Source: Dehalococcoidia bacterium
Lineage (GTDB): Bacteria; Chloroflexota; Dehalococcoidia; Bin125
Direction of reading: 5' to 3'
Assembly (NCBI GenBank): GCA_965211635.1
Contig: OZ242948.1
Location: forward strand, 99,730-163,729
Length of the DNA stretch: 64,000 nt
Shown piece after piece: positions 1 through 64,000 of the stretch. How positions within the stretch are numbered: position 1 is the stretch's first letter; each line of letters starts with the position of its first letter. The notes below the pieces were generated by a model. The model worked only from the letters and a program-made list of their open reading frames with translations. It searched no databases and was not told the DNA's origin. Both the position numbers and the translations under genes were made by a program.

Positions 1-696
1 ATTCCCGGAGATGACTGGAATCGTATCGCCCAGGCTGCCGCCGACGCTCATGCACACGTGGTGATCGGCGTCAACGAGCGCGAGCCGCAGGCCGGCACGA
101 TCTACAACACGCTCGCTTACCTCGGTCCCGACGGCGCGCTGCTGGGTAAGCATCGCAAGCTCGTGCCTACGCTCTCCGAGCGGCTGATCTGGGGCTACGG
201 CGACGGCTCCGACCTCGATGTCTACGACACCGAAGTTGGCCGTCTCGGCGGCCTGATCTGCTACGAACACCAGATGGCGCCGGCTCGCTACGCGCTCTCG
301 ACGCTCGGCATCCAGGTCCACGCTTCGGTCTGGCCGGGCTGGGAACAGCTTCACCCGGTGATCGATGCCGCGACGCGCCATCTCGCCTACGAGAACGCCT
401 GCTACGTGATCGTCGCGCGCGAGACAATGTCGCCCGACCTGCTCCCCGGCGGCACTCCGCTGGCCGAGGAACCGTTCTGGCACGCGTCGGGCGGTTCCGC
501 GATCATCGCGCCCGGCGGAAAGTACCTGGTCGAGCCGGTCACCGATCAGGAGACGATCATCTACGCCGAGGTCGATCTTGAGTCGACCATCGAATCGAAG
601 CGCTGGGTCGACTCCGCCGGTCACTACGCCCGTCCTGATGTGTTCCAACTCCAGTGGGACAAACGCCCCAAACCTCCTGTCGTGATCAATGACTGA
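1..696 (+). CDS. Carbon-nitrogen hydrolase (nitrilase/cyanide hydratase family), 5'-truncated by window start
   Basis: Frame 1 reads continuously from base 1 (…DDWNRIAQAAADAHAHVVIGVNERE…). Nitrilase-family catalytic Cys context (…GGLICYEHQMAPARYAL…). Stop TGA at 694-696. Confidence 0.8.
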   Translation: MPGDDWNRIAQAAADAHAHVVIGVNEREPQAGTIYNTLAYLGPDGALLGKHRKLVPTLSERLIWGYGDGSDLDVYDTEVGRLGGLICYEHQMAPARYALSTLGIQVHASVWPGWEQLHPVIDAATRHLAYENACYVIVARETMSPDLLPGGTPLAEEPFWHASGGSAIIAPGGKYLVEPVTDQETIIYAEVDLESTIESKRWVDSAGHYARPDVFQLQWDKRPKPPVVIND

Positions 697-1750
697 ACCG
701 AACACCAAGCCGGGGCCCTACGACGCGATCACCGATGTGCCTGGCCTTGAGGTCGGCCACTACACCGATCTGCAGAACGCCACCGGCTGCACGGTCGCGT
801 TGGCGCGCGCCGGCGCGACGCCGGGTGTGTTCCAGCCCGGTGGCGCGCCGGGCACGCTGGACACCGACCTCGCCGTCGCCGAAAACGCCATCCAAGAAGT
901 GCACGCCGTGCTCCTGACTGGTGGAAGCACCATCGGCCTCGACGCCGCCGAGGGGGTGCGCCGCTTCCTCAAGGAGTCCGGTGTCGGCTTACCGCTGATG
1001 CCAGAGCTTGAGCCGCTGCCCCTGGTCATGGGCGCAGTCGTCTTCGACCTGGCGATCGGCAACGTTGTGCACCCATCGGGCGACAGCGGCTACGCGGCCG
1101 CGTCGACTGCGACGAGCGAAGCCCTGGAACAAGGATCGGTCGGCGTGGGCACCGGCTGCACGGTCGCCAAGGCCGGGCGTCCGGACACCCTGCTCAAGGG
1201 CGGTGTGGGCAGCGCCTCGCTGGTTCACGAGTCCGGGCTGGTCGTCGGGGCACTGGTCGCGACCAACTCCGTCGGCGACATCGTCGACCCGGCGACCGGC
1301 GAGTTGGCTGCCGGATCTCGCGGCGAGCATCGCGGTGAGATGTCACGATCAGCTGAGCTGCTGCTTGACCGCTCGTTGGCCGAGTTCGAGGAGCTTCAAC
1401 AAACGCGTCCCAACTTCAGCAGCGATACGCCCGGCACGAACACGACGCTCGCCCTGATCGCGACCAATGCCAAGCTGCACAAGGGGACGGCGAAGCGCCT
1501 CGCGATCATGGGATCGGCCGGCCTCGCCAGAACAATCAACCCCGTCTTCACACCTGGCGACGGCGACACGATCTTCACGCTCGCCACCGGCGAGATCGAT
1601 GTGACCAGCATCCCGGCGATGCTCACGCTCACGGGGACGATGGCGGCCGAGGCCGTCGCCGTAGCCACGCTGCGCAGCGTGCTGGAGGCGGAGTCCCTGG
1701 CCGATGCGCCCTCGGTCTCGGAGTGGCTCGGACGCGGCAATGTCGGCTGA
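689..1750 (+). CDS. DmpA/P1 (S58) family aminopeptidase
   Basis: …ITDVPGLEVGHYTD…TGCTVALA… resembles the DmpA/L-aminopeptidase D-Ala-esterase family. 8-nt overlap with the upstream gene. Confidence 0.7.
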   Translation: MTEPNTKPGPYDAITDVPGLEVGHYTDLQNATGCTVALARAGATPGVFQPGGAPGTLDTDLAVAENAIQEVHAVLLTGGSTIGLDAAEGVRRFLKESGVGLPLMPELEPLPLVMGAVVFDLAIGNVVHPSGDSGYAAASTATSEALEQGSVGVGTGCTVAKAGRPDTLLKGGVGSASLVHESGLVVGALVATNSVGDIVDPATGELAAGSRGEHRGEMSRSAELLLDRSLAEFEELQQTRPNFSSDTPGTNTTLALIATNAKLHKGTAKRLAIMGSAGLARTINPVFTPGDGDTIFTLATGEIDVTSIPAMLTLTGTMAAEAVAVATLRSVLEAESLADAPSVSEWLGRGNVG

Positions 1751-1762
1751 TACGATTCGGCA

Positions 1763-2551
1763 ATGACCGAACGACCACTGGTGCTCGCCACCAACGACGA
1801 CGGCATCGAGGCGCCGGGACTCTGGCGTCTGGCCGAGGCAGTCTCCGAGTTCGCCGATGTTCTCGTCGTCGCTCCCGCTTTCAATCAGTCAGGGATGTCG
1901 GCCGCGTTCACCCTGCGCCAGGAACTCGAAGCTGAACGCGCACACTCGCAAATCGACGGCATCGACGCCTTCCAGGTCAACGGCACTCCGACCGACGCAG
2001 TTCTGCACGGCATCCGCCACCTCGCGCCGCGTCACATCGACATGATCGTCTCCGGCGTCAATCCCGGACCCAACGTCGGCCGCGATATCCTCCACTCCGG
2101 TACCGTCATGGCCGCGATGCAGGGCTACCTGCGCAACTTGCCCAGCGTCGCCGCCTCGCTGTGGTCGTTCGAGGAGGATCACCTGCGCGACGCCGCGCTC
2201 GTCGCCGGACGCATCGCCGGTCGACTGCTGGCTAGCGGCCAGGTCCAGTTCCTCAATGTCAATGCCCCCGACCTGCCGCTGGCCGAGTTCAACGGCATCC
2301 GCGTCACACCGGTCGCCGACGTATCGCCTTCGCGCGTGATCGACCGGATCGATGAGCACGGCGCAACCCACCGGCAGCTCGTCCTCCGACCGGGCGCCGA
2401 GATCGCTCCCGACACCGATGTCGCCGCCATCCTCGAAGGCGCGGTTACAGTGACGCCGTTGCACAACGACCTCACCTTTCACGCCAAGCTGACCGAGGCG
2501 GCCGGCATCCTCGGCGACGCGGACACGCTGTTGAGCAGCGCGATAGACTGA
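1763..2551 (+). CDS. surE: 5'/3'-nucleotidase SurE
   Basis: N-terminal …LVLATNDDGIEAPGL… is the SurE signature. Confidence 0.85.
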   Translation: MTERPLVLATNDDGIEAPGLWRLAEAVSEFADVLVVAPAFNQSGMSAAFTLRQELEAERAHSQIDGIDAFQVNGTPTDAVLHGIRHLAPRHIDMIVSGVNPGPNVGRDILHSGTVMAAMQGYLRNLPSVAASLWSFEEDHLRDAALVAGRIAGRLLASGQVQFLNVNAPDLPLAEFNGIRVTPVADVSPSRVIDRIDEHGATHRQLVLRPGAEIAPDTDVAAILEGAVTVTPLHNDLTFHAKLTEAAGILGDADTLLSSAID

Positions 2552-2606
2552 GCCTCCCTACCTCGGGATTCCCCCTTCTTACGTACTGACGCACGGGAGT
2601 TCGAGC

Positions 2607-3353
2607 ATGGCAGGCCATTCCAAATGGGCTCAGATCAAGCGCAAGAAGGGCGTTACCGACGCCAAGCGCGGGCAGCTCTTCACCAAGCTGGGACGTGAGA
2701 TCGCCGTTGCCGTCCGCTCGGGCGGTCCCAAGATCGAGGAAAACTCCGCCTTGCGGCTCGCGGTCGAGCGAGCCAAAGCCTCGAACATGCCCAACGCCAA
2801 CATCGATCGCGCGATCGAGCGCGCCTCCGGCGGCGCCGACGGCTCGCAGCTCGAGCAGATCCGCTACGAGGCCTACGGCCCCGGCGGCGCAGCCCTGCTG
2901 ATCGATTCGCTGACCGACAACCGCAACCGCACGGTCGCCGAGGTCCGCGCCACCCTGACCCGAGCCGGCACTGGCATGGCCGAGTCGGGCGCCGTCGCCT
3001 GGCTCTTCGAGCAAAAGGGCGTGATCGCGATTGACGTAGATGAGAGCGCGGATCCCGACGACATCGCGCTCGCCGCGATCGACGGCGGGGCGGAAGATGT
3101 CGCGGTTGATGAGGGCCTGGTCGAAGTCATCACCGCACCCTCGGATCTTGAGTCGGCCCGTAGCGCCGTGGAAGAGTTGGGTGCGCCTGTCGCCTCAGCC
3201 GAGGTCGTCATGCGCGCCACCAACACTGTCCCCGTCGACACCGATCAGGCGGCCAAGCTGCTGCGCCTGATCGACTCGCTTGAAGACCTCGACGACGTCC
3301 AGCGAGTCTTCACCAACGCCGACTTCCCCGACGCCGCGCTCGTCGAGGCGTAG
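2607..3353 (+). CDS. yebC: YebC/PmpR family DNA-binding transcriptional regulator
   Basis: MAGHSKWAQIKRKKG…AKRGQLFTKL… is the highly conserved YebC N-terminus. Confidence 0.9.
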   Translation: MAGHSKWAQIKRKKGVTDAKRGQLFTKLGREIAVAVRSGGPKIEENSALRLAVERAKASNMPNANIDRAIERASGGADGSQLEQIRYEAYGPGGAALLIDSLTDNRNRTVAEVRATLTRAGTGMAESGAVAWLFEQKGVIAIDVDESADPDDIALAAIDGGAEDVAVDEGLVEVITAPSDLESARSAVEELGAPVASAEVVMRATNTVPVDTDQAAKLLRLIDSLEDLDDVQRVFTNADFPDAALVEA

Positions 3354-3362
3354 ACTCGATCC

Positions 3363-3857
3363 ATGGCTCGCATCCTCGGCGTCGACCCCGGCCTCAATGC
3401 CACTGGTTGGGGATTGCTGGAGATCACAGCGGTCGGCGCCGCTCACCTGCGCTGGGGCACGGTCCGCCCGCCCGAAGCGTCGCTGGCCGAGCGGCTGCAC
3501 GTCATCAACACTGGGGTCAGCGACTTGCTTGAGCGCCACAAGCCTGACGCCGTCGCGATCGAGCGGCCCTTCAATCACCGCAACGTCAAGACCGCGGTGC
3601 TGTTGGGACAAGCGCAGGCCGCCGCCATGATCGCCGCCGCCGCGGTCGACATCCCGGTCTTCGAGTATCCGCCCCGCCAGGTCAAGCAGGCGGTCGCTGG
3701 GCTCGGTTCCGCCGACAAGCAGGCAGTCCAGCAGGCGCTCGCCACACGGCTGGGACTGGCCGAGTTGGATGCGCCCGTCGACGCGGCCGACGCCCTCGCG
3801 GTCGCTTTCTGCCATCACCTGATGACGCCCATCGGCGCGACCTTGGATGTCCAGTGA
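3363..3857 (+). CDS. ruvC: Holliday junction resolvase RuvC
   Basis: MARILGVDPGLNATGWGLLE… matches the RuvC N-terminus and catalytic Asp context. 4-nt overlap with ruvA. Confidence 0.9.
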   Translation: MARILGVDPGLNATGWGLLEITAVGAAHLRWGTVRPPEASLAERLHVINTGVSDLLERHKPDAVAIERPFNHRNVKTAVLLGQAQAAAMIAAAAVDIPVFEYPPRQVKQAVAGLGSADKQAVQQALATRLGLAELDAPVDAADALAVAFCHHLMTPIGATLDVQ

Positions 3858-4504
3858 TCTCCCGCATCCGCGGTCGAGCGGTCGACTGGCACGAGGACAG
3901 ACAGAGCGTCGAGATCGACACCGGCTCGGAGGCTGGCGGCCTGGTCTACGAGGTCCTCCTGCCAACCGCCGTCTGGCTGGCGCTGGAAGACTCGCGGCCC
4001 GATGCCCTCGACCTCTACACCCACTACCACGTGCCCGATCGCGCGCCGGTCCCTGTCCTAATCGGCTTCCTCCGACAGACCGAACGGGACTTCTTCCGCA
4101 AGCTGATCGGCGTGCCGCAGATGGGCGTGGCCAAGGCGCAACAGGCGCTGGCCGCCTCCGTCTCGACCATCGCCCAGGCGATCGAGGCCGAGGACCGCCG
4201 CACCCTGACGCAACTCCCCGGCATCGGCGCCCGCCAGGCCGACCGCATTATCGCCGATCTCAAGGGCAAAGTGGTCGAGGAGGCGCTGCTAGTCGATGAG
4301 GGCTTCGACACGAAGACTCGTCGCCCGGTTAGGCCGACCGACGCCATCGCAGAGGACGCAACCGAAGCCCTCGTCGTCCTCGGCTACACCCGCCGCGACG
4401 CCGACCGCTGGATCGCCGCCGTGCTCGGCGCACCGGATCTCGAATCCCCCGAAACCACTGAAGACCTCCTCCGAGCCGTCCTCGAACACATCGGCTCAAC
4501 ATAG
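3854..4504 (+). CDS. ruvA: Holliday junction DNA helicase subunit RuvA
   Basis: MISRIRG…VEIDTGS…GLVYEVLLP… is the RuvA domain I OB fold. HhH region …LIGVPQMGVAKAQQAL…. Sits directly after ruvC. Confidence 0.85.
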   Translation: MISRIRGRAVDWHEDRQSVEIDTGSEAGGLVYEVLLPTAVWLALEDSRPDALDLYTHYHVPDRAPVPVLIGFLRQTERDFFRKLIGVPQMGVAKAQQALAASVSTIAQAIEAEDRRTLTQLPGIGARQADRIIADLKGKVVEEALLVDEGFDTKTRRPVRPTDAIAEDATEALVVLGYTRRDADRWIAAVLGAPDLESPETTEDLLRAVLEHIGST

Positions 4505-4573
4505 CGCCAGGCCACACGTACCCGTTCTGTTCTCCCCCGGCGCAAGGAGACCTTCGCGCAGTCCTCTCACTCC

Positions 4574-4624
4574 CTCTCCCCCCGCGCAAGCGGGGGGAGA
4601 TGCCGAAGGCAGAGGGGGGCTCCC
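4574..4624 (+). repeat. REP/RPE-like structured repeat, copy 1 (core)
   Basis: ctctccccccGCGCAAGCggggggagATGCCGAAGGCAGaggggggctcc. C6/G6 hairpin, a small GCC-GAA-GGC hairpin, then a G-run. Lies between convergent ruvA and the VOC gene. Confidence 0.85.
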
Positions 4625-4719
4625 GCGCTCGAACTTACCTCCATCCCGCCGACCACCTGATGCCAAGCCAGGCCGGATCCCTCCCCAATCCCCAGGTCGG
4701 ATGGCCTCGTCGGCCTTCA

Positions 4720-5103
4720 CTACGTCTGCATGATCTGGATCAGGTTGCCGCAGGTGTCGTCGAAGACCGCAATAGTGACATCGCCCATCGCTGTCGGCTC
4801 CATCACGAAAGCGACGCCCAGCGACTTCAGCTTCTCGTGCTCTGCGTGGATGTCCGTAACGCCAAAGGAGGTCGCTGGGATGCCCTGATCAAACAACCCT
4901 TTCTGGTATGCCTGCGCTACCGGGTTTTCGTTCGGTTCGAGCAGCAGCTCGGTCCCATCTGGGTCATCGGGCGAGACGACGGTCAACCACTTGAACTCCC
5001 CCGCAGGGACTTCTTGCTGCTTCACGAATCCCAGGATCTCTGTGTAGAACCTCAGAGCGTCGTCCTGATCGCCTACGAACACGCCGGTGTGGGTAATGCG
5101 CAT
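4720..5103 (-). CDS. VOC/glyoxalase-bleomycin resistance family protein
   Basis: MRITHTGVFVGDQDDALRFYTEILGF… is a glyoxalase-fold N-terminus. The ORF extends to 5157, but the MRITH start (5103) avoids overlap with arsR. Confidence 0.6.
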   Translation of the reverse strand: MRITHTGVFVGDQDDALRFYTEILGFVKQQEVPAGEFKWLTVVSPDDPDGTELLLEPNENPVAQAYQKGLFDQGIPATSFGVTDIHAEHEKLKSLGVAFVMEPTAMGDVTIAVFDDTCGNLIQIMQT

Positions 5104-5144
5104 GTCTAGTCTCCTGTATTGCTCAGCCTGTTGTTCCCAGCGTG

Positions 5145-5417
5145 CTACTTGAGCCATCGATCCATGGCAGCTCTGAGAGGTTCGTCGTTGAAGACGAGCA
5201 TCCGATACTTGCCGCGCTTCTCCGAGCTCACGAGCCCTGCTTGCTCCAAGACATCGATGTGCTTAGCCATGGCCTGTCGCGAGATAGCGATTTCATGCCT
5301 CATGATCATGCGCGCGGTGAGCTCGTATAGCGTCTGCTCGTTGCGCTCGGTGAGTTCGTCCAGCATCAACCTCCGCGTTGGGTCCGCGAGCGCCCTGAAG
5401 ACCAGGTCGTTGTGCAT
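5145..5417 (-). CDS. ArsR/SmtB family transcriptional regulator
   Basis: …FRALADPTRRLMLDEL…TLYELTARM…ISRQAMAKHIDVLEQAGLV… is the ArsR wHTH. Start taken at MHNDL (the ORF extends to 5450). Confidence 0.7.
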   Translation of the reverse strand: MHNDLVFRALADPTRRLMLDELTERNEQTLYELTARMIMRHEIAISRQAMAKHIDVLEQAGLVSSEKRGKYRMLVFNDEPLRAAMDRWLK

Positions 5418-5432
5418 GCGGAGTAATGTTAC

Positions 5433-5448
5433 GCAACCACATGGTTGC
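5433..5448. promoter_or_regulatory. Candidate ArsR operator (6-4-6 inverted repeat GCAACC-acat-GGTTGC)
   Basis: Perfect inverted repeat 16-31 nt upstream of the arsR start codon. ArsR/SmtB regulators typically autoregulate through such palindromes. Confidence 0.3.
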
Positions 5449-5514
5449 ATGTCAAGTGGCAGTCTCCAGGGCAGACAGGTTCCAATACCCTGAACTGCGC
5501 GAAACAGCCCTCAA

Positions 5515-5528
5515 TGTTCAATAGAACG
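5515..5528. promoter_or_regulatory. Candidate SOS/LexA-type box TGTTC-N4-GAAC upstream of uvrB
   Basis: TGTTCaataGAACg lies ~90 nt upstream of the uvrB start. Resembles the TGTTC-N4-GAACA-type LexA motifs described in some phyla. Assignment is speculative. Confidence 0.2.
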
Positions 5529-5615
5529 CATGTCCATGTATGATCGTCACAACCAGCGCATCCTCAGCGCGAACAGCAACTCCACGATGCCGACAATCTC
5601 GCTAAGCTCTCTCTG

Positions 5616-7757
5616 ATGACCACCGCCAGCGCCCCCGTCCGCAACTCGAAACCGTTTGAGCTCAGCGCCGACTATCGGCCGACCGGCGATCAGCCGTACG
5701 CCATTGATCGGCTGGTGGAGGGTCTCACTCAAGGCCACCGCGCCCAGACTCTGCTCGGCGTCACCGGGTCGGGCAAAACCTTCACGATGGCCAACGTCGT
5801 CGCGCAGCTCAATCGACCGACCTTGGTCCTCGCGCACAACAAGACGCTCGCCGCCCAGCTCTGCACCGAGTTCCGCGATTTTTTCCCCAACAACGCGGTC
5901 GAGTACTTCGTTTCCTACTACGACTACTACCAACCCGAGGCCTACATCCCTCGCTCCGACACTTACATCGCCAAGGAGTCGGACATCAACGACGAGATCG
6001 ACAAGCTGCGCCACGCCGCAACCCGAGCGCTGTTTGAGCGCCGCGACGTGCTGATCGTCGCCTCCGTCTCCTGCATCTACGGTCTGGGCGAGCCCGAGGA
6101 CTACCAGGGCATGGTGCTGAGCATGGAGGTGGGCAAGCCCTACTCGCGCAACCTGATCCTGCGCCGACTGGTCGATCAGCAGTACGAGCGGGATGAACTC
6201 ACCCTCTCGCGCGGCAAGTTCCGCATTCGCGGCGATACCTTGACCATCCATCCCTCATACGAAGACCTCGCTGTCCGCGTCCAGTTCTGGGACGACGAGG
6301 TCGAACGAATCGTCGAGCTGGATCCGCTGACCGGAGAGATTCTCGCCGACCGAGACCGCGTCGACATCTACCCGGCCAAACACTTCGTCACTACCGACGA
6401 GCGTATGGCCGCCGCAGTCGAAGACATCCAGGCCGAACTGGCCCAGCGGCTGGAAGAACTGCGCCGCGACGACCGCATCCTCGAAGCCGCGCGGCTCGAA
6501 GAACGCACACGCTACGACCTTGAGACCCTGCGCGAGACCGGCTATTGCCCCGGCATCGAGAACTACTCGCGCCACCTCGCCCGCCGCGCCGCCGGCTCGA
6601 CTCCCTGGACCCTGCTCGACTACTTCCCCGAAGACTGGCTCCTCTTTATCGACGAGTCCCACATGACCATTCCCCAGGTGCGCGGCATGTACGGCGGCGA
6701 CACCTCGCGCAAGCAGACGCTGGTCGACTTCGGATTCCGTTTGCCCTCGGCGATCGACAACCGCCCGCTCAACATCGACGAGTTTGAGCGTCACATCAAC
6801 CAGGTCGTCTTCGTCTCCGCCACGCCGGCCGCCTACGAGCGCAACCACTCCGCCGAGATCGTCGAGCAACTCATTCGCCCCACCGGACTGCTTGATCCCG
6901 ATGTTGAAGTGCGCGGCACCGACGGACAGATCGATGATCTCGTCAGCGAAATCAAGACTCGCGCCGAGCGCGGCGAGCGCACCCTCGTTACAACACTGAC
7001 CAAGAAGATGGCCGAAGACCTGGCAGACTACCTGCGCGAGGTCGGCATCCGTACCTACTACCTGCACTCCGAGCAGGACGCCTTCCAGCGGGTCGAGGTG
7101 CTGCGCGACCTGCGCCTCGGCGTGTTCGACTGCCTGGTCGGGATCAACCTGCTGCGCGAAGGACTCGACCTGCCGGAGGTTTCGCTCGTCGCCGTGCTCG
7201 ACGCGGACAAGGAGGGCTTCCTGCGCAACGAAGGCTCCATGGTCCAGACCATCGGACGCGCCGCCCGGCACGTCAATTCCCACGCGATCCTCTACGCCGA
7301 TCGCGTAACCGACTCGATGCGGCGGGCGATGGACGAGACCCACCGTCGGCGCACCGCGCAGCACGAATACAACCTCAAGCACCAGATCACGCCGGTCGGG
7401 ATCACCAAGGAGATCCGCGACATTGCCAGCGATGTTGCCAACCAGGTCCGCGAAGAGTTCGAGCTGAGGGCGGTGGCAGAGGACGGCCCCGCGTACAACG
7501 GGGAATTGGGCGCAAACGTTCCGGATGATCTGACGCCTGACCAGATCGCGCGGATGATCAGCGAACTTGAATCGCGGATGAAGCAGGCCGCGCGCGATCT
7601 CGAGTTTGAGAAAGCGGCAGCGCTGCGCGACCAGATCGTGGAGCTGCGACGCGACCAGGCCGCCCTGGGCGAAGATCTCCAGCAATGGAGTGATCAGGCT
7701 TACGGCCGTCGCCGGCGGCCGCTCAGGCGGCGCGAGCCAGTGTCACGCCAGCGTTAA
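5616..7757 (+). CDS. uvrB: Excinuclease ABC subunit B
   Basis: …[14 protein letters not shown]… Walker A. Helicase motifs present. C-terminal UVR domain …[13 protein letters not shown]…. Confidence 0.95.
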
Positions 7758-7887
7758 CCGTCGAATCTGGTGGATTGCTGCTTTGCCGTCCTGCGCTGCT
7801 CTTGATACCGTCAAGCCGACGCTTCCACGTCCGCGCTGTTATCATCTTGCGCGCCTGTCGTGGCAGGCGTGTTGAGGGTGTGCACTC

Positions 7888-8727
7888 GTGGCAGCAGGTA
7901 GCGGACCGGAACGCTGGCAACAGGCGAACGTCGACGCGCCGCCGTCGTGGTTGGGCGGTCGCTCGGAGCAGGAGGAAGCGCGCGCCTGCGCGTTCTGCGG
8001 AGAGGTGCCGCCCCCTGCGTCTTCGTTTTGTCCTAACTGCGGACGCGCCGTGACCGCTGCGCTGTTGCCCCAGCAGGGTGAATCGCTGACCGTTCTCTTC
8101 ACCGACATCGAAGACTCCACCAATCTCACCGAGCGCCTGGGCGATCTGCAATGGGAACAGATCATCGATCTGCACAACGAAATCGTTCGCGAGGAGTTGC
8201 ACCGCCATGCCGGATTCGAGGTCAAGCTGACCGGCGATGGTTTCCTGATCGCCTTCGCAGACGGTATGAATGCGCTCCGCTGCGCCGCCCGCGTGCAGGA
8301 TCAGGTCACCCAGTTTTCCGCCTTGCGGGGAGCAAACTGGCCGGTTTCAGTGCGCATGGGCGTGCACCGAGGCGATGTCATCCTCCGCCCTGGCGGCGAC
8401 ATCCTCGGTCGCACCGTCAACATGGCGGCACGGATCATGGCCAAGGGGCGTGGTGGATCGATCGTCGTATCCCAGGCGCTGCGCGACGATGTCGAGCGCT
8501 TCATCGGCGATGAACTCTGGGTCAATATGGGAGCCCGTCGGATTCGCGGACTCGAGCGGCGCGAGCGCATGTATCTGTTCCGCTGGCCCGAGTTCCTCGA
8601 GTTCGAAGAGGATCAAGGTCGGCCGCGGCCCCAGCGAATTTCCCTGGCCGACGAGTCCTTCGAAGCGGAATCGGATTCGATCTCTGCCCTTGTCAGCGAA
8701 CCTGAGACCGCCGCAATCGACGCGTAG
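7888..8727 (+). CDS. Class III adenylate/guanylate cyclase with N-terminal Cys4 zinc ribbon
   Basis: CAFCGE…CPNCG zinc ribbon. Followed by a CHD core: …LTVLFTDIEDSTNLTERLGD…KLTGDGFLIAF…RMGVHRGDV…. GTG start. Confidence 0.7.
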   Translation: MAAGSGPERWQQANVDAPPSWLGGRSEQEEARACAFCGEVPPPASSFCPNCGRAVTAALLPQQGESLTVLFTDIEDSTNLTERLGDLQWEQIIDLHNEIVREELHRHAGFEVKLTGDGFLIAFADGMNALRCAARVQDQVTQFSALRGANWPVSVRMGVHRGDVILRPGGDILGRTVNMAARIMAKGRGGSIVVSQALRDDVERFIGDELWVNMGARRIRGLERRERMYLFRWPEFLEFEEDQGRPRPQRISLADESFEAESDSISALVSEPETAAIDA

Positions 8728-8851
8728 TTCCGTTTGGAGAGCTGCCCGCAAGTCGCCATGAGTCGGCCCCGCGCCGGCGTGGCCTTCCGGCGCCTATCGA
8801 GCCGCGGATCCTTAGCCCACGGAGAACCCCCTGCGTACGCCTCCGCTTCCT

Positions 8852-8990
8852 CTCTCCCCCGCGAAGCGGGGGGAGATGCCGAAGGCAGAGGGGGTCCGGC
8901 TCGGAGGGAACCCGCGGCTTCCCCCCCAGTCCACCCAATCGAGTCGGGGTTTGGCTATACGGCGCAGGTTCCCCCCGAGGGGGAAGCGGG
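8852..8990 (+). repeat. REP/RPE-like repeat, copy 2 (core 8852-8888 plus extended tail with a C-run/G-run hairpin)
   Basis: Core: ctctcccccGCGAAGCggggggagATGCCGAAGGCAGagggggtcc. Tail contains gcttccccccc … ggttccccccgagggggaagcgg. Lies between convergent cyclase and ftsK. Confidence 0.8.
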
Positions 8991-9051
8991 TGTTCGCAAC
9001 GGTCTCCTTGCGTGGGGACGTCATCGTCACGGGACCACCCGCAGGTCTCCG

Positions 9052-11685
9052 CTACGAGTTCGCCAACACGCGGCGCGAGCGTCCGCCATCCGAGGACTCG
9101 ATCACCCCCGTCTGTTCGAGCTGCTCGATCAACCGCTCGGCCCGCGGCCGACCAATCCGCATGCGACGCTGCAGCAACATCGCCGACACGCGTTCGTACT
9201 CTCGAGCCAACTCCGTGGCCTCGCCCAGCCGCGAGTCCATAGCCTCCTCGCGTCCCACTTCCATAGGGGAGTCGCCACGCGATATCGTTCCCTCACTCCC
9301 CCCTGAAAGGGGGGAGCTGTCGCGAAGCGACTGAGGGGGGTCCGCCTCCACGACGATGTCCGACACCTGCTCGGATCCCTCAGCCTCAAGCGCTGCCTCC
9401 AGTGTCGTCGTCAATGTCCGCAGGTCGGCTTGCGCAGCGCGCGCTTCCGACTCCGCCGCTGCCGAGGACTCATCCGAGAGCTCTTCCAGCATCACGTCAA
9501 GTGATGTGCGGTCGGTCGCCGACTGTGTCGGGGCTGTCCAGGCCTCGAGGATTCGCTCGATCTCGGCGTCGGAGACGAACGCCCCCTGCACGCGTCGTGG
9601 CTTGATCGAGTCCGAGGACATGTACAGCATGTCGCCGCGTCCCATCAGCTTCTCCGCGCCCGCCCGATCCATGATCACCCGCGCATCGGTCTGCGACGTC
9701 GTCGCGAACGCGATCCGCGTAGGGAAGTTTGCCTTGATCAGACCGGTGACGACGTCAACCGACGGTCGCTGGGTCGCCACCACGAGGTGAATGCCCACCG
9801 CGCGGGCCAGTTGCGCCAGTCGCACCAACTGGCTCTCGACCTCGGCCGCTGCGGCCATCATCATGTCCGCCAGTTCGTCCAGGACCACGACCCAGTAGGG
9901 CATTCGCTTCTCGACGTGGTCCAGTTCGTTGAAGGCGACAATGTTTCGAGCCTTGTTGCTCTCGAGCTGTCTGTAGCGTCGCTCCATCTCGGCTACCACG
10001 ACGCCAAGCACCGAGACTACCTCGTCCGACTCGGTCACCACGTGCGAGAAGGCCAGGTGCGGCGCGCTGCCGTAGTTGGTGAGTTCGACCCGCTTGGGGT
10101 CAACGAGGATCAGCCGCACTTCCTCAGGTGACTTCTGCATCAGCAGAGAAGAGATGATCGTGTTGATGCAGACCGACTTGCCCGATCCGGTCGCACCCGC
10201 GATCAACACATGTGGCATCCGCGTCAGGTCGGCGATCACCGGGTTGCCGCGTACGTCGCGGCCCAGCGCGATCGGCAATCCCACCTGCTGCGCGGCATGG
10301 GCGAACTCCTCCGACTCGATCAAGCCTCGCAGGGCCACGATCCGCGTGTCGGCGTTGGGCACCTCGACGCCGACTATTGGCTGCCCCGGCACCGGGGCTT
10401 CGATCCGAATCGAAGGCGCCGACAGGGCCAGCGCCAGGTCGTCCGACAGTCGCGTAATCCGGTTGACCCGTACTCGGGTTCGAGAGACCTCCTCCATTTG
10501 CATCATGGGGCGCTTGTGCTGATCCAAGAGCGGCGCGCCGGTCTCATCTCTCACTGCAACCTGCCGCGTCTTGATCTCCCAGCCTGGCTCGACTCCGAAC
10601 TGCGTGATTGCCGGCCCCTCGTTGATCTGCGTCACGCTCGCGTCAACGCCGAACGAGGCCAAAGTCTCGACAATGATCTGGGCCTGTTTCTCCGCCCCGG
10701 TGCGAAGCGTGACTGCCGGATCGTCATCCAACAGGTCGATAGACGGCAACCGCCAGCCGTCGCTCGCCGTGCGGTCGAGCGTGCGCAGTGCGGTCGGAGG
10801 CTTCTTTCGCTCTGCGGTTTCGGGCGACGTTGGTTGTCCGGCTCTCGCCTGCGCCTCTGTCAACGGCGGCCAGGTCTCTTCGGCGCTTTGCGTCGGCAAG
10901 GCCGCCGACGCCGATCGGCGGTCTGTGGCTGTCGGCTGGAGAGGCGGCGCCTCCTGAGTCGGCGCGCCGAGCATGTCGGGATCGTCGTGGCTTGTGCGGA
11001 GCACGCGAAGCGCATCCCAGATCTCGCGGCCGAGCCAGACGACCAGCAGCCCGAGTTGGCGCAGCGACCACAGGATCCCAGCCCAGAACCATCGCCCAAT
11101 CGAGGCAAGAGCCAACGGGCCTCTCTCGCGAATCTCTCGCCCCAAACGTCTGACCCAATCATCAAGCCTCTGCCGAGCAGCGATCAGCATCCGTCTCGCC
11201 AGGCCGGGCGCGACCAGCGCAAACGACAAGGCCAGGCCGAACAAGATGAAGAGCCAGCCGACTGGCGAGTCCAGCCATCCTCCGACCTGTCCACCTGCGC
11301 CGTACTGCGCGAGGGGCACGCCACCGAGCGATGCGTCAACCGAGATCGCGCCCGCGACGCCCCAGACCGCGATCAAGCCGAGGCCGATGCCAATGCTTCG
11401 AGCGATCAGTCGTCGATCCTTAAACAGGGCCTGTCGCACGCGCTTCCAGCCGACTGCCGCTCCCGCCACCGCGAAAGCGAATGCAAGTAGATACGCGCCG
11501 CCGCCCAACCACTGCACGACCGACTCGCGCTGATCCTGCAGCGGCAGCGAAGCTACCGTCACCCACGTCGCCGCCAGGACGGCGAATCCAATCAGCAACG
11601 CCCCCAGGACCTTGCGCCGATGCGTCGCCAGCCAGAGAGAAATGCGGTCAGGTAGCGCCTGACGGTTTGCCCTGCGTCTCGCCAT
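9052..11685 (-). CDS. ftsK: DNA translocase FtsK
   Basis: N-terminal TM segments. Motor domain …LIAGATGSGKSVCINTII…DELADMMM…. C-terminal gamma wHTH (…RMRIGRPRAERLIEQLEQTGVI…). Confidence 0.9.
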   Translation of the reverse strand: MARRRANRQALPDRISLWLATHRRKVLGALLIGFAVLAATWVTVASLPLQDQRESVVQWLGGGAYLLAFAFAVAGAAVGWKRVRQALFKDRRLIARSIGIGLGLIAVWGVAGAISVDASLGGVPLAQYGAGGQVGGWLDSPVGWLFILFGLALSFALVAPGLARRMLIAARQRLDDWVRRLGREIRERGPLALASIGRWFWAGILWSLRQLGLLVVWLGREIWDALRVLRTSHDDPDMLGAPTQEAPPLQPTATDRRSASAALPTQSAEETWPPLTEAQARAGQPTSPETAERKKPPTALRTLDRTASDGWRLPSIDLLDDDPAVTLRTGAEKQAQIIVETLASFGVDASVTQINEGPAITQFGVEPGWEIKTRQVAVRDETGAPLLDQHKRPMMQMEEVSRTRVRVNRITRLSDDLALALSAPSIRIEAPVPGQPIVGVEVPNADTRIVALRGLIESEEFAHAAQQVGLPIALGRDVRGNPVIADLTRMPHVLIAGATGSGKSVCINTIISSLLMQKSPEEVRLILVDPKRVELTNYGSAPHLAFSHVVTESDEVVSVLGVVVAEMERRYRQLESNKARNIVAFNELDHVEKRMPYWVVVLDELADMMMAAAAEVESQLVRLAQLARAVGIHLVVATQRPSVDVVTGLIKANFPTRIAFATTSQTDARVIMDRAGAEKLMGRGDMLYMSSDSIKPRRVQGAFVSDAEIERILEAWTAPTQSATDRTSLDVMLEELSDESSAAAESEARAAQADLRTLTTTLEAALEAEGSEQVSDIVVEADPPQSLRDSSPLSGGSEGTISRGDSPMEVGREEAMDSRLGEATELAREYERVSAMLLQRRMRIGRPRAERLIEQLEQTGVIESSDGGRSRRVLANS
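9293..9343 (+). repeat. REP/RPE-like repeat variant embedded in-frame in the ftsK linker
   Basis: ctcactccccccTGAAAggggggagCTGTCGCGAAGCGACTGaggggggtcc. Same three-part architecture as the core, with different loops and a compensatory second stem. Confidence 0.7.
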
Positions 11686-11736
11686 ACATCCGATGTATCG
11701 CCCCGGCGCAGGCAGAATCGCTGCTGCCGCAACGAG

Positions 11737-13428
11737 TCAGACCTGCACTGCCACCACTATCACCATAGGACGTTGGCGCGTCTCACGTCGAAGGAAGGCC
11801 GAGACTTCCTGCTGAATCTGGCGCTTGCGCTTTTCCCAGGTCGTCGACTTGGTCGCATTTGGCTTCGAGCGCAACACATCGCGGGCCACCTGGGCGGCGC
11901 CGGCGCGCAGACTCTCGGCCGCGTGAATCTCGGCGAACCCCCGCGAAGCCACCTCGATCTCTCCCGACACCGCGCCGCTCTCCATGTTCACCGGCACGGC
12001 GATCAACAGGAACCCGTCTCCCGCCAGCTTCTGCCGATCGCGAATGATCGAGCGATCCACACCGCCCACGTTTTCGCCGTCGACGTAGACATACTCCGCG
12101 GATATCTGGTCGACAACCGCCGACGCGTCCTTCGTCAACTCGAGCACATCACCATCCAGCATGATGTGCAGTCCGTCCTCCGGCACGCCCATCGACTGCG
12201 CCAGCCGGGCGTGTAGCACCAGGTGACGAAACTCCCCGTGGATCGGTACGAACGCCTGCGGGTCGGTCAGCGATATGACTGTCTTCAACTCCTCCTGCGC
12301 GGCATGTCCACGGACATGGACATGCTCGTGACCGGATGCGACGGAGAACACGTCCACGCCTTGCTTGTAGAGGTTGTTCAAGGTGTTGTTGACCGCCGAC
12401 TCATTGCCCGGAATCGGCGACGACGACAGCACCACCGTATCGCCGGGCTTGAGATTCACATCCCGATGCGAGCCGGTCGCCATCCGCGATAGCGCAGACA
12501 TCGGCTCGCCCTGCGCCCCGGTGCAAATGATCACCGTGTTTTCGTCGTGCGCGGCTCCGAGATCGGTGATTGGCCGCAGCCGGCGCTCGTCTGCCGCGAC
12601 GTAGCCGAGATCCAGCGACATCTCGATGTTCTTCTCCATCGACCGCCCTGTGGCAAACACCACTCGACCCGATTCCTCGGCCGCGTCGATGATCTGCTGG
12701 ATCCTCGCGATTTGCGATGCAAAGGTCGCAATGATGACGCGCCCCGGCGCTGTCAGCAATATCTGTTCGAGCGCCTCACCAACCACAGTCTCCGAGGGCG
12801 TCACGCCTGCCTTGTCGGCGTATGTCGAGTCCGAGCAGAGCAGGCGTACGCCTTCTTGCCCGTAGGCCGCGAGCTGCTGCAGGTCTGTCGGCTCGGACAT
12901 CACCGGCGTGTGATCGATCTTGAAGTCGCCCGTGTGCACAACGAGGCCTGCCGGCGTCCGCAGCGCAATCCCGAACGCATCGGGAATCGAGTGCGCGACG
13001 GGAAAGAACTCCGCCTGGATCGTGCCGAAATCGAAGTTCGAGCCCGTCCCCGCCTCGATCATGTGGGCGTCGAGGATTCCCGACTCCTCGAGTCGCCAGC
13101 CGATCAGCCCAAGTGCCAGCGGCGATCCGTAAATCGGCGCCTGGAGTTGGGGCAAAAGGAAGCGCAAGGCGCCGATGTGATCCTCGTGTCCGTGCGTAAT
13201 CAGGTAGCCGCGCAGTTTGTCCCGCCGTTCAAGCAGGTAGGTCGCATCGGGGATGATGTAGTCGACGCCGTGCATGTCGTCCGAGGGAAACAGCAAGCCG
13301 GCGTCCACGACGACCATGTCCTCGGCCGTCTCGTAGACCATCATGTTGCGTCCGATTTCACCCAGCCCACCAAGCGGCACGACGCGGAGCACGCCCTCGG
13401 TTACATCCTCAAGGCCAGCCACACTCAC
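11737..13428 (-). CDS. rnj: Ribonuclease J (metallo-beta-lactamase family)
   Basis: …VVPLGGLGEIGRNMMVYE…ITHGHEDHIGAL… MBL HxHxDH motif, plus beta-CASP and C-terminal domain. Confidence 0.9.
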   Translation of the reverse strand: MSVAGLEDVTEGVLRVVPLGGLGEIGRNMMVYETAEDMVVVDAGLLFPSDDMHGVDYIIPDATYLLERRDKLRGYLITHGHEDHIGALRFLLPQLQAPIYGSPLALGLIGWRLEESGILDAHMIEAGTGSNFDFGTIQAEFFPVAHSIPDAFGIALRTPAGLVVHTGDFKIDHTPVMSEPTDLQQLAAYGQEGVRLLCSDSTYADKAGVTPSETVVGEALEQILLTAPGRVIIATFASQIARIQQIIDAAEESGRVVFATGRSMEKNIEMSLDLGYVAADERRLRPITDLGAAHDENTVIICTGAQGEPMSALSRMATGSHRDVNLKPGDTVVLSSSPIPGNESAVNNTLNNLYKQGVDVFSVASGHEHVHVRGHAAQEELKTVISLTDPQAFVPIHGEFRHLVLHARLAQSMGVPEDGLHIMLDGDVLELTKDASAVVDQISAEYVYVDGENVGGVDRSIIRDRQKLAGDGFLLIAVPVNMESGAVSGEIEVASRGFAEIHAAESLRAGAAQVARDVLRSKPNATKSTTWEKRKRQIQQEVSAFLRRETRQRPMVIVVAVQV

Positions 13429-13459
13429 CTCAATCCCACTTCAATCCATGCAGCGAGAG

Positions 13460-14095
13460 TTAGAGCAGCGATCGCTGCGAATCGTCGTCGTCGAGCGAGC
13501 CGTGCGAGTGACCGATCTGCACCTGGGCGATCTCCGGTCGCTCGGCCTCCGCCAGCAGCGGCGGAATCAGGGCAAAGTCCTGCCGCATCGTCTCCATCAG
13601 GTTGGCATTGCGCAGGGCCGCCGCTGGGTGATAGACCGGCAGAATCAGCCACGGTCCAGCCCGAAACGGCTGACCGCGCGATTCGCCCATCTTCGCGTTG
13701 GGCAGGAAGTACTGGGTCGCGAACAGCCCAAGCAAGACGATCAGCTTGGGCCGTATCCCCTCAATCTGCTCTCGCAGGTAGACCTCGCAGCAGCCGATCT
13801 CATCCGGCATTGGGTCGCGATTGTTCGGCGGTCGGCATTTGAGCACATTGGCGACGAACACCTGGTCTCGCCCCAGGCCGATCCCGGCCAACAGATCGTC
13901 CAACAACTGCCCGGCCCGACCAACGAACGGCAGCCCTTGCTCGTCCTCGTTCGCCCCCGGCGCCTCGCCGATGAACATCAACTCGGCTTCGGGATCGCCA
14001 TTGCCCGGCACGGTCTGCGTCCGAGTTTCATGCAAGCGGCACGCCGTACAGCCGGCAATCATGGCGTTCAACGTGGCCAGCTTCCGAGCATCCAT
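13460..14095 (-). CDS. Uracil-DNA glycosylase, family 4
   Basis: …CTACRLHETRTQTVPGNGDP…LMFIGEAPG…EDEQGLPFVGRAGQLL… is characteristic of family 4 UDG. Confidence 0.85.
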   Translation of the reverse strand: MDARKLATLNAMIAGCTACRLHETRTQTVPGNGDPEAELMFIGEAPGANEDEQGLPFVGRAGQLLDDLLAGIGLGRDQVFVANVLKCRPPNNRDPMPDEIGCCEVYLREQIEGIRPKLIVLLGLFATQYFLPNAKMGESRGQPFRAGPWLILPVYHPAAALRNANLMETMRQDFALIPPLLAEAERPEIAQVQIGHSHGSLDDDDSQRSLL

Positions 14096-14159
14096 GTCGG
14101 CAGTCTACGACCACGCTCAAGTAGCTAACCATCTCAGGGATCCGCCGCAACAGTCCCAG

Positions 14160-14274
14160 CCGAGTCCCCCTCTCCCCCGCTCTGCGGGGGAGATGTCCCG
14201 TAGGGACAGAGGGGGCTCCGGCGCCAATGTAGGCGCGGGCCCCTTCACCCACTACGCGGGAGCTTCCCCCAAGG
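14160..14274 (+). repeat. REP/RPE-like repeat, copy 4 (covariant core 14160-14209 plus tail hairpin 14252-14274)
   Basis: ctctcccccGCTCTGCgggggagATGTCCCGTAGGGACAGagggggctcc. Loop 1 is altered. Stem 2 is changed compensatorily (GCC/GGC to GTCCC/GGGAC). Tail: gcttcccccaaggggggaagcgg. Confidence 0.8.
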
Positions 14275-14292
14275 GGGGAAGCGGCACTGAAC

Positions 14293-15171
14293 CTACGCCG
14301 GTTGACCCTCAGCCTCGTCGTCGTCCAGGTCCGACTCGATCACGGGAATCACTGTTCGATTCTCGACCAGCCGCACGAGCGCGACGCCGAGAATGTACAG
14401 GCCCAGCGTCGGCACTGCGACGAATGTCTGGGTAACGGGGTCGATCGATGGGGTGATCAACGCCGCCAACAAGAACGATCCGATGATCGCCCAGCGCCAC
14501 ATGCCCAGCAGTCGCTTTGATGTGACAAGCCCAATAGCGCCCAGACCCATCAGGAAGAGCGGCAGCTCGAACACGATTCCGGTCCAGAGCACGAACCGCG
14601 TGAGCATGTCGATGTAGTTGTTGATCCGCACCTGCGGATCGGCGATCTCCTGGCCGAAGTTGAGCAGGAAGTTCAGCGCCGGCGGCCAGCCGATGAAAAA
14701 CGCGAACGCGCCGCCGCAGGCGAAGGCGATCGTCGCCAGTCCCACGATCGGCATGATCCACTTCTGCTCGTTGCGCGTGAGTCCCGGATGGATGAACGCG
14801 TAGATCTGGTAGAGGATCACGGGCATCGCGCCGGCGAGACCAAGCATCAGCGAGATCTTGATGTAGGCGCCGATGAAGCCCAACAACTCCGTGTAGATCG
14901 GCCGGAACTCGGGCAGCGCCTCGCGTCCCGGCTCCAGCAGGTAGTCGAGAATCGTCGAAGCGAAGACCAGCGTGATCACCGTCGTCAGCACCAGGGTCAG
15001 CACGGCGACGGTCAGGCGCTGGCGAATCTCATTGAGATGTTCGCCAAGGGTCAGTTCACTGCCCTCGGGATTGTCGGGCGGGACGTCACCGAACTCGGCC
15101 GCGACCACGTCCAGGTCCGCGGGATCCGGAGGATCCGGCAGATCGGATGTCTGGGCGGGTTGCGTGGCCAT
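14293..15171 (-). CDS. tatC: Twin-arginine translocase subunit TatC
   Basis: …LTLGEHLNEIRQRL… and six predicted TM helices typical of TatC. Confidence 0.9.
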   Translation of the reverse strand: MATQPAQTSDLPDPPDPADLDVVAAEFGDVPPDNPEGSELTLGEHLNEIRQRLTVAVLTLVLTTVITLVFASTILDYLLEPGREALPEFRPIYTELLGFIGAYIKISLMLGLAGAMPVILYQIYAFIHPGLTRNEQKWIMPIVGLATIAFACGGAFAFFIGWPPALNFLLNFGQEIADPQVRINNYIDMLTRFVLWTGIVFELPLFLMGLGAIGLVTSKRLLGMWRWAIIGSFLLAALITPSIDPVTQTFVAVPTLGLYILGVALVRLVENRTVIPVIESDLDDDEAEGQPA

Positions 15172-15210
15172 CAGCAGTCAACCTGGTGGATCGGTGTCGC
15201 CGACATGTTG

Positions 15211-15807
15211 CTAGCGTGCGTCGCGTTCTGAACGCTCCGCGCCTTCAAGCTCGCGCCGCCGCCGATTCAAGGAGATCACGTTCGAGGGCCGAGCCGGTTC
15301 TAACGATTCGGCGCCTTCCTCTGCGCCGCTAGCAGCGCCTGCTGCCGCCGATGCGGTCGCCCGCCGCGGCCGAACCACCGGACGCCGTCGAACTCGACGA
15401 GTCTGTCGCATCTCGGACTCGGTTACCCCGCCCGAACCACCTTCTGCCGAGCCGCTGGCGACCGAGTCCTCTCCATCGCCGCCGTCGCGCGCCGCCTCGA
15501 TCGCCTCCTCGGTCATCGTCTCGGCATCCTGTACTGCTCCGCGAACGTCCTCCTGGGCTTGCTGGAGGTCGGCGCGGATATCCGCGTCGATCTGCTGCAA
15601 CTCGTAACGCTGCTCGATGAACTCCTCTCGAACTTCCTCAAAGTCGGTCAGGTACTCGTCGCGGAAATCCCGCGCGTGCTCGCGTAGCTCGCGGATCGCG
15701 CGACCGAACTGACCGGCAATCTCCGGCAGCTTGCCCGGACCGAAGATCAGCGCCGCCAGCAGCAGCACTACCAGGATTTCAGGGATGCCGACGCCAAATA
15801 TGTTCAT
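15211..15807 (-). CDS. tatA: Twin-arginine translocase TatA/TatB-type subunit with acidic C-terminal extension
   Basis: MNIFGVGIPEILVVLLLAALIFGPGKLPE… is the TatA/E/B N-terminal TM plus amphipathic helix. Confidence 0.8.
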   Translation of the reverse strand: MNIFGVGIPEILVVLLLAALIFGPGKLPEIAGQFGRAIRELREHARDFRDEYLTDFEEVREEFIEQRYELQQIDADIRADLQQAQEDVRGAVQDAETMTEEAIEAARDGGDGEDSVASGSAEGGSGGVTESEMRQTRRVRRRPVVRPRRATASAAAGAASGAEEGAESLEPARPSNVISLNRRRRELEGAERSERDAR

Positions 15808-15890
15808 CGGCAGTCAGCGTACCCGATTAGATCGTCTCCAACGCCCATCGCGGCTCTACTCGAACCGCTCCCATAACGGTACGCAGGCCG

Positions 15891-16148
15891 TCACTCCTCC
15901 GGCACGCCCTTGCCGACCAGGAAGTCGATCGCGTCCTGCACGGTGCCGATTCCCTCGGCATCCTCGTCGGAAATCTCCAGCTCCGGCACCTCGTCGCGAA
16001 ACTCGTCCTCGAAGGACATGATCAGCTCGACCAGGTCGAGCGAGTCGGCGCCCAGGTCGTCAACGAACGAAGCCTCCGGTGTCACCTCATCGGGGTCGGC
16101 CGAGAGCTGATCAATGATGATGTCCTTGATTCGATCAAACAGTGCCAT
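15891..16148 (-). CDS. acpP: Acyl carrier protein
   Basis: [15 protein letters not shown]…[14 protein letters not shown]… has the DSLD phosphopantetheine site. The ORF extends to 16163; start taken at MALFD. Confidence 0.9.
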
Positions 16149-16162
16149 GCTGCCATCCTCCA

Positions 16163-16621
16163 TTACTCCGCAGTCCCAGCCTGCAGACGGTTCCGTGTGA
16201 CCGCGCCCAAGACGCCGCTCACGAAGCGGCGACTACCATCGTCGCCGAATCGTTTGGCCAACGACACTGCCTGTCGAACCGCAGTGTTCGGGCGTACCGC
16301 GCCATTATCGAAGAGCATCTCATACAGCGCAATTCGCAAGATGGTCAGATCGACCAGCGCCATTTCCTCCAGGGGCAGCCGATCTGCCGTTTCTTCAATC
16401 AGCGCGTCCAGTTTCTCGCGGTGCTCGATTACGCCGGCAACCAGGCGAGCTGCGCGCGATGCCTTTTCCGCGGACATTGGGATCAAGGCATGTGAACGCT
16501 GCAAGGTCGCTGTTGCGCGCGCGGCGCCGAACTCAGCCTCGAACAGCGCGCAAAATGCCCGTACGCGGGCGTTGTCCTCGGCGTCCGGCCGGATCGGCGC
16601 TGGTCTTGCGCTAGCCGCCAA
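16163..16621 (-). CDS. nusB: Transcription antitermination factor NusB
   Basis: …[13 protein letters not shown]…[10 protein letters not shown]…[26 protein letters not shown]… aligns with the NusB family from memory. Confidence 0.7.
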
Positions 16622-17558
16622 GGCTCTCCCGATCGCTGATGTTGACCAGCTCGGGCATCTCAGGGAGCTTGAGCGGTCGTAACGTGGTGCGCACCAGCCC
16701 GGTCAACACCTTGCCCGGACCCATCTCGACGTAACGCGCGACGCCCAACTCCTGCATCCGCAACACCGTGTCGCGCCAGCGCACGGGCCGACGAATCTGC
16801 GCGGTCAGGTCGGCGCGGACATCGTCTGCCGTCGAGAGCAACGCCGCCTCGACGTTGCCAACCACCGGCGTGACCGGATCCGATACATCTGCCTCGGCGA
16901 TGATCGGCGCCATCGCCTCGGCCGCCGGGGACATCAGCGAGGAGTGGAACGCGCCGCCGACATTCAGCATCACCACCCGCCGCGCTCCGCGATCTTCCGC
17001 CAGCTTCGCCGCGCGTTCGACGGCGGGAACCGTTCCGCCAACGACGATCTGACCGGTCGCGTTGAGGTTGCAGACTTCCGCGCCGGTCTCTGCGCAGACG
17101 GCCTCGACATCCGCCTCGTCCATGCCCAGCACTGCGGCCAGGGTGCCTGGGTTCTGTTCACCGGCAGCCTGCATCAGCTCGCCGCGCCTGGCGACCAGCC
17201 GCACCGCTTCGGACACGCTCAGTGATCCTGCGGCCACCAATGCTGAGTATTCCCCCATGCTGTGTCCGGCCGTGCAAACCGGCGACTCGCCCAACGCGGG
17301 GTGGCCGGCCACGGTCGCGGCACGCCAGGCTGCCAGGGAGGTGACCAGGATCGCAGGTTGTGTATTGACCGTTTCGCGCAGGACTTCGTCCGGTCCCTCG
17401 AAGATCACGTTCGAGAGCGATCGTCCCAACGCCTCGTCGGCTTGCTCGAAGATCTCGCGGGCTTCGGGATATGCGTCGTGGAGGTCGCGGCCCATGCCGA
17501 CCTCTTGCGCGCCCTGGCCAGGGAACAACCAAGCGGTCGCCGGGCCGCCCTCGGCCAC
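16611..17558 (-). CDS. fabD: Malonyl CoA-ACP transacylase FabD
   Basis: …AWLFPGQGAQEVGMG…GHSMGEYSALVAAG… has the GHSxG active site. GTG start at 17558, 1 nt after the rpmF stop. The upstream ORF extension overlaps rpmF and was rejected. Confidence 0.85.
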   Translation of the reverse strand: MAEGGPATAWLFPGQGAQEVGMGRDLHDAYPEAREIFEQADEALGRSLSNVIFEGPDEVLRETVNTQPAILVTSLAAWRAATVAGHPALGESPVCTAGHSMGEYSALVAAGSLSVSEAVRLVARRGELMQAAGEQNPGTLAAVLGMDEADVEAVCAETGAEVCNLNATGQIVVGGTVPAVERAAKLAEDRGARRVVMLNVGGAFHSSLMSPAAEAMAPIIAEADVSDPVTPVVGNVEAALLSTADDVRADLTAQIRRPVRWRDTVLRMQELGVARYVEMGPGKVLTGLVRTTLRPLKLPEMPELVNISDRESLGG

Positions 17559-17559
17559 C

Positions 17560-17742
17560 CTAGTCCTCCAGCTCGATGACGTTGCGGCCACGGTACGAAC
17601 CACAGGCCCAGCAGACGTGGTGGGCCTGGTGCGTCTCGTTGCAGTCCGGACAGGTGACCAGCTTCGGCCGTTGCACGCGGTGGTGCTGACGGCGCAGGCG
17701 CTGTCGAGTCTTCGCATACTTGCGCTTCGGTAGCGGTGGCAT
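17560..17742 (-). CDS. rpmF: 50S ribosomal protein L32
   Basis: MPPLPKRKYAKTRQRLRRQHH… with a C4 zinc ribbon, typical of L32. Confidence 0.9.
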   Translation of the reverse strand: MPPLPKRKYAKTRQRLRRQHHRVQRPKLVTCPDCNETHQAHHVCWACGSYRGRNVIELED

Positions 17743-17790
17743 CGTGTTTGCTCCCTCGGTCGTCCCACACAGATCGCCGTAGCGGTCGTG

Positions 17791-18333
17791 TCAGTCCTGT
17801 TCAATCTCAAGCTTGAGCGCCGCGAGCGCCGACCAACGGTCGTCAAGCGGAGCTTCGCTGGGCGCTTGGCTATCCAATCCGGGGCAATCCGGCCCGCAAC
17901 GCGGACTCATCGGTCGCCTCATCTCCACATATTGTCGCATGGCCTCGGACAGGTCGATCTGCCCGTCGATCACCGCGAACCCGGCACGCTCGGGTGGAGG
18001 CTCGATCGCGACTCCTTGCATCGGATCCGACGCCGGCCAGAACTCCTCATCGAAGTCCAACTCCAGCGGTACCGTCAACTCTTGCAGACAACCGCCGCAC
18101 AGATCACTGACCGAGGTCGACAGCGATGCCGTCGCCAGCACCGACTGATCCGTACGCAACAGACGCAGCGAACCCGAGACTTCAGCCTCAAGACCGACGC
18201 CTCGAGCCGCCGTCACCTCGTACCGTCGCAGCGCGCCAATCGGCTCCTGCAGCAGCGTGGCAACATTGATCAGCAGCGAAGTAGTCCGCCGAACCGCGTC
18301 TCCCGCGATCCTGCCCTCGGCAGTCATGGTCAA
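17791..18333 (-). CDS. yceD: YceD/DUF177 family protein (upstream partner of rpmF)
   Basis: CxxC…C pattern and the conserved position upstream of rpmF. Confidence 0.75.
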   Translation of the reverse strand: MTMTAEGRIAGDAVRRTTSLLINVATLLQEPIGALRRYEVTAARGVGLEAEVSGSLRLLRTDQSVLATASLSTSVSDLCGGCLQELTVPLELDFDEEFWPASDPMQGVAIEPPPERAGFAVIDGQIDLSEAMRQYVEMRRPMSPRCGPDCPGLDSQAPSEAPLDDRWSALAALKLEIEQD

Positions 18334-18380
18334 CCAAGCCTATCAGCGCAATCCCCGTCACAATCCGCCGCAGGTCGCTC

Positions 18381-26918: not shown

Positions 26919-27171
26919 GAAGGAGGGAGAATGGGGCGCAGCGCATCTGACTGATTCCCTGCCTGCGCGGTCCAAGTGCTCCTCCGGCAGAGTGGCCAGC
27001 CACTTGATGTCGACGGGCAAGCCATGCTACCCTCCGATGCAGGAAAGGAGGTGATGCAACTTGGGACATAGTCAACGATCGCCCAGGTACCGACGACGCA
27101 GCGCAGTGGAGGTGGGCGCCTCCTAGCCGCTGAGACCAAACGTCGCCCGGTTACCTGGGCGAACCAAGACG

Positions 27172-27205
27172 ACCCCGAGCCGCCCAGCTCGGGGTCGTGC
27201 CGTTT
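27172..27205 (+). terminator. Candidate rho-independent terminator
   Basis: gaccccgagc cgcccag ctcggggtc: 9-bp stem followed by gtgccgttt. Confidence 0.3.
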
Positions 27206-27224
27206 AACTCGATAGCCTCGCCGC

Positions 27225-28049
27225 ATGGCCGATCCCGATCTCCTGCCGCCCGATCAACGCCTGGACATCGACCGCGTCCGCGCGTTGCTCACGACTTCCG
27301 AGGTTGGACGCAGTCTTCACTATCTCGTCCAGACGACCTCGACCATGGACGACGCCCGACGACTCGCCAACGAAGGCGCGCCGCACGGCGCCGTCGTCCT
27401 GGCCGACGAACAGACCGCCGGCCGCGGAACCAAGGGACGCATCTGGGTCTCGCCGCCCGGTGAGAGCATCCACGCCACGATCATCGTCCGCCCCGACATC
27501 GAGCAGCTCAAGCGGCTCAGCATCATCAGCCCGGTCGCCACGACCGACGCCGTCCTGGCGACAACTTCTCTGCGACCAACGATCAAGTGGCCCAACGACA
27601 TCCAGATCGAGTCACGCAAGCTGGGGGGCATCCTGATCGAAGCCGAGTGGGGCGATGGTCAGCCCCGCTACGCGCTGGTTGGGATCGGACTCAACATCAA
27701 CTTCGACCCCGCGCCCTGGGCAACGCAGATCGACCGTCCCGCCACCAGCCTGATGATCGAGCTGGGTCAGCGCCAGCAGCGCGAACCGGTCCTCGCCGCG
27801 CTGATCAACGCAATCGAGCGTCGCCTCTTGGAAGCCGCTTCGGCGGAGCTGCATCGAACCTGGAAATCAAGGCTCGACACGCTCGACAAGCCAGTCACGA
27901 TCAGCTCGCCAGGCGGTGGTGAGTTTCATGGAGTCGCCGTTGACGTTGACGAGGCAGGAGCGCTCATCGTGCGAGCAGACCACGGCGAGCGCCGGACATT
28001 CATCGCTGGCGAAGTCACGCTCCGGGAAACGACTCAATCGGAGTCGTGA
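27225..28049 (+). CDS. birA: Biotin--[acetyl-CoA-carboxylase] ligase (group I, no DNA-binding domain)
   Basis: …ADEQTAGRGTKGRIWVSPPG… and …KWPNDIQI… are BPL catalytic motifs. Confidence 0.85.
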   Translation: MADPDLLPPDQRLDIDRVRALLTTSEVGRSLHYLVQTTSTMDDARRLANEGAPHGAVVLADEQTAGRGTKGRIWVSPPGESIHATIIVRPDIEQLKRLSIISPVATTDAVLATTSLRPTIKWPNDIQIESRKLGGILIEAEWGDGQPRYALVGIGLNINFDPAPWATQIDRPATSLMIELGQRQQREPVLAALINAIERRLLEAASAELHRTWKSRLDTLDKPVTISSPGGGEFHGVAVDVDEAGALIVRADHGERRTFIAGEVTLRETTQSES

Positions 28050-31000
28050 GCGCCGGCCCTGTTCGTTCGAGAAGCAGGGCAGGCGCAGTCACTCGTCCGT
28101 CCCAGGGCAGCAGCGACCATGTTCCGTCGATCAGATCGAGCACGCAGCCACCAACGAGCGGCACCGCTTCCCGGCCCCCGACGAATGCCTGCATCCTTTC
28201 GGCCAAAGGAACTCCATCCGGATCGGTCCAATCGAGCAACCACGCCTTTACCCGTTGCGCCTTGGCGTTCCAACAGTCAGTCGGCGTGGAGTCGATGCGC
28301 CTCAGCATCTGATCCGCGTTGGTCAACCGCCGAAACGCGATGTGTACGGGTTCCACGTCCAATAGCGACGCATCTACCGTTAAGGTCGTACCGCCGCGTA
28401 CTACGGTCGTCTCGCCTAGTCCGCCTTCTGCAACGAACCGCATGCCGGCGCTTGCAGCGAACTCCCTGGCCAGCTCGCGCTCGAACTTTGTTTCACCGCC
28501 CATCGAACGCATGCGGGCATCGTCAATCTTCGCATCGACAGATCGAGGCCGACCGGTCGCATTGCCGGCCCAGATCTCGAATGCGGCCAGCGGCAAGCCC
28601 GAGGTATCCCTCACCGAACCGTTCGCGCCCGGTTCGTAACTGACCCGCACGGCGTCCAATGATGTGATCCGTTCAGACAGCGTCGCGGTCAGTTCGTACT
28701 CGGACCACGACATCGTGGCGACCGCAATGGTCCGCAAACCGGCGACCACCTTGAAGTCGCTTGGGAGCGCTTCGGCTCCACTGACCTGCTGATCGAATAC
28801 TGCTGTGATTGTGAAGGAATCGGCGGTTATCGACTCAACTCTCGGCGGCGTCTCTGTCAGGTTGCTGACCAGGAACACGCTGTCGGGCACTCTCGCTCCC
28901 GTCAGGCCGGAGATGCCGCCGCGCGAACCGGCGAGGTAGACGACACCGAACAGGTCCGGCTCGTCCGGCAAGGAGTCCGCCAGGATCAACGTCACCGCGG
29001 CTCCGCCAATCGAAACAGACTCCACATCCGTTGATAGCCCTCCCCCGACAATCTGGAATCTTGATGCTGCAATGCTCGTTGCCGACAAGGGCTGGTCGAA
29101 CCGGAGCACCACAAGTGTGCCGAAGGCATACGCGTTCTCGAGCGTCGGCGCGGCCGTCTCGTCGATCACATCGGTCTCGAACGGGGCCACGGTCAGGCCA
29201 TCGCCGGTCAGGGACTCACCGAAGTAGCTCAGGCGACGATCCTGGCCCGCGCGCAAGCCGGGCGGTGACATCTGCAGCTCCAACTCAGAGCCCTCGACCC
29301 GCTTGACCGACTCCACCACAGCCTCCCCGCTGATCGCAAATTCGGATGCCAGAGGGAGCGACTCGTCAAGCCGTGAGTCGAAGCCGACGCTCAGCCGAAC
29401 CTGGTCCGCGTGAGCGCTCAGCGCGCATGGAGCCGCCGCAGCGATCAACCGATTCAATGCCAGACGAGCCGCATCCTCCGCGCCGGAGTAGCGCAGCTCG
29501 ACAAAGTCGCCCGAGCAGATTGCCACGCCGGGCCGCAGCTCGACGGATTCGAGGGCCTCGATCACGGAGAATGGTCGCTGTTCTCCGTTGACAATCAGCT
29601 CCCATGAGTGATCTGGCCGGTCGGGCGAGCCAATCTCGTCATCGAACGTCAGAACCACTCCACCCACGTCCGAGCCAATACAGCGCAGCGCCCACTCTCG
29701 GTCGATAAAGTTGGTGACGCCAAGAGAAAATGACCCAACCCCGCGATTCCTCGCGTCGTACAGTTGCGTACGACTGGAGTCGTACTCGACGAGCACTTCG
29801 ACGCATTCGGGCGCAGCATCTTCAAGCCGGATGGTGAGCAAGTCAGCCATCGCCGAAGCCGACTTGACCGATGCGGCTACACCATCGACCGACACGTTCA
29901 GATCTGAGTGGTCGACCGACGCCAGCGCCAGCAGCGGGCCGTCAAAGCCAACCACGACCAAGTCGGGGGTCGTACGATCAATCGAGGCCGTCACCGCGCG
30001 TGCTGCGGTCAGATTCGAGACGTCCGCTTCGATGAACCCGTCGACCGTGTTGCCTGTCTCGTCCTCGAGGTTGAATCGGCCGTCTTCAATGGACTGGCCG
30101 ACGTACTCCAAGCGAACGGGCTCATCCGGCTGTAAGCGACGTGCAAGAGTCAGTGTCAACGTGTCGGACTCGAGCGCGATGTCCTCTATGCCAATCTCGC
30201 TTGCCGACTGACCAAAGACAGAGAACCAGACCAGGTCTGCGTTGTCGTCACACTCGAAGTCCTCGATCTCGCTCTCCAGGGTTTCGCACTTCGGAGGTGG
30301 TAACTGAGCGGGGTTCAGCGGTTGGTCGAAGGTGATCGTGATTAAGTCATCCCTGGCAACGATGTTCTCCACTTGCGGAGCCACATCGACGCTGTTCGTT
30401 ACTGCTTGGCTGAACGAGACCACCTGATTGCCTGCATCGTCGTCCTGCAGGCCACCTGAGTCCGGCGCGGAGTAGCTCAGTGTGATGTCCCAGCTCTCGC
30501 GAATCGGAGTCGTGGAACCGATCGTGAGCACCATCCTGTACTCGCCGTCCGTCTCCAAGGTGCGGACAACCGGATCGATGTCAGTTTCTGGCTCGGTGCT
30601 GAACCAGGACGGGTCGATAGACACGGGGGCCAGTACGCGCTGGTCAAACAGGACGGTGATGCTCTGCCCGTCGGCGTCGGTGTGTGCGCTGAGCGGGTAC
30701 GGCGCATAGTCGGTCAGGTTCTCCACAGCCAAGTCTTCGAATCCAAGCGCTCGCGTGCTGTTCACACCGAGCAGGGCGTCGGACTCAGGCGGCGAGTAGC
30801 TCAGCGAAAGCTCGTCGTTGTCTTCGACAACTGACTCATCCAGTGTCAACTGCAGGGTCTGCTGCTCAACTGCTATCGACCTAACGGCGGCGGCTGTACC
30901 GACCAGTTCAAATGCTGCCGACTCCGGAAGAGCGGCTGCGTCCAGTTCACCGTCGAAGATGACTTCCAGGACTCGACCATCGACACTGGCCGACTGTGCG

Positions 31001-34000
31001 CTCGCGGGCGTCACGTTGCGCAGCGGAAACGCGTTGATCTGCGCACGTTGTTGGCCCGGATCGTCGTCCCGGATTCTGATCGTTCCGAACGTAGGGAAGT
31101 ACGTGATCGAAATCTCGTCAGCGGCCGCGACGCGATCTGTCAGGCTGACCACAATCTTGCCGACTCCATCTGGCCCATCGGCGAACACGTGAACTTGTCT
31201 GATCCCGATACCAGTTCCGTCGAGCGTGAAGTGCTCGACTGGAAACGCCAGAGGATTTCCCTCCTCGTCTCGAAAGCGTGGGTCGGCAAAGATCTCCTGG
31301 TCAAGGATGACCACGATCTCGTCGCCGTCGATCGTCCCGGATGCCGGAATCGGCGGCGTGTCTGTCTGATTGTCAATGTCTGTGGTGAAGGACTCCGATT
31401 GATTACCTGTGAGATCGACCACGCCGCCTTGATCGGGTCGCGAGTACGTCAACGTGACCGACTCGTCCTCGGTCAGCGATTGGGACAGCGTCAACGTCAA
31501 TGTCTGACCATCGATTGAGTACGCCGTGACTGTCCTTGGGTCATCGTTGCTCAACGCGAACGACGCGAGCGAGACTGCCGCTTCGCCGTCCAGCGACTGG
31601 TCAAAGGTGAGGATCACGACCGCACCGTTGCCGACAGCGGTCGTCAGCTCCGCAGCGGTATCGGTGTTGTTGGTCAGCGACTCCGAGAAGGACGCGACCG
31701 CTTCATCGTCCAAAGTCCTGAGCGGCGTTTCTGACGGTCGCGTGTACGTCAACGTGTACTCGGCGCCCTCTTTCAGCGGAGTCGCCAGGGTGAGGCTCAA
31801 GGACATCGAGTTCACTACCACATCTTTGACCGTCGGTCCGTCCACACCAAGCGAGAACGCCGATGCAGCCGGCGTCGAATTGGTGTTCAACTCCTTCGAG
31901 AATGCGATCAGCACCTGCGATCCGTCACCGTCAACCGAACGGATCAGCGGCTCCGGGGTCCGGTTGTCCACCTCGAACCCGCCGAACGCAGCGACCTCGA
32001 GCGTTGTGCCTTGTCGCTTCAGTCTCGGTGTGTCCTCGGCCGAGTAGGAAACAGTGACCTGGTCTACAAATGCAAGCGGGGCGGCGAGTGTCAGCCTCAC
32101 ACTCGCCCCGTCGATCGAGACCGCGCTCACCGAGTGTCCTGCCGGCGTGACGCTGAAGTCGGCCATCGCGGGGACAGAGGATTGGTCCAGGGCGCGGTCG
32201 AACTCAAGCGTGACTACAGCCCCATTGGCCAACGCGCCGAGCGGACGAGGCACGCCGTCTGCCCTGTTGTCCACCGACTGGCTCGACCAGGCCGGACTCT
32301 TCCACGTGGCGTCGGCGCTCTGAAGCGCCGGGTCAGTCTCGGCGCCGGGCGACTTGTAGCCGATGGTCGCTGTCTCATTCAGATCGGCGGCCGGATCGAG
32401 GCTCAGCAACACGGTCGAGCCGCTTATCGAGACAGTCGCAACAGCCGCCGATGTCGTGCCGCCCAGCTCAAACGCCGACTTCGCAGGCGTGCCCGCCTCT
32501 GTGTCCAGTAGCGGCCCGGTCATGTGGATCGTCAACAGGCGGCCAGTGGCGTCGATTGAAGCCGAGTGGAACACGGGCGTCGGGTCCACGGTCAGGTTGT
32601 CGACTGTAAGCGACGCGAAACTGTCCACCTTGATCTCCTGCCCCGCACGCTTGAGCGCCGACTCGGTTGGCTGGGTGTAGGCAAGGACCAGTGTGTCCAG
32701 GTGGGTGACCGCAGCACTGAGCGTCAACGTCACTTCTTGTCCCGCTATCGACACGCCGGCGACTTCTGTAGAGCTCAAGCTCAGGCTGAACGCGGAAGCG
32801 GCCGGCGAAGACGAACCATCCAGTACCCGATCAAAACCCACGACCAGTACAGAGCCGTCAACGGTAGCCGAGCGAGGACGCGGCTTGCCGTCGGCATTGT
32901 TGGTCACGCTCTTCGACATGAACGCCTTGACCGCCTGCAAGTGGGCCAGAGAATGCAGTCGCGCCGCCGAAGAGTCAGTCGGCGGGGAGTAGTCGACCGT
33001 GATGGTCTCGCCAACGTCGGCCATTGGATCCAGGGATAGCGACACGCTCGACCCGCTGACGGCGACCGAATCGACCGCTGCGCTACCACCCGCGAGGGAG
33101 AACGTCGAAGCATCGGGCGTGTGCTCCTCGGACTCATCGAGAGCAAGCGAGAACGTGATGGTCAGCGTTGCGCCGTCTGCAGAAATCGAAGCGCTCTCAA
33201 ACTCCGGAGCCGGTGCGACGGTGTTGTTGGTCACCGGTTGATTCGTGAACGAAGCCGCGTCCAGGTTGTTGCGCGCTTCAATCCGAGGAGGGGCGTTCGG
33301 CTTCGAGTAGCTGATGGTGATGACCGCTCCGGCCGCCACTGCTTCGGAGAGCGTCAGGGTGACCGACTCATCGCTGAACGAGGACTCGGCGACCGTTACT
33401 CCCGACGCCCCGCCGATCGAGAACGCAGTTGCGGGCGCGACATTCTTGAGCGGCAAGTCGAACTCCACCGTCAGCGTGTCGTCGTTCACACGAGCTTCCG
33501 TGACTTCGGGCTTCTTCGTTGGCGTCTTGCTCTTGAACTGAAACCCGTAGACGTCTGCCACATTGTGTCCGCCGTCGAGCTGACGCAATGGGGACTCGTT
33601 CGGTTCGGTGTAATCGATTGTGTAGTTCGTCTCTCCGCCGGCGAGGATGCCGTTCAAGGTGAGCGAGACGGTGTCGCCGGAAATCTCTACTTTCGTGATC
33701 TCGCGTCCCTCAATCGAGAACGCGTCCCGTTCCGGAACGCTGTCTTCATCCAGCGCTTCCGAGAACACCAGGGTGACGATCTCGTACAGCGCCGACGCCG
33801 ATTGGAGCGTAGGCGGACTATCGACGATGTTGGTCACCGACCGTGCCGACCAGCTCTGCACGTGCTTGCCGCCCTGATCGAGATCCTGGAGCGGATAGTT
33901 TTCGTCGCCCAGCGCCTGGTCGTAGGCAAGCGTGACACTCTGGCCTTCGACCACTGACCGGCTCAGTTGGATGTCAAGTCGCTGGGGCGCGTCTGACGGG

Positions 34001-34575
34001 CGTATCAGGTCGGAGATGTCGGCGTCGTTGTCATCAACTTCGATGTCGAATGCCGAGAAGTCGGACCACTGGAAGCTGATGTCGCGGATCGGCTCGCAGA
34101 AGGTGACTTGTATGAAGCGGCCATCAGCGTCAGTCTCGACCGACGTGATCTCCGGCGCCGCGTCCGTGACGTTGTCGACGCTCTGGTCATCGAATGATTC
34201 GACTGCTCCCCCGCTCACTCCGACTAACGACGAAGCGCTGGGAATGTAGCTGACGCTGACGCTGCGGTCCGTACAGTCGATGTCCGCAATAGCATCTTCC
34301 AGGGTCAGACTTATCACGGCGCCGTCGATTGAGGCTGAGTCGACCGTCTGCGTCTCGTCGCCCAGCTTGACCGTGAAGTCTGCGGCGACGGCTGTGCTCG
34401 TTGCGGTCAGGTCTTCAGAAAGCGTAATCGTAAGTGTTGACCCATCGACCTGCGCCGCGCTCACCGCTGGAGGGCTCTGGGAAGCGGCGCGGCTGGCAAT
34501 CAGTGCTACTGCGATTGCCAATAGCGAGGCGGCGACGAGGGTCGCAAGCGATCCACTTCGACTCGCCCAGGGCAT
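28015..34575 (-). CDS. Giant (2186 aa) secreted/cell-surface protein with ~17 tandem ~100-aa Ig-like repeats and a unique ~170-aa C-terminal domain
   Basis: N-terminal signal peptide. Repeats follow the pattern SASIDGxxLTITFSxxLD…AFSL…VxSVxVSGxxVxLxL…TVxYxxP…LxDxxGNxxxSFxxQxVTNNT. Convergent 35-nt overlap with birA. GC is slightly below the flanks. Confidence 0.8.
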   Translation of the reverse strand: MPWASRSGSLATLVAASLLAIAVALIASRAASQSPPAVSAAQVDGSTLTITLSEDLTATSTAVAADFTVKLGDETQTVDSASIDGAVISLTLEDAIADIDCTDRSVSVSYIPSASSLVGVSGGAVESFDDQSVDNVTDAAPEITSVETDADGRFIQVTFCEPIRDISFQWSDFSAFDIEVDDNDADISDLIRPSDAPQRLDIQLSRSVVEGQSVTLAYDQALGDENYPLQDLDQGGKHVQSWSARSVTNIVDSPPTLQSASALYEIVTLVFSEALDEDSVPERDAFSIEGREITKVEISGDTVSLTLNGILAGGETNYTIDYTEPNESPLRQLDGGHNVADVYGFQFKSKTPTKKPEVTEARVNDDTLTVEFDLPLKNVAPATAFSIGGASGVTVAESSFSDESVTLTLSEAVAAGAVITISYSKPNAPPRIEARNNLDAASFTNQPVTNNTVAPAPEFESASISADGATLTITFSLALDESEEHTPDASTFSLAGGSAAVDSVAVSGSSVSLSLDPMADVGETITVDYSPPTDSSAARLHSLAHLQAVKAFMSKSVTNNADGKPRPRSATVDGSVLVVGFDRVLDGSSSPAASAFSLSLSSTEVAGVSIAGQEVTLTLSAAVTHLDTLVLAYTQPTESALKRAGQEIKVDSFASLTVDNLTVDPTPVFHSASIDATGRLLTIHMTGPLLDTEAGTPAKSAFELGGTTSAAVATVSISGSTVLLSLDPAADLNETATIGYKSPGAETDPALQSADATWKSPAWSSQSVDNRADGVPRPLGALANGAVVTLEFDRALDQSSVPAMADFSVTPAGHSVSAVSIDGASVRLTLAAPLAFVDQVTVSYSAEDTPRLKRQGTTLEVAAFGGFEVDNRTPEPLIRSVDGDGSQVLIAFSKELNTNSTPAASAFSLGVDGPTVKDVVVNSMSLSLTLATPLKEGAEYTLTYTRPSETPLRTLDDEAVASFSESLTNNTDTAAELTTAVGNGAVVILTFDQSLDGEAAVSLASFALSNDDPRTVTAYSIDGQTLTLTLSQSLTEDESVTLTYSRPDQGGVVDLTGNQSESFTTDIDNQTDTPPIPASGTIDGDEIVVILDQEIFADPRFRDEEGNPLAFPVEHFTLDGTGIGIRQVHVFADGPDGVGKIVVSLTDRVAAADEISITYFPTFGTIRIRDDDPGQQRAQINAFPLRNVTPASAQSASVDGRVLEVIFDGELDAAALPESAAFELVGTAAAVRSIAVEQQTLQLTLDESVVEDNDELSLSYSPPESDALLGVNSTRALGFEDLAVENLTDYAPYPLSAHTDADGQSITVLFDQRVLAPVSIDPSWFSTEPETDIDPVVRTLETDGEYRMVLTIGSTTPIRESWDITLSYSAPDSGGLQDDDAGNQVVSFSQAVTNSVDVAPQVENIVARDDLITITFDQPLNPAQLPPPKCETLESEIEDFECDDNADLVWFSVFGQSASEIGIEDIALESDTLTLTLARRLQPDEPVRLEYVGQSIEDGRFNLEDETGNTVDGFIEADVSNLTAARAVTASIDRTTPDLVVVGFDGPLLALASVDHSDLNVSVDGVAASVKSASAMADLLTIRLEDAAPECVEVLVEYDSSRTQLYDARNRGVGSFSLGVTNFIDREWALRCIGSDVGGVVLTFDDEIGSPDRPDHSWELIVNGEQRPFSVIEALESVELRPGVAICSGDFVELRYSGAEDAARLALNRLIAAAAPCALSAHADQVRLSVGFDSRLDESLPLASEFAISGEAVVESVKRVEGSELELQMSPPGLRAGQDRRLSYFGESLTGDGLTVAPFETDVIDETAAPTLENAYAFGTLVVLRFDQPLSATSIAASRFQIVGGGLSTDVESVSIGGAAVTLILADSLPDEPDLFGVVYLAGSRGGISGLTGARVPDSVFLVSNLTETPPRVESITADSFTITAVFDQQVSGAEALPSDFKVVAGLRTIAVATMSWSEYELTATLSERITSLDAVRVSYEPGANGSVRDTSGLPLAAFEIWAGNATGRPRSVDAKIDDARMRSMGGETKFERELAREFAASAGMRFVAEGGLGETTVVRGGTTLTVDASLLDVEPVHIAFRRLTNADQMLRRIDSTPTDCWNAKAQRVKAWLLDWTDPDGVPLAERMQAFVGGREAVPLVGGCVLDLIDGTWSLLPWDGRVTAPALLLERTGPALTTPIESFPGA

Positions 34576-34596
34576 GCCACGACACTCGTGGGTTGA

Positions 34597-35394
34597 CTAG
34601 TGGCCGCTCCAGTTGGGCGGGCGTTTCTCGACGAAGGCGCGCGGTCCTTCCTTGGCGTCCTCGGAGTTGAGCACCGTGCGGCTGACCCACTGGCCCACGC
34701 GGTAGGACTCGTCGATCTGCAACTGTCGCCACTGCTGGGCCATGAACTTGGTGCCTTCGACCGCAAGTGGGGCATTGGCGGCGATCATCTCGGCGATCTC
34801 AATCGCCCGCGGCATTAGCGCCTCGGGTTCGAGGATTTCGCGAATCAGACCCATGCGCAGCGCTTCCTCGGGCGAGACGCGGTCGGCCGTGAGCATGATG
34901 TAGAGCGCGTCGCCGATCGGCAGCATCCGCGCCAGGTGGTGGATCGCGTATCCGGGTAGGATGCCGCGCTGCACCTCGAACAGCCCGAAGTAGGCCTCGG
35001 TCGAGGCGATGCGGATGTCGCAGTCCAGCGCCCGCTCAAGGCCGCCGGCGATGCAGAGTCCGTTGATCGCGGCGATGAACGGCTTGCGCGCTCGGGAGAA
35101 AGGCATCGACTCCTTGAAGTCGTAGCCCATTGTGTTGCGCTCGCCTTCGCGCTCCTGGTTCTGCTCATTCATCTCCTTGAGGTCGGCGCCGGCCGAGAAG
35201 GCGCGTCCCGCGCCGGTCAGGATGCCAACGCGCATGTCTGGGTCGGCCTCGAGATCGGCGACCGCTTCGCGCGTCAGCCGGCGCAGATCGCCGCCCAGCG
35301 CGTTGAGTCGGTGCGGCCGGTTCATCGTCAGGACGGCGTGGTGCTCGAACTTCTCGTAGATCAGATCCGGTCCATCGCCGGCGGTCTCGGCCAT
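34597..35394 (-). CDS. Enoyl-CoA hydratase/isomerase (crotonase) family protein
   Basis: …TGAGRAFSAGADLKEM…, …AAINGLCIAGGLERALDCDIRIAS…. Confidence 0.85.
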   Translation of the reverse strand: MAETAGDGPDLIYEKFEHHAVLTMNRPHRLNALGGDLRRLTREAVADLEADPDMRVGILTGAGRAFSAGADLKEMNEQNQEREGERNTMGYDFKESMPFSRARKPFIAAINGLCIAGGLERALDCDIRIASTEAYFGLFEVQRGILPGYAIHHLARMLPIGDALYIMLTADRVSPEEALRMGLIREILEPEALMPRAIEIAEMIAANAPLAVEGTKFMAQQWRQLQIDESYRVGQWVSRTVLNSEDAKEGPRAFVEKRPPNWSGH

Positions 35395-35416
35395 CGTCGG
35401 TTCCTTACAGCTCGGC

Positions 35417-36202
35417 CTACAGGTCGGCGAGGATGTCGCGCATCTCGCGGTCGTCGACGATGTTGCCGGTAAACGTCGACGGCTGGCTGGCGATCCAGAC
35501 GCTGGCCCGCGCCATCCAGTCGGCCGACTCGAATTCCGTCTGCGGATCGTCCGGCGTGGTCAGCGCATACCAGTGTCCCGGCGTCTTGATCAGGTAGCGC
35601 AGAGTCAGCACATTGCAGGCGATCTGGTACTTCTGCAGCTCCATCGCCCAGCCTTGCGTGATCCGCTCGAGGCCGGCCTTGACCATCCCGTAGAACTGTC
35701 CGCCCTCGCGCACCTCGTCGTAGGGGCCGGGGCCAGGGAAGTCGGCCGCGCCCGAAGAGATGTTGATGATGTCGCCACCCGACTGTTTCATGTGCTCCAC
35801 CGCGTACTTGGCCAGTAGTACCGGACCGCGCAGGTCGAGCTGCCAGATCAGGTCGATGTGGCGGTCCTGCACCGTTTCCAACGTGCCCGGCACCAGCACG
35901 GCTGCGTTATTGATCAAGATGTCGAGCCCGCCGAGTTCGGAGGCCGTATTGTCGACCGCCCGCACGATTGAATCCGGGTCGCGCACGTCAAGCCGGATCG
36001 GGACGGCGTGTCCGCCGGCCTGGCGAATTTCCTCGGCCACGGTGCGAATCGTGCCCGGCAGCCGCGGATCCGGGGAGGCTTCGTCCGAGCGGGCGGCGAC
36101 CGCCACCGCCGCGCCGTGCGCTGCGAGTCCGCGCGCAATGTCGGCGCCGATCCCGCGGCTCGAGCCAGTGACCAGCGCCTTGCGTCCGTCCAGCACACCC
36201 AT
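35417..36202 (-). CDS. SDR family oxidoreductase
   Basis: …ALVTGSSRGIGADIA…NNAAV… and a YxxxK context. Confidence 0.85.
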   Translation of the reverse strand: MGVLDGRKALVTGSSRGIGADIARGLAAHGAAVAVAARSDEASPDPRLPGTIRTVAEEIRQAGGHAVPIRLDVRDPDSIVRAVDNTASELGGLDILINNAAVLVPGTLETVQDRHIDLIWQLDLRGPVLLAKYAVEHMKQSGGDIINISSGAADFPGPGPYDEVREGGQFYGMVKAGLERITQGWAMELQKYQIACNVLTLRYLIKTPGHWYALTTPDDPQTEFESADWMARASVWIASQPSTFTGNIVDDREMRDILADL

Positions 36203-36275
36203 CTCGGTCCTCCTTCCTGCTGCGAGACGGCGTCCTGCACGCAGCCTGCGCAGGCTAACACGGGCTATGGGTTCC

Positions 36276-37499
36276 TCAGATCACCATCCACCACGGGGCG
36301 GCAATCACGTTCGTCCCGATCTGCTCCACTGCGTCGCCGTCATGCAGCAGGAGCCCGGCCTTGCTGACGTCCCGGTACTCATCGAGGAACGCCCGCAGGT
36401 GCCGCACATCGCGCAGTCGCGGCGTTGCGCCCGACTTGACTTCAATCGGCAGCAGCTGGCCCGCTTGCTCGATCACGAGATCGACCTCCTGGTCGCTCGA
36501 CGTTCGCCAGTAGTAGATCTCGGCCCTGGTCGGCCGACTGTCTCGCCAGGTCAGAAGGTCGTGCAGCACGATGTTCTCCAGATGCGCGGCGCGCGGTTCC
36601 GCTTCCTGACTCAGTCGCAAGGCCAGGCCCGTGTCGCTCCAGTACGCCTTGGGCGACTTGATCAGACGCTTGGTGCGGTTGGATGTGTAGGCGGGCAGTC
36701 GCACGAACAGATAGGAGGTCTCCAGCAGGTTTAGATACCGGTGAACCGTTGACTGTGAGAGCGAGAGGTCGCGGGCCAGGTCGGACTGGTTGAGGATTTG
36801 GCCGACACGCAGGCAGGTGGCCCGCATGACGCGGCGGAAGTCTGGCAGGGCGGTGATGTTGGCCAGGTCGCGTAAGTCACGTTCGAGGTAGGTGCCGACG
36901 TACGCGTCGAACCAGATCGCCCGATCCTGGTGATGCGTCAGTTGCAGCGCAGGCACGGGGAATCCGCCCCGTCGCGCAAGCTCCCGCCAATCTTCCCGCT
37001 CGCTCGGCAGGGACCGCAGCAGCTCGGCCCACTGTCGGTGATCCGTCTCCAGTAGCCGCTCCCAGAGACCGTGGGGCCTGAGGCCGAGCTGCTCGCGGCG
37101 GGTCATCGGCCAGAGCGTGAGGTAGCTGGCGCGTCCGGCCAGGGACTCCGAAACACGTCTCATCAGCAGCAAGTTGGCCGAGCCGGTCAGCAGGAACTGT
37201 CCCGCCTGCCGGCGGCTGTCGACCGCGCTCTTGACCGCCTGCATCAAATCGGGCTCGCGCTGGACTTCATCCAGCGTGAGCGGCGTCTCGCCACCGATGA
37301 GCAAGCCGGGATCCTCACGGGCCGCTGAGCGAGCGTCGAAATCGTCTAGTGTTACATAACGTCGACTGTCGCCGGCCAGCTGCCGCGCCAGCGTGCTCTT
37401 GCCGGTCTGTCGGGCGCCGGTGACGACGACGACGGGCATGACTCTGAGTTGCTGCTCAAGGCTGTCGACGGCGAGCCGCGGGAGGATGCGTTCGTCCAT
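36276..37499 (-). CDS. AAA-type ATPase, DUF4143 family
   Basis: …VVVTGARQTGKSTLARQL… Walker A. C-terminal DUF4143-like region. Confidence 0.75.
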   Translation of the reverse strand: MDERILPRLAVDSLEQQLRVMPVVVVTGARQTGKSTLARQLAGDSRRYVTLDDFDARSAAREDPGLLIGGETPLTLDEVQREPDLMQAVKSAVDSRRQAGQFLLTGSANLLLMRRVSESLAGRASYLTLWPMTRREQLGLRPHGLWERLLETDHRQWAELLRSLPSEREDWRELARRGGFPVPALQLTHHQDRAIWFDAYVGTYLERDLRDLANITALPDFRRVMRATCLRVGQILNQSDLARDLSLSQSTVHRYLNLLETSYLFVRLPAYTSNRTKRLIKSPKAYWSDTGLALRLSQEAEPRAAHLENIVLHDLLTWRDSRPTRAEIYYWRTSSDQEVDLVIEQAGQLLPIEVKSGATPRLRDVRHLRAFLDEYRDVSKAGLLLHDGDAVEQIGTNVIAAPWWMVI

Positions 37500-37661
37500 G
37501 CGTGAATGATATTCGTTCTCTCCGTGAGTGATAATCAGTCAGTACATGAATGGTATTCGCTCACTAGGTGAATAGATTGCACGACGCCCGGAAAGAACGA
37601 GCCGTCGCGACTCAGCGAGCGAGCTTCCACTCCCGCTCCGCGCCGGGCATAGACTGAGCCC

Positions 37662-38375
37662 ATGATCGGAACCGCCAGCATCCGGACCAGCCGCCTGCTC
37701 GACCTCCCCGGCGGATCGTTCATCATGGGCGCCGACGACCGCCGCAGCGACGAGCGACCGGCGCACCGGGTCACGGTTGCCGCCTGCCGTGCAGCCGAGC
37801 GGCCGGTCAGCAACGACGATTTTGCGTCCTTCGTCGAGCAAACCGACGCTCCGCCGCCGCCGTTTTGGTCCCAGGACGGATTCCGCATCCCCGGCGCCCC
37901 CGTCGTCGGCATCTCCTGGCACGATGCGGTCGCCTACTGCCAGTGGCTGTCGGCACAGACGGGCACGCGCTTCCGCTTGCCGACCGAGGCGGAACGCGAG
38001 TACGCCGCTCGCGGCGGCCTTGCGGGCGCCGACTGGCCCGAGCCCGGCGCATGCTGGCCCGACGCTGCCTCGCGCGCGTCGATTGCAGCGGCCCGGCATC
38101 CGCACGTCCCGCTCAACGCCTGCCGCAACGGATTCGGCCTCTACTGCATGGCCGACAATGTGCACGAATGGTGCTCGGACTGGTACGAACGCAGCTTCTA
38201 CTCGGTCTCTCCGCAGCACGCGCCAACGGGTCCGGCTGCAGGCATGCGCAAGTCGAGCCGCGGCGGATCCTGGCGTCACCGGATCAAGTTCACCCGCGTC
38301 AGCGCCCGCTCCAGCCTCTCGCCCAGCTACCGCTACAACGACTACGGCTTCCGTGTCTATGCGGACGCCGAATGA
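37662..38375 (+). CDS. Formylglycine-generating enzyme (FGE-sulfatase/SUMF1/EgtB-C) family protein
   Basis: …GGSFIMGADD…ERPAHRVTV…, …PVVGISWHDAVAYCQWLS…RLPTEAEREYAARGG…, …GGSWR…. Confidence 0.8.
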   Translation: MIGTASIRTSRLLDLPGGSFIMGADDRRSDERPAHRVTVAACRAAERPVSNDDFASFVEQTDAPPPPFWSQDGFRIPGAPVVGISWHDAVAYCQWLSAQTGTRFRLPTEAEREYAARGGLAGADWPEPGACWPDAASRASIAAARHPHVPLNACRNGFGLYCMADNVHEWCSDWYERSFYSVSPQHAPTGPAAGMRKSSRGGSWRHRIKFTRVSARSSLSPSYRYNDYGFRVYADAE

Positions 38376-38393
38376 CCAGTTGAGGAGGTCAAC

Positions 38394-39404
38394 ATGCCGA
38401 CCCGCACTACCGTCGTCGGGTCCTGGCCGATCCCCTTCGGTCAACGACTCGAGCTGAAGCGCTACTACGCGGGAGAACTCTCGGACGAACAAGCCGACGG
38501 CGTCCTTGGGGCTGCGGCGCGGATCGCCATGGACGAGCAGATCGCCTGTGGACTCGACCAGATCATGGGCGGCGAGGTCTTCGCGCCCGACTTCCTCCAT
38601 CACATCCCGCCCAGACTCGACGGCCTCGAGACGCTGGCCCCGCGCATCACGTCACAAGGCCAGCAGGGCGTGGGACGCTACCGGGTGATCGGCAAGGTCG
38701 CCGCGCCGCGAGGCACCGGACACGCGAAGGCCTGGCGCCGCGAGCGAGGGATCGAGCCGCGCCTGGACAAGGCCTCGGTGCCGTCGCCGCTGACGATCGG
38801 CGGAGGATTCGTCATTGACGACGACGCCAGCGAGTCTGGTCACATGAACGACCTGATCGAGGTGGTCCAGGACGAAGTCGCCGACATGGTCGCAAACGGA
38901 CTCGGCGAAATCCAACTCGACGCGCCCGGCGAAGCGGTCAACCTGGTCTCCGAGCGCGAAACCGCTGAATCGCTGCTCTCGCTGGTCAAAGAGCCACTCG
39001 AGCCGGCCGCGGGCATCACCAGGACGATCCATTTCTGCCTCGGTGATATCGCACGCAAGCCCTCGATCGAGATCCAGAATCTGCGCGCGCTGATCCCCTT
39101 CATCCAGCAGCTCGACGGGATCGTCGATCGCGTCCACGTTGAGTGCTCATACGCCGGCCAGTGGGAGGAACACGGATTGCTGGCTGAACTGCCCAACAGC
39201 ATGCAGATCATCGCCGGCATCGCCGACGTGAAATCGAAGCCCGCCCCCGTAACCGAGCTGCGTGAGAAGATCGAGCGGCTGGTTGACGTGATCCCGCCCG
39301 GGCGGCTGCTCGTCTCCAGCAGTTGCGGCCTCGGACGAGTCCCCCACGACGAAGCGATCCGGCTGATGCGCAACCTGGTCAAAGCGGCCGAGTTAGTCGG
39401 CTAG
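38394..39404 (+). CDS. Cobalamin-independent methionine synthase (MetE) C-terminal-domain-like / UROD-MetE superfamily protein
   Basis: …TTVVGSWPIP…, central …HFCLGD…, C-terminal …SSSCGLG…. These resemble the MetE catalytic half (Zn/thiol-binding). Assigned from memory of the fold. Confidence 0.55.
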   Translation: MPTRTTVVGSWPIPFGQRLELKRYYAGELSDEQADGVLGAAARIAMDEQIACGLDQIMGGEVFAPDFLHHIPPRLDGLETLAPRITSQGQQGVGRYRVIGKVAAPRGTGHAKAWRRERGIEPRLDKASVPSPLTIGGGFVIDDDASESGHMNDLIEVVQDEVADMVANGLGEIQLDAPGEAVNLVSERETAESLLSLVKEPLEPAAGITRTIHFCLGDIARKPSIEIQNLRALIPFIQQLDGIVDRVHVECSYAGQWEEHGLLAELPNSMQIIAGIADVKSKPAPVTELREKIERLVDVIPPGRLLVSSSCGLGRVPHDEAIRLMRNLVKAAELVG

Positions 39405-39420
39405 CAGTAAGGAGCGATTC

Positions 39421-40425
39421 GTGGAACTCAGATCACTCGGACGAACCGGGGTACAGGTATCGAGCCTCTGCCTGGGCTGCATGATGTTCGGCCGACGCAC
39501 CGAGCCAGAGGAGTCCTACGCCATGATCGACCGCGCCCTCGAGGCTGGAATCAACTTCCTCGACACGGCCAACGTCTACGCGCTGGGCCGCAGCGAGGAG
39601 ATCACCGGCGAGGCGCTCAAGCGCAACGGGAAGCGGCAGAGCGTCGTCCTCGCGACCAAAGTCCACGGACAGATGGACGCCGAGGACCCTAACGCGCGGG
39701 GCAACAGCCGGCGTCACATCATCGAGCAGTGCGAGGCCAGCTTGCGCCGCCTGCAGACCGACTACATCGACCTCTACCAGCTTCACCGACCGCAAGCCGA
39801 CATCCCAATCGACGAGACGCTGCGCGCGCTCGACGACCTGGTTCGCGACGGCAAGGTGCGCTACATCGGCACCAGCAACTTCGGCGGCTGGGAGCTGGTC
39901 GAATCGCTCTGGGTGGCGAAGGAGCTGGGACTCAACCGCGTCGTCTGCGAGCAGCCCGCCTACAACCTGCTCGACCGTCGGGTCGAGAGCGAACTGCTGC
40001 CCGCCGCCCGCACCTTCGGTATCGCCGTGATCCCCTGGGGTCCGCTCGGCGGCGGCCTGCTCAGCGGTCGCTTCCAGCGAGGCGAGCCATTGCCCGCCGA
40101 TAGTCGCTATGCATTGACGCCGCAGGCGCAGAATCGGCTCACCGACGGCGTCTTCGACGTGATCGAAGCGCTCACGCCGATTGCTCAGGAGAAGGGCTGC
40201 AGCCTCTCGCAGCTTGCCCTCGCCTGGTGCGAGCAGCAGCCCGGCGTGACTAGCCCGATTATCGGCCCGAGAACGATGGAGCAACTCGAAGACAACCTCG
40301 GCTCAGCCGACGTCGTCATCACCGACGAAGACCGCGAGCGCATCGACGCGGTCAATCCACCCGGCTGGACGGTCACGCCCTACTACGAACTCTTCCGGCG
40401 GCCGCACGAGTATCGGATCCTGTAG
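39421..40425 (+). CDS. Aldo/keto reductase
   Basis: …LGRTGVQVSSLCLGCMMFG…, …IDLYQLHRP…, …IGTSNF…. Confidence 0.9.
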   Translation: MELRSLGRTGVQVSSLCLGCMMFGRRTEPEESYAMIDRALEAGINFLDTANVYALGRSEEITGEALKRNGKRQSVVLATKVHGQMDAEDPNARGNSRRHIIEQCEASLRRLQTDYIDLYQLHRPQADIPIDETLRALDDLVRDGKVRYIGTSNFGGWELVESLWVAKELGLNRVVCEQPAYNLLDRRVESELLPAARTFGIAVIPWGPLGGGLLSGRFQRGEPLPADSRYALTPQAQNRLTDGVFDVIEALTPIAQEKGCSLSQLALAWCEQQPGVTSPIIGPRTMEQLEDNLGSADVVITDEDRERIDAVNPPGWTVTPYYELFRRPHEYRIL

Positions 40426-40433
40426 CCGCGGCT

Positions 40434-41219
40434 CTAGTAGTGGATCCCCCTGCCGACCCCGCCGCCCGCGGCGATAGTGTCGCCGGTGATCGCAATCGAC
40501 TTCGGCGAGGCCAGGAACGCCACGATGTTGGCGATGTCGTCCGAGTCGATGATCGTCCGCACCGAGTTGCCCGACGCCATTCGCGCCTCGGCCTCCTCCA
40601 GCGAGATCGCGTTCGACTCAGCAATCTGAGCGATCCGATCCGGCGTCGCCTCGGTTCGGGTCAGACCAGGATGCACCACCGTCACGTTGATCCCGTCCGG
40701 ACCCAGCTCGTCGGCCAGGTTCTTGGTCATCGCCGCCACCGAGACGTTGCGGATTGAGCCGACCGTGTTGCCGCTGCCTCGTGCTGCCAGGCCCGAGACA
40801 TTGACAATCCGCCCCCAGCCGTGTTCCTGCATGTAGGGCGCAGCAGCGCGAGAGCAGCGCAAGTAGCCGAGCACTTTGACCTGCAGGTCGGCGAGCGCAT
40901 GATCGGCGGTCAGGTCGGCCAGCTTCATCGGGCCGTGCACGCTGCCCGGCGAGGCGGCGTTGTTGACCAGGATGTCCAGCCCGCCCAGCGCCGCGGCCGC
41001 GCCCGTGACCATCGCCTCCACCGAGTCGTCGTCCGCCGCGTCGTAGGCGAACCAGGCAGTAGTCCCCAACTCGTCCGCCGCCTGCGCCAGCCGCTCCGGA
41101 TCGCGCGCCGAGATTGCCACCTCGCAGCCCTCCTCGATCAGCACCCGCGCAATCGCCTTGCCAATGCCGCGGCTGCCTCCGGTCACAAGGGCGCGTTTGC
41201 CCTGGAGTTGCAGGTCCAT
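40434..41219 (-). CDS. SDR family oxidoreductase
   Basis: …ALVTGGSRGIGKAIA…NNAA…. Confidence 0.85.
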   Translation of the reverse strand: MDLQLQGKRALVTGGSRGIGKAIARVLIEEGCEVAISARDPERLAQAADELGTTAWFAYDAADDDSVEAMVTGAAAALGGLDILVNNAASPGSVHGPMKLADLTADHALADLQVKVLGYLRCSRAAAPYMQEHGWGRIVNVSGLAARGSGNTVGSIRNVSVAAMTKNLADELGPDGINVTVVHPGLTRTEATPDRIAQIAESNAISLEEAEARMASGNSVRTIIDSDDIANIVAFLASPKSIAITGDTIAAGGGVGRGIHY

Positions 41220-41220
41220 C

Positions 41221-41886
41221 TCAGGCTCCGTTCAATCTCGAACCGGGAACGACGCGCTCGTGCGGCGCTTTCAGAAACTCTTCGACTGGAATGTCGTGAC
41301 CGTCGAGCGACGCCTCGACCACATGCCCGTACTCAATCACAACCTGCTGCGGACGGGTCGGATTGCGATGCCCTTCGCTCGGCCCCAGCGCGACGATCTC
41401 CGCCTCCAGCCGGTGCGGCGTCACCGTCAGCACGCCGATCCCGCCCAGCCGCGTCGACAGGTGATGCGGCAGCGACGGGCTGCCCGGATTGATCAGCAGC
41501 ACGTCGTCGCGGTATTCCAGCCGCTCGACGTGGGTGTCGCCGCCGATCAAGACATCGACCCACTCGTCGTCCAGCGACGAGGCGAGAATTTCGCCGATCG
41601 GCCGCGACTCCGGCCGCAGTTCGTGGGCTAGCCCGATGCGGAAGCCCTCGACATCGAGAAACTGGTGCTCGGCCAGGCGCGGGTCGTCGAAGATGTCGTT
41701 GTTGCCCCGCACGGCGAGCACCGGCGCGAACTGCTCGCACCAGTCGAGCACCGCCGGCACGGTGATGTCGCCGCCGTGCAGGATCAGGTCCACGCCAGCC
41801 AGCGCCTCTCCGGTCTCCGGTCCCAGCTCGTCCATGGAATGCAGCAACTGAGGCAGGTGGGTGTCCGAGATCAGGCCGATGCGCAT
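41221..41886 (-). CDS. Metallophosphoesterase (YfcE/MJ0936-like)
   Basis: MRIGLISDTHL…LHGGDI…GNND…. Confidence 0.85.
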   Translation of the reverse strand: MRIGLISDTHLPQLLHSMDELGPETGEALAGVDLILHGGDITVPAVLDWCEQFAPVLAVRGNNDIFDDPRLAEHQFLDVEGFRIGLAHELRPESRPIGEILASSLDDEWVDVLIGGDTHVERLEYRDDVLLINPGSPSLPHHLSTRLGGIGVLTVTPHRLEAEIVALGPSEGHRNPTRPQQVVIEYGHVVEASLDGHDIPVEEFLKAPHERVVPGSRLNGA

Positions 41887-41986
41887 GCAGGCAGGCTACG
41901 CCTGAGGCGAGATCGGCGCTAGCCTGATCGAGCTTGCGTCCATACGATTTCTCGCTTGCGTCTCGATGACGAAGAAAGGCTGTGAG

Positions 41987-43171
41987 ATGGCACAGGAACG
42001 ACTTGCGGCGATCGCCGGCATTCACGAGTACCCACTGCGGGTCGCGCCCGGCGTCTCCTCGATGCAGATCAAGGCTGAATCGATGAAGCGTGCGCTCGAC
42101 GACGCCGGTCTCGACTGGGGCGACGTCGACGGGCTTTACGACGCGCTCGACGGCGAAGGCGGCGGCGGACTCGGTCTGGCCGCCTACCTGGGGATCAAGC
42201 CGCGGCTGCTCGACACGACCCAGGTCGGCGGTTCCTCATACGAGTTTCACGCCTCGCACGCTTTGCGCGACATCGCGGCCGGGCGCTGCAACGTCGCCGT
42301 GACCACCTACGGCTCGACCGCCGCCTCGATGCGCGTGCCGATCGGCACCGGCGGCATGGGTCGCGGCGGCGCCTCCTGGCAGCAGAACATGGAAGCGCCC
42401 TACGGCTCAACTCTGATCAGCAACTACGCGATGGTCGCCCACCGGCACATGCACGAATACGGGACTACCACCGAGCAACTCGCCCAGATCTCGGTCGCCA
42501 CGCGCAAGCACGCGATGCGCAATCCCGACGCCGTCAAGGCGATGACCGACCTGCAGTTCGTCAAGGTCGACGAAATCTCGGTCGAGGATGTGATCGAGTC
42601 GCGGATCATTGCCGATCCGCTGCACCTGCTCGAGTGCTGCATGATCTCCGACGGCGGCGGCGCGGCGGTGTTCGTCTCGCCCGAGATCGCGCGCGACATC
42701 AAGAAGAAGCCGGTCTGGATCATCGGCGCCGGCGAGGCGACCAAGTACCGCGAGAACGGCGGCGACATCACCACCTCGGCCGGCGCGCAGTCAGCGCCCG
42801 CCGCCTTCGGTCAAGCCGGCGTCACACCGGACGAGATCGACATCGCCATGATCTACGACTCGTTCAGCATCACCGTCGCGGTCATGCTCGAAGACCTCGG
42901 CTTCTGCGCCAAGGGCGATGTCGGGCAGTTCATCGAAGACGGACATCTCGCCTTCGACCAGCCCGGCCTGACGCTCAACACCGACGGCGGCGGACTCTCC
43001 TCCAACCACCCGGGCATGCGTGGACTGTTCCTGCTGCTCGAATCCGTCCGCCAGCTTCGCGGTGAATCGACCAGTCAGGTCGACGGCGCATCACTCGCCG
43101 TCGCACATGGCAACGGAGGCCTGCTCGGCGGCACCCACACCGGCGGCACCGTCATCCTCGCCGCCGACTAG
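41987..43171 (+). CDS. SCP-x-type thiolase-like protein
   Basis: Thiolase fold without a classic CoA-thiolase signature. Commonly paired with a DUF35 protein. Start taken at MAQERL (ORF from 41966). Confidence 0.75.
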   Translation: MAQERLAAIAGIHEYPLRVAPGVSSMQIKAESMKRALDDAGLDWGDVDGLYDALDGEGGGGLGLAAYLGIKPRLLDTTQVGGSSYEFHASHALRDIAAGRCNVAVTTYGSTAASMRVPIGTGGMGRGGASWQQNMEAPYGSTLISNYAMVAHRHMHEYGTTTEQLAQISVATRKHAMRNPDAVKAMTDLQFVKVDEISVEDVIESRIIADPLHLLECCMISDGGGAAVFVSPEIARDIKKKPVWIIGAGEATKYRENGGDITTSAGAQSAPAAFGQAGVTPDEIDIAMIYDSFSITVAVMLEDLGFCAKGDVGQFIEDGHLAFDQPGLTLNTDGGGLSSNHPGMRGLFLLLESVRQLRGESTSQVDGASLAVAHGNGGLLGGTHTGGTVILAAD

Positions 43172-43311
43172 AAATCAACCGTCATTGCCGAGCTTGCCTC
43201 GGCAATCTCGCCGCATCGGGATCCAGCGGGTGAGTCACCTGAGCCGAACGCGACGAGATACCCCAGGCAAGCTGGGGTATGACGACCAGGACTGAGAAAG
43301 GCATCACGAAC

Positions 43312-43725
43312 ATGGCCAACCGACCACAACCCAGCTTCCCAGAGCCGGACACCCAGCACTTCTGGGACGGCTGCAAAGAGGGCGAGCTGCGCTACCAGAC
43401 CGACCCCGACGGCAACGTCGTCTTCTACCCGCGCGGACACTCGACTGTCACCGGCGACCGTGAGCTGAGCTGGAACGTCTCCTCGGGACTCGGCACCGTT
43501 TACACCTACTCGGTCGTCCGACAGAACCGCATGCCCGGATTCCAGGAGCTCGGCGCATACGCCGTCGCCTACATCGACCTCGACGAAGGCTTCCGCATGA
43601 TGAGCACCATCGTCGGCGTCGATGACCCGACCAAAGACATCCACATCGGCCAGCGCGTCCGGGTCGAGTTCGAAGAACAGTCCGGCGAGGACTCCTACCC
43701 GATCCCCGTCTTCAGGCCGGTCTGA
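43312..43725 (+). CDS. Zn-ribbon/OB-fold protein (DUF35), partner of SCP-x thiolase
   Basis: …FWDGCKEGELRYQTDPDGNVVFYPR…, …YSVV…YAVAYIDLDEG…. Start taken at MANRP (ORF from 43279). Confidence 0.7.
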   Translation: MANRPQPSFPEPDTQHFWDGCKEGELRYQTDPDGNVVFYPRGHSTVTGDRELSWNVSSGLGTVYTYSVVRQNRMPGFQELGAYAVAYIDLDEGFRMMSTIVGVDDPTKDIHIGQRVRVEFEEQSGEDSYPIPVFRPV

Positions 43726-43813
43726 TACCGAAGTGTTATCAAGTACACACGTTCTTGACTTGGCACCGAGAGGCTGTGTCTCCCAGGCAGGCTGAGCCGA
43801 TAGGCTCACAGGG

Positions 43814-44887
43814 ATGTCTCAACAACAGCCGACGCTCGCCGCACGCTGGAACGCCGATATCGTCGCTGTCGCCCCGCAGCACTCGCGCGATCGCAGACTG
43901 GCCATCGAGGCCTACGGACTGGTCAAGCACTTCGGCGAGATCCACGCCGTCAACGGTGTCGATCTTCGAGTCCGTCCTGGACAGGTCTTCGGCTTCCTCG
44001 GACAGAACGGCAGCGGCAAGACCACCACCGTCCGCATGTTGACTACACTGCTGCGACCGACCCAGGGATCCGCCCGAGTCGCCGGACACGACGTCCTGAC
44101 CCAGGACCGCGCGGTCCGCCGAGCGATCGGCGTTGCCTTACAGGAAGCCGGACTCGACATTCTCCAGACCGGGCGCGAGTTGCTGCGCCTGCAGTCGAGG
44201 CTCTACAACGTCGCCCGCGGCGAGATCGAGGACCGCGTCGCCCACCTGCTCGACGTCGTCGACCTGAGCGAAGATGCCGACCGGCGCATCGGCGACTACT
44301 CGGGCGGCATGCAGCGACGCCTCGACCTTGCCTCCGCGCTCGTGCACTCTCCCTCGATCATCTTCCTCGACGAACCCACCACGGGCCTCGATCCTGTCTC
44401 TCGGCAAAATCTCTGGGAGTACATCCAGCGGCTCAACCGCGAGGATGGCGTCACCTTCTTCCTCACCACGCAGTATCTCGAGGAGGCCGATCAACTCTGC
44501 GACGAGATCGCCATCCTCGACGCCGGCGAGATCGTCCAGCAGGGCACGCCCGACGGACTCAAGGCGACCGTCTCCGCCGACGTGATCTATGTCCAGGTCG
44601 AGGGCGACGAGCACGCCCAGCAGCGAGCCGTCGGCGCGCTGCTGCCGCTGCCCAACGTCGAGGACGCCAACTGGGACTTCAACGAGGGCATCGCCGTCTA
44701 CACCAGGAGCGGCCACGACACCCTGCCGCTCGTCGTGCGCAAACTCGACGACGAGCAGCTTCCGTTCAGCAATCTGCGACTCGCACGGGCCACGCTGGAC
44801 GACGTGTTCTTCAAGGCCACCGGTCACCGCATCGAGCCCGGGGAGCAAGCTGCGCAGCCGTCCACGGCCGGCTCGGGAGGCGACTAG
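43814..44887 (+). CDS. ABC transporter ATP-binding protein (DrrA-like)
   Basis: …GFLGQNGSGKTTT…, …YSGGMQRRLDLA…, …IIFLDEPTTGLD…. Confidence 0.9.
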   Translation: MSQQQPTLAARWNADIVAVAPQHSRDRRLAIEAYGLVKHFGEIHAVNGVDLRVRPGQVFGFLGQNGSGKTTTVRMLTTLLRPTQGSARVAGHDVLTQDRAVRRAIGVALQEAGLDILQTGRELLRLQSRLYNVARGEIEDRVAHLLDVVDLSEDADRRIGDYSGGMQRRLDLASALVHSPSIIFLDEPTTGLDPVSRQNLWEYIQRLNREDGVTFFLTTQYLEEADQLCDEIAILDAGEIVQQGTPDGLKATVSADVIYVQVEGDEHAQQRAVGALLPLPNVEDANWDFNEGIAVYTRSGHDTLPLVVRKLDDEQLPFSNLRLARATLDDVFFKATGHRIEPGEQAAQPSTAGSGGD

Positions 44888-45774
44888 TGAGCGCGGCGCA
44901 GGTTCAGAGCCCCTACGTGTCGGCCTCGCAGGAGACGGGGCCGATCGCAGTATTGCTCCATGCCCGCTATCTGGCCGCAAGAGCAATTCGCGAGTCCCTG
45001 CGTCAGCCCGGCGTCGAGATCACCAACGTCTTCATCCCGCTCTTCTTCCTCGCCGTCTCGACCGGGGCGATCGCCAACTTCTCCGAGCGCGGCTTCGGCG
45101 TCAACAACTACCTCGCCTTCCAGCTCCCCGTCGCCGTGTTGCAGGCGGTGGCCGGCTCTTCCGCCGCCTCCGGCATCGCAATCGTGCTCGACATGGAGCG
45201 CGGCTACTTCGACAAGCTCTTGCTCACACCAGCCTCGCGCTGGGCGATCATCATCGGCCGAGTCTGGGCCGACGCAGTGCGCGCCATCTTCTTCGCCACG
45301 ATCATGCTGATCGCGGCGCTCGCAGCCGGTTCCGGCATGGCAACAGGCGTGGGCGGCGCGCTGCTGATCCTGATCATCGCCGGACTCTTCGGCGGCGCCT
45401 ACAGCGGGATTGGCATCTTCATCGCCATGCGCACTGGTAATGCGCAGGCCGCCCAGGCCGGATTCCTGCTCTTCTTCCCGCTGCTCTTCATGGCGCCCGC
45501 CTTCGCCCCGCTGGCCGTCTTCGACGACTGGCTGCGCTGGATCGCGACTGTCAACCCGGTCACTTACATCATGGAAGGCATGCGAGGCCTGGTGATGGAG
45601 GGCTACGCCTGGCCCGTTACCGAGGGAGGCCAGATCGTCTTCGGCCCCGATGGGCTGCCGATGACGAAGGACCCGCCCGGTCTGCACTGGGCCTTCGTCT
45701 CCCTGGCCGGCTTCAGCGTCTTCACCCTCACCATCGCCGCCCTCGCCCTCCGCTCCCGAACCCGCGCCGACTAG
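44887..45774 (+). CDS. ABC-2 family transporter permease
   Basis: Six hydrophobic segments. Start overlaps the ATPase stop. Confidence 0.85.
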   Translation: MSAAQVQSPYVSASQETGPIAVLLHARYLAARAIRESLRQPGVEITNVFIPLFFLAVSTGAIANFSERGFGVNNYLAFQLPVAVLQAVAGSSAASGIAIVLDMERGYFDKLLLTPASRWAIIIGRVWADAVRAIFFATIMLIAALAAGSGMATGVGGALLILIIAGLFGGAYSGIGIFIAMRTGNAQAAQAGFLLFFPLLFMAPAFAPLAVFDDWLRWIATVNPVTYIMEGMRGLVMEGYAWPVTEGGQIVFGPDGLPMTKDPPGLHWAFVSLAGFSVFTLTIAALALRSRTRAD

Positions 45775-45810
45775 CTTTCCAGTCCCTGCTTCCCGCAGAG
45801 TTCTGTTCCC

Positions 45811-45859
45811 CTCTCCCCCCGCGAAGCGGGGGGAGATGCCGAAGGCAGAGGGGGGCTCC
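45811..45859 (+). repeat. REP/RPE-like repeat, copy 8 (canonical core)
   Basis: ctctccccccgcgaagcggggggagatgccgaaggcagaggggggctcc. Confidence 0.85.
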
Positions 45860-45928
45860 CCGCCCAACTTCACAGCGTCGGTTACCGTTGCCATCGAATC
45901 GCATTGAAGAGTTAGTGAAAGCGTCGTC

Positions 45929-46693
45929 ATGCCCAGACCCCGAGTTCTGCAATGGATCCCAATCGCGCTCGTCGCTGTAATCGCCGTCCTGATCGGCACG
46001 GTTGTGCTGACCACCGCCGACGACTCAGACGACTCCGCTCAGGACGTCCGCATCCTCGCCCGGCAGACCGGCGACGGTCGTGCCGAGGTCGCGCTCCAGG
46101 TCCGCGCCGATGATCACACCTGGGGCGAGCGCGTCCTCCCTGAGCAACGATTCCTCGCGCCGGATTCCGAAGCGGGACTCTGGCGGGCGAGCTCGATCAT
46201 CACGGTGGAAGCCGAGGATGACTCGGATGGCGTCGATCCAGCCGCCTTCGGCCTGACCGCAACCGCCGAAATGCGCGGACCCGACGGCGAGCCGATGGGA
46301 GCCGTCACCATCATCCAGGCTCCACGCGGACTCCTGATCCAGGCGCGCCTGACCGCTGTACCTGAAGGCTGGCATGGGTTCCACATCCACGAAACGGGAT
46401 CCTGCGAGCCCGACTTCTCGGCCGCCGGCGGACATTACAACCCGACCGGCATCGGTCACGGCATTCTGCACGAGGCTGGACATCACCCAGGCGACACAGT
46501 CAACATCTACGCGCACGCCGACGGCACGGCCAACGCCGACCAGTACACGGTTGAAGCCACGCTCGGCGCAGGTGCGGCTACCCTGTTCGATGCCGACGGC
46601 TCCGCCATCATCGTGCACGAAGGCCCGGACAGCTACGGCGCCGAGCCCGGCGCCGGCGGTCGCGTCGCCTGCGGCGTCATCACCCTCAACTGA
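45929..46693 (+). CDS. sodC: Membrane-anchored Cu/Zn superoxide dismutase
   Basis: N-terminal TM. …HGFHIHETGSC…AGGHYNP…GDTVNI…IVHEGPD…GGRVACGVI…. Confidence 0.85.
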   Translation: MPRPRVLQWIPIALVAVIAVLIGTVVLTTADDSDDSAQDVRILARQTGDGRAEVALQVRADDHTWGERVLPEQRFLAPDSEAGLWRASSIITVEAEDDSDGVDPAAFGLTATAEMRGPDGEPMGAVTIIQAPRGLLIQARLTAVPEGWHGFHIHETGSCEPDFSAAGGHYNPTGIGHGILHEAGHHPGDTVNIYAHADGTANADQYTVEATLGAGAATLFDADGSAIIVHEGPDSYGAEPGAGGRVACGVITLN

Positions 46694-46725
46694 CCCGCAA
46701 GCGCCCACTTCCCCTCCCTTCGGTT

Positions 46726-46873
46726 CCCTCTCCCTGAGGAGAGTTGCGCGTAAACCAACCTAAGTCGGCCCCGCGCAGGCGGGGCCCCGCGATGCCTATC
46801 TGGTCACGACGCCCCCGCCTGCGCGGGGGCGACTTCATGGAGGGATTGCGCGCAGGTCTCCTGAGGGAGAGGG
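46726..46873. repeat. Palindromic composite element (two REP-like half-units in inverted orientation)
   Basis: Arms: ccctctccctgaggagagttgcgcg (46726-46750) and cgcgcaggtctcctgagggagaggg (46849-46873). Internal hairpins: ggccccGCGCAGGCggggcc (46767-46786) and cgcccccGCCTGCGCgggggcg (46810-46831), whose loops are mutual reverse complements. Confidence 0.7.
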
Positions 46874-46978
46874 TTGGGGTGACGGCCCCTCCCCTGTCCT
46901 GACCAGTTGCCCGACAATCCCCCACTCGATAGCCTCAGAATGCATCCGACCATTGAAGCATCCCAAGAGGAGCACCGA

Positions 46979-47383
46979 ATGTCCTTGTTCCAGACCGCCT
47001 CCGCCCACTGCGACCTGCCTTGCGGCGTCTACGACCCCGCCCAGGCCAAGATCGAAGCGATGTCCGTCCTCAAGTCGATGGAGAAGTACAACGACTCCGA
47101 CGACCACGACTTCAAGGCCCGCTGCACCATCGTCAAGGAACAGCGCGCCGAGGAGGTCAAGCACCACCTCTGGGTCCTCTGGACCGACTTCTTCAAGCCC
47201 CACCACCTCGAGGCCGACGCCTCGATCCACGAGCTCATGTGGAACGCGACCAAGGTCGCCGGCGAAGCCAAGAAGACCAACGACGTCGCCAAAGGCCAGG
47301 AACTGATCGACCTGATCGACCAGATCAGCGACAAGTTCTGGGCCACCGCCGAGGGTCCGGGCGCCGGCGTCTACGCGCAGTAG
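46979..47383 (+). CDS. sodN: Nickel superoxide dismutase precursor
   Basis: Pro-peptide MSLFQTASA, then the Ni-hook HCDLPCGVYDPAQA… of mature Ni-SOD. Alternative starts in the ORF are at 46907 and 46940. Confidence 0.85.
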   Translation: MSLFQTASAHCDLPCGVYDPAQAKIEAMSVLKSMEKYNDSDDHDFKARCTIVKEQRAEEVKHHLWVLWTDFFKPHHLEADASIHELMWNATKVAGEAKKTNDVAKGQELIDLIDQISDKFWATAEGPGAGVYAQ

Positions 47384-47395
47384 GACTGCGGTTCC

Positions 47396-47445
47396 CTTCT
47401 CCCCCCGCGAAGCGGGGGGAGATGCCGAAGGCAGAGGGGGGCACC
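47396..47445 (+). repeat. REP/RPE-like repeat, copy 9 (canonical core)
   Basis: cttctccccccgcgaagcggggggagatgccgaaggcagaggggggcacc, immediately after the sodN stop. Confidence 0.85.
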
Positions 47446-47470
47446 CGCCATTCTGACGGAGTAACTCCCG

Positions 47471-49318
47471 CTAGGAGCCTGCGGCCATGGCGAAGTCGGC
47501 GGGCGAGTCGTCATACTCCTCGACCGGTGCACCGGCGGAGAAGGCGGCGTCATCTCGAGATATCTGCTTACCCATCGCTCGCTCTATCAGATTGAGCAAC
47601 CGTTCCGCTCTGAGGGAGAAGAATTGCCAAAAGTCGTCGTCGCGCAGGGGCTCTTCACCAATGAGATGAGAGCGGAGCACTGCAGAGAGCCGCTCCGGTG
47701 CAATCTCCTCTTCCAGCCTGATTAGGTACGCGGAAGGCGCGCGGCCGCCGATCATGCGATTGGTGTGCGCGGAGATCGCGGTCTTGTTGATGATGCTGTT
47801 GTACTTCGCAGGAGGAATCGGCGGCTTGCTCTCGTTGCACCACTTCTGTGGGAATACGTGGTGGATATCGACCGACTCCTCGTCGACCACTTGAAAGACG
47901 AGCGGCTCGGCAGTTCTAAAGTCGAGCGAACCCTCTCGCATAAGCAGCGCGTGAATGCCCTTGTATGCCGCGCTGTTTCGAGTTCGCAGTGTGAGCAACC
48001 GATTGGCCTGAAATCCAGCGTCCCGAATCGTTGAAGGCTCGCCGCCTTGTGAACGAATCCAGTTGACCACCTCCACCAAATCGCGAGCAAAGGTCGATTC
48101 GACGGCACTTCCGTACATCTCCCCAAGCACCCCGCACCAGTACCACTTGGCGATGTTCTGTTGGACAGAGTCAGCAGAGGCGTGGTGTCCTAAGTCAGCA
48201 AAGATCGCAGCCAGAGGGACGAGCTGTGTCTGATAGGGAACGTCTTGCGACTTGAAGACGTGCTGCCGCCGCAGAAACCGCGCAGCTTCTATGAACCCGT
48301 TCTCAATGGCGTCGGCCCATCTCTTGTACTCAGCCAGCGATAGCTGCAGAATCTCGCGTCTCCGACAACCAACCGCAGGTTGCCGTTCCGCGCCTGGGTT
48401 TTGGCTGACCGCTCTGCGGCGACGCTCTAGTGTCGCCAACAGCGTCACTGCTTGGAGGAACTGATCACCTTGGACGCTGGCAAGAATGCCGAACTTCTCT
48501 CTCATCCGGTCCCGCCGTTGTTCCCAGTTCTCTCGAAGCTGGAAACTGTCAGCCGCGAATGATGCCGTGACGAGCTCGAACACCGTTAGCGTCACGCCAC
48601 CTGTATTGACCTTCTCAAACACGAGGCAGACCGCTTCCTTGGTCGTGCTCTTTGCCATTTGAATCACTGGGACCTGGTACTTTTTGAAGCGCTCGATCAC
48701 CTCGGCCTCGAAGCGGTCATAGAGATCGACCAATTCATCTGCATGTTTGTGATACCTGTTGAACTCCCTGCGCCAACTGGCAGCGTCGAATATCTGATCG
48801 AGCGGGAACAGAGCTTGCTCGTACTCTTGCTCTGGCGTTGAGAGGTCAAGTTCTATGTCTCGAAGTCGCCGGATCTGTCGATCGGCTGGTACGCCGAAGA
48901 TCCATTCGTCCCTCTCTCCTTCATCGCTCAGCGCAAGATTCATGTCGATGTAGTAGTGCCTGTGCAGGATTTTTCCCCGAGTGTCGCGCGTCCGGACCGG
49001 AGACTTAGTGAAGAGAGCCTGATACAGCGAGGTCAACCGCTGTTGGCCATCGAGCAACAGCGTGTCAGGAACAGGAGGGTCGTCAAGGCTGGCACCTTCA
49101 ATCACCCGCGGCTTGAAGGCAACGTCGCCGCCATTCTCCAAGGTCATGATCGCATTGATCGGGAATGAGACGGAGATACTAGCGATCAAGCTACGAATTC
49201 GCTCGTCGTCCCAGACCCACGGGCGCTGAAAGTCCGGTAGCTGCAATGAACCCTCATTGACAGCCTTGAGCAAATCGGCGAGTCGCACCTCGTTAGTTGT
49301 GAAATCGGCTCCAAGCAC
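47471..49318 (-). CDS. DUF262 (ParB-like NTPase) + DUF1524 (His-Me finger nuclease) protein: GmrSD-type type IV restriction / SspE-like defense nuclease
   Basis: N-terminal …LPDFQRPWVWDDERIRSLIASI…FPINAIM… (DUF262 DGQQR-type: …LLDGQQRLTSL…). C-terminal …HHVFPQKW… (DUF1524). Segment GC ~56%. Confidence 0.8.
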   Translation of the reverse strand: MLGADFTTNEVRLADLLKAVNEGSLQLPDFQRPWVWDDERIRSLIASISVSFPINAIMTLENGGDVAFKPRVIEGASLDDPPVPDTLLLDGQQRLTSLYQALFTKSPVRTRDTRGKILHRHYYIDMNLALSDEGERDEWIFGVPADRQIRRLRDIELDLSTPEQEYEQALFPLDQIFDAASWRREFNRYHKHADELVDLYDRFEAEVIERFKKYQVPVIQMAKSTTKEAVCLVFEKVNTGGVTLTVFELVTASFAADSFQLRENWEQRRDRMREKFGILASVQGDQFLQAVTLLATLERRRRAVSQNPGAERQPAVGCRRREILQLSLAEYKRWADAIENGFIEAARFLRRQHVFKSQDVPYQTQLVPLAAIFADLGHHASADSVQQNIAKWYWCGVLGEMYGSAVESTFARDLVEVVNWIRSQGGEPSTIRDAGFQANRLLTLRTRNSAAYKGIHALLMREGSLDFRTAEPLVFQVVDEESVDIHHVFPQKWCNESKPPIPPAKYNSIINKTAISAHTNRMIGGRAPSAYLIRLEEEIAPERLSAVLRSHLIGEEPLRDDDFWQFFSLRAERLLNLIERAMGKQISRDDAAFSAGAPVEEYDDSPADFAMAAGS

Positions 49319-49389
49319 TGGCTACTCCCTTTCTTGCATGACTCGGCGCCTTGGCGCCACCTGGTCCCCGGAGGGGGCAATCGCACAGC

Positions 49390-49773
49390 CTACCGACCGA
49401 ACTCCCCCTCGCCCTCCGGCTCAGCCAACTGCGCCGTCAATCCCGATGTCGGCGCGTAGCCGCGCTCGGTGACCTCCAGGTGGACGCCCTCGTGATCCTG
49501 CAGGCAGGCGATCACCTGGAAGAGGTTGCGCGCCTGCGGATTGCCCGCCGGGCCGAACATCCGCATCAGGCTCTTGGGCGATCGGGCCGTGCGCGATCCC
49601 AGCTCCTCGAAGCCCAGCGTGGCGTTGATGTAGTCGCGCAGTACGAGCTTGCCCGTGTCCAGATCGCCGCTCAGCAGGCACTCGACGCCTTCGTGCAGCA
49701 GCGCCCGACGAAACGCCGAATCGCTCTGCGCGCGGGCCTGCACCGTCTCCTTGAAGTCGCGTGTCAGTGCCAT
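49390..49773 (-). CDS. Putative addiction-module antidote protein (COG3636/HigA-like HTH antitoxin)
   Basis: MALTRDFKETVQ…, …SPKSLMRMFGPAGNPQARNLFQVIACL… matches the COG3636 pattern as recalled. Confidence 0.65.
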   Translation of the reverse strand: MALTRDFKETVQARAQSDSAFRRALLHEGVECLLSGDLDTGKLVLRDYINATLGFEELGSRTARSPKSLMRMFGPAGNPQARNLFQVIACLQDHEGVHLEVTERGYAPTSGLTAQLAEPEGEGEFGR

Positions 49774-49775
49774 CG

Positions 49776-49891
49776 TTCATTCCTCTCGCCGCCGCGCGTG
49801 CATCGAGGCCGTCGAACCAGCGACCGAACGCGCTTCGTCCGTGCTCGTCGATGTATTCGCTAACCTCAATCACGACCTGATGGTAACACAT
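49776..49891 (-). pseudogene. Truncated remnant (~38 codons) of a COG3657 RelE/ParE-like addiction-module killer gene
   Basis: …VIEVSEYIDEHGRSAFGRWFDGLDARAAAR… is the typical N-terminus of the toxin family. Only 118 nt separate this start from the antitoxin start; the ORF's downstream 470-nt continuation is non-homologous frame read-through. Confidence 0.5.
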
Positions 49892-49934
49892 CGGTTACCA
49901 GAGAGGCAGAGGAATCAGGACATGGTGGAATAGT

Positions 49935-49956
49935 CCCCGGGAGGACTCGAACCTCC
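49935..49956 (-). repeat. 22-bp direct repeat of the tRNA-Arg 3' end (att-like)
   Basis: ccccgggaggactcgaacctcc is identical to 51674-51695 (T-arm plus acceptor 3' strand of the tRNA at 51668-51744). No cloverleaf or CCA here. Confidence 0.55.
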
Positions 49957-49990
49957 GGGTTTTGAAGCTCTGCGGGGGGTGTCCCAGGCG

Positions 49991-51430
49991 CTAGCGCACT
50001 CGCCTCACCCGCGAGCGGCGCGGGGTCGGTTGCTGCAACTCGGGATCGTCGTTCCACGGTTGGCGAATGAACCGGACTCCCAGGCTTCGGTCGATCTCTC
50101 GCCACTTGGACTCTTCCTCCGACGTGACGAAGGTGATCGCTTCGCCGTCGCGGCCCATTCTGCCGGTCCGGCCGACGCGGTGCGTGAAGAGCTGCGGAGA
50201 GTCAGGCAGGTCGTAGTTGATCACCTGTCCCACGCCGTCGATATCGAGGCCGCGCGCCGCGACGTTGGTCGCGACCAGGATTGGCGTGTCACCCGAGCGG
50301 AAGTCGCGCATCACGCGCTCGCGCGCGTTCTGACTCAGGTTGCCCTGCAGCGCGCCCACCGGATAACCCAGCTCGTCCAGCTGGCGGGCCAGCTTCTTCA
50401 CCCCATGCTTGGTCTTGCCGAAGACGATCACCGCCTCGCCGTTGCGCTCGTCCAGCAGAGAGCGCAGCGCGCCAATCTTGTGATCGCGTCGGATCGAGTA
50501 GATCAGATGCGTGACGCTGGGCAGCGCCTGCAGGTCGGCGTCGACCTCCACGGTGGCGGGCTGCCGCAGGTGTTTGGCCGCCGTCTTCGCCACCCAGTCG
50601 GGCAGCGTCGCCGAGAACAGCGCGGTCTGACGTTGGGATGGCGTGTAACCGAGGATCGCCTCGACATCGCGAGCAAAGCCACGATCCAGCATCTCATCCG
50701 CCTCATCCAGGACCAGGAATCGCACCGAACGAAGATCGAGCGTCCCCTGTCGAAGATGGTCCAGGGTGCGACCCGGGGTGCCGATCACGATCTGCGGTCC
50801 GCGCCTGAGGGCCGCATGCTCGGGCCGCGCCGAGCGGCCGCCGTAGAGCAGCGTCGTCTGCAATCCCCGGCCCTTCGCCGCCGCGTCCGTCACCTCGCCC
50901 ACCTGGATCGCCAGTTCCCGGGTCGGCGTGAGCACCAGCGCCTGTACCTCGCGCACCGCAGGATCGCAGCCTTCAAGCAGCGGAATCGCGAACGCCAGGG
51001 TTTTGCCGGAACCGGTCCGCGCCTGACCGATCACGTCGCGACCGGACAGCAGCAGGGGAATCGTCTCTTGCTGAATCGGCGTGGGTTCGGAGATGTCCAT
51101 CGCCGAGAGCGCAGTCATCGTCGAGCGGCTCAGTTCCATTTCGGAAAAGGTCGCGGCCGGACGATCCGCAGCCCGGCTGTTGGCCGAGTCGTTGGGTTGG
51201 CTGGGAGCAACCGGCTTGACTTCGGTGCGCTTGCCCCGCGGCTCTTCCGAAGGAAGGTTCGCGCGGGCGCTGCCGCGTCGACCGGCGTAGCACGGGCTGC
51301 AGTACACCGACCGGTCGGCGCGGGGACGGAACGGAACGCTGGTCGAAGCGCCGCAATCGGCGCAGGTGGCCTGATGGCGAGGCTTGCGTGCGCGCGACCG
51401 TGGCCGCGCAGATGCGGATGCTGGAGGCAT
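49991..51430 (-). CDS. DEAD-box ATP-dependent RNA helicase with N-terminal C4 zinc ribbon
   Basis: CADCG…CSPC ribbon. Q-motif …TPIQQETIP…, AQTGSGKT, DEADEM, SAT, HRVGRTGR. Confidence 0.9.
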   Translation of the reverse strand: MPPASASARPRSRARKPRHQATCADCGASTSVPFRPRADRSVYCSPCYAGRRGSARANLPSEEPRGKRTEVKPVAPSQPNDSANSRAADRPAATFSEMELSRSTMTALSAMDISEPTPIQQETIPLLLSGRDVIGQARTGSGKTLAFAIPLLEGCDPAVREVQALVLTPTRELAIQVGEVTDAAAKGRGLQTTLLYGGRSARPEHAALRRGPQIVIGTPGRTLDHLRQGTLDLRSVRFLVLDEADEMLDRGFARDVEAILGYTPSQRQTALFSATLPDWVAKTAAKHLRQPATVEVDADLQALPSVTHLIYSIRRDHKIGALRSLLDERNGEAVIVFGKTKHGVKKLARQLDELGYPVGALQGNLSQNARERVMRDFRSGDTPILVATNVAARGLDIDGVGQVINYDLPDSPQLFTHRVGRTGRMGRDGEAITFVTSEEESKWREIDRSLGVRFIRQPWNDDPELQQPTPRRSRVRRVR

Positions 51431-51667
51431 AAACAGGGAGGACTCCTCAGGGGATGGACTCAGTCGTGTCGATCAGAGCGGGGACAGGAGGCAAGTGAAG
51501 CAAGAGTGAAGACTGGATGTGATGTAGGGTCTCAAAGCTGTTTCAGATGTCTGAATCAGCGTAGTCGCTGAATGCTCACTCGAGGTATTGCGCAGTAGCC
51601 ATTGTGGTAGCCGCTGCGACAGCGAGATCTCGGCACGACCATCCCGGCGGCCGCCAAATGCCGCCCA

Positions 51668-51744
51668 TGGTCCCCCCGGGAGGACTCGAACCTCCAGCCT
51701 ACGGATTAGAAGTCCGTCGCTCTGTCCGGTTGAGCTACGGGGGG
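51668..51744 (-). tRNA. tRNA-Arg (anticodon TCT)
   Basis: Manual cloverleaf of 77 nt. Acceptor CCCCCCG/CGGGGGG. D-arm GCTC…GAGC with A14 and G18G19. Anticodon stem ACGGA/TCCGT with loop CTTCTAA. T-arm GGAGG-TTCGAGT-CCTCC. Discriminator A and encoded CCA. Confidence 0.85.
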
Positions 51745-53142
51745 TCAGCTTTGCGGATCGCCGGCCACGTAGAAGGCGGCGCCGCGCTTGTCCAATGATA
51801 TGGCGATGCGCTCCGTCTGCGTCCTGCCGTCGGAGAAGTGGAACGCCAACGTAATCGCTCCCTGGTGCGAGCCCTCAGGCACGCCGCGGGCCGCCGCGGA
51901 CAGCTTCAATCGAGAGGGCTGCGGGCCGCTGGCGAAGCCATAACCGATGCCCAGCGCGACTCCGGCCGAGATGTCGACGGCCAGCCAGCTCGGTACGTCC
52001 AGCACGCGCCAGGCAAGCAGGCCGCTGCCATCGTTCTCAATGGAGAGTGGCACCGAGCCGGAGTCGAGCTGAGACGAGGTCAGCTCGATCTCGTCGCCTG
52101 GGAGTCGCTGCACCGGCTCGCCCAACAGCCGTGCGCGCGTCGCCACCGATCGCGATGAATCCGCCGGCGTTCGCGGTTGCGCGCCGGCCGGCAACGACAT
52201 CCGCATCGCCGCGAACGGCGAATCGACGATGCCGGCGATCTGGATGCTGATCGTGTCCAGTCCGCTGTAGAACACGTTCAGATCGAGCGGCCCACGGTCC
52301 ACACCGAGGGTCCCGAGGTCCGGCAACTTGACCGCAACGGGATCCCACAGCCTGCGGCCGCCACGTTCAGGCGGGTTGACGATGCAGCCCAGCACGCGTT
52401 CCTGGTATGGATATGCGCCTGCGGGGCCACGACAGTCGTAGACGCCGCGCGACGGGTTGTAGATCGGATTCCTGGGATGGTTCACCCCGGCCCAGCCGTT
52501 GTAGGCCCACAGCGCGTAGTACCACGACTCGATGTACCGCGGGTCGTGGTCGCCGACGATTGGATAAATCGGCGAGTTCCATTTCTCAGCCAGGATCCGC
52601 GCTCCGGCCGCGATGTTGTAGGCGAAGTGCGTCCCGACCAGCGCCTCGTAGCGCGACGGCAATCCGCCGTCGTTGACAATCGAACTGGTCACCTGCATGA
52701 CCCCATAGCCGCAGTCGAACGACACGAGCGACGGACCTGTGTGGCCGTACCGCACTTCGCTAGCGGCTTGTGTGAGGTGACTCTCGACCCAGGCGATTGC
52801 GTAGAGAATCTCCGCTGGGATCGACGCTTCCGGATCGTCAAGTCGCTTCGGCCCGACTGCCAACGGCGGCAGCAGAAACTCGTCGTCCTCGGGGAAGAGC
52901 GCATTTGACCCCGCAAGCCGCAGCGCGTCGAGGTGCAGGGCGCGTGGTTCGTCCCCTTCGAAAGACTGCATCGAGAACGGCGGCCCGCCGCCGCTGTACA
53001 CGCAACTGGTCGGCGCGGCCGCTGCAACTTCGCTCGAGAGCCATACCGCGACACCGAAACCGCCCACAAGCAGGACAAGGGCAACAGGAATCGACCTGAA
53101 CCGCCCGGCTCTCACGATGCCCGCCAACCGATGTACCTCCAT
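51745..53142 (-). CDS. Secreted lytic transglycosylase-domain protein with C-terminal domain of unknown function
   Basis: N-terminal signal/anchor. SLT-like motif …EILYAIAWVESHLTQAA…GYGVMQV…. Confidence 0.6.
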   Translation of the reverse strand: MEVHRLAGIVRAGRFRSIPVALVLLVGGFGVAVWLSSEVAAAAPTSCVYSGGGPPFSMQSFEGDEPRALHLDALRLAGSNALFPEDDEFLLPPLAVGPKRLDDPEASIPAEILYAIAWVESHLTQAASEVRYGHTGPSLVSFDCGYGVMQVTSSIVNDGGLPSRYEALVGTHFAYNIAAGARILAEKWNSPIYPIVGDHDPRYIESWYYALWAYNGWAGVNHPRNPIYNPSRGVYDCRGPAGAYPYQERVLGCIVNPPERGGRRLWDPVAVKLPDLGTLGVDRGPLDLNVFYSGLDTISIQIAGIVDSPFAAMRMSLPAGAQPRTPADSSRSVATRARLLGEPVQRLPGDEIELTSSQLDSGSVPLSIENDGSGLLAWRVLDVPSWLAVDISAGVALGIGYGFASGPQPSRLKLSAAARGVPEGSHQGAITLAFHFSDGRTQTERIAISLDKRGAAFYVAGDPQS

Positions 53143-53164
53143 CCCCCCGAGGCCAGCGTTTGCG

Positions 53165-53527
53165 TCAACATCTCTTGAGCTCGTTCGTCCCGGATTGGCG
53201 TGCGTCCCGAACGAGACTCCGGGAAGAGCCTGGAATAACAGAGTTGGGATGATCGAGCGAGTCTTCTGCAGGAGTCAGCGCAGGCGATGTAGCGAGAACT
53301 GTCAACGACATGTGTGCATCGAGAGAGTCGGGGGCAAGGAAGGCCGGGCGGCTCGGGTCGTGCGTCAAGGCAAACTGCGCGCCGCTGCCCAACTCGATGG
53401 TCGTGTTGGATTGCGGGTAGAAGAGCCCCAGCAGCAGCCCGATGATGGGCAGCAGCGCGACCAATAGCCAGAGCGCAACTCGGCGCCGCCTCGGCGGCCT
53501 GAATCGTGAGGAATCCACTCGCAGCAT
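53165..53527 (-). CDS. Hypothetical small membrane protein
   Basis: ORF with one clear TM helix (VALWLLVALLPIIGLLLGLF), in the divergent intergenic region. No recognisable family. Confidence 0.25.
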   Translation of the reverse strand: MLRVDSSRFRPPRRRRVALWLLVALLPIIGLLLGLFYPQSNTTIELGSGAQFALTHDPSRPAFLAPDSLDAHMSLTVLATSPALTPAEDSLDHPNSVIPGSSRSLVRDARQSGTNELKRC

Positions 53528-53701
53528 CAGCCCGTCGGCCCCGCCAGGCCACGCTCTCCGACTCTACCACGGTCTCGAGGGGGCTACGGTCTACCAACCT
53601 GCTCGCCAACCTGTGTGAGTCAGCGCTGCGATACTGTGAGCGATATCGATTCAGGACGCCTCGGGCGGCATGCTGCTGCCTGGGGAGTACAGGAGGCCTG
53701 C

Positions 53702-54730
53702 GTGGCTCGGATAGCGATTCTTGGCTTGGGCTACATCGGTGGCTCGATAGGTTTGGGCTTGCGAGCGGCGAAGCTTCGAGATACAGAAGTCATCGGTTTC
53801 GACGATTGGCGCGCGGCGAGAAACCAGGCGAACAAGCGCGAAGCGGTCGACGAGGTAGCAAGCAGTCCCAGAGCAGCGGTTGACGGCGCCGGCCTGGTCG
53901 TCCTGGCCACGCCTCCGGCAGCGACGGCTGAGCTGATGGAGGAGGTCGCGCCGCACCTGGGGCGCGGCGCTGTTGTCACCGACACCGCGGCCTCGAAGGT
54001 GCAGATCGGTCAGTGGGCGCAGCAACACCTACCCAACGGCGTCTCCTTCGTCGGCGGTCACCCGATGGCAGGAGACGCGTCGGCCTTCGGCATCGACAAC
54101 GCCAGCGCCGATCTGTTCCGAGGCAAGCGCTGGTTTGTCAGCCCATCGGCGACCGCCTCCGAGAGCGCTGTCAAGTCCGTCCTTGGCATGGTCAGGGAAC
54201 TCGGCGCGACGCCGCACTTCCTCGACGCAGAAGAACACGACTACGTCATGGCCGCAGTCTCGCACCTGCCGCTGATCGTTTCTTCGACACTGTTCACCAT
54301 GTTGCGCGGCTCAGACGGTTGGCCAGACTTCGGCCGCGCCGCGGGCGACACCTTCCGCTCGATGACGGCGTACAACTCCGGCGACCCCAGCCTGACGACG
54401 GAGATCGCGGTGACCAATCGCGAGCAAGTGAAGCACTGGATCGATCGGCTGGTGTTGGAGCTGGATCGCGTCCGCAACCTGCTTGATGAGCCCGAGGAAG
54501 AGGTCTTTCGAGAGTTCTCCACCGCCCAGATCAACCACGCCCGATTCCTCGGCGGCGATGACATGGATCCCGACCTCGGATCTTCGCCGGAACTGCCGGA
54601 CGCGACCTCGCAGATGGCCGCGCTGCTGGTCAGCCCGAGGCTCTATGACCGCGTTCGTCAGATGACCAAGCGCGGCGAAGAACGGGAAAAGGAACACCAG
54701 GCCCGCGGCGGTCGCTGGAGGCGCGGCTGA
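53702..54730 (+). CDS. tyrA: Prephenate dehydrogenase
   Basis: …IAILGLGYIGGSIGLGL… Rossmann fold. …VGGHPMAG…. GTG at 53702 is preceded by AGGAGG (53691-53696). Confidence 0.85.
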   Translation: MARIAILGLGYIGGSIGLGLRAAKLRDTEVIGFDDWRAARNQANKREAVDEVASSPRAAVDGAGLVVLATPPAATAELMEEVAPHLGRGAVVTDTAASKVQIGQWAQQHLPNGVSFVGGHPMAGDASAFGIDNASADLFRGKRWFVSPSATASESAVKSVLGMVRELGATPHFLDAEEHDYVMAAVSHLPLIVSSTLFTMLRGSDGWPDFGRAAGDTFRSMTAYNSGDPSLTTEIAVTNREQVKHWIDRLVLELDRVRNLLDEPEEEVFREFSTAQINHARFLGGDDMDPDLGSSPELPDATSQMAALLVSPRLYDRVRQMTKRGEEREKEHQARGGRWRRG

Positions 54731-54733
54731 GCC

Positions 54734-64000: not shown

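Follow-up and report, generated by a model that had tools for sequence, protein, structure and literature searches.

The window that we analyzed, a stretch of 64,000 nt from a Dehalococcoidia bacterium, contains nine copies of a repeat of about 55 nt. The preliminary description had named nine sites for this repeat, and all nine are present. The pattern GGGGGAGN{8,38}GAGGGGG has exactly nine matches, all on the + strand (0.03 expected from shuffled sequences), and the 13-mer ATGCCGAAGGCAG occurs exactly six times, again always on the + strand. A covariance-model scan of the window retrieved eight copies at E ≤ 5e-5 and the remaining one, copy 5, at E = 0.022; three copies are identical over 49 nt. 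The claim that all copies lie on the + strand holds for nine out of nine (two-sided binomial P = 0.004). No independent − strand copy was found in the window by the fuzzy scan or by the covariance-model scan with filters off, and the − strand matches returned by the covariance model all score lower and re-read either the palindromic hairpin 1 or unrelated small hairpins.

Copy 1 (4571..4626, +; 38.7 bits) lies between convergent genes with the ruvA stop 70 nt upstream, and copy 2 (8847..8902, +; 35.2 bits) is found 125 nt past the stop of a cyclase-domain gene that converges with ftsK. Copy 3 (9290..9345, +; 27.9 bits) sits inside the coding sequence of ftsK (9052-11685, − strand), where its in-frame translation, ...DPPQSLRDSSPLSGGSEG..., falls in the linker that precedes the gamma domain. 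Copy 4 (14160..14221, +; 40.1 bits) is flanked by udg and tatC, both on the − strand. Copy 5 (21331..21409, +; 16.9 bits) has an RNase H gene 19 nt upstream and the RNase P RNA gene downstream. The next unit (21856..21944, +; 38.8 bits) starts 17 nt downstream of the RNase P RNA match; a repeat does occur at 21856, as initially described, but it is a partial unit of 33 nt (21856-21888) and the full copy 6 spans 21889-21944. Copy 7 (22804-22859; 38.8 bits) closes a + strand array (22695..22859) that begins with three 36-nt tandem partial units (22695-22803). Copy 8 (45807..45862, +; 38.8 bits), our reference copy, lies 37 nt past the stop of an ABC-2 permease gene, and copy 9 (47393..47448, +; 39.8 bits) 13 nt past the stop of a Ni-SOD gene that converges with a GmrSD-type gene. 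Overall, six or seven of the nine copies follow a + strand gene or the RNase P RNA gene at a distance of 11-125 nt, the exceptions being copies 3 and 4. The initial statement that orientation is kept regardless of the flanking genes is therefore too broad. When searching Rfam 15, only RNase P RNA and one tRNA reached the gathering threshold in the window.

All nine copies present the same order of blocks from 5' to 3': a pyrimidine block (Y), a loop, a purine block (R), a second hairpin and another purine block (R'). In copy 1, these are TCTCCCCCC, GCGCAAGC, GGGGGGAGA, TGCC-GAA-GGCA and AGAGGGGGG, respectively. In copy 8, a 5' C-run (45808-45811) is followed by Y (45812-45820), the mini-hairpin loop GCGAAGC (45821-45827), R (45828-45836), hairpin 2 (45837-45847), R' (45847-45855) and the tail CTCCCC (45856-45861). 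Loop 1 is 5-8 nt long in the window and hairpin 2 is 11-17 nt long, except in copy 5, where it reaches 35 nt and holds an additional inserted hairpin (GCCCCCGCGAAGGCGGGGGGC). Copy 5 has one T interruption in Y, and copy 2 opposes C5 in Y to G6 in R with one bulged G. The variants initially reported for copies 3 (loop 1 TGAAA, stem 2 GTCGC/GCGAC) and 4 (loop 1 GCTCTGC, stem 2 GTCCC/GGGAC) were read correctly, and the complete hairpin 2 of copy 4 is TGTCCC-GTA-GGGACA. The 3' G-run had been treated as a loose appendage of the hairpins; it is instead R', a mirror copy of the purine arm of hairpin 1 that covaries with it in register. In six copies, R and R' can be matched over 8-9 consecutive canonical G.G-C and A.A-T triplets (nine in copy 1 and eight in copy 4). 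Loop 1 of the window (GCGAAGC) and the hairpin-2 loops of the family match the mini-hairpin DNA motifs GCGNAGC/GCGNNAGC and CCGAAGG, and the RNA versions of such mini-hairpins are much less stable than the DNA versions (PMC13037366).

Related elements were found in about ten phyla. A covariance model (R1) built on 12 elements of genome-scan loci only, mostly Mesorhizobium and other Rhizobiales, recovers the window copies at E~1e-7. Relatives also contain two subtypes, A and B, arranged in inverted pairs, as well as composites of about 230 nt with terminal inverted sequences (GAGACYGATGCAT.../...ATGCATCAGTCTC), and gut-metagenome contigs contain MITE-like units. The persistence of inverted pairs in relatives would need a separate explanation if one orientation is counter-selected. 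Across the family, hairpin 2 presents 24 distinct 5' arms and the loop types GGCA (32), GAA (21), GGA (7), GCA (4) and GTA (2). No Rfam 15 family passed the threshold at the elements of 31 other loci, and scans based on E-values returned only noise.

Both hairpins covary across about 100 elements. In the test of hairpin covariation (94 distinct elements), 98.4% of the cells were paired and 83 were double-changed, which was reached by none of 500 shuffles. These results support the earlier suggestion that the stems have undergone compensatory changes under selection on structure. The third block covaries in mirror register over the same elements (about 100): T-A occurs with A, C-G with G and G-C with T. 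The genome scan put no constraint on the flanking positions N1/N2/N3, and the hairpin-type elements presented T/A/A in 53 cases (two more with G), C/G/G in 33 cases (one more with A) and G/C/T in 8 of 8. All three classes are found in the window's own lineage; copy 3 is of the G/C/T type, here with A.C at N1/N2. T on C-G would correspond to a T.C-G triplet, for which no supporting text was found in the literature searched. The complementarity of N1 and N3 (T-A, C-G, G.T) suits a three-way junction equally well as a triple. Among hairpins collected without forcing a pattern, 34 had a perfect downstream mirror copy together with a direct copy at least two mismatches off, and the reverse was observed for three. 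When aligned with a model in which R' is left unpaired, Y and R' were complementary in parallel register at 97.3% of the cells, with double changes at three positions (23 cells; reached by 0 of 500 shuffles) and covariation at positions 4/80 and 5/81; within the core, few changes (1 + 2 sequences) are informative, and the elements, gathered by two collection scans that each fixed part of the sequence, are not independent.

The copies are gained and lost rapidly. At the related locus L120, the ftsK copy is kept with a compensatory change (GTCGC/GCGAC to GCCGC/GCGGC), and it is absent or degenerate at L121. Copies 1, 2 and 4 are missing at the orthologous sites of L120: the site of copy 2 is empty with an intergenic gap of 1 nt, and the site of copy 4 is empty with a gap of 6 nt. 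Such orthologous sites lacking copies occur in relatives whose UvrB proteins are 94-96% identical. Of the intergenic singletons of relatives, 10 have an upstream gene on their own strand, at 4-138 nt past its stop, and 6 have one on the opposite strand.

We further analyzed the orientation of the elements. Genes on the + and − strands are about equally frequent in the 1-48 kb domain of the window, yet all nine copies are on the + strand. On a related contig of 740 kb, singletons are all on the − strand over 0-360 kb (6 copies) and all on the + strand over 660-720 kb (4 copies), and the strand of the element tracks the sign of the GC skew. In 20 of 25 singletons examined, the element lies on the C-rich strand. 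Another locus (L123) contains at least three copies of another subfamily, all on the + strand, with a skew of −0.12. The co-orientation thus extends beyond what could be a chance property of the window, since the same domain-scale pattern is found on the 740-kb contig. The preliminary description had left open a replication-strand bias or a function at the transcript level: the former fits better, because the co-orientation is domain-wide and follows the sign of the GC skew, and the latter fits less well. We infer the leading strand from the skew alone, and no origin marker was found within the window.

Because R' is a mirror copy covarying in register, we place the element with the BoxC/PIT/TMECO repeats of E. 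coli and other bacteria, known as potential intrastrand triplexes (Hoyne et al. 2000; Holder et al. 2015, PMC4666352). Like them, it presents on one strand a pyrimidine block, a loop, a purine block, a loop and a reverse-Hoogsteen block (class II purine motif), is G/C-rich and mostly intergenic, and differs sharply in copy number between close relatives. In both, the third block is a mirror image of the purine block that places A or T opposite A-T, and the A and B subtypes of relatives form inverted pairs as in TMECO. The second loop, a mini-hairpin capped by GNA or GNNA, sets this variant apart from the BoxC/PIT/TMECO layout: it is 11-17 nt long (up to 35 nt) versus 3 nt. Published triplex searches allow loops of 0-10 nt (Hoyne) or 1-6 nt (ITxF), and TMECO has loops of N3-6 and N3 (Holder et al. 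2015, PMC4666352); loop 1 of the window element is acceptably short, and loop 2 is outside the Hoyne and ITxF limits. The blocks TCTCCCCCC / GGGGGGAGA / AGAGGGGGG also differ from the TMECO consensus CCCTCNCCC-N3-6-GGGNGAGGG-N3-GGGNGAGGG. Moreover, window-type singletons keep one orientation over large domains, in contrast to the absence of strand bias in TMECO (13+/10−), one copy lies in a coding region and the host belongs to the Chloroflexota. Oligonucleotides of TMECO adopt a triplex in vitro (PMC4666352), but neither double-stranded DNA nor in vivo DMS footprinting of TMECO revealed a stable one (Holder et al. 2015, PMC4666352).

Other known systems resemble the element in part. As in REP/BIME repeats (Di Nocera et al. 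2013, PMC3733652), the copies are short, abundant, GC-rich intergenic hairpins, often 3' of genes, with compensatory stem changes. However, they present a third mirrored block, two hairpins and no GTAG/CGTC tag. The initial assignment to the REP type fails because this tag is not consistent: of the 8 copies checked, only 3 have one within 12 nt, and it does not come from the same source each time. In addition, no RAYT gene was found among the window genes scanned. The comparison with Rickettsia palindromic elements, also proposed initially, is an analogy drawn from the single copy in frame in the ftsK linker and goes no further. Those elements are 100-150 bp long and specific to Rickettsia, and insertion in genes is their rule; here, 1 of 9 copies is in a coding region. 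The element also shares homopurine mirror symmetry and a purine-motif triplex with H-DNA mirror repeats such as (GAA)n, whose effects reportedly depend on orientation relative to replication, but here all three triplex strands come from one DNA strand and the element is short and dispersed. Finally, the exact motifs GCGAAGC and CCGAAGG occur as nuclease-resistant, SSB-refractory mini-hairpins at the phage G4 origin and RSF1010 ssiA (Hirao review, PMC13037366). Those are single functional primase sites, whereas the window motifs cap a dispersed repeat.

The simplest interpretation is that of a repeat, selfish or structural in nature, that persists by its single-stranded-DNA fold. We would give roughly even chances to the specific proposal that the repeats are solo non-coding potential-intrastrand-triplex DNA repeats of the BoxC/PIT/TMECO kind (class II), with a mini-hairpin as second loop, whose persistence depends on this fold. 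The DNA-type loops, the mirror register and the replichore-scale co-orientation with the sign of the GC skew favor a structure of single-stranded DNA over one of RNA. When the + strand is single-stranded, TCTCCCCCC would pair with GGGGGGAGA in a hairpin of 9-11 bp capped by the GCGAAGC mini-hairpin. The second mini-hairpin (GCC-GAA-GGC) would make a tight turn that sets AGAGGGGGG antiparallel to the purine arm, allowing G.G-C and A.A-T triples. Such a triplex may form in the window element and may matter during replication, and the orientation bias could result from the loss or non-insertion of copies that place the folding strand on the wrong template. The near-identical singletons of the window would derive from a recent burst in this genome. 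More tentatively, and with odds that we place clearly below even, the repeat class may be kept over about ten phyla by selection for a mini-hairpin-capped intrastrand DNA triplex that is polar to replication.

As the main rival in this lineage, the element could be a three-way junction only, in DNA or RNA, in which the C-run/G-run hairpin and the branch hairpin of the 3' arm are closed by R' pairing with a 5' CCCC(T)CT, the mirror symmetry being a by-product of the contact between two similar C/G helices at the TCT/AGA junction. An ordinary Watson-Crick partner for R' does exist in this lineage, since the 5' C-run can pair with it in an outer stem of 6-8 bp in all seven window copies tested. 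A partner of at least 6 bp is found in 56 of 87 metagenome copies versus 7 of 85 controls, N1 and N3 are complementary, and copies 4 and 3 (14160 and 9293) are predicted to fold into a junction both as RNA and as DNA. In canonical copies, however, the MFE DNA fold leaves R' outside any three-way junction with the 5' C-run and the DNA centroid fold leaves it unpaired; these programs omit triples. Furthermore, the genome-scan set, mostly Alphaproteobacteria, lacks the 5' partner (14 of 88 versus 11 of 87 in controls), and its true singletons without one still keep the mirrored R'. The C/G/G and G/C/T classes of the window's own lineage are flanked by GAC/AAC and ACG/TTG/CCG, with no C-run, and in the L123 subfamily (CCCCCCT/AGGGGGG/GGGGGGT), which has no 5' partner, the mirror symmetry includes the A next to the loop. 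In BoxC-like relatives, T stands opposite T-A in 25 of 33 cases and cannot pair with N1 = T, and the parallel-register covariation at 4/80 and 5/81 is not predicted by an antiparallel outer stem. Together, we consider a junction without triplex rather unlikely. A G-quadruplex or protein-binding site made from the two G-runs seems very improbable: two G5-G6 runs around a hairpin might build a two-tetrad quadruplex whose central loop is long, but there are only two such runs, the A/T positions in the purine blocks covary in a mirror register for which a quadruplex has no need, conservation extends to the C-rich partner block, and a mirror repeat has the wrong symmetry for a dimeric site on double-stranded DNA.

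It is improbable, in our view, that the element acts in transcripts as a GC hairpin of 3' UTRs, serving as a terminator or blocking 3'-5' exonucleases like E. coli REP. The placement of six or seven copies past a co-oriented gene or the RNase P RNA gene, and the 10 versus 6 same-strand singletons of relatives, are in line with such a role. The region shows no excess of canonical terminators (11 found versus 9.5 expected), so another termination signal could be in use. Yet neither hairpin is followed by a U-tract and, according to Holder et al. (2015, PMC4666352), the related PIT elements behaved neither as promoters nor as terminators, which speaks against the terminator initially suggested. 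Nor does a transcript role account for the absence of − copies (0 of 9) among similar numbers of + and − genes, the two copies antisense to their genes, the lack of an Rfam match, or the mirrored third block and GNA/GNNA loops, which have no RNA rationale; RNA does not form triplexes of the purine motif (PMC4666352). We hold equally doubtful a mobile element of the REP or MITE type, whose ends would be recognized by a transposase encoded elsewhere (RAYT or another enzyme), the structure being the recognition signal and the orientation bias arising from single-strand, replication-coupled insertion of the IS200/IS605 type. Single-strand transposition is said to give a strand bias tied to replication, and the patchy presence of copies (4574, 8852 and 14160 missing at L120), the three copies identical over 49 nt, and the composites and MITE-like units of relatives point in the same direction. 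Nevertheless, there is no consistent GTAG/CGTC tag, the window singletons have no target-site duplication or terminal inverted repeat around them, no transposase gene was found near the copies (the only recombinase gene, 19208-20674, encodes a serine recombinase) and the mirror-register covariation is left unexplained. Mobility is compatible with a single-stranded triplex fold, and the two are not exclusive.

The BoxC/PIT/TMECO repeats have been known since the 1990s and, to our knowledge, no function has been found for them and there is no evidence for selection on the triplex itself. Published triplex finders miss the hairpin-bearing form, although it occurs in many phyla. The covariation of its three blocks follows a register that a triple helix alone demands, which bears on selection of the triplex itself, and in this lineage the solo copies align with replication-scale domains. 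If the repeat class is indeed kept by selection for such a triplex, this would represent the first comparative (covariation) evidence for selection of DNA triplexes in bacterial genomes. The site of action of the elements would then be the single-stranded DNA of the replication fork, where they could, for instance, signal polar pausing, priming or processing, or alternatively be the substrate of a novel route of single-strand mobilization. For annotation, the family accounts for common G/C-run repeats in high-GC metagenome-assembled genomes and warns that such repeats can sit within genes such as ftsK. Together, the covariation, the spread over phyla and the orientation of the elements make the role of triplex-forming potential in bacteria experimentally testable.

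The repeat family reported in the preliminary description was confirmed, with nine copies in 64 kb (starting at 4574, 8852, 9293, 14160, 21337, 21856/21889, 22807, 45811 and 47396). The loose pattern GGGGGAGN{8,38}GAGGGGG yielded nine matches in the 64-kb window where shuffles predict 0.03, and every one is on the + strand. The 13-mer ATGCCGAAGGCAG presented six exact occurrences in the window, on the + strand every time, and a repeat finder recovered the same element family (D1-D4). The single orientation of the copies was also borne out (9/9 on +; two-sided binomial P = 0.004). No independent − strand copy was found in the window by a fuzzy scan or by a covariance-model scan with filters off, and the − strand matches of these scans are weaker re-reads of the palindromic hairpin 1. 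Two copies need comment: there is an element at 21856, but it is a partial unit and the full copy spans 21889-21944, and copy 21337 carries an extra hairpin inserted within hairpin 2. Eight copies are intergenic; the exception, copy 9293, lies within ftsK (− strand), and its translation forms a stretch of the FtsK linker preceding the gamma domain.

The window UvrB is 96% identical to proteins of Chloroflexota MAGs, a match that served to infer the taxon, and core genes of the window include ruvA, uvrB, ftsK, RNase J, udg, tatC and the RNase P RNA gene. The latter (bacterial class A; 21440-21839, +; 286 bits) has elements on both sides, with the end of one copy ~30 nt upstream and the start of the partial plus full copies 17 nt downstream. 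A 36-nt unit, TTTCCCTCTCCCTCGGCGAAGCGGCGCGGCCGTCAT, combines a degenerate version of the element's left half with GGCCGTCA; it occurs as three tandem repeats before copy 22807 (22695-22803) and once before the full copy at 21889 (21856-21888). A second small hairpin family, (G)CTTCCCCC-N3-GGGGGAAG(C), without a mirrored third block, was found 40-70 nt 3' of copies 8852 and 14160 (at 8968-8990 and 14262-14286). The cyclase-ftsK and sodC-sodN spacers have two more modules in common at 71-73% identity (8729-8798 with 46731-46800; 9009-9050 with 46820-46861), representing another intergenic repeat family. An ORF of 2187 aa (28015-34575, −) contains internal DNA repeats at spacings of 300, 324, 600 and 633 nt, which suggests a repetitive surface-type protein. 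Finally, a large serine recombinase gene adjoins the RNase H gene in the window (19208-21318) and in the related loci L122 (19785-21624) and L123 (19160-21155); in L123 an element copy lies between the two genes.

The reference copy (45807-45862, +) reads CCCC, the pyrimidine block Y (TCTCCCCCC), loop 1 (GCGAAGC), the purine block R (GGGGGGAGA), hairpin 2 (TGCC-GAA-GGCA), a second purine block R' (AGAGGGGGG) and CTCCCC. The blocks described earlier as a hairpin, a small hairpin and a G-run are therefore present, but it had been overlooked that R' is the mirror image of R. With this mirror symmetry, Y, R and R' follow one another, with matching polarity, as the strands of an intrastrand triplex of the class II purine motif do; the triples would be G.G-C and A.A-T. 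Canonical triplets run uninterrupted for 8-9 positions in six copies; a single G is bulged in copy 8852, and the outermost position of copy 9293 is an A.C mismatch. Loop 1 and hairpin 2, which contains CCGAAGG, correspond to the 'mini-hairpin DNA' motifs of Hirao and colleagues; such motifs are poorly bound by SSB, and their extraordinary stability as DNA is much reduced in the RNA form (PMC13037366). On inspection of the sequence, the KOPS-like motif GGGNAGGG is absent from the element.

We then analyzed covariation on a model-made alignment of 100 elements (94 distinct); a MAFFT alignment of mixed copies (A2) misaligned the Y block and was excluded from the statistics. Both hairpins were paired in 98.4% of cells, with seven pairs changed on both sides (83 cells). 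Their covariation score (0.199 vs 0.060) was reached by 0/500 shuffles and slid controls collapsed, which bears out the earlier claim of structural selection with compensatory stem changes. Hairpin 2 presents 24 different 5' arms, and its stem reaches at least 3 bp in 85/105 elements relative to 6% of shuffles. The third block covaries as well. Y and R' compared in parallel register were complementary in 97.3% of cells, and at three positions both partners had changed (0/500 shuffles); such a register cannot be obtained from an antiparallel Watson-Crick helix between Y and R'. Among pyrimidine-purine hairpins that were not forced by the search patterns, 34 had a perfect downstream mirror copy with a poor direct copy, and three the converse; examples are CCCCCCT/AGGGGGG/GGGGGGT (L123) and CCCCTCCCT/AGGGAGGGG/GGGGTGGGT (Sphingomonas). 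When the flanking positions were left free in the genome scan, the outer triplet (Y/R/R') of hairpin-type elements was T/A/A in 53 cases (two more with G), C/G/G in 33 (one more with A) and G/C/T in 8/8, while BoxC-like elements presented T opposite T-A in 25/33. All three classes coexist in the window's own lineage. No literature confirmation of a T.C-G antiparallel triplet was found.

The main rival explanation is that the C-run 5' of Y pairs with the G-run of R', yielding a three-way junction that may be the dominant fold in the window's subfamily. An outer stem of 6-8 bp is indeed available in 7/7 window copies tested, and a stem of at least 6 bp was observed in 56/87 metagenome copies relative to 7/85 controls; copies 14160 and 9293 are predicted to adopt this fold. 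The junction competes with the extended hairpin for a shared TCT. However, the 5' partner is missing from alphaproteobacterial elements (true singletons, i.e., solo elements, included), from two classes of the window's own lineage (C/G/G and G/C/T) and from the L123 subfamily, which argues that the junction is not the general reason for R'. A G-quadruplex was rejected on the covariation of the blocks.

Within the triplex layout, four lines favor folding as single-stranded DNA rather than RNA: the A/T alternation of the purine motif, the loop types, an orientation independent of transcription and its organization by large domains. Indeed, the antiparallel purine motif with A/T alternation opposite A-T does not form with RNA (PMC4666352), and the loops of the element are cGNAg and cGNNAg rather than the GNRA or UNCG loops typical of RNA. 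In the domain from 1 to 48 kb, + and − genes take up ~25 and ~21 kb, respectively, yet there are zero − copies, and two copies are antisense to their genes. A canonical terminator, another candidate, was rejected. The tie to genes is weaker: copies tend to sit 4-140 nt past a co-oriented stop codon (co-oriented vs not, about 17 vs 7 in the window and relatives, a tally that varies with the scoring of three copies near mis-called ORFs).

The + strand GC skew stays below zero from 1 to ~50 kb, regardless of which strand the genes occupy, and turns weakly positive after that; all nine copies lie in the negative part. Metagenome contigs provide close relatives, as indicated by the synteny of L199 with window positions 56-64 kb (~89% amino-acid identity). 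On one 740-kb contig (Ga0209543_1000001), singletons at 17, 182, 215, 216, 354 and 359 kb are on the − strand and those at 660, 669, 717 and 718 kb on the + strand; about 20 of 1024 random arrangements are sorted as cleanly, and the local skew is mostly opposite in sign to the element strand. Of 25 singletons outside the window, all those in loci of ≥5 kb, 20 have the element on the C-rich strand, and L123 carries three or more copies of another subfamily, all on + (locus skew −0.12). No dnaA was found in the window, including near the skew switch at ~50 kb, so the leading strand was assigned from skew alone. Under the usual skew convention the leading-strand template would be the strand that folds; the two RNA genes of the window would fit the opposite assignment. 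The replication-strand bias proposed earlier is thus plausible from domain-scale orientation and skew, while its mechanism is something we infer. Around the skew switch, the region 47471-53142 contains a GmrSD-type endonuclease gene and tRNA-Arg(TCT) (51668-51744, −), and its G+C falls to 0.59 at 48-50 kb; it may mark a replichore boundary or the end of an inversion, or be an island.

Copies are gained and lost among relatives. Three window copies are identical over 49 nt. L120 lacks copies 4574, 8852 and 14160: at the orthologous sites its genes are separated by gaps of 1-6 nt. The ftsK copy is also found in L120, with a compensatory change in hairpin 2, and is missing or degenerate in the Dehalococcoidia chromosome OZ247431.1 (L121). 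Intergenic spacers of locus L121 (18220-18590 and 13100-13330) contain REP-like GTCATTCCCGCG...CGCGGGAATGAC hairpins, tagged with a CGTC-type motif, at places occupied in the window by triplex-type elements; genomes with UvrB proteins 94-96% identical thus differ entirely in what their spacers contain. The usual unit in relatives is a ~230-nt composite in which a type A (GCC-GAA-GGC) and a type B (GTCAC-GGA-GTGAC) element are convergent and inverted, and its outer ends are inverted too; the window contains singletons only. These composites recall the A + B pairs of E. coli TMECO. Those of Alphaproteobacteria may overlap the old 'RIME' elements.

We extended the search to species-representative genomes, fixing the three core blocks and leaving all else free, and identified at least 119 loci. 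The patterns fixed part of each sequence, and copy numbers and taxon lists from the genome and metagenome scans are lower bounds. Among the matches listed, carriers include many Alphaproteobacteria (Mesorhizobium, Rhizobium, Agrobacterium, Sphingomonas, Caulobacter and others) as well as Chloroflexota, Planctomycetota, Actinomycetota, Acidobacteriota, Myxococcota, Bacteroidota, Spirochaetota and Bacillota; some matches, e.g., in a Klebsiella MAG, are of the short-loop BoxC type. An exact 26-mer of a window copy was found, among the matches listed, in metagenome contigs of 33-72% G+C. Because the search pattern was fixed, much of this breadth in G+C and taxa reflects ascertainment. A covariance model (R1) built from 12 unedited elements of genome-scan loci (alignment A4), mostly Mesorhizobium and other Rhizobiales, recovered eight window copies (E = 5e-8 to 5e-5). 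The Rfam search proposed in the preliminary description returned nothing at the elements: by gathering threshold or E-value, no family covers them in the window or the other loci scanned. In human-gut metagenome contigs (L207 3500-4100, L233 5600-6500; ~51% G+C), ~400-nt MITE-like units consist of two inverted elements plus other hairpins, two of them in tandem in L233. In AT-richer contigs (L197 2790-2885; L127, L173, L195, L184), an insert of 40-50 nt that has an extended stem takes the place of loop 1 (TCTCCCCC-AAATCCGAC...GTCGTATTT-GGGGGAGA), which sets Y and R far apart and leaves the R-hairpin-R' core unchanged.

The closest known repeats are BoxC/PIT/TMECO, a class II G/C-rich intrastrand triplex motif (Hoyne et al. 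2000; Holder et al. 2015, PMC4666352). They are intergenic and strain-variable, form a triplex in vitro as single strands with no stable triplex detected in vivo, lack promoter or terminator activity and are linked to local genomic instability (PMC4666352). The window element shares their block order and mirror symmetry but departs from them in loop length, consensus and strand polarity. With such loops, it would have been missed by published searches (loops ≤6 or 10 nt). Our own search by name or printed sequence, with most subscription-journal papers outside its scope, returned primer coincidences only and no paper describing the hairpin-bearing form. The earlier likening to REP sequences did not hold, as there is no tag, and a MITE was rejected for the solo form. 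The earlier interpretation stands in part: the structure is selected and a replication-type bias is plausible. What we infer is that the triplex forms, how replication is involved and how the copies spread. Judged from its sequence, the element is better classed with intrastrand-triplex repeats, as a new variant that bears a hairpin and would act as single-stranded DNA.

Follow-up and report, generated by a model that had tools for sequence, protein, structure and literature searches.

An in-frame copy of a GC-rich, hairpin-forming repeat in the FtsK linker of a Dehalococcoidia bacterium

Introduction

The ftsK gene of a Dehalococcoidia bacterium contains, in its reading frame, a palindromic segment that resembles the repeats lying between the genes around it. 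Is this segment a true copy of the intergenic repeat, how long has an essential DNA translocase carried it, and what has kept it recognizable? We approached these questions from one stretch of DNA of 64,000 nucleotides, referred to here as the window, and from the orthologous genes and loci of its relatives.

A repeat family and its copy inside ftsK

The window holds a GC-rich intergenic repeat family of 7 to 8 copies with the consensus TTCCCTCTCCCCCCGCGAAGCGGGGGGAGATGCCGAAGGCAGAGGGGGGCTCCC; a covariance model puts the total at about nine copies in 64 kb (of a 3.1-Mb genome with a G+C content of about 64%), seven of them intergenic. Their architecture is a three-way junction, composed of an outer stem P1 (CCCTCN / NGAGGG), a hairpin P2 (CTCCCCCC-loop-GGGGGGAG), and a hairpin P3, which is a variable stem of 4 to 6 bp closed by a GNA loop. 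The intergenic copies are as follows.

4566..4627, + strand: copy between ruvA and uvrB, with positional orthologues in L005 and L001 (covariance model)
8843..8903, + strand: copy between the cyclase gene and the 3' end of ftsK (repeat listing, covariance model)
14161..14224, + strand: variant with a long P3, GTCCC-GTA-GGGAC, between udg and tatC, with orthologous copies in L005 and L081 (fold, covariance model)
21329..21412, + strand: composite copy on the upstream side of the RNase P RNA gene; its P3 loop is longer by 24 nt (covariance model)
21885..21945, + strand: canonical copy just downstream of the RNase P RNA gene (covariance model)
45803..45863, + strand: canonical copy (fold, covariance model)
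47389..47449, + strand: canonical copy (covariance model)

The ftsK gene and the unit within it comprise the following features.

9052..11685, - strand: ftsK CDS, 877 aa, host gene of the repeat (ORF listing; Pfam FtsK_alpha, FtsK_SpoIIIE, FtsK_gamma)
9241..9540, - strand: linker between motor and gamma domain, residues 716-815 (Pfam limits, orthologue alignment rich in indels, AlphaFold2 pLDDT and DSSP)
9061..9240, - strand: FtsK gamma domain, residues 816-875 (Pfam PF09397, E=3e-14; pLDDT 92-94)
9286..9346, + strand (antisense to ftsK): full repeat unit (covariance-model match, fold, sequence)
9290..9295, + strand: 5' arm of P1, CCCTCA, partner 9332-9337 (minimum-free-energy fold; helix 1 is 90.7% paired in nine ftsK copies)
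9296..9316, + strand: P2 hairpin, CTCCCCCC-TGAAA-GGGGGGAG (fold; helix 2 is 91.7% paired in nine ftsK copies)
9319..9331, + strand: P3 hairpin, GTCGC-GAA-GCGAC, with a GNA triloop (minimum-free-energy fold)
9332..9337, + strand: 3' arm of P1, TGAGGG (fold and pair counts)
9247..9291, + strand: degenerate partial unit adjoining the full unit, about 15 extra codons, G799-E813 (orthologue alignments, local alignment)

An earlier note on this DNA had proposed that the ftsK segment is a divergent family member with the full three-part architecture, beyond mere runs of G and C. The string it quoted is present in the sequence at 9292-9343, starting one base before the 9293 given there. As the segment lies in GC-rich, low-complexity coding sequence of a genome with this base composition, its likeness to the repeats could also be a product of chance, which would agree with a fold z-score of only about -2 (shuffled controls fold nearly as well) and with the fact that exact and 3-mismatch searches find the ftsK sub-strings CCCCCCTGAAAGGGGGG and CTGTCGCGAAGCGACTG nowhere else in the window, a result that is uninformative alone. 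The covariance model argues otherwise. It was built from five canonical intergenic copies of equal length, chosen because the copies at 14166 and 4571 fell out of register in MAFFT alignments, and both the ftsK copy and the 14166 variant were left out of it. In the 128 kb searched, it finds the ftsK copy at 9286-9346 (+) with 33.2 bits (E=7.9e-6) and the 14166 variant with 34.9 bits, while the best match that is neither a copy nor a copy's reverse strand reaches 16.7 bits, so that nothing unrelated exceeds 17 bits. The pattern CCCCC-N3-12-GGGGGAG-N8-25-AGGGGG likewise matches eight + strand loci including ftsK, plus one overlapping reverse-strand match, and none of 100 shuffles; having been drawn up after viewing the ftsK copy, it is a weaker test than the covariance model. 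The minimum-free-energy fold of the ftsK copy has a topology identical to that of the copies at 45803 and 14161, and its P3, GTCGC-GAA-GCGAC, and its short P2 loop each recur in intergenic copies of relatives (L085:1234, L007:14505); the same subtype is common in metagenomes. Chance resemblance is thus effectively refuted by the covariance model, the shuffles, and the P3 identity with a relative's intergenic copy, and we assign it a negligible probability. Aligning the segment with the intergenic copies, as the earlier note had advised, bears out its proposal and refines the coordinates from 9293-9343 to 9286-9346. This stretch is a true member of a REP/MITE-like family of interspersed, GC-rich repeats that form hairpins.

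Within the family, the ftsK copies form a distinct subtype, defined by the bases of the junction around P3: they read GAG-CTG...CTG-AGG in all lineages, whereas the intergenic copies of the same genomes read GAG-ATG...CAG-AGG. This subtype also occurs outside genes in metagenomes. All nine copies of the window, including that in ftsK, lie on the + strand whatever the direction of the gene, this relative orientation is shared by the copies at syntenic loci in relatives, and every P3 loop has the form GNA on the same strand. Over the first 50 kb of the window (1-50 kb), the GC skew is negative; neither dnaA nor an origin, sought as a link between the + orientation and replication, was found near the skew turn at 50 kb.

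The ftsK copy was also claimed to be a second insertion of this family into an essential gene, and the window indeed provides a sister case in a Mur ligase gene (ORF 21764..23650; Pfam Mur_ligase_M/C), whose Mur_ligase_M domain contains an in-frame repeat array, including a covariance-model match at 22800-22860.

22695..22860, + strand, sense and in frame: three 36-nt half units and a full unit in the Mur ligase gene (repeat families D2/D4, covariance model, translation, Pfam)

The insert and the FtsK linker

The ftsK copy covers codons 780-800, with a core from D782 to E798, and the in-frame product of residues 782-798 is DPPQSLRDSSPLSGGSE, a Pro/Ser/Gly-rich peptide of about 17 residues to which the degenerate tandem partial unit adds about 15. 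Judging from the open frame, the insert, 51-96 nt long, is presumably translated as an extra peptide, with DSSPLSGGSEGTISR as the predicted tryptic product. The partial unit at 9247..9291 occurs in the window, L005, and L081 and is missing from the short-form orthologues; its covariance-model score is not significant, and its collinear local alignment with the full unit scores 11, versus 6.7±1.3 for shuffled sequences (17 of 2000 shuffles score as high). Because the element uses rare codons (GGG, 13% of Gly; CCT, 12% of Pro; CTT, 7% of Leu; TCA and AGT, 5% and 2% of Ser codons), a foreign origin of the insert is suggested.

A protein 100% identical to the window's FtsK (P0001) is encoded on a contig of 3.1 Mb. 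In the window's FtsK, the FtsK_SpoIIIE domain spans residues 455-643, the motor is intact, and so is the gamma domain, in frame downstream of the repeat copy; ORF and Pfam domains thus agree with the proposed read-through between the motor and the gamma domain. The linker had been described as low in complexity. It is not so over its whole length: the orthologue alignment and AlphaFold2/DSSP identify residues 729-768 as a conserved predicted helix, after which comes predicted coil (residues 771-812, pLDDT <50 in AlphaFold2). In the orthologue alignment, indels fall exactly at the repeat site, and together with the low pLDDT and the coil of residues 771-812 this confirms that the site is one at which FtsK tolerates linkers of variable length. 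An intein or intron, which would have a splicing domain or ribozyme and span hundreds of bases, was considered and rejected, as the insert measures only 51-96 nt and Pfam finds no additional domain in the linker. For FtsK itself, carrying the insert in a disordered spacer is most likely neutral. The permissive site that the insert marks lies between the linker helix and the gamma domain and could serve for tagging.

Age, inheritance, and loss of the ftsK copy

We compared the FtsK linker in the genomes of relatives, at least eight of which are close relatives among the matches listed. The element is found at the same ftsK codon and in the same orientation in at least eight lineages (L001, L005, and L081-L086), all bearing FtsK genes of Dehalococcoidia/Chloroflexota that are 64-75% identical; the flanks are alike among the bearers, with extra residues just upstream in L084 and L086. 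Relatives share the gene order RNase J, FtsK, cyclase, UvrB, RuvA. Other orthologues lack the element or retain remnants of it: P0028 keeps only PLQGGSE, and the element is decayed in P0008, P0011, P0013, and P0038. On these sequences, the ftsK insertion appears neither recent nor private, being orthologous in at least eight lineages and lost or decayed in many. Several intergenic copies are also persistent: those at ruvA-uvrB, at udg-tatC, and on both sides of rnpB are positionally conserved across species with near-saturated synonymous sites. Because no transposase, target-site duplication, or recent transposition was seen and several intergenic copies keep their positions, the word "mobile" applies to this element only by virtue of its dispersal.

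The most likely history is a single entry of a copy into ftsK in the ancestor of this Dehalococcoidia/Chloroflexota clade, followed by vertical inheritance and, later, by repeated loss, truncation (for instance, by deletion between the element's two CCCCCCT direct repeats), decay, or expansion through in-frame tandem partial units. On the presence/absence pattern, however, one origin requires at least ten losses. In a neighbor-joining tree of FtsK, the bearers fall into at least six clades among nonbearers, and the window's nearest FtsK relatives, P0002 and P0006, are without the element. It is therefore worth weighing several independent insertions at a hot spot, or lateral exchange of the 3' part of ftsK, against one ancestral insertion. 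Apart from the patchy distribution, multiple gains would account for the P3 of L081, which including its loop (GTCCC-GTA-GGGAC) equals that of the intergenic subtype, and for a perfect identity of 55 nt between the window and L005 within an otherwise diverged gene, which could reflect recombination between lineages; LepA of Patescibacteria illustrates that the same few sites can be struck repeatedly. However, the ftsK copies agree in codon position, orientation, and frame and have similar flanks, their C-type junction occurs in none of the intergenic copies of these genomes, and intermediate states of decay exist. Moreover, the adjacent 45-nt partial unit is normally diverged between the window and L005, and therefore no recent transfer of the whole linker has taken place. 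We thus regard multiple gains or lateral exchange as fairly improbable. Under a single ancestral insertion, repeat DNA that is presumably translated can persist for a very long time in the gene of an essential DNA translocase, as the divergence of the bearers to 64-75% protein identity indicates, and the intact, expanded, truncated, decayed, and absent states would constitute a natural allele series of one insertion, in which the maintenance and loss of a palindromic repeat within a gene can be measured.

Conservation of the hairpins at the nucleotide level

Next, we asked at which level the surviving copies are conserved. Across the entire gene, no perfect match between the window and L005 is longer than the 55-nt stretch over the element, whereas the gene-wide identity at third positions is 51%. 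Over 28 pairs, which are not independent, the element is 87% identical, compared with 72% for the gene; at identical residues, third positions match in 328 of 399 cases within the element (82%) versus 61% gene-wide, an excess that is partly selected for, since "intact" orthologues were recognized by being intact. Base pairing is retained as well: 92.4% of the pair cells are paired in the nine ftsK copies, compared with at most 60% when the partners are slid. Compensatory variants of P3 are present in the orthologues, with GTCCC/GGGAC in L081 and GCCGC/GCGGC in L085. The loop of P2 varies among orthologues (TGAAA, TTCCA, TTTCA, TGGAA), and its stem is retained in most of them. Covariation among the nine ftsK copies is modest, with 12 of 500 shuffles reaching the observed level. 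Where the element survives in ftsK, its bases and their pairing are more conserved than the synonymous sites of the gene around it.

The conserved entity might instead be the peptide PPQSLRDSSPLEGGS, as a linker motif selected at the protein level, with the resemblance to the repeat being secondary. Although this peptide is well conserved in eight lineages amid variable neighboring linker residues, the compensatory changes point away from it: in L081, both synonymous bases of a pair are exchanged with the residues unchanged (TCG>TCC with CGC>CGG), while in L085 the substitutions S>P and D>G alter both residues and exactly preserve a base pair. Third positions conserved beyond the gene background, the rare codons of the segment, the predicted disorder of the region, the many orthologues without the motif, and the noncoding occurrence of the same DNA element elsewhere in the genome all speak against a protein motif too, which we consider very unlikely. 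Maintenance would thus act on the nucleic acid rather than on the peptide, and it may be caused by selection on a DNA or RNA structure, by self-templated correction of quasi-palindromes, or by short-patch gene conversion from other copies.

Selection on structure could mean that the element is a functional cis-element in ftsK: either an RNA structure, formed by the ftsK mRNA or an antisense transcript, such as a site of translational pausing between the motor and the gamma domain or a processing or stability site, or a single-stranded DNA or cruciform site bound by a host factor, comparable to the positionally conserved intergenic copies. The synonymous conservation above the gene background and the compensatory changes in P3 are in line with such a role, as are the conserved positions of the intergenic copies at ruvA-uvrB, udg-tatC, and both sides of rnpB, the constant GNA loops of P3 on the same strand, and the one orientation of all window and syntenic copies whatever the gene direction. 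On the other hand, the ftsK copy is dispensable, because many close orthologues lack it or have decayed versions; a scan of 8700-9700 revealed no promoter-like or T-tailed terminator-like site, no Rfam family matches, the fold z-score is only about -2, and the occurrence of the same element in many unrelated proteins argues against an ftsK-specific role. A cis-element kept by selection is therefore improbable in our view. With its synonymous sites, the gene supplies a clock by which gene conversion, structural selection, and self-templated correction of hairpins could in principle be distinguished.

Elements of the same architecture beyond the lineage

The same architecture is widespread outside this lineage, in plasmids of Rhizobiaceae and in Patescibacteria-like contigs, and lies in frame in eight other protein families, including MetRS, PolA, DnaE2, MnmE, LepA, Fmt, and CobN. 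An architecture-pattern search returned 179 records with 1183 places for inverted dimers of an "A type" (ATCTCCCCCC-TTGA-GGGGGGAGATG-hairpin-CAGAGGGGGG), which occur many times in plasmids of Rhizobium, Sinorhizobium, Shinella, and Ensifer and share about 29 ordered bases with the window consensus. The related A-type and G/C-type elements of other phyla often form head-to-head dimers; the window has none. Clustering of the ORFs of 120 metagenome loci revealed no recurrent transposase beside the copies; the families recovered were ABC transporters, SDRs, and solute-binding proteins. As evidence of coding, we discarded the stop-to-stop "spanning ORFs" of high-GC metagenome contigs, as L099, L131, L135, L158, and similar ones give junk translations and L138, L161, and L173 have no Pfam hit.

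It is tempting to speculate, and we do so tentatively, that the ftsK copy is an instance of an undescribed superfamily of G5-6/C5-6 hairpin elements (CTCCCCC-loop-GGGGGAG-N-TG-hairpin(GNA)-N-GAGGGGG) that crosses phyla, favors linkers, and has its pairing actively maintained. Its members would be found in Chloroflexota, Rhizobiaceae, Patescibacteria-like contigs, and other low- and high-GC metagenome contigs, and would share a common origin or a common, putative mobilizing or maintaining machinery. A possible substrate of this machinery is single-stranded DNA, in view of the strand-specific GNA loops and the uniform orientation. Preferred places of in-frame survival would be the interdomain linkers encoded by replication, translation, and cell wall genes, with FtsK, a MurE-like ligase, PolA, DnaE2, MetRS, Fmt, LepA, and MnmE as hosts. 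Recurrence of the architecture from Chloroflexota to Rhizobiaceae to Patescibacteria, often in frame at domain linkers, would point to a mechanism of spread or maintenance.

Comparison with known repeats

Our best reading of the ftsK insert, in which we have good confidence, is that a disordered linker tolerates a REP- or RPE-like element. It adds a further case of "selfish DNA inside an essential gene." Literature searches yielded work on RPEs, REPs, and MITEs and nothing describing this element. In Rfam 15 at gathering score, only RNase P RNA and one tRNA pass in the window; in E-value mode, the element-bearing stretches of the window and 14 metagenome loci gave chance microRNA-like hairpins far below threshold.

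The RPEs are elements of about 100-150 bp from the alphaproteobacterial genus Rickettsia (Ogata et al. 2000, 2002, as summarized in PMC10969869). Like our element, they are described in that summary as short palindromic repeats that lie in frame in unrelated, often essential genes as well as between genes, and as being translated into an extra peptide at positions compatible with the protein fold. In-frame palindromic insertion is likewise found here in ftsK and the Mur ligase gene, with translation suggested by the open frame. In contrast to RPEs, our element is about 50-60 nt long, extremely G+C-rich, and folded as a three-way junction, and it belongs to Chloroflexota; the likeness, which we draw by analogy, would be one of behavior, not of membership.

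Intragenic REPs with GTAG or CGTC tags are hairpins of 20-40 nt that are mostly intergenic, encode short peptides singly or as dimers or groups, and are commonly arranged as head-to-head dimers; a dedicated transposase is lacking for the CGTC REPs (Di Nocera et al. 2013, PMC3733652). Whereas REPs consist of one hairpin, our element has two hairpins and an outer stem. REPs mobilized by RAYT (Y1) transposases, whose genes they typically flank, bear a conserved GTAG or CGTC tetranucleotide at one end of the hairpin. Inspection by eye against the description in PMC3733652 revealed no consistent tag of this kind in 24 copies of the clade or 151 metagenome copies, and the supplementary tables of that paper contain neither CTCCCCC nor GGGGGAG and do not list ftsK.

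Bacterial MITEs known in frame include QMITE1 of Coxiella, MITEs of Anabaena, and intragenic ERIC and BOX elements, and a review (PMC10969869) presents them, much like our element, as nonautonomous repeats that give in-frame fusions or insertions in host ORFs. MITEs have terminal inverted repeats and usually target-site duplications and derive from known insertion sequences; for our element, we found neither a duplication nor a parent insertion sequence. Its P1 arms, 6-9 nt long, might be taken for short terminal repeats, and no target-site duplication was seen at the borders of copies, with empty and filled ftsK sites being too diverged to define these borders.

Finally, the literature offers a lead for the A-type dimers of rhizobia, which may correspond to the RIMEs or Sm-repeats, the intergenic repeats of rhizobia cited in PMC2573895 and PMC2245857. 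In rhizobia, the copies form head-to-head dimers with a spacing of about 110 nt, whereas the copies of the window each have their own 5' C-rich arm.

A repeat unit in frame within FtsK

The ORF listing of the window places ftsK at 9052..11685 on the minus strand (877 aa); its identity is given by the Pfam domains FtsK_alpha, FtsK_SpoIIIE (residues 455-643), and FtsK_gamma (816-875), and an identical copy of the protein is present on a 3.1-Mb contig. With codons counted from 11685, the repeat segment encodes D782-E798 (DPPQSLRDSSPLSGGSE), about two-thirds of the way along the roughly 100-residue spacer between motor and gamma domains. The ORF frame and the Pfam domain limits agree with an earlier note on this DNA, which had placed an in-frame segment there; the string it quoted at 9293-9343 is present and ends at 9343, but truly starts one base earlier, at 9292. 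The spacer had also been described as a ~100-aa low-complexity linker. The length is roughly correct, but window positions 9397-9516 encode a conserved long predicted helix (FtsK 729-768, LDxxLEELSxESxxAxxExEARAAQADLRxLTxTLExAL) that is present in 52/52 orthologues examined, so that only the last ~40 residues are truly variable.

The segment was compared with a genuine repeat family in the window (consensus TTCCCTCTCCCCCCGCGAAGCGGGGGGAGATGCCGAAGGCAGAGGGGGGCTCCC).

Repeat copies and associated features in the window
4566, 8843, 21885, 45803, 47389: canonical copies
9286-9346 (+): copy in ftsK
14161: variant copy
21329: composite copy
21440-21839: RNase P RNA gene, with repeat copies on both flanks (21329-21412 and 21885-21945)
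22695-22860 (sense): three 36-nt half units and a full unit, in frame in the Mur_ligase_M domain of ORF 21764..23650
22800: copy of canonical sequence in the Mur ligase gene

Each family copy is predicted to fold into a three-way junction composed of an outer stem, P1 (CCCTCT/AGAGGG), a first hairpin, P2 (CTCCCCCC-loop-GGGGGGAG), and a second hairpin, P3 (TGCC-GAA-GGCA; at 14161, TGTCCC-GTA-GGGACA). The composite copy at 21329-21412, upstream of the RNase P RNA gene, carries 24 extra nt, themselves a hairpin, in its P3 loop. Rfam searches, including the window, returned no family matching the repeat. Several intergenic copies have positional orthologues across species, at ruvA-uvrB, at udg-tatC, and on either side of the RNase P RNA gene. 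Orientation is uniform for all window copies (4566-47449) and for all those in the syntenic loci of relatives (L001, L005, L007, L081, and L085), regardless of the direction of neighboring genes, the ftsK and udg-tatC copies being antisense to transcription.

The pattern CCCCC-N3-12-GGGGGAG-N8-25-AGGGGG retrieved eight plus-strand loci, including the ftsK segment, compared with 0/100 shuffles. Since this pattern had been devised with the ftsK candidate already in view, we made a covariance model without it, from five canonical intergenic copies only, and scanned both window strands unfiltered. Scores were 57-90 bits for the composite and the six canonical copies, 34.9 bits for the 14161 variant, and 33.2 bits (E=7.9e-6) for the ftsK segment; all other matches above ~17 bits were reverse strands of known copies. 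The ftsK copy also folds into the three-way junction of the intergenic copies, from whose canonical form it differs by a short P2 loop and a long P3 (GTCGC-GAA-GCGAC), both of which are found in intergenic copies of relatives (L085:1234 and L007:14505). The sole consistent oddity of ftsK copies is their junction, GAG-CTG...CTG-AGG (C-type), versus GAG-ATG...CAG-AGG in intergenic copies. This match and the common fold bear out the claim that the segment has the three-part architecture of the intergenic repeats, and the similarity spans that architecture, not GC runs alone, so that the note's own refuting condition fails. The ftsK segment is thus confirmed as a member of the repeat family: the original observation was real, and its interpretation is supported.

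ftsK had been called a second essential-gene insertion, and the Mur ligase gene indeed provides the other case. The likely start of this MurE-like ORF is a Met at about 21962, and the array encodes IPLSPREAARPSLSLSLGEAARPSFSLSLGKAARPSFSLSPREAGGDAEGRGGLP; the protein has about 562 residues in the window versus 513-563 in relatives.

Presence, decay, and expansion of the ftsK element in relatives

FtsK homologues at 60-75% identity derive from Dehalococcoidia/Chloroflexota metagenome-assembled genomes, some of them, judged by isolate or sample names, from sponge-associated and marine samples; the order RNase J, FtsK, cyclase, UvrB, RuvA is kept around ftsK. The linker comparison that the earlier note had proposed, made by aligning the last 250 residues of 52 homologues, revealed presence/absence variation exactly at the insertion site. 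PPQSLRDSSPLEGGS-like peptides occur in P0003, P0004, P0005, P0007, P0030, and P0047, decayed ones in P0008, P0011, P0013, and P0038, and P0012 holds two tandem partial units followed by a full one; most remaining homologues have no insert. At the DNA level, the element is recognizable in L001, L005, L081, L082, L084, L085, and L086, in one frame and orientation, at one codon position, and with the C-type junction and similar flanks; a covariance model of the window copies detects five of these seven. L084 and L086 carry extra residues immediately upstream of the element. The window, L005, and L081 have in common 45 extra nt adjoining it, which align collinearly with the full unit (17/2000 shuffles score as high) and therefore appear to be a tandem partial unit that has degenerated; two partial units of 39 nt occur in L084, comparable to the half-unit array at window 22695-22830. 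Across lineages, the orthologous copies of this in-frame, antisense family member thus display presence/absence, truncation, and expansion.

In a neighbor-joining FtsK tree computed without the linker, element bearers are scattered amid nonbearers in six or more clades, and the nearest relatives of the window protein, P0002 and P0006, both lack the element. P0028, sister of the bearer P0030, retains only PLQGGSE, as expected after deletion between the two direct repeats of the element (CCCCCCT, in frame, 30 nt apart). Repeated insertion at this site, or exchange between lineages, is a possible explanation; the ftsK-specific junction common to the bearers argues rather for a single old insertion with many losses.

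An AlphaFold2 model built from a 42-sequence alignment contains a helix at FtsK 729-768 (pLDDT about 60-80), a coil at 771-812 (pLDDT <50), and a confident gamma domain (pLDDT 92-94). Insert and partial unit (782-813) lie wholly within the predicted coil, which, together with the presence/absence among homologues, agrees with the suggestion that the site tolerates variable linkers. Within 8700-9700, there is no promoter-like or T-tailed terminator-like site. We infer that the insert is neutral for FtsK. A REP/MITE-like element probably inserted once, ancestrally, into the disordered spacer. No target duplication or recent movement was seen for the family, nor was a transposase found when ORFs were clustered across the metagenome loci.

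Conservation of sequence and pairing

The window and L005 FtsK proteins are 73% identical, and their genes 51.5% at third codon positions; the longest perfect match in the 2.6-kb gene covers the element and flank (55 nt), and the second-longest covers the Walker A motif (29 nt). Over 28 pairs of eight bearers, which are not independent and include intact copies picked for being intact, identity is 87% in the element versus 72% gene-wide, and where residues agree, 328/399 third positions in the element match (82%) versus 61%.

Standard pairs fill 92.4% of the pair cells of nine ftsK copies, compared with 47-60% when partners are slid, and two P3 pairs have changed on both sides; 12/500 shuffles reached the observed covariation. 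The P3 change in L081 is silent in each arm (TCG>TCC and CGC>CGG, still S...R), while that in L085 replaces two residues (S>P and D>G); pairing fits both patterns better than a peptide motif does. As the L081 P3 is a common family subtype, short-patch conversion explains it as well as compensatory mutation does. The P2 loop varies (TGAAA, TTCCA, TTTCA, and TGGAA), and the 8-bp P2 stem is intact in 6/9 copies, with mismatches in L001, L081, and L083. The element also uses codons that are rare among window genes (GGG 13%, CCT 12%, CTT 7%, TCA 5%, and AGT 2%).

Nucleotide and pairing conservation are thus in excess in the ftsK element, and we infer that its maintenance acts on the nucleic acid. 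Selection on DNA or RNA structure could be the cause, as could conversion from other copies or self-templated quasi-palindrome correction during replication, the last being a known mutational process. Hairpins maintained long-term inside a coding region go beyond the ordinary.

Wider occurrence and comparison with known systems

A metagenome scan with TCCCCC-N3-10-GGGGGAG-N-TG-N9-13-GAGGGGG, which leaves P3 pairing unconstrained, yielded at least 120 stretches (L087-L206) with at least 151 copies. Among the matches listed, G+C spans 33-72% across contigs from soil, gut, and seawater; P3 pairs perfectly over 4 bp or more in 133/151 copies versus 11% of shuffles, with 21 distinct arm sequences and mostly GNA or GGCA loops; and the base 5' of CTCCCCC covaries with that 3' of GGGGGAG (T-A 64, C-G 59, G-C 14). 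Three junction subtypes (A, G, and C, after the base flanking P3) are widespread in these matches, the ftsK type being one of them, and head-to-head dimers with members about 110 nt apart are frequent. A-type inverted dimers abound on Rhizobium, Sinorhizobium, and Shinella plasmids and may correspond to annotated RIME or Sm repeats.

In-frame copies occur in Pfam-confirmed MetRS, PolA, DnaE2, MnmE, LepA, Fmt, CobN, and a C39-like peptidase (L090, L093, L103, L115, L183, L184, L186, and L101). Those in PolA (between 5' nuclease and polymerase), LepA (between GTPase domain and domain 2), and Fmt (between N and C domains) lie at Pfam domain boundaries, and DnaE2 has two, one encoding PPQSLRASSPNGGAAS. 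Antisense in-frame copies share the reading P-P/S-x-L/S-R/G-x-S-P-x-x-G-G. The LepA copy comes from a Nomurabacteria/Paceibacterota bacterium; in closely related Patescibacteria, LepA proteins (P0121-P0240) range from 599 to 664 aa, and short inserts rich in Pro, Gly, and Ser (e.g., PLAKGEV, KGTPPQQGGEDSSPPKLG, and PSTSSGQA) occupy four or more polymorphic sites, which suggests repeated colonization by small GC-rich repeats. The apparent breadth of the architecture across phyla, with domain linkers repeatedly occupied in frame, likewise goes beyond the ordinary.

In-frame palindromic repeats in essential genes are a known phenomenon, of which the ftsK case is a further instance. Rickettsia palindromic elements (PMC10969869) and intragenic REPs (PMC3733652) are both precedents and behave similarly. 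However, the ftsK-type element has no evident GTAG/CGTC tag of REPs and three helices versus one, and the likeness, being one of behavior, does not warrant assigning it to either class. Within an incomplete coverage of the literature, we found no paper on the element, its cross-phylum distribution, or the FtsK-linker copy; that it represents an undescribed cross-phylum element system is conceivable but rather doubtful.

Additional observations

GC skew is negative across 1-50 kb of the window, with no origin or dnaA near its turn at 50 kb. L081 carries two copies (46-106 and 579-639) at a spacing fit for bracketing an RNase P RNA gene. Solo mini-hairpins TTCCCCC-loop-GGGGGAA at 8969-8989 and 14255-14284 (the latter 16.7 bits with the covariance model) lie near full copies and resemble a lone P2 helix. 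In the unusually long ruvA-uvrB intergenic region (~1.1 kb), the window and L005 share ~90% identity over at least 130 nt 3' of the repeat copy (about 4627-4760), far exceeding synonymous-site identity in the flanking genes; this stretch may hold a small gene or RNA that lacks annotation. Next to the copy at 47389 lies a gene for a GmrSD-type restriction endonuclease (47471-49318), and the product of 28015-34575, 2186 aa long, combines Big_5 domains with seven SWM repeats.

Follow-up and report, generated by a model that had tools for sequence, protein, structure and literature searches.

Three consecutive genes on the + strand of the 64-kb window (the whole stretch of DNA that was analyzed) encode an FGE-fold protein, a MetE-like protein and an aldo/keto reductase (AKR). 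The genes and the regions that adjoin them are as follows.

37500–37661, + strand: region 5′ of gene 1, intergenic; its sole σ70-like match, at 37506–37535, is a match to the consensus only
37662–38375, + strand: gene 1, 237 aa, ATG start, single FGE-fold domain, cytoplasmic
38376–38393, + strand: gene 1–gene 2 spacer, 18 nt, with the Shine-Dalgarno sequence GAGGAGG ahead of gene 2
38394–39404, + strand: gene 2, 336 aa, ATG start, single-domain "core MetE" (β/α)8 barrel
39405–39420, + strand: gene 2–gene 3 spacer, 16 nt, with the Shine-Dalgarno sequence AAGGAG ahead of gene 3
39421–40425, + strand: gene 3, 334 aa, GTG start, AKR

A preliminary description of this DNA had reported the same three + strand ORFs, with gaps of 19 and 17 nt that measure 18 and 16 nt, and its domain calls (FGE-sulfatase, MetE-like Meth_synt_2 and AKR) agree with Pfam. 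All three are genuine conserved genes. In many metagenome-assembled genomes (MAGs) there are relatives whose identity reaches 91% for gene 2 and 81% for gene 1, and a 3.10-Mb contig carries a copy of gene 1 that is identical. Since the GC3 of genes 1–3 (0.83–0.85) is similar to that of neighboring genes, all three look native. The arrangement of genes 1 and 2, which share a strand and are separated by a short gap with a Shine-Dalgarno sequence, is operon-like, and the two are probably co-transcribed. Gene 3 matches Aldo_ket_red (PF00248; 9.3e-84, residues 16–312) over its full length and reaches no NCBIfam equivalog cutoff.

The surroundings of genes 1–3 in the window are housekeeping genes. 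No sulfatase domain is present among the ~60 ORFs of the window, which also contains no EgtD, SelD, DinB, transporter, tailoring or other biosynthetic genes and no methionine-pathway genes. Neither the window nor the Pfam-annotated loci of relatives (L081 and L162–L166) contain DUF1852/MesX, CoFeSP, MtrA or a corrinoid protein, and a Meth_synt_1 gene is likewise missing from the window and the annotated loci; the latter also lack sulfatase, DinB, EgtD and SelD genes. Rfam yields no match at E ≤ 1 in 37300–38500, and neither the window nor 24 related loci contain a SAM or cobalamin riboswitch. The region 5′ of gene 1 has no credible precursor peptide, containing only ORFs of 21 and 29 aa.

Gene 1 and gene 2 products: folds and conserved residues

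The gene 1 product matches FGE-sulfatase (PF03781; 3.9e-44) over residues 12–232 of 237 and has no second domain. The top Foldseek match of its AF2 model (pLDDT 83) is the S. coelicolor FGE 2q17 (E 1e-19, TM 0.77, 31% identity), and ToxD and CalU17 are among its other fold matches. NCBIfam scores lie well below the cutoffs for GldK (96 bits, cutoff 350), PvdO (85 bits, cutoff 500), SenA (72.7 bits, cutoff 420), EgtB (65.5 bits, cutoff 360) and OvoA (42.3 bits, cutoff 400), with the SenA and EgtB matches confined to the C-terminal part of each model. As the preliminary description had stated, Pfam and NCBIfam detect neither a DinB nor a methyltransferase domain in gene 1. The protein also has no signal peptide and no lipobox.

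The Cu(I)-binding Cys pair of FGE (GGS-x-x-C-x-x-x-x-C) is not found in gene 1, in which the corresponding segment, RGGSWRHRIKFTR, contains no Cys and is three residues shorter. When gene 1 is aligned to FGE, H206 (or R205) falls at the first Cys, the second Cys lies within the 3-residue deletion and the position of the FGE active-site Trp is occupied by His168. These replacements extend to the subfamily: the signature NVHEWC...RGGSWRHxxKFxR is common to relatives on soil and marine metagenome contigs, where the subfamily is widespread, the segment at the FGE Cu-Cys site is invariant as W-R-H among 81 gene 1 relatives, and H168, C171, W204, R205, H206, R212 and R216 are invariant in these 81. 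By alignment, gene 1 belongs to a non-canonical FGE subfamily with a remodeled active site, and the conserved replacement of the copper site could represent a new catalytic or binding site. Because it has neither the Cu-Cys pair nor a DinB/iron domain, gene 1 is predicted to be neither an FGE nor a member of the EgtB/OvoA/SenA group. C-S bond or formylglycine chemistry, which had been suggested for gene 1 in the preliminary description, is therefore left with no catalytic basis, as both the catalytic Cys pair and the iron-binding DinB domain are missing.

Gene 2 matches Meth_synt_2 over its full length (Pfam, 2.6e-18, residues 5–333 of 336). In profile comparisons its best sequence match is T. 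maritima MetE (1xpg; E 2.7e-17), and Foldseek searches with the AF2 model (pLDDT 84) return the MetE C-terminal barrel (TM 0.80, E 4e-18) and MesD (3rpd; TM 0.80). UROD and MtaA-like chains match less well (TM 0.54–0.61, UROD ~0.57; E 1e-7 or weaker). We excluded a UROD/MT2 barrel on the basis of this lower TM as compared with MetE and the lack of a Pfam URO-D match. The MetE-like assignment that had been proposed is thus upheld by the profile searches, and the UROD alternative fails on both the TM scores and the conservation of the zinc ligands.

With residue roles for the zinc and homocysteine sites taken from PMC7857596, H213, C215, E250 and C311 of gene 2 align to the zinc ligands His618, Cys620, Glu642 and Cys704 of 1xpg, and S10, E61 and D176 align to its homocysteine-binding Ser, Glu and Asp. 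All of these residues are invariant among 16 gene 2 relatives with identity down to 59%. According to Pfam, the 336-aa protein consists of one domain and has no folate-binding N-domain (Meth_synt_1); in the profile alignment, the pterin-stacking Trp539 of 1xpg has no counterpart, as it resides in an insertion missing from the gene 2 family. Since the zinc and homocysteine residues are kept while the folate N-domain and pterin Trp are missing, we describe gene 2 as a putative core MetE.

Gene 2 scores far below the cutoffs of TIGR01371 (43.5 bits, cutoff 930) and of the NCBIfam models PRK04326 (79 bits, cutoff 406), PRK00957 (33 bits, cutoff 258) and PRK09121 (30 bits, cutoff 392). Its family is tight, forming essentially one cluster at 50% identity, and only 28 among 1.84 billion representatives fall below 1e-30. 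In GenBank, the members of its 90%-identity cluster are labeled "hypothetical protein". No fusion of FGE with Meth_synt_2 occurs in the top 150 of the 663 representative matches; the long matches in this set carry Kelch, PfkB or SAM-methyltransferase domains or are full-length MetE. Judged by the NCBIfam methionine-synthase models and the profile comparison with MesD (3rpd), gene 2 belongs to a tight, unnamed and mostly marine family that is probably distinct from MesA–MesD.

Distribution of the gene pair across genomes

In all 42 related sponge-type Dehalococcoidia loci (42/42, counted as species-level loci), genes 1 and 2 lie side by side, with gaps of 7–45 nt. The upstream border of the pair in these loci is an AAA ATPase in 16, an SDR in 15 and other genes in 10, and the downstream border is an AKR in 15, an SDR in 5 and other genes in 21. 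Because both borders vary while the pair stays together, the pair moves and persists as a unit. At the same time, this clade has other pairs that are just as well conserved (ECH-SDR, 31/31; SDR-phosphoesterase, 31/31), and the 42/42 adjacency may therefore largely reflect shared ancestry. Gene 3 behaves differently. An AKR is found in 19 of the 42 loci, where it is directly adjacent in 15 and displaced by 0.7–2.5 kb in 4, and none occurs in the clade's more divergent half. The AKR is a facultative neighbor, an optional passenger outside the conserved unit, and the three-gene cassette of the preliminary description does not hold.

Outside the clade the two families part. None of 39 loci with gene 2 relatives (56–66% identity) has a gene-1-type FGE next to the relative, and three further gene 2 contexts (67–69% identity) have no adjacent gene-1-type FGE gene. 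In the other direction, no MetE-like gene is found near gene 1 relatives in 80 loci (41–58% identity), nor near two relatives at 59–63% identity (P0206 and P0229). The FGE–MetE linkage that had been put forward is thus present throughout one Dehalococcoidia clade but is missing beyond it in both directions. In a Pseudomonadota MAG (L069), a convergent gene encoding a 366-aa FGE-domain protein lies ~0.55 kb from the gene 2 relative; we considered this as a second independent FGE–MetE association and rejected it, as it occurs in 1 of 39 loci, involves a different subfamily (32% identity) and lies on the opposite strand.

The company that gene 2 relatives keep elsewhere is varied. In L166, the relative (69% identity) adjoins a PF02574 homocysteine S-methyltransferase and MsrB. 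A PhyH dioxygenase occurs near gene 2 relatives in Acidimicrobiia (14 loci), in L069 and in L166, a fatty-acid-desaturase-like gene overlaps the gene 2 relative, and DUF3604, family III CoA-transferases, AKRs, DAO and a creatinase-like peptidase are further neighbors. When the neighbors of gene 1 relatives in metagenomes were clustered, they gave a single conserved synteny, with several genes upstream and an SDR directly downstream, and no functional lead. We conclude that genes 1 and 2 are a lineage-specific, putative two-gene operon composed of two independently widespread, uncharacterized enzymes.

Possible roles of the pair

If genes 1 and 2 function together, what might they do? Four families of core folate-independent methionine synthases, MesA–MesD, have been described, of which MesD requires oxygen and an adjacent partner, MesX, whose chemistry is unknown (Price et al., 2021; PMC7857596). 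Our literature search turned up no later work on MesX and none on additional core families. The explanation that we favor, tentatively and stopping a little short of calling it an even bet when taken as a whole, is that genes 1 and 2 are transcribed together as a two-gene unit, specific to this lineage, for thiol alkylation by a core MetE, with gene 1 at most an accessory. Such a unit would have arisen through the juxtaposition of two enzymes, each widespread alone. Gene 2 would bind homocysteine, or a very similar α-amino-acid thiol, via the conserved Ser/Glu/Asp, use a His-Cys-Glu-Cys zinc site to activate the thiol and alkylate it, most likely by a methylation that yields methionine; the donor would be something other than methyl-folate, and the protein would represent an unnamed fifth family alongside MesA–MesD. 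The predicted active site of gene 1, with His168 in place of the FGE Trp, His206/Arg205 in place of the first Cu-Cys and the second Cys deleted, would leave it unable to act as a formylglycine-generating enzyme or an EgtB-type sulfoxide synthase. Within the clade it may at most assist gene 2, by preparing or presenting the donor or substrate. The precedent of MesD with MesX and oxygen, together with the homocysteine S-methyltransferase neighbor in L166, counts in favor of this explanation; the lack of linkage between the families outside the clade, of a riboswitch and of a methionine-pathway gene in the window counts against it.

It is also possible, although we lean against it, that genes 1 and 2 are mere neighbors, co-transcribed by accident in one lineage and serving unrelated processes, with gene 2 a stand-alone thiol methyltransferase and gene 1 non-catalytic or otherwise unrelated. 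The nearest relatives of either gene outside the clade occur without the other, other pairs in the region are as well conserved inside it, and the FGE fold often serves in non-enzymatic binding, having been reused in this way in PorK (PMC12421860), T6SS immunity proteins (bioRxiv 10.1101/2021.05.21.445229) and variable proteins of DGRs (PMC5758913). However, accidental neighbors would not be expected to stay unseparated in 42 species-level loci in which both borders have been rearranged, nor does chance readily account for the tight 18-nt gap with its Shine-Dalgarno sequence. Since the neighbors of gene 2 relatives are variable and catabolic-looking (PhyH, desaturase-like, DUF3604, CoA-transferases), one could instead envision another MetE-fold zinc thiol alkyltransferase that works with oxidative partners, either a detoxifying or catabolic enzyme resembling epoxyalkane:coenzyme M transferase or one that demethylates or dealkylates a marine osmolyte or a thioether. 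We consider this quite unlikely, as the gene 2 family invariably keeps the Ser/Glu/Asp through which MetE and MesD bind homocysteine by its α-amino and carboxylate groups.

The preliminary description had envisioned a cassette of three genes that specifies a new small molecule containing sulfur or selenium, or else a peptide modification, with gene 1 contributing EgtB- or FGE-type chemistry and gene 2 alkylating the thiol that results. Conservation of the pair within the clade is compatible with this idea, FGE-fold proteins are known in natural-product pathways (ToxD and CalU17, both fold matches of gene 1), and no matching pathway is found in the literature. The last point agrees with the earlier statement that the pair is part of no nameable pathway: our search retrieved no publication on such a pair, and none combining FGE, cobalamin-independent methionine synthase and a gene cluster. 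However, gene 1 has neither the Cu Cys pair nor a DinB/3-His iron domain, the AKR is dispensable, each family is mostly found by itself in other taxa, and the housekeeping surroundings hold no precursor ORF, SelD, EgtD, sulfatase, transporter or tailoring gene. With no pointer toward such a product, we regard the idea as speculation and as very unlikely to be correct. A split MetE, in which gene 2 would be the catalytic subunit acting with methyl-pterin and a separate Meth_synt_1 subunit, has a precedent in the split MetE proteins of archaea (PMC7857596) but is barely credible here, given that no Meth_synt_1 gene is present in the window or annotated loci and that the position of the pterin-stacking Trp539 is deleted in gene 2.

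A more specific form of the favored two-gene explanation, which by analogy with MesD we can entertain but think unlikely, would make the gene 2 family a fifth folate-independent methionine synthase whose methyl group comes from an oxygen-dependent partner that has been swapped between lineages. In sponge Dehalococcoidia this partner would be the FGE-fold protein with its remodeled two-His site; marine Acidimicrobiia and further lineages would use a PhyH dioxygenase together with a di-iron protein that resembles desaturases. This would make gene 1 the first FGE-fold enzyme to take part in one-carbon supply. More generally, should gene 2 prove to be a working methionine synthase with a new methyl donor, it would constitute a fifth folate-independent family, and predictions of methionine and B12 dependence would change for Chloroflexota and Acidimicrobiia that are abundant in the sea and in association with sponges.

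Comparison with known systems

Like MesA–MesD, gene 2 is a single barrel of ~330–340 aa with predicted zinc and homocysteine residues and no folate domain. As with MesD, its host is an aerobe and it adjoins a partner gene whose chemistry is unknown; however, its profile scores 42 bits against 3rpd, whereas the family threshold of Price et al. is 560 bits, and MesX is a DUF1852 protein while the partner of gene 2 is an FGE-fold protein present in one lineage only. The predicted zinc site of gene 2 (His-x-Cys...Glu...Cys) is identical to that of MetE, from which it differs in lacking the entire N-terminal Meth_synt_1 domain and the pterin-stacking Trp.

Gene 1 has the same fold as FGE/SUMF1 (TM 0.75–0.78, 28–31% identity) and conserves the Ca-site region N-x-x-E-W-x-x-D-W, but is ~50–60 residues shorter and is without both Cu-binding catalytic cysteines. 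It corresponds to the C-terminal FGE-like domain of EgtB, OvoA and SenA; in contrast to these enzymes, it has no DinB domain, and hence no 3-His iron site, and no EgtD, SenB, SenC or methyltransferase partner. In combining an FGE fold with the loss of the Cys pair, gene 1 resembles PvdO, pFGE/SUMF2, PorK, ToxD and CalU17. PvdO and PorK reside in the periplasm or outer membrane, whereas gene 1 has no export or lipidation signal, and what sets it apart from the non-catalytic and atypical FGE-fold proteins is an invariant signature of its own, H168/R205/H206/K209/R212.

The locus and its surroundings

Three ORFs make up the locus:

37662–38375 (+): gene 1, ORF of 237 aa, FGE-fold protein
38394–39404 (+): gene 2, ORF of 336 aa, MetE-like protein
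39421–40425 (+): gene 3, ORF of 334 aa with a GTG start, aldo/keto reductase (AKR)

The ORF positions stand as first reported, but the spacers, given in the preliminary description as 19 and 17 nt, are each 1 nt shorter (18 nt between genes 1 and 2, 16 nt between genes 2 and 3). Both contain a Shine-Dalgarno sequence (GAGGAGG ahead of gene 2, AAGGAG ahead of gene 3), and GC3 of the three genes (0.83–0.85) is the same as that of neighboring genes. The original domain calls were all borne out by Pfam: FGE-sulfatase in gene 1 (3.9e-44, residues 12–232, no second domain), Meth_synt_2 over the full length of gene 2 (2.6e-18), and Aldo_ket_red in gene 3 (9.3e-84). None of the three reached a cutoff in an NCBIfam model search.

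The window consists of chromosomal DNA from a Dehalococcoidia/Chloroflexota MAG and has a housekeeping character (RuvABC, UvrB, FtsK, RNase J, TatABC, a Mur ligase, aro/trp genes, two superoxide dismutases, RNase P RNA, and a tRNA). A 3.10-Mb contig holds a copy identical to gene 1, and the closest relatives are presumably sponge metagenome MAGs, judging by bin names and locus tags. Genes for sulfatase, DinB, EgtD, SelD, DUF1852, corrinoid, or Meth_synt_1 proteins are absent from the 64 kb, and riboswitches were found neither upstream of the gene 1-gene 2 pair nor, in 24 further loci, close to gene 2 relatives. With no SelD, no EgtD, and no credible precursor-peptide ORF at the locus, we have no evidence for the sulfur- or selenium-containing product originally proposed.

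Other features of the window are as follows:

19208–20674 (+): large serine recombinase with Resolvase, Recombinase, and Zn-ribbon domains, separated from the RNase P RNA gene by ~0.8 kb
21440–21839 (+): RNase P RNA
21764–23650: Mur ligase, ORF as called mechanically
28015–34575 (−): 2186-aa protein, nine SWM_repeat units and a Big_5 domain, GC lower (0.60–0.63)
36276–37499 (−): AAA_14/DUF4143 ATPase, between an upstream SDR gene and gene 1
45929–46693 (+): Cu/Zn superoxide dismutase, ~120-aa N-terminal extension
46907–47383 (+): Ni superoxide dismutase, paired with the preceding gene (45929–47383)
47471–49318 (−): GmrSD-type restriction endonuclease (N-terminal domain match), GC 0.59 versus about 0.65

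Since the Mur ligase ORF overlaps the 3′ end of RNase P RNA, its true start must lie further downstream than 21764. The repeats and Big_5 domain mark the 2186-aa protein as a giant surface or adhesin-like protein, and the GmrSD-type stretch may be a small defense island.

Gene 2, a core-MetE-type zinc protein

A profile built from 16 gene 2 relatives (59–90% identity) found the C-terminal barrel of T. maritima MetE as its top match (E 2.7e-17). H213, C215, E250, and C311 align to the MetE zinc ligands His618, Cys620, Glu642, and Cys704, while S10, E61, and D176 align to the Ser, Glu, and Asp that in MetE and MesD hold homocysteine by its carboxylate and amino groups (Price et al., 2021; PMC7857596); all seven positions are invariant in the 16 relatives. 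The N-terminal Meth_synt_1 domain is missing by Pfam, and the pterin-stacking Trp539 of MetE falls within a segment that is absent from the gene 2 family in the alignment. Gene 2 is thus a "core MetE" as defined by Price et al. (PMC7857596). The AF2 model (pLDDT 84) superposes with TM 0.80 on both MetE C-barrels and MesD (3rpd) but with only about 0.57 on UROD-type barrels, which excludes the UROD reading that the preliminary description had set against its own MetE-like assignment.

At 42 bits to 3rpd, gene 2 does not score as MesD, and it falls far under every NCBIfam methionine-synthase cutoff. A search of 1.84 billion representatives returned only 28 matches below 1e-30, and the family comprises one 50%-identity cluster with a few sister clusters; in GenBank, proteins that cluster with gene 2 at 90% identity are labeled "hypothetical protein". 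Judged from its aligned residues, gene 2 is probably a zinc thiol methyltransferase of core-MetE type and of a new family, with homocysteine the probable thiol.

Gene 1, a remodeled FGE-fold protein

The predicted fold of gene 1 is that of true FGEs: its top match is S. coelicolor FGE (2q17; E 1e-19, TM 0.77, 31% identity), followed by PvdO, pFGE, ToxD, CalU17, PorK, and EgtB C-domains. However, the counterpart of the FGE catalytic segment GGS-x-x-C-x-x-x-x-C-x-R-Y-R, GGSWRHRIKFTR, lacks cysteine and is three residues shorter, and the active-site Trp of N-A-W-E-W is replaced by His168. Unlike EgtB, OvoA, and SenA, gene 1 has no DinB domain and therefore no iron site of that type. By these defining tests it is neither an FGE nor a sulfoxide synthase, and the EgtB/FGE-type chemistry first suggested finds no evidence, the Cys pair and DinB both being missing. 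The N-terminal sequence, read directly, contains no signal peptide.

The 81 relatives examined (41–62% identity) share H168, C171, W204, R205, H206, R212, and R216 without exception, and K209 almost without exception. Most of these relatives come from metagenome contigs, which we take from the IMG sample series to be of soil, peat, and marine origin. Gene 1 thus belongs to a distinct, widespread, uncharacterized FGE-fold subfamily, and, going by the alignment, its two histidines could make up a new site for a metal or a substrate. In about 20 of 80 metagenome loci of gene 1 relatives (including L089, L105, L109, L113, L119, L127, and L135), an SDR gene lies ~100 nt downstream; many of these share the same four upstream genes, which by sequence look like those for a TPR protein, a small membrane protein, a LOG-family protein, and a TMP-TENI-like protein.

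Linkage within and beyond the clade

A scan of GTDB species representatives gave 80 loci with gene 2 relatives. Gene 1 lies directly upstream in 41/41 loci whose relative is at least 75% identical, all Dehalococcoidia/Chloroflexota MAGs, and an ENA contig (L081) supplies a 42nd adjacent pair. Across these 42 loci the spacer is 7–45 nt. Upstream stand the DUF4143 ATPase (16 loci), an SDR (15), or other genes (10); downstream, the AKR (15), an SDR (5), or other genes (21); and in six loci (L029, L030, L035, L036, L078, and L081) the context differs, with a tRNA gene adjoining in two. Because its borders vary, the pair behaves as a unit. The ATPase gene, present in only 16/42 loci with an identity spread of 61–78%, looks like a variable insertion. 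The tRNA genes, directly upstream of gene 1 in rearranged contexts (L030, 5180–5253; L081, 4892–4965), are possible signs of a breakpoint left by rearrangement or integration.

Conservation of this unit does not extend to the AKR. It occurs in 19/42 loci, directly adjacent in 15 and displaced by 0.7–2.5 kb in four, and the more divergent half of the clade lacks it. In one clade locus (L017, 7012–9538), an insertion of ~2.3 kb separates gene 2 from the AKR and holds two small ORFs resembling a HigB/HigA toxin-antitoxin pair and an opposite-strand 401-aa ORF with putative RCC1-like repeats. Next, directly ahead of the AKR, comes a relic of a second gene 2 copy, an 82-aa 3′ fragment. AKRs unrelated to gene 3 (27–29% identity) adjoin gene 2 relatives in two other lineages, which hints at most weakly that the association recurs.

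If the pair is kept throughout the clade, are its members functionally coupled? Other adjacencies in the clade are equally kept (31/31, 31/31, and 32/32), and shared ancestry therefore accounts for much of the 42/42. A gene-1-type FGE gene was found within 6 kb in 0/39 loci of gene 2 relatives at 56–66% identity (Acidimicrobiia, Myxococcota, Pseudomonadota, and other Dehalococcoidia), nor does one stand beside three intermediate relatives (67–69%). The sole FGE-domain gene among the 39 (L069, a Pseudomonadota MAG, 4739–8662) is convergent, encodes 366 aa at 32% identity to gene 1, and belongs to a different subfamily; the gene 2 relative lies between it and a PhyH dioxygenase gene. Conversely, 0/80 metagenome loci of gene 1 relatives (41–58%) carry a MetE-like gene within at most 4 kb per side, less on short contigs. 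Two relatives at 59–63%, the identity level of the most divergent copies inside the clade, sit in unrelated contexts, and no FGE-MetE fusion occurs among the best 150 of 663 representative matches. Linkage in one lineage and its absence outside indicate that the two genes were brought together at the base of that lineage, and we weigh functional coupling about evenly for and against. The conserved entity is a predicted two-gene operon restricted to one lineage, in which gene 2's partner is a remodeled, non-canonical FGE-fold protein. The initial observation and domain calls hold; the initial interpretation is borne out only in part, and nothing supports the three-gene cassette or its proposed chemistry.

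Other lineages offer gene 2 relatives different neighbors. In 14 marine Acidimicrobiia MAGs (L050–L055, L058–L062, L066, L067, and L072; for example L050, 4847–8017), a fatty-acid-desaturase-like gene, the gene 2 relative, and a PhyH dioxygenase gene follow one another with overlapping stop and start codons, in what looks like a tight three-gene operon. The desaturase-like protein is a membrane protein; further upstream are genes for an MFS transporter, an Rv2258c-like methyltransferase, a glyoxalase, and a HAD hydrolase. DUF3604 and family III CoA-transferases each occur near gene 2 relatives in three lineages. PhyH recurs in L069 and in L166 (2889–7126), where a PF02574 homocysteine S-methyltransferase gene precedes the gene 2 relative (69% identity) by 170 nt and MsrB (SelR) is also close by. 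No other context points directly to homocysteine/methionine metabolism, and this one supports such a connection.

The recurrence of O2-dependent iron enzymes beside gene 2 relatives recalls MesD, which requires MesX and oxygen (PMC7857596). Together with this analogy, it provides the basis for the hypothesis, in our view an improbable one, that gene 2 would function with a partner in the manner of MesD and MesX.

Follow-up and report, generated by a model that had tools for sequence, protein, structure and literature searches.

GmrSD proper is represented by EcoCT GmrS/GmrD and Eco94GmrSD (Machnicka et al. 2015), in which QR, (I/V)DGQQR and FxxxN motifs of the N-terminal half, together with a set of nuclease motifs, were defined (PMC4619093). 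BrxU (HEC-05 in PADLOC; PDB 7P9K/7P9M) is a GmrSD-family type IV enzyme from the BREX island of Escherichia fergusonii pEFER. It cuts DNA containing 5mC, 5hmC or glc-5hmC in an NTP-dependent reaction that is abolished by D474A and H475A, and the role of its DGQQR motif has been described (Picton 2021; PMC8565348). HEC-06, a GmrSD-like defence protein embedded in Hma and R-M systems, was validated by Payne et al. 2024; mutants in its DGQQR or nuclease motif lose defence, and GmrSD-like genes in general are often found within type I R-M and Hma systems (bioRxiv 10.1101/2024.01.29.577857). SspE (PDB 6JIV, 7DRI), which likewise pairs a DGQQR-bearing DUF262 N-terminal domain with an HNH-like C-terminal domain, is a PT-sensing NTPase/nickase that works with sspABCD. 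Here we describe a solitary gene in a 64-kb window (the whole stretch of DNA that was analysed) whose product is probably a type IV restriction enzyme dependent on DNA modification, within the GmrSD family and nearest to BrxU.

Gene, composition and N-terminal domain

The gene and the elements of its N-terminal half are as follows.

47471-49318, minus strand: GmrSD/BrxU-like gene, 615 aa, with a GTG start at 49318 and the stop codon at 47471-47473 (ORF list)
49325-49331, minus strand: Shine-Dalgarno-like AAGGGAG, 6 nt 5' of the GTG start (read from the sequence)
48557-49279, minus strand: DUF262/GmrS N-terminal domain, ParB/Srx-type NTPase, aa 14-254 (Pfam PF03235)
49037-49051, minus strand: DGQQR, aa 90-94, predicted NTP gamma-phosphate/hydrolysis site, in 67/67 homologs

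The 615-aa ORF that the first-pass annotation had placed at 47471-49318 is present on the minus strand, and homologs at E<=1e-5 number at least 8000, therefore it is not a chance ORF. An identical protein is encoded on a 3.1-Mb contig. End-to-end alignment of homologs backs the start codon, and a promoter scan of 47200-50100 found no sigma-70-like promoter. The gene was also said to form a low-GC islet (~56%), and the dip is real: 500-nt windows have a GC of 0.548-0.584 within the gene and of 0.64-0.69 on either side. Over the whole nuclease gene GC is 0.57 against 0.65 (range 0.64-0.68), and GC3 is 0.67 against 0.78-0.89 in neighbouring genes.

The motifs quoted from the translation are found where expected (LPDFQRP from residue 27, DGQQR from residue 90 and HHVFPQKW from residue 486), and the DUF262 domain assigned from them is recovered by Pfam as PF03235 at E 5.2e-29 (102.2 bits against a gathering cutoff of 33.2). 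All N-terminal motifs of the GmrSD family are kept, as Q31-R32, L-D90-G-Q-Q-R94 and F234-E-K-V-N238; Q31-R32, D90-G-Q-Q-R94 and F234xxxN238 are invariant across 67 homologs. By hhalign the DGQQR is in register with that of BrxU, and ParB CTPase domains are also among the Foldseek matches of the AF2 model.

A divergent C-terminal nuclease domain

Downstream of the DUF262 domain, the protein continues with the following elements.

47999-48556, minus strand: all-helical linker/middle region, aa 255-440 (AF2; colinear with the BrxU linker by hhalign)
47564-47998, minus strand: predicted HNH/His-Me finger nuclease domain, aa ~441-585, divergent DUF1524 relative (AF2 fold)
47849-47869, minus strand: predicted catalytic strand D484-I-H486-H487-V-F-P490, aligned with BrxU D474-H475-I-Y-P (hhalign)

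Standard profiles are blind to this half of the protein. PF07510 (DUF1524) did not match the full-length sequence at E<=0.01, and searching with the C-terminal region by itself gave no match to it even at E<=10; the sole Pfam match of the C-terminal half at E<=10, PlyCA_N, was dismissed as chance. The Pfam HNH models all miss the 615-aa protein, and NCBIfam holds no model for it. BrxU itself falls below the Pfam DUF1524 cutoff (17 bits against 23), a property that the two proteins have in common. Of relatives of the C-terminal domain, 3/70 match PF07510 (best E 8e-5) and 6/70 match HNH_4 in Pfam, these 70 being a sample of a C-terminal profile search against 1.84 billion representatives in which the matches listed included only strong same-family ones. 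It is through this sample that the domain was connected to canonical DUF1524.

The AF2 model (overall pLDDT 87.5) is nevertheless consistent with a nuclease fold. Its helices span 246-461 with pLDDT mostly >85, and they are followed by a beta-beta-alpha order comprising strand 483-487 (with H486 and H487), strand 512-516, which N511 immediately precedes, and helix 517-523 (with N520), at pLDDT ~80-93. When the nuclease domain alone was modelled and compared by Foldseek, BrxU was matched with probability 1.0 (TMq 0.53), followed by the Cas9 HNH, the SspE C-terminal domain (probability 0.28), ScoMcrA and Cap5; these domain-level E-values are weak, all >1e-3. We therefore place the domain among His-Me finger/HNH nucleases with moderate confidence, on the basis of predicted topology and fold matches.

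The residues that would form the active site are conserved in a pattern of their own. Like D484, H486 and H487, residues N511, N520 and H551 are invariant across 67 homologs. H487 aligns with BrxU H475, P490 with BrxU P478, N511 with BrxU N509, and N520 with BrxU N518, next to N519 (hhalign). The first GmrSD nuclease motif, (I/L/V)(E/D)H(I/L/V)xPQ, thus retains its catalytic His and xxPQ as I485-H486-H487-V-F-P490-Q491. The acid directly before the catalytic His is absent; H486 stands there and is invariant in the subfamily, and an invariant acid, D484, lies two residues before H486, where BrxU has H472. Colicin DNases are known to have such an HH variant of the HNH motif. The two Asn of the E/D-H-N-N signature are kept (N511, N520), albeit in the context IINKTAISAHTN and not L(G/A)NLxLLxxxN, and motif 3 (NxxFxxKK) is not evident, the sequence after N520 being RMIGGRAPSAYL, which lacks F..KK.

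Sequence and predicted fold together indicate that the C-terminus is a real nuclease domain, a divergent DUF1524 relative with HH in place of (D/E)H. The earlier assignment of DUF1524 thus stands as regards a divergent HNH/His-Me nuclease, which hhalign to BrxU and the predicted fold both point to, and falls as regards PF07510 itself. Compared with GmrSD proper, the protein has in common the N-terminal QR, (I/V)DGQQR and FxxxN motifs, an HNH-type C-terminus with His...Asn...Asn, fusion in a single chain and a defence/mobility context; it differs in the HH pair, the changed Asn context, the missing third motif and its invisibility to PF07510.

Comparison with BrxU and the wider subfamily

A single-sequence search of the PDB found nothing. 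BrxU was reached only with a family profile, which matched it at E 6e-8 in three colinear pieces. Alignment by hhalign extended this match to nearly the full length of both proteins (93.9% probability, E 1.6e-7, 475 columns, residues 13-586 against 7-578, 23% identity), and BrxU was also the top Foldseek match of the AF2 model (E 4.9e-14, probability 1.00, 658 columns, 16-17% identity), with the Cas9 HNH next. The PADLOC HEC-05 model matched at E 7e-23. The two-domain GmrSD-like enzyme (DUF262 followed by His-Me/HNH) that had been proposed from the sequence is borne out by this full-length match. Both proteins carry the DUF262 NTPase, helical linker and HNH nuclease in the same order and are of similar length (587 aa in BrxU, 615 here). 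They have in common DGQQR and a serine (S47 here) that corresponds to S42, the dimer switch of BrxU; the two Asn, the catalytic His and the P are likewise in register. Members of the present family, like BrxU itself, lie within other defence operons. Identity is however only ~16-23%; the catalytic strand reads D-I-H-H-V-F-P here and H-V-D-H-I-Y-P in BrxU, such that the acid and one His trade places; SLIAS stands here where BrxU has RLFDS; and the present copy is solitary, whereas BrxU lies within a BREX operon.

The gene is an ordinary member of a very large known family. Its subfamily, marked by (D/E)xHH[ILV]FP, comprises about 3069 clusters at 50% identity, and the motif occurs in 67/67 close homologs and 62/70 broader relatives. 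Members are spread over Bacteria, Archaea, plasmids (21 of which carry one) and R-M operons. At ~62 non-redundant family loci the neighbours include a type I R-M methylase (11), HsdR (9), HsdS (4) and AbiEi/AbiEii (4); other members adjoin ApeA-HEPN, SIR2 and DUF4062, or else a Schlafen helicase, a MazG-like gene and a transposase. Some relatives carry an additional Schlafen-AlbA_2, protein kinase or OLD-TOPRIM domain as a fusion. We found no biochemical or phage assay of any (D/E)xHH subfamily member in the literature.

Judged by its likeness to BrxU and Eco94GmrSD, the protein would be a dimer at rest, and NTP binding and hydrolysis at DGQQR would power a switch between dimer and monomer by which the HNH domain is licensed. 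The latter may then cut incoming modified-base DNA, most likely at modified cytosines (5mC, 5hmC, glucosyl-5hmC). Unmodified host DNA would be spared and a partner methylase would therefore not be needed. The same likeness makes modified phage DNA the most likely substrate, although HEC-06 and SspE show that a GmrSD-like architecture does not fix specificity.

A rival reading keeps the GmrSD architecture and the NTPase-gated HNH domain of a defence nuclease and gives the HH subfamily a trigger other than modified cytosine: a different base modification, some structure in the DNA or a protein of the phage. Alternatively the enzyme would act as an abortive-infection effector. We consider this unlikely. 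Within the literature consulted, the experimentally characterised stand-alone DUF262-HNH enzymes (GmrSD, Eco94GmrSD and BrxU) are all modification-dependent, and for a solitary nuclease that lacks an immunity partner the simplest account is that modification tells self from non-self. Set against these arguments are the distance of the subfamily from BrxU, visible in the identities given above and in a HEC-05 model that covers only aa 86-297, and its distinct catalytic strand (DxHH against xDH). HEC-06 moreover shows that GmrSD-like proteins differ in the phages they stop, and the kinase, Schlafen and OLD-TOPRIM fusions hint at varied signalling. A stronger form of the argument, in which the (D/E)xHH[ILV]FP proteins are a functionally distinct GmrSD-like branch whose colicin-like His-His site and divergent linker could shift specificity to another modification, or to none, seems to us doubtful.

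Partner genes and relation to other defence systems

Modification-dependent restriction, the reading we prefer, was weighed against a second option raised by the first-pass annotation, namely an orphan SspE-like sensor-nuclease that would sense PT marks made by sspABCD or dnd elsewhere in the genome and nick unmarked invaders. PADLOC, run on the 49 ORFs of the 64-kb window, found no ssp, dnd or other partner genes, in agreement with the claim that no sspBCD or dnd partner lies in the window. Strong PADLOC matches in the window to SspH, mad8, PbeA, DpdF, BrxH and DrmD were rejected as partners, the genes concerned being FtsK (PDB 2IUT, 1e-94), UvrB (~1e-274) and a DEAD-box helicase. The >=90% clusters of the window's UvrB and DEAD helicase bear the label Chloroflexota, from which the host lineage was inferred. 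Neighbour clustering across ~62 family loci likewise revealed no conserved ssp or dnd neighbour.

The SspE layout of DUF262 and HNH is common to both proteins, weak N-terminal matches to SspE exist, its C-terminal domain is among the weak fold matches noted above (probability 0.28), and the ssp/dnd scan took in 64 kb of a 3.1-Mb genome. The PADLOC SspE models, however, match only aa 8-98 (E 2e-5 to 3e-3), which is the reason for disfavouring this reading, and the PDB match to SspE (E 0.01) covers only aa 6-101, the generic DUF262 core, whereas BrxU is matched end to end. The protein is also shorter, at 615 aa against ~770 (766-775 positions in the SspE models). Of the two options, a type IV enzyme of the GmrSD/BrxU kind is thus favoured, and an SspE-like sensor appears very improbable.

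Two further GmrSD-like systems bear on the comparison. HEC-06 resembles the protein in joining DUF262 and HNH domains in one defence gene and in being distant from BrxU; PADLOC HEC-06 models nonetheless match only aa 10-98 here (E 2.5e-7), and HEC-06 has a canonical EHICP. The best PADLOC match overall was to PDC-M55C, which is GmrSD-like (E 1.4e-27, aa 13-423 against positions 17-391 of the 554 in the profile), a match that ends short of the nuclease domain. PDC-M55 was proposed as a phage defence candidate by guilt-by-embedding and is a cassette of three families, the other two of which were not seen adjoining the gene.

A variable interval between tRNA-Arg(TCT) and sodN

The gene lies in an interval bounded by sodN and a tRNA-Arg(TCT), within which the following elements were identified.

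46907-47383, plus strand: sodN, Ni superoxide dismutase (Pfam Sod_Ni 2e-39, TIGR02753), the conserved far boundary
47384-47446, no strand assigned: REP-like palindromic element of 63 nt, flanked by the stop codons of sodN and of the convergent nuclease gene
49362-49395, minus strand: decayed 3' half of a tRNA-Arg copy, ~44 nt 5' of the nuclease start codon (alignment)
49390-49773, minus strand: 127-aa ORF where the antitoxin of a degraded RelE/ParE-type pair would stand (position; homologous fragments in relatives)
49784-49891, minus strand: toxin gene trace, N-terminal ~35 codons only (FDGLDA.AA matches the L093 toxin, E 0.005)
49934-49981, minus strand: pseudo-tRNA-Arg, internally deleted, holding the 22-nt repeat at 49935-49956
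51668-51744, minus strand: functional tRNA-Arg(TCT) (ARAGORN), the anchor of the variable interval

Between 47384 and 51744 lie the nuclease gene, the TA remnants and a DEAD-box helicase, and there is no integrase-like ORF. Several of the small elements had been noticed earlier. The REP copy is confirmed as a neighbour of the gene: the 63-nt element has a second copy at 45798-45860 (92% identical), its palindromic core occurs five times in the window against none expected, and in two related loci (L088 and L089) a copy 92-96% identical occupies the same position. It may serve as a bidirectional terminator hairpin. A toxin-antitoxin remnant had also been claimed, and is indirectly supported by the close relative L093, where an intact 117-aa toxin gene stands in the same position (PF05973, 'addiction module killer' or RelE/ParE, a family assigned through its homologs only), of which the window keeps only an 11-residue trace. 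The 127-aa ORF, in turn, has no direct match in Pfam, NCBIfam, PADLOC, PHROGs or the PDB; homologous fragments occur in the same position in L089 (77% aa identity over 61 residues), L088 and L093. Solved-structure matches of the 127-aa ORF and of the L093 toxin were set aside as chance only.

The tRNA-derived repeat requires a different interpretation from the one first given. The 22 nt at 49935-49956 are an exact copy of the 3' end of tRNA-Arg(TCT), so the att-like repeat is real; the repeat pair however brackets the DEAD helicase and not the nuclease gene, and it was rejected as the edge of an islet carrying the latter. The tRNA-Arg(TCT) sequence is identical in L002 and L089. In L088 and L089 full-length pseudo-tRNA copies occupy the position of the decayed half in the window, and in L002 the functional tRNA lies 20 nt 5' of the nuclease homolog. 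Among the hallmarks of tRNA islets, an adjoining tRNA, direct repeats derived from its 3' end, variable content and deviant composition were all seen.

Comparison with relatives showed how this content varies. Three related loci (L002, L088 and L089) carry in the same interval a DUF262-family allele 57-59% identical to that of the window, and sodN is 80-92% identical in syntenic relatives. In L094/L095 the interval holds three unrelated small ORFs, and the DUF262 gene is absent from it there and in L093, as well as from the position next to sodN in L097-L102. Compared with L089, the DNA is 77-89% identical across the flanks and 66-69% identical within the ORF. In a bootstrap tree built by a distance method, the window allele falls with non-syntenic alleles (77% bootstrap) and separately from those of the syntenic locus, and its identity to the syntenic alleles (57-59%) is no higher than that to alleles from other phyla. 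Simple vertical inheritance at the locus was rejected on the strength of these allele distances, the tree placement and the absence of the gene in close relatives. The gene is accessory, the interval is a variable hotspot with allele turnover, and the allele was exchanged, not simply inherited. Nor is the locus a one-off insertion, a family member with another allele standing in the same slot of three related genomes. The islet context originally described is thus upheld: the interval adjoins a tRNA, deviates in composition and varies in content from one close relative to the next. The opposing outcome named in advance, an equal GC and a gene conserved at the locus in all relatives, was not seen, GC being lower and the content variable.

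These observations also bear on whether the gene serves defence at all. A domesticated or housekeeping gene of the Chloroflexota lineage, vertically inherited, fast-evolving and serving, for instance, chromosome maintenance or the repair of DNA, could account for a family member lying directly after a tRNA-Arg sequence, upstream of sodN, in four related genomes, with the surrounding REP element and antitoxin fragment conserved. It would account poorly for the absence of the gene from the interval in L093 and L094/L095 and from beside sodN in L097-L102, for a GC3 far under that of the host, for an allele that groups with non-syntenic ones and is no nearer the syntenic ones than those of other phyla, or for a family that occurs in both Bacteria and Archaea, on plasmids and within R-M operons, and we regard it as highly improbable. 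The least probable reading is that of an inactive relic decaying in an islet with a dead toxin gene and pseudo-tRNAs, for which the remnants around it (toxin trace, two pseudo-tRNA pieces, REP element) and the lack of a promoter-like site in 47200-50100 might speak, against an intact 615-codon frame aligned end to end with homologs, retention of all invariant family residues (including DGQQR and D484/H486/H487/N511/N520/H551), a good Shine-Dalgarno and a confident AF2 model.

Discussion

The gene described here, which we take to be a probable modification-dependent restriction enzyme related to BrxU, illustrates that PF07510 fails to detect the nuclease half of a defence protein that is very common, and therefore thousands of genes carry the label 'DUF262 domain-containing protein' only. 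The pattern (D/E)xHH[ILV]FP...N...N, together with alignment to BrxU, provides a simple means of recognising such proteins. Should the subfamily act on a substrate other than that of BrxU and GmrSD, type IV restriction would have a wider range than is now known; there is no sign here that it does. If the subfamily were a functionally distinct branch, which we doubt, the swap of alleles 57-59% identical between conserved flanks could reflect selection for changing specificity. The locus is in any case an example of defence-gene turnover, in which a slot keeps its REP, pseudo-tRNA and TA debris and the nuclease allele within it is replaced or lost.

A DUF262 protein with a divergent nuclease domain

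The nuclease gene lies at 47471-49318 on the reverse strand, where the first-pass annotation had placed it, and encodes 615 amino acids from a GTG start with a Shine-Dalgarno sequence (AAGGGAG) 6 nt 5' of it. The protein has each motif cited in that annotation (residue 27 for LPDFQRP, 90 for DGQQR and 486 for HHVFPQKW), and the dip in GC content it described is real, 500-nt sliding windows giving 0.548-0.584 within the gene against 0.64-0.69 outside. GC3 is likewise 0.67, compared with 0.78-0.89 in seven neighbour genes. In PADLOC the protein was best matched by PDC-M55C (1.4e-27), by HEC-05 (6.7e-23), which is the BrxU-family model, and by the DUF262 portion of NsnA. The annotation had named failure to recover a DUF262/DUF1524 pair as grounds against its reading. 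DUF262 was recovered as Pfam PF03235 (GmrSD_N; E 5.2e-29, residues 14-254), whereas DUF1524 was absent at E<=0.01 for the whole protein and at E<=10 for the C-terminal region alone, so that on a formal reading the pair is incomplete. We therefore examined the C-terminal domain by other means.

An alignment of 67 homologs showed that D484, H486, H487, P490, C494, N511, K512, N520, P528, Y531 and H551 are invariant. The AlphaFold2 model built from this alignment was confident (pLDDT 87.5, pTM 0.80) and placed invariant residues on two strands (483-487 and 512-516) and a helix (517-523), a predicted beta-beta-alpha arrangement. Foldseek comparison of the whole model with the PDB returned BrxU, a solved GmrSD-family type IV restriction enzyme (7P9K; E 4.9e-14, probability 1.00, 658 columns aligned), followed by Cas9 HNH domains and ParB CTPase domains. 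Residues 425-600 modelled alone (pLDDT 83) again gave BrxU (probability 1.0, TMq 0.53, rmsd 5.1 Å), then HNH nucleases, namely Cas9 HNH, the SspE C-terminal domain, and ScoMcrA and Cap5; further down came some unrelated folds, and all E-values in this domain-only search were weaker than 1e-3. The family profile found BrxU in the PDB (E 6e-8), the match being split into three colinear segments, and hhalign aligned the family with the pEFER BrxU sequence over 475 columns (93.9% probability, E 1.6e-7; residues 13-586 on 7-578). In this alignment DGQQR falls on DGQQR, S47 on the BrxU dimer-switch residue S42, H486-H487-V-F-P on the catalytic D474-H475-I-Y-P, N511 on N509, and N520 on N518, beside N519.

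BrxU itself scores 17 bits on PF07510, under the 23-bit cutoff, and is thus likewise below the Pfam threshold. Among 70 proteins with the same C-terminal domain (E<1e-46), PF07510 was detected in three (best 8e-5) and HNH_4 in six. These sporadic matches, with the profile and fold matches to BrxU, place the domain in the DUF1524/HNH group as a diverged member beyond the reach of the Pfam model; what had been described as a recognisable DUF1524 is instead a Pfam-invisible HH variant. Its hallmark, (D/E)xHH[ILV]FP, is found in all 67 close homologs and in 62 of the 70 broader relatives, while the canonical GmrSD nuclease motif is (I/L/V)(E/D)H(I/L/V)xPQ (PMC4619093). The strand reads D-I-H-H in the window family but H-V-D-H in BrxU, so that the acid and one histidine appear to have swapped positions, and we infer that the aspartate two residues upstream, D484, fills the role of the canonical acid.

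No modification partner in the window

When 49 plausible ORFs from the window were scanned with PADLOC, strong matches appeared for SspH, mad8, PbeA, DpdF, BrxH and DrmD. We rejected these apparent partners, which are the DEAD-box helicase described below and two further genes:

9052-11685, FtsK (PDB FtsK, 1e-94)
5616-7757, UvrB (about 1e-274)

The matches are cross-reactions of housekeeping ATPase and helicase domains. Neither ssp nor dnd nor any other modification partner was detected within the 64 kb, in agreement with the first-pass statement that no sspBCD or dnd genes are visible.

Two other ORFs deserve mention. A 407-aa protein (36276-37499, reverse strand) matches PDC-S01 over its full length (E 2.8e-117), a PADLOC single-gene 'phage defence candidate'. 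By eye it carries a Walker-A motif, GARQTGKST, and resembles an AAA ATPase whose C-terminus is DUF4143-like; a search for a PDB relative found none. A very large ORF of 2186 aa (28015-34575, reverse strand) had no PADLOC match at E<=1e-8. A 2097-aa Big_5/SWM_repeat protein adjoining sodN in one compared genome (L101) may be related to it.

The tRNA-Arg-sodN interval is an old, variable hotspot

The nuclease gene occupies a slot between a tRNA gene and sodN, in which we found no integrase.

Features of the interval, in order from the tRNA to sodN
51668-51744, functional tRNA-Arg(TCT), the tRNA-side boundary
49991-51430, reverse strand, DEAD-box helicase, first in the interval
after the helicase, internally deleted pseudo-tRNA holding a 22-nt exact repeat (49935-49956)
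between the pseudo-tRNA and the 127-aa ORF, toxin-gene trace
between the toxin trace and the decayed tRNA 3' half, 127-aa ORF in the antitoxin position
49362-49395, decayed tRNA 3' half, between the 127-aa ORF and the nuclease gene
47384-47446, 63-nt REP-like palindromic element, between the nuclease gene and sodN
46907-47383, forward strand, sodN (Ni superoxide dismutase), the far boundary

The att-like tRNA repeat reported earlier is genuine, but it brackets the helicase and not the nuclease gene. The toxin-antitoxin remnant gained only indirect support: at the toxin position of L093, a close relative, lies an intact 117-aa ORF with PF05973-containing homologs that go by the names addiction-module killer or RelE/ParE toxin, and the window has an 11-residue stretch in common with this ORF. 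The neighbouring REP element, also noted on first pass, has a core, TCTCCCCCCGCGAAGCGGGGGGAGA, that occurs five times in the 64 kb (21338-21362, 21894-21918, 22809-22833, 45812-45836 and 47398-47422) where none would be expected; copies in the related loci L088 and L089 are 92-98% identical to those of the window. Three of the core copies, around 21.3-22.8 kb, lie within or beside predicted coding regions.

The host belongs to a Chloroflexota MAG lineage, the >=90% clusters of its UvrB and DEAD-box helicase including Chloroflexota-labelled NCBI proteins; the 90% cluster of the helicase has 27 members, from Chloroflexota MAGs. The helicase, which L088, L089 and L093 also have, bears an N-terminal treble-clef zinc finger. 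Since the functional tRNA-Arg and the pseudo-tRNA flank it, and L002 and L094 lack it here, it seems to have been inserted at the tRNA-Arg locus along with a new tRNA copy, despite a native-looking GC3 of 0.81. On the other side, a Cu/Zn superoxide dismutase gene (45929-46693, forward strand) adjoins sodN, with two nested inverted repeats between them (46726-46873). The window shares the Cu/Zn gene with L089, L093 and L094, whereas L002 and L088 have none between ABC2 and sodN.

Using the nuclease protein as query, we found three related genomes (L002, L088 and L089) in which this slot is likewise occupied by a member of the family. The L002 homolog extends from 20 nt past the functional tRNA-Arg to 40 nt short of sodN, and L088 and L089 share the order DEAD-box helicase, 256-268-aa gene, antitoxin fragment, full-length pseudo-tRNA, nuclease gene and REP element. 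The flanking proteins (sodN, ABC, ABC2 and DEAD) of the relatives are 80-92% identical to those of the window, compared with 57-59% for the nuclease, of which the other three alleles are mutually 74% identical. At the DNA level the window and L089 are 77-89% identical across the flanks; the figure is 82% for the antitoxin fragment and 92-96% for the REP element, but only 66-69% inside the nuclease ORF. The flanks disagree on the genome tree (the 465-aa gene is nearest L002, sodN and ABC nearest L088/L089), and the window allele is an outlier whichever of the possible trees is taken. A neighbour-joining tree of the alleles (200 bootstraps) united the three syntenic alleles in a 100% clade, from which the window allele was excluded; with the homologs P0002/3, it joined at 77% the alleles of L001, L091 and L092, whose contexts are unrelated, those of L091 and L092 being defence islands.

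To remove the ascertainment bias of searching with the nuclease, we searched again from sodN. In L094/L095 (sodN 96% identical in the database search), the interval holds three small low-GC, co-oriented ORFs of 209, 220 and 155 aa (L094 2719-4495, L095 623-2399; GC 0.54-0.61) with no Pfam match, and neither a DUF262 gene nor a DEAD-box helicase; they are alternative cargo of the same hotspot, possibly another defence or accessory module. In L093, whose sodN is 99% identical over 74% of its length, about 1.9 kb of lower-GC DNA with few ORFs fills the slot (9534-11365; GC 0.59-0.61), in which tblastn with the nuclease protein gave no match in this 5x-coverage assembly; the stretch could be a badly decayed gene, other cargo or an indel-error artefact. 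The gene is also missing beside sodN in L097-L102. The sodN end of the slot takes insertions too, since in L089 an alpha/beta-hydrolase gene (8139-9401) lies between the nuclease gene and intact sodN, flanked by a duplicated sodN 3' fragment (7961-8125; 55 codons, 87% identical to the window sodN).

Had every relative kept the gene at this site, with GC no different, that would have counted against the first reading; given these absences and the divergence of the alleles, the gene is not so conserved. The slot, which the first pass had read as a small defence-island context, is an old, variable hotspot with allele turnover, not a single recent insertion. The nuclease gene within it is accessory and has been exchanged or lost; exchange may have proceeded by homologous recombination through the conserved flanks.

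A large family in defence-type neighbourhoods

A database search returned at least 8,000 homologs at E<=1e-5. The best 120 of these, about 623 aa long and from many phyla, are at least 52% identical; PF03235 is their sole precomputed Pfam domain except in three (P0054, P0081 and P0105; 792-795 aa), which add an N-terminal PF14088. Against 1.84 billion representatives of 50%-identity clusters, a profile of the C-terminal domain matched 3,069 at E<=1e-3, of which 349 reached E<=1e-30. Scanned in the same way for members, species-representative genomes yielded 79 loci in Bacteria and Archaea, among them Methanosarcina, Geobacillus, Streptomyces, many Dehalococcoidia and Solirubrobacterales. Members also occur on 21 plasmids, nine of them conjugative, and in two phage records. 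Any annotation that they have reads 'DUF262 domain-containing protein', except for two plasmid records with 'hypothetical protein'.

Clustering of flanking ORFs across about 62 non-redundant loci revealed no universal partner gene. Neighbours did recur, however: a methylase of type I R-M systems in 11 loci, HsdR (whose tail is Schlafen-AlbA_2) in 9, HsdS in 4 and an AbiEi/AbiEii pair in 4. Elsewhere, members adjoin ApeA-HEPN, SIR2 and DUF4062 genes, or a Schlafen-type helicase, a MazG-like gene, a dCMP deaminase and transposases. In an alignment of further members (P0132-P0252), we observed fusions to Schlafen-AlbA_2 (six members), protein kinase (three) and OLD-like TOPRIM (three) domains, and to DUF6416, DUF4357 and DUF5655. 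Such extra domains are fusions typical of defence proteins.

A probable type IV restriction enzyme

The analysis shows a two-domain protein that retains its invariant motifs and is homologous to BrxU along its full length; its family has a defence-type genomic context, and its gene is solitary within the window. By analogy with GmrSD and BrxU, the gene probably encodes a solitary type IV modification-dependent restriction enzyme, and the first-pass reading of a GmrSD-type defence nuclease holds, with four corrections. Modelled on BrxU (PMC8565348) and on analyses of the GmrSD family (PMC4619093), the DUF262 domain would bind and hydrolyse NTPs at DGQQR, nucleotide binding would open an intertwined dimer, and cycles in which the dimer comes apart and re-forms would license the HNH domain, which would degrade DNA with modified cytosine and spare unmodified host DNA.

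That the same machine answers to a different trigger is an unlikely but serious alternative. An orphan SspE-like phosphorothioate sensor is much harder to credit: the SspE C-terminal domain is among the weak domain-only fold matches, but PADLOC SspE models match residues 8-98 only and the window lacks ssp and dnd, so that of the earlier comparison with GmrSD or SspE the former stands and the latter does not. A domesticated, non-defence gene is highly improbable given its absence from the slot in L093 and L094/L095 and from beside sodN in L097-L102, and an inactive relic is the least probable reading of all.

A literature search found no experimental study of the (D/E)xHH subfamily. The GmrSD/BrxU-type nuclease described here is a new member of an already known kind, within a large subfamily.
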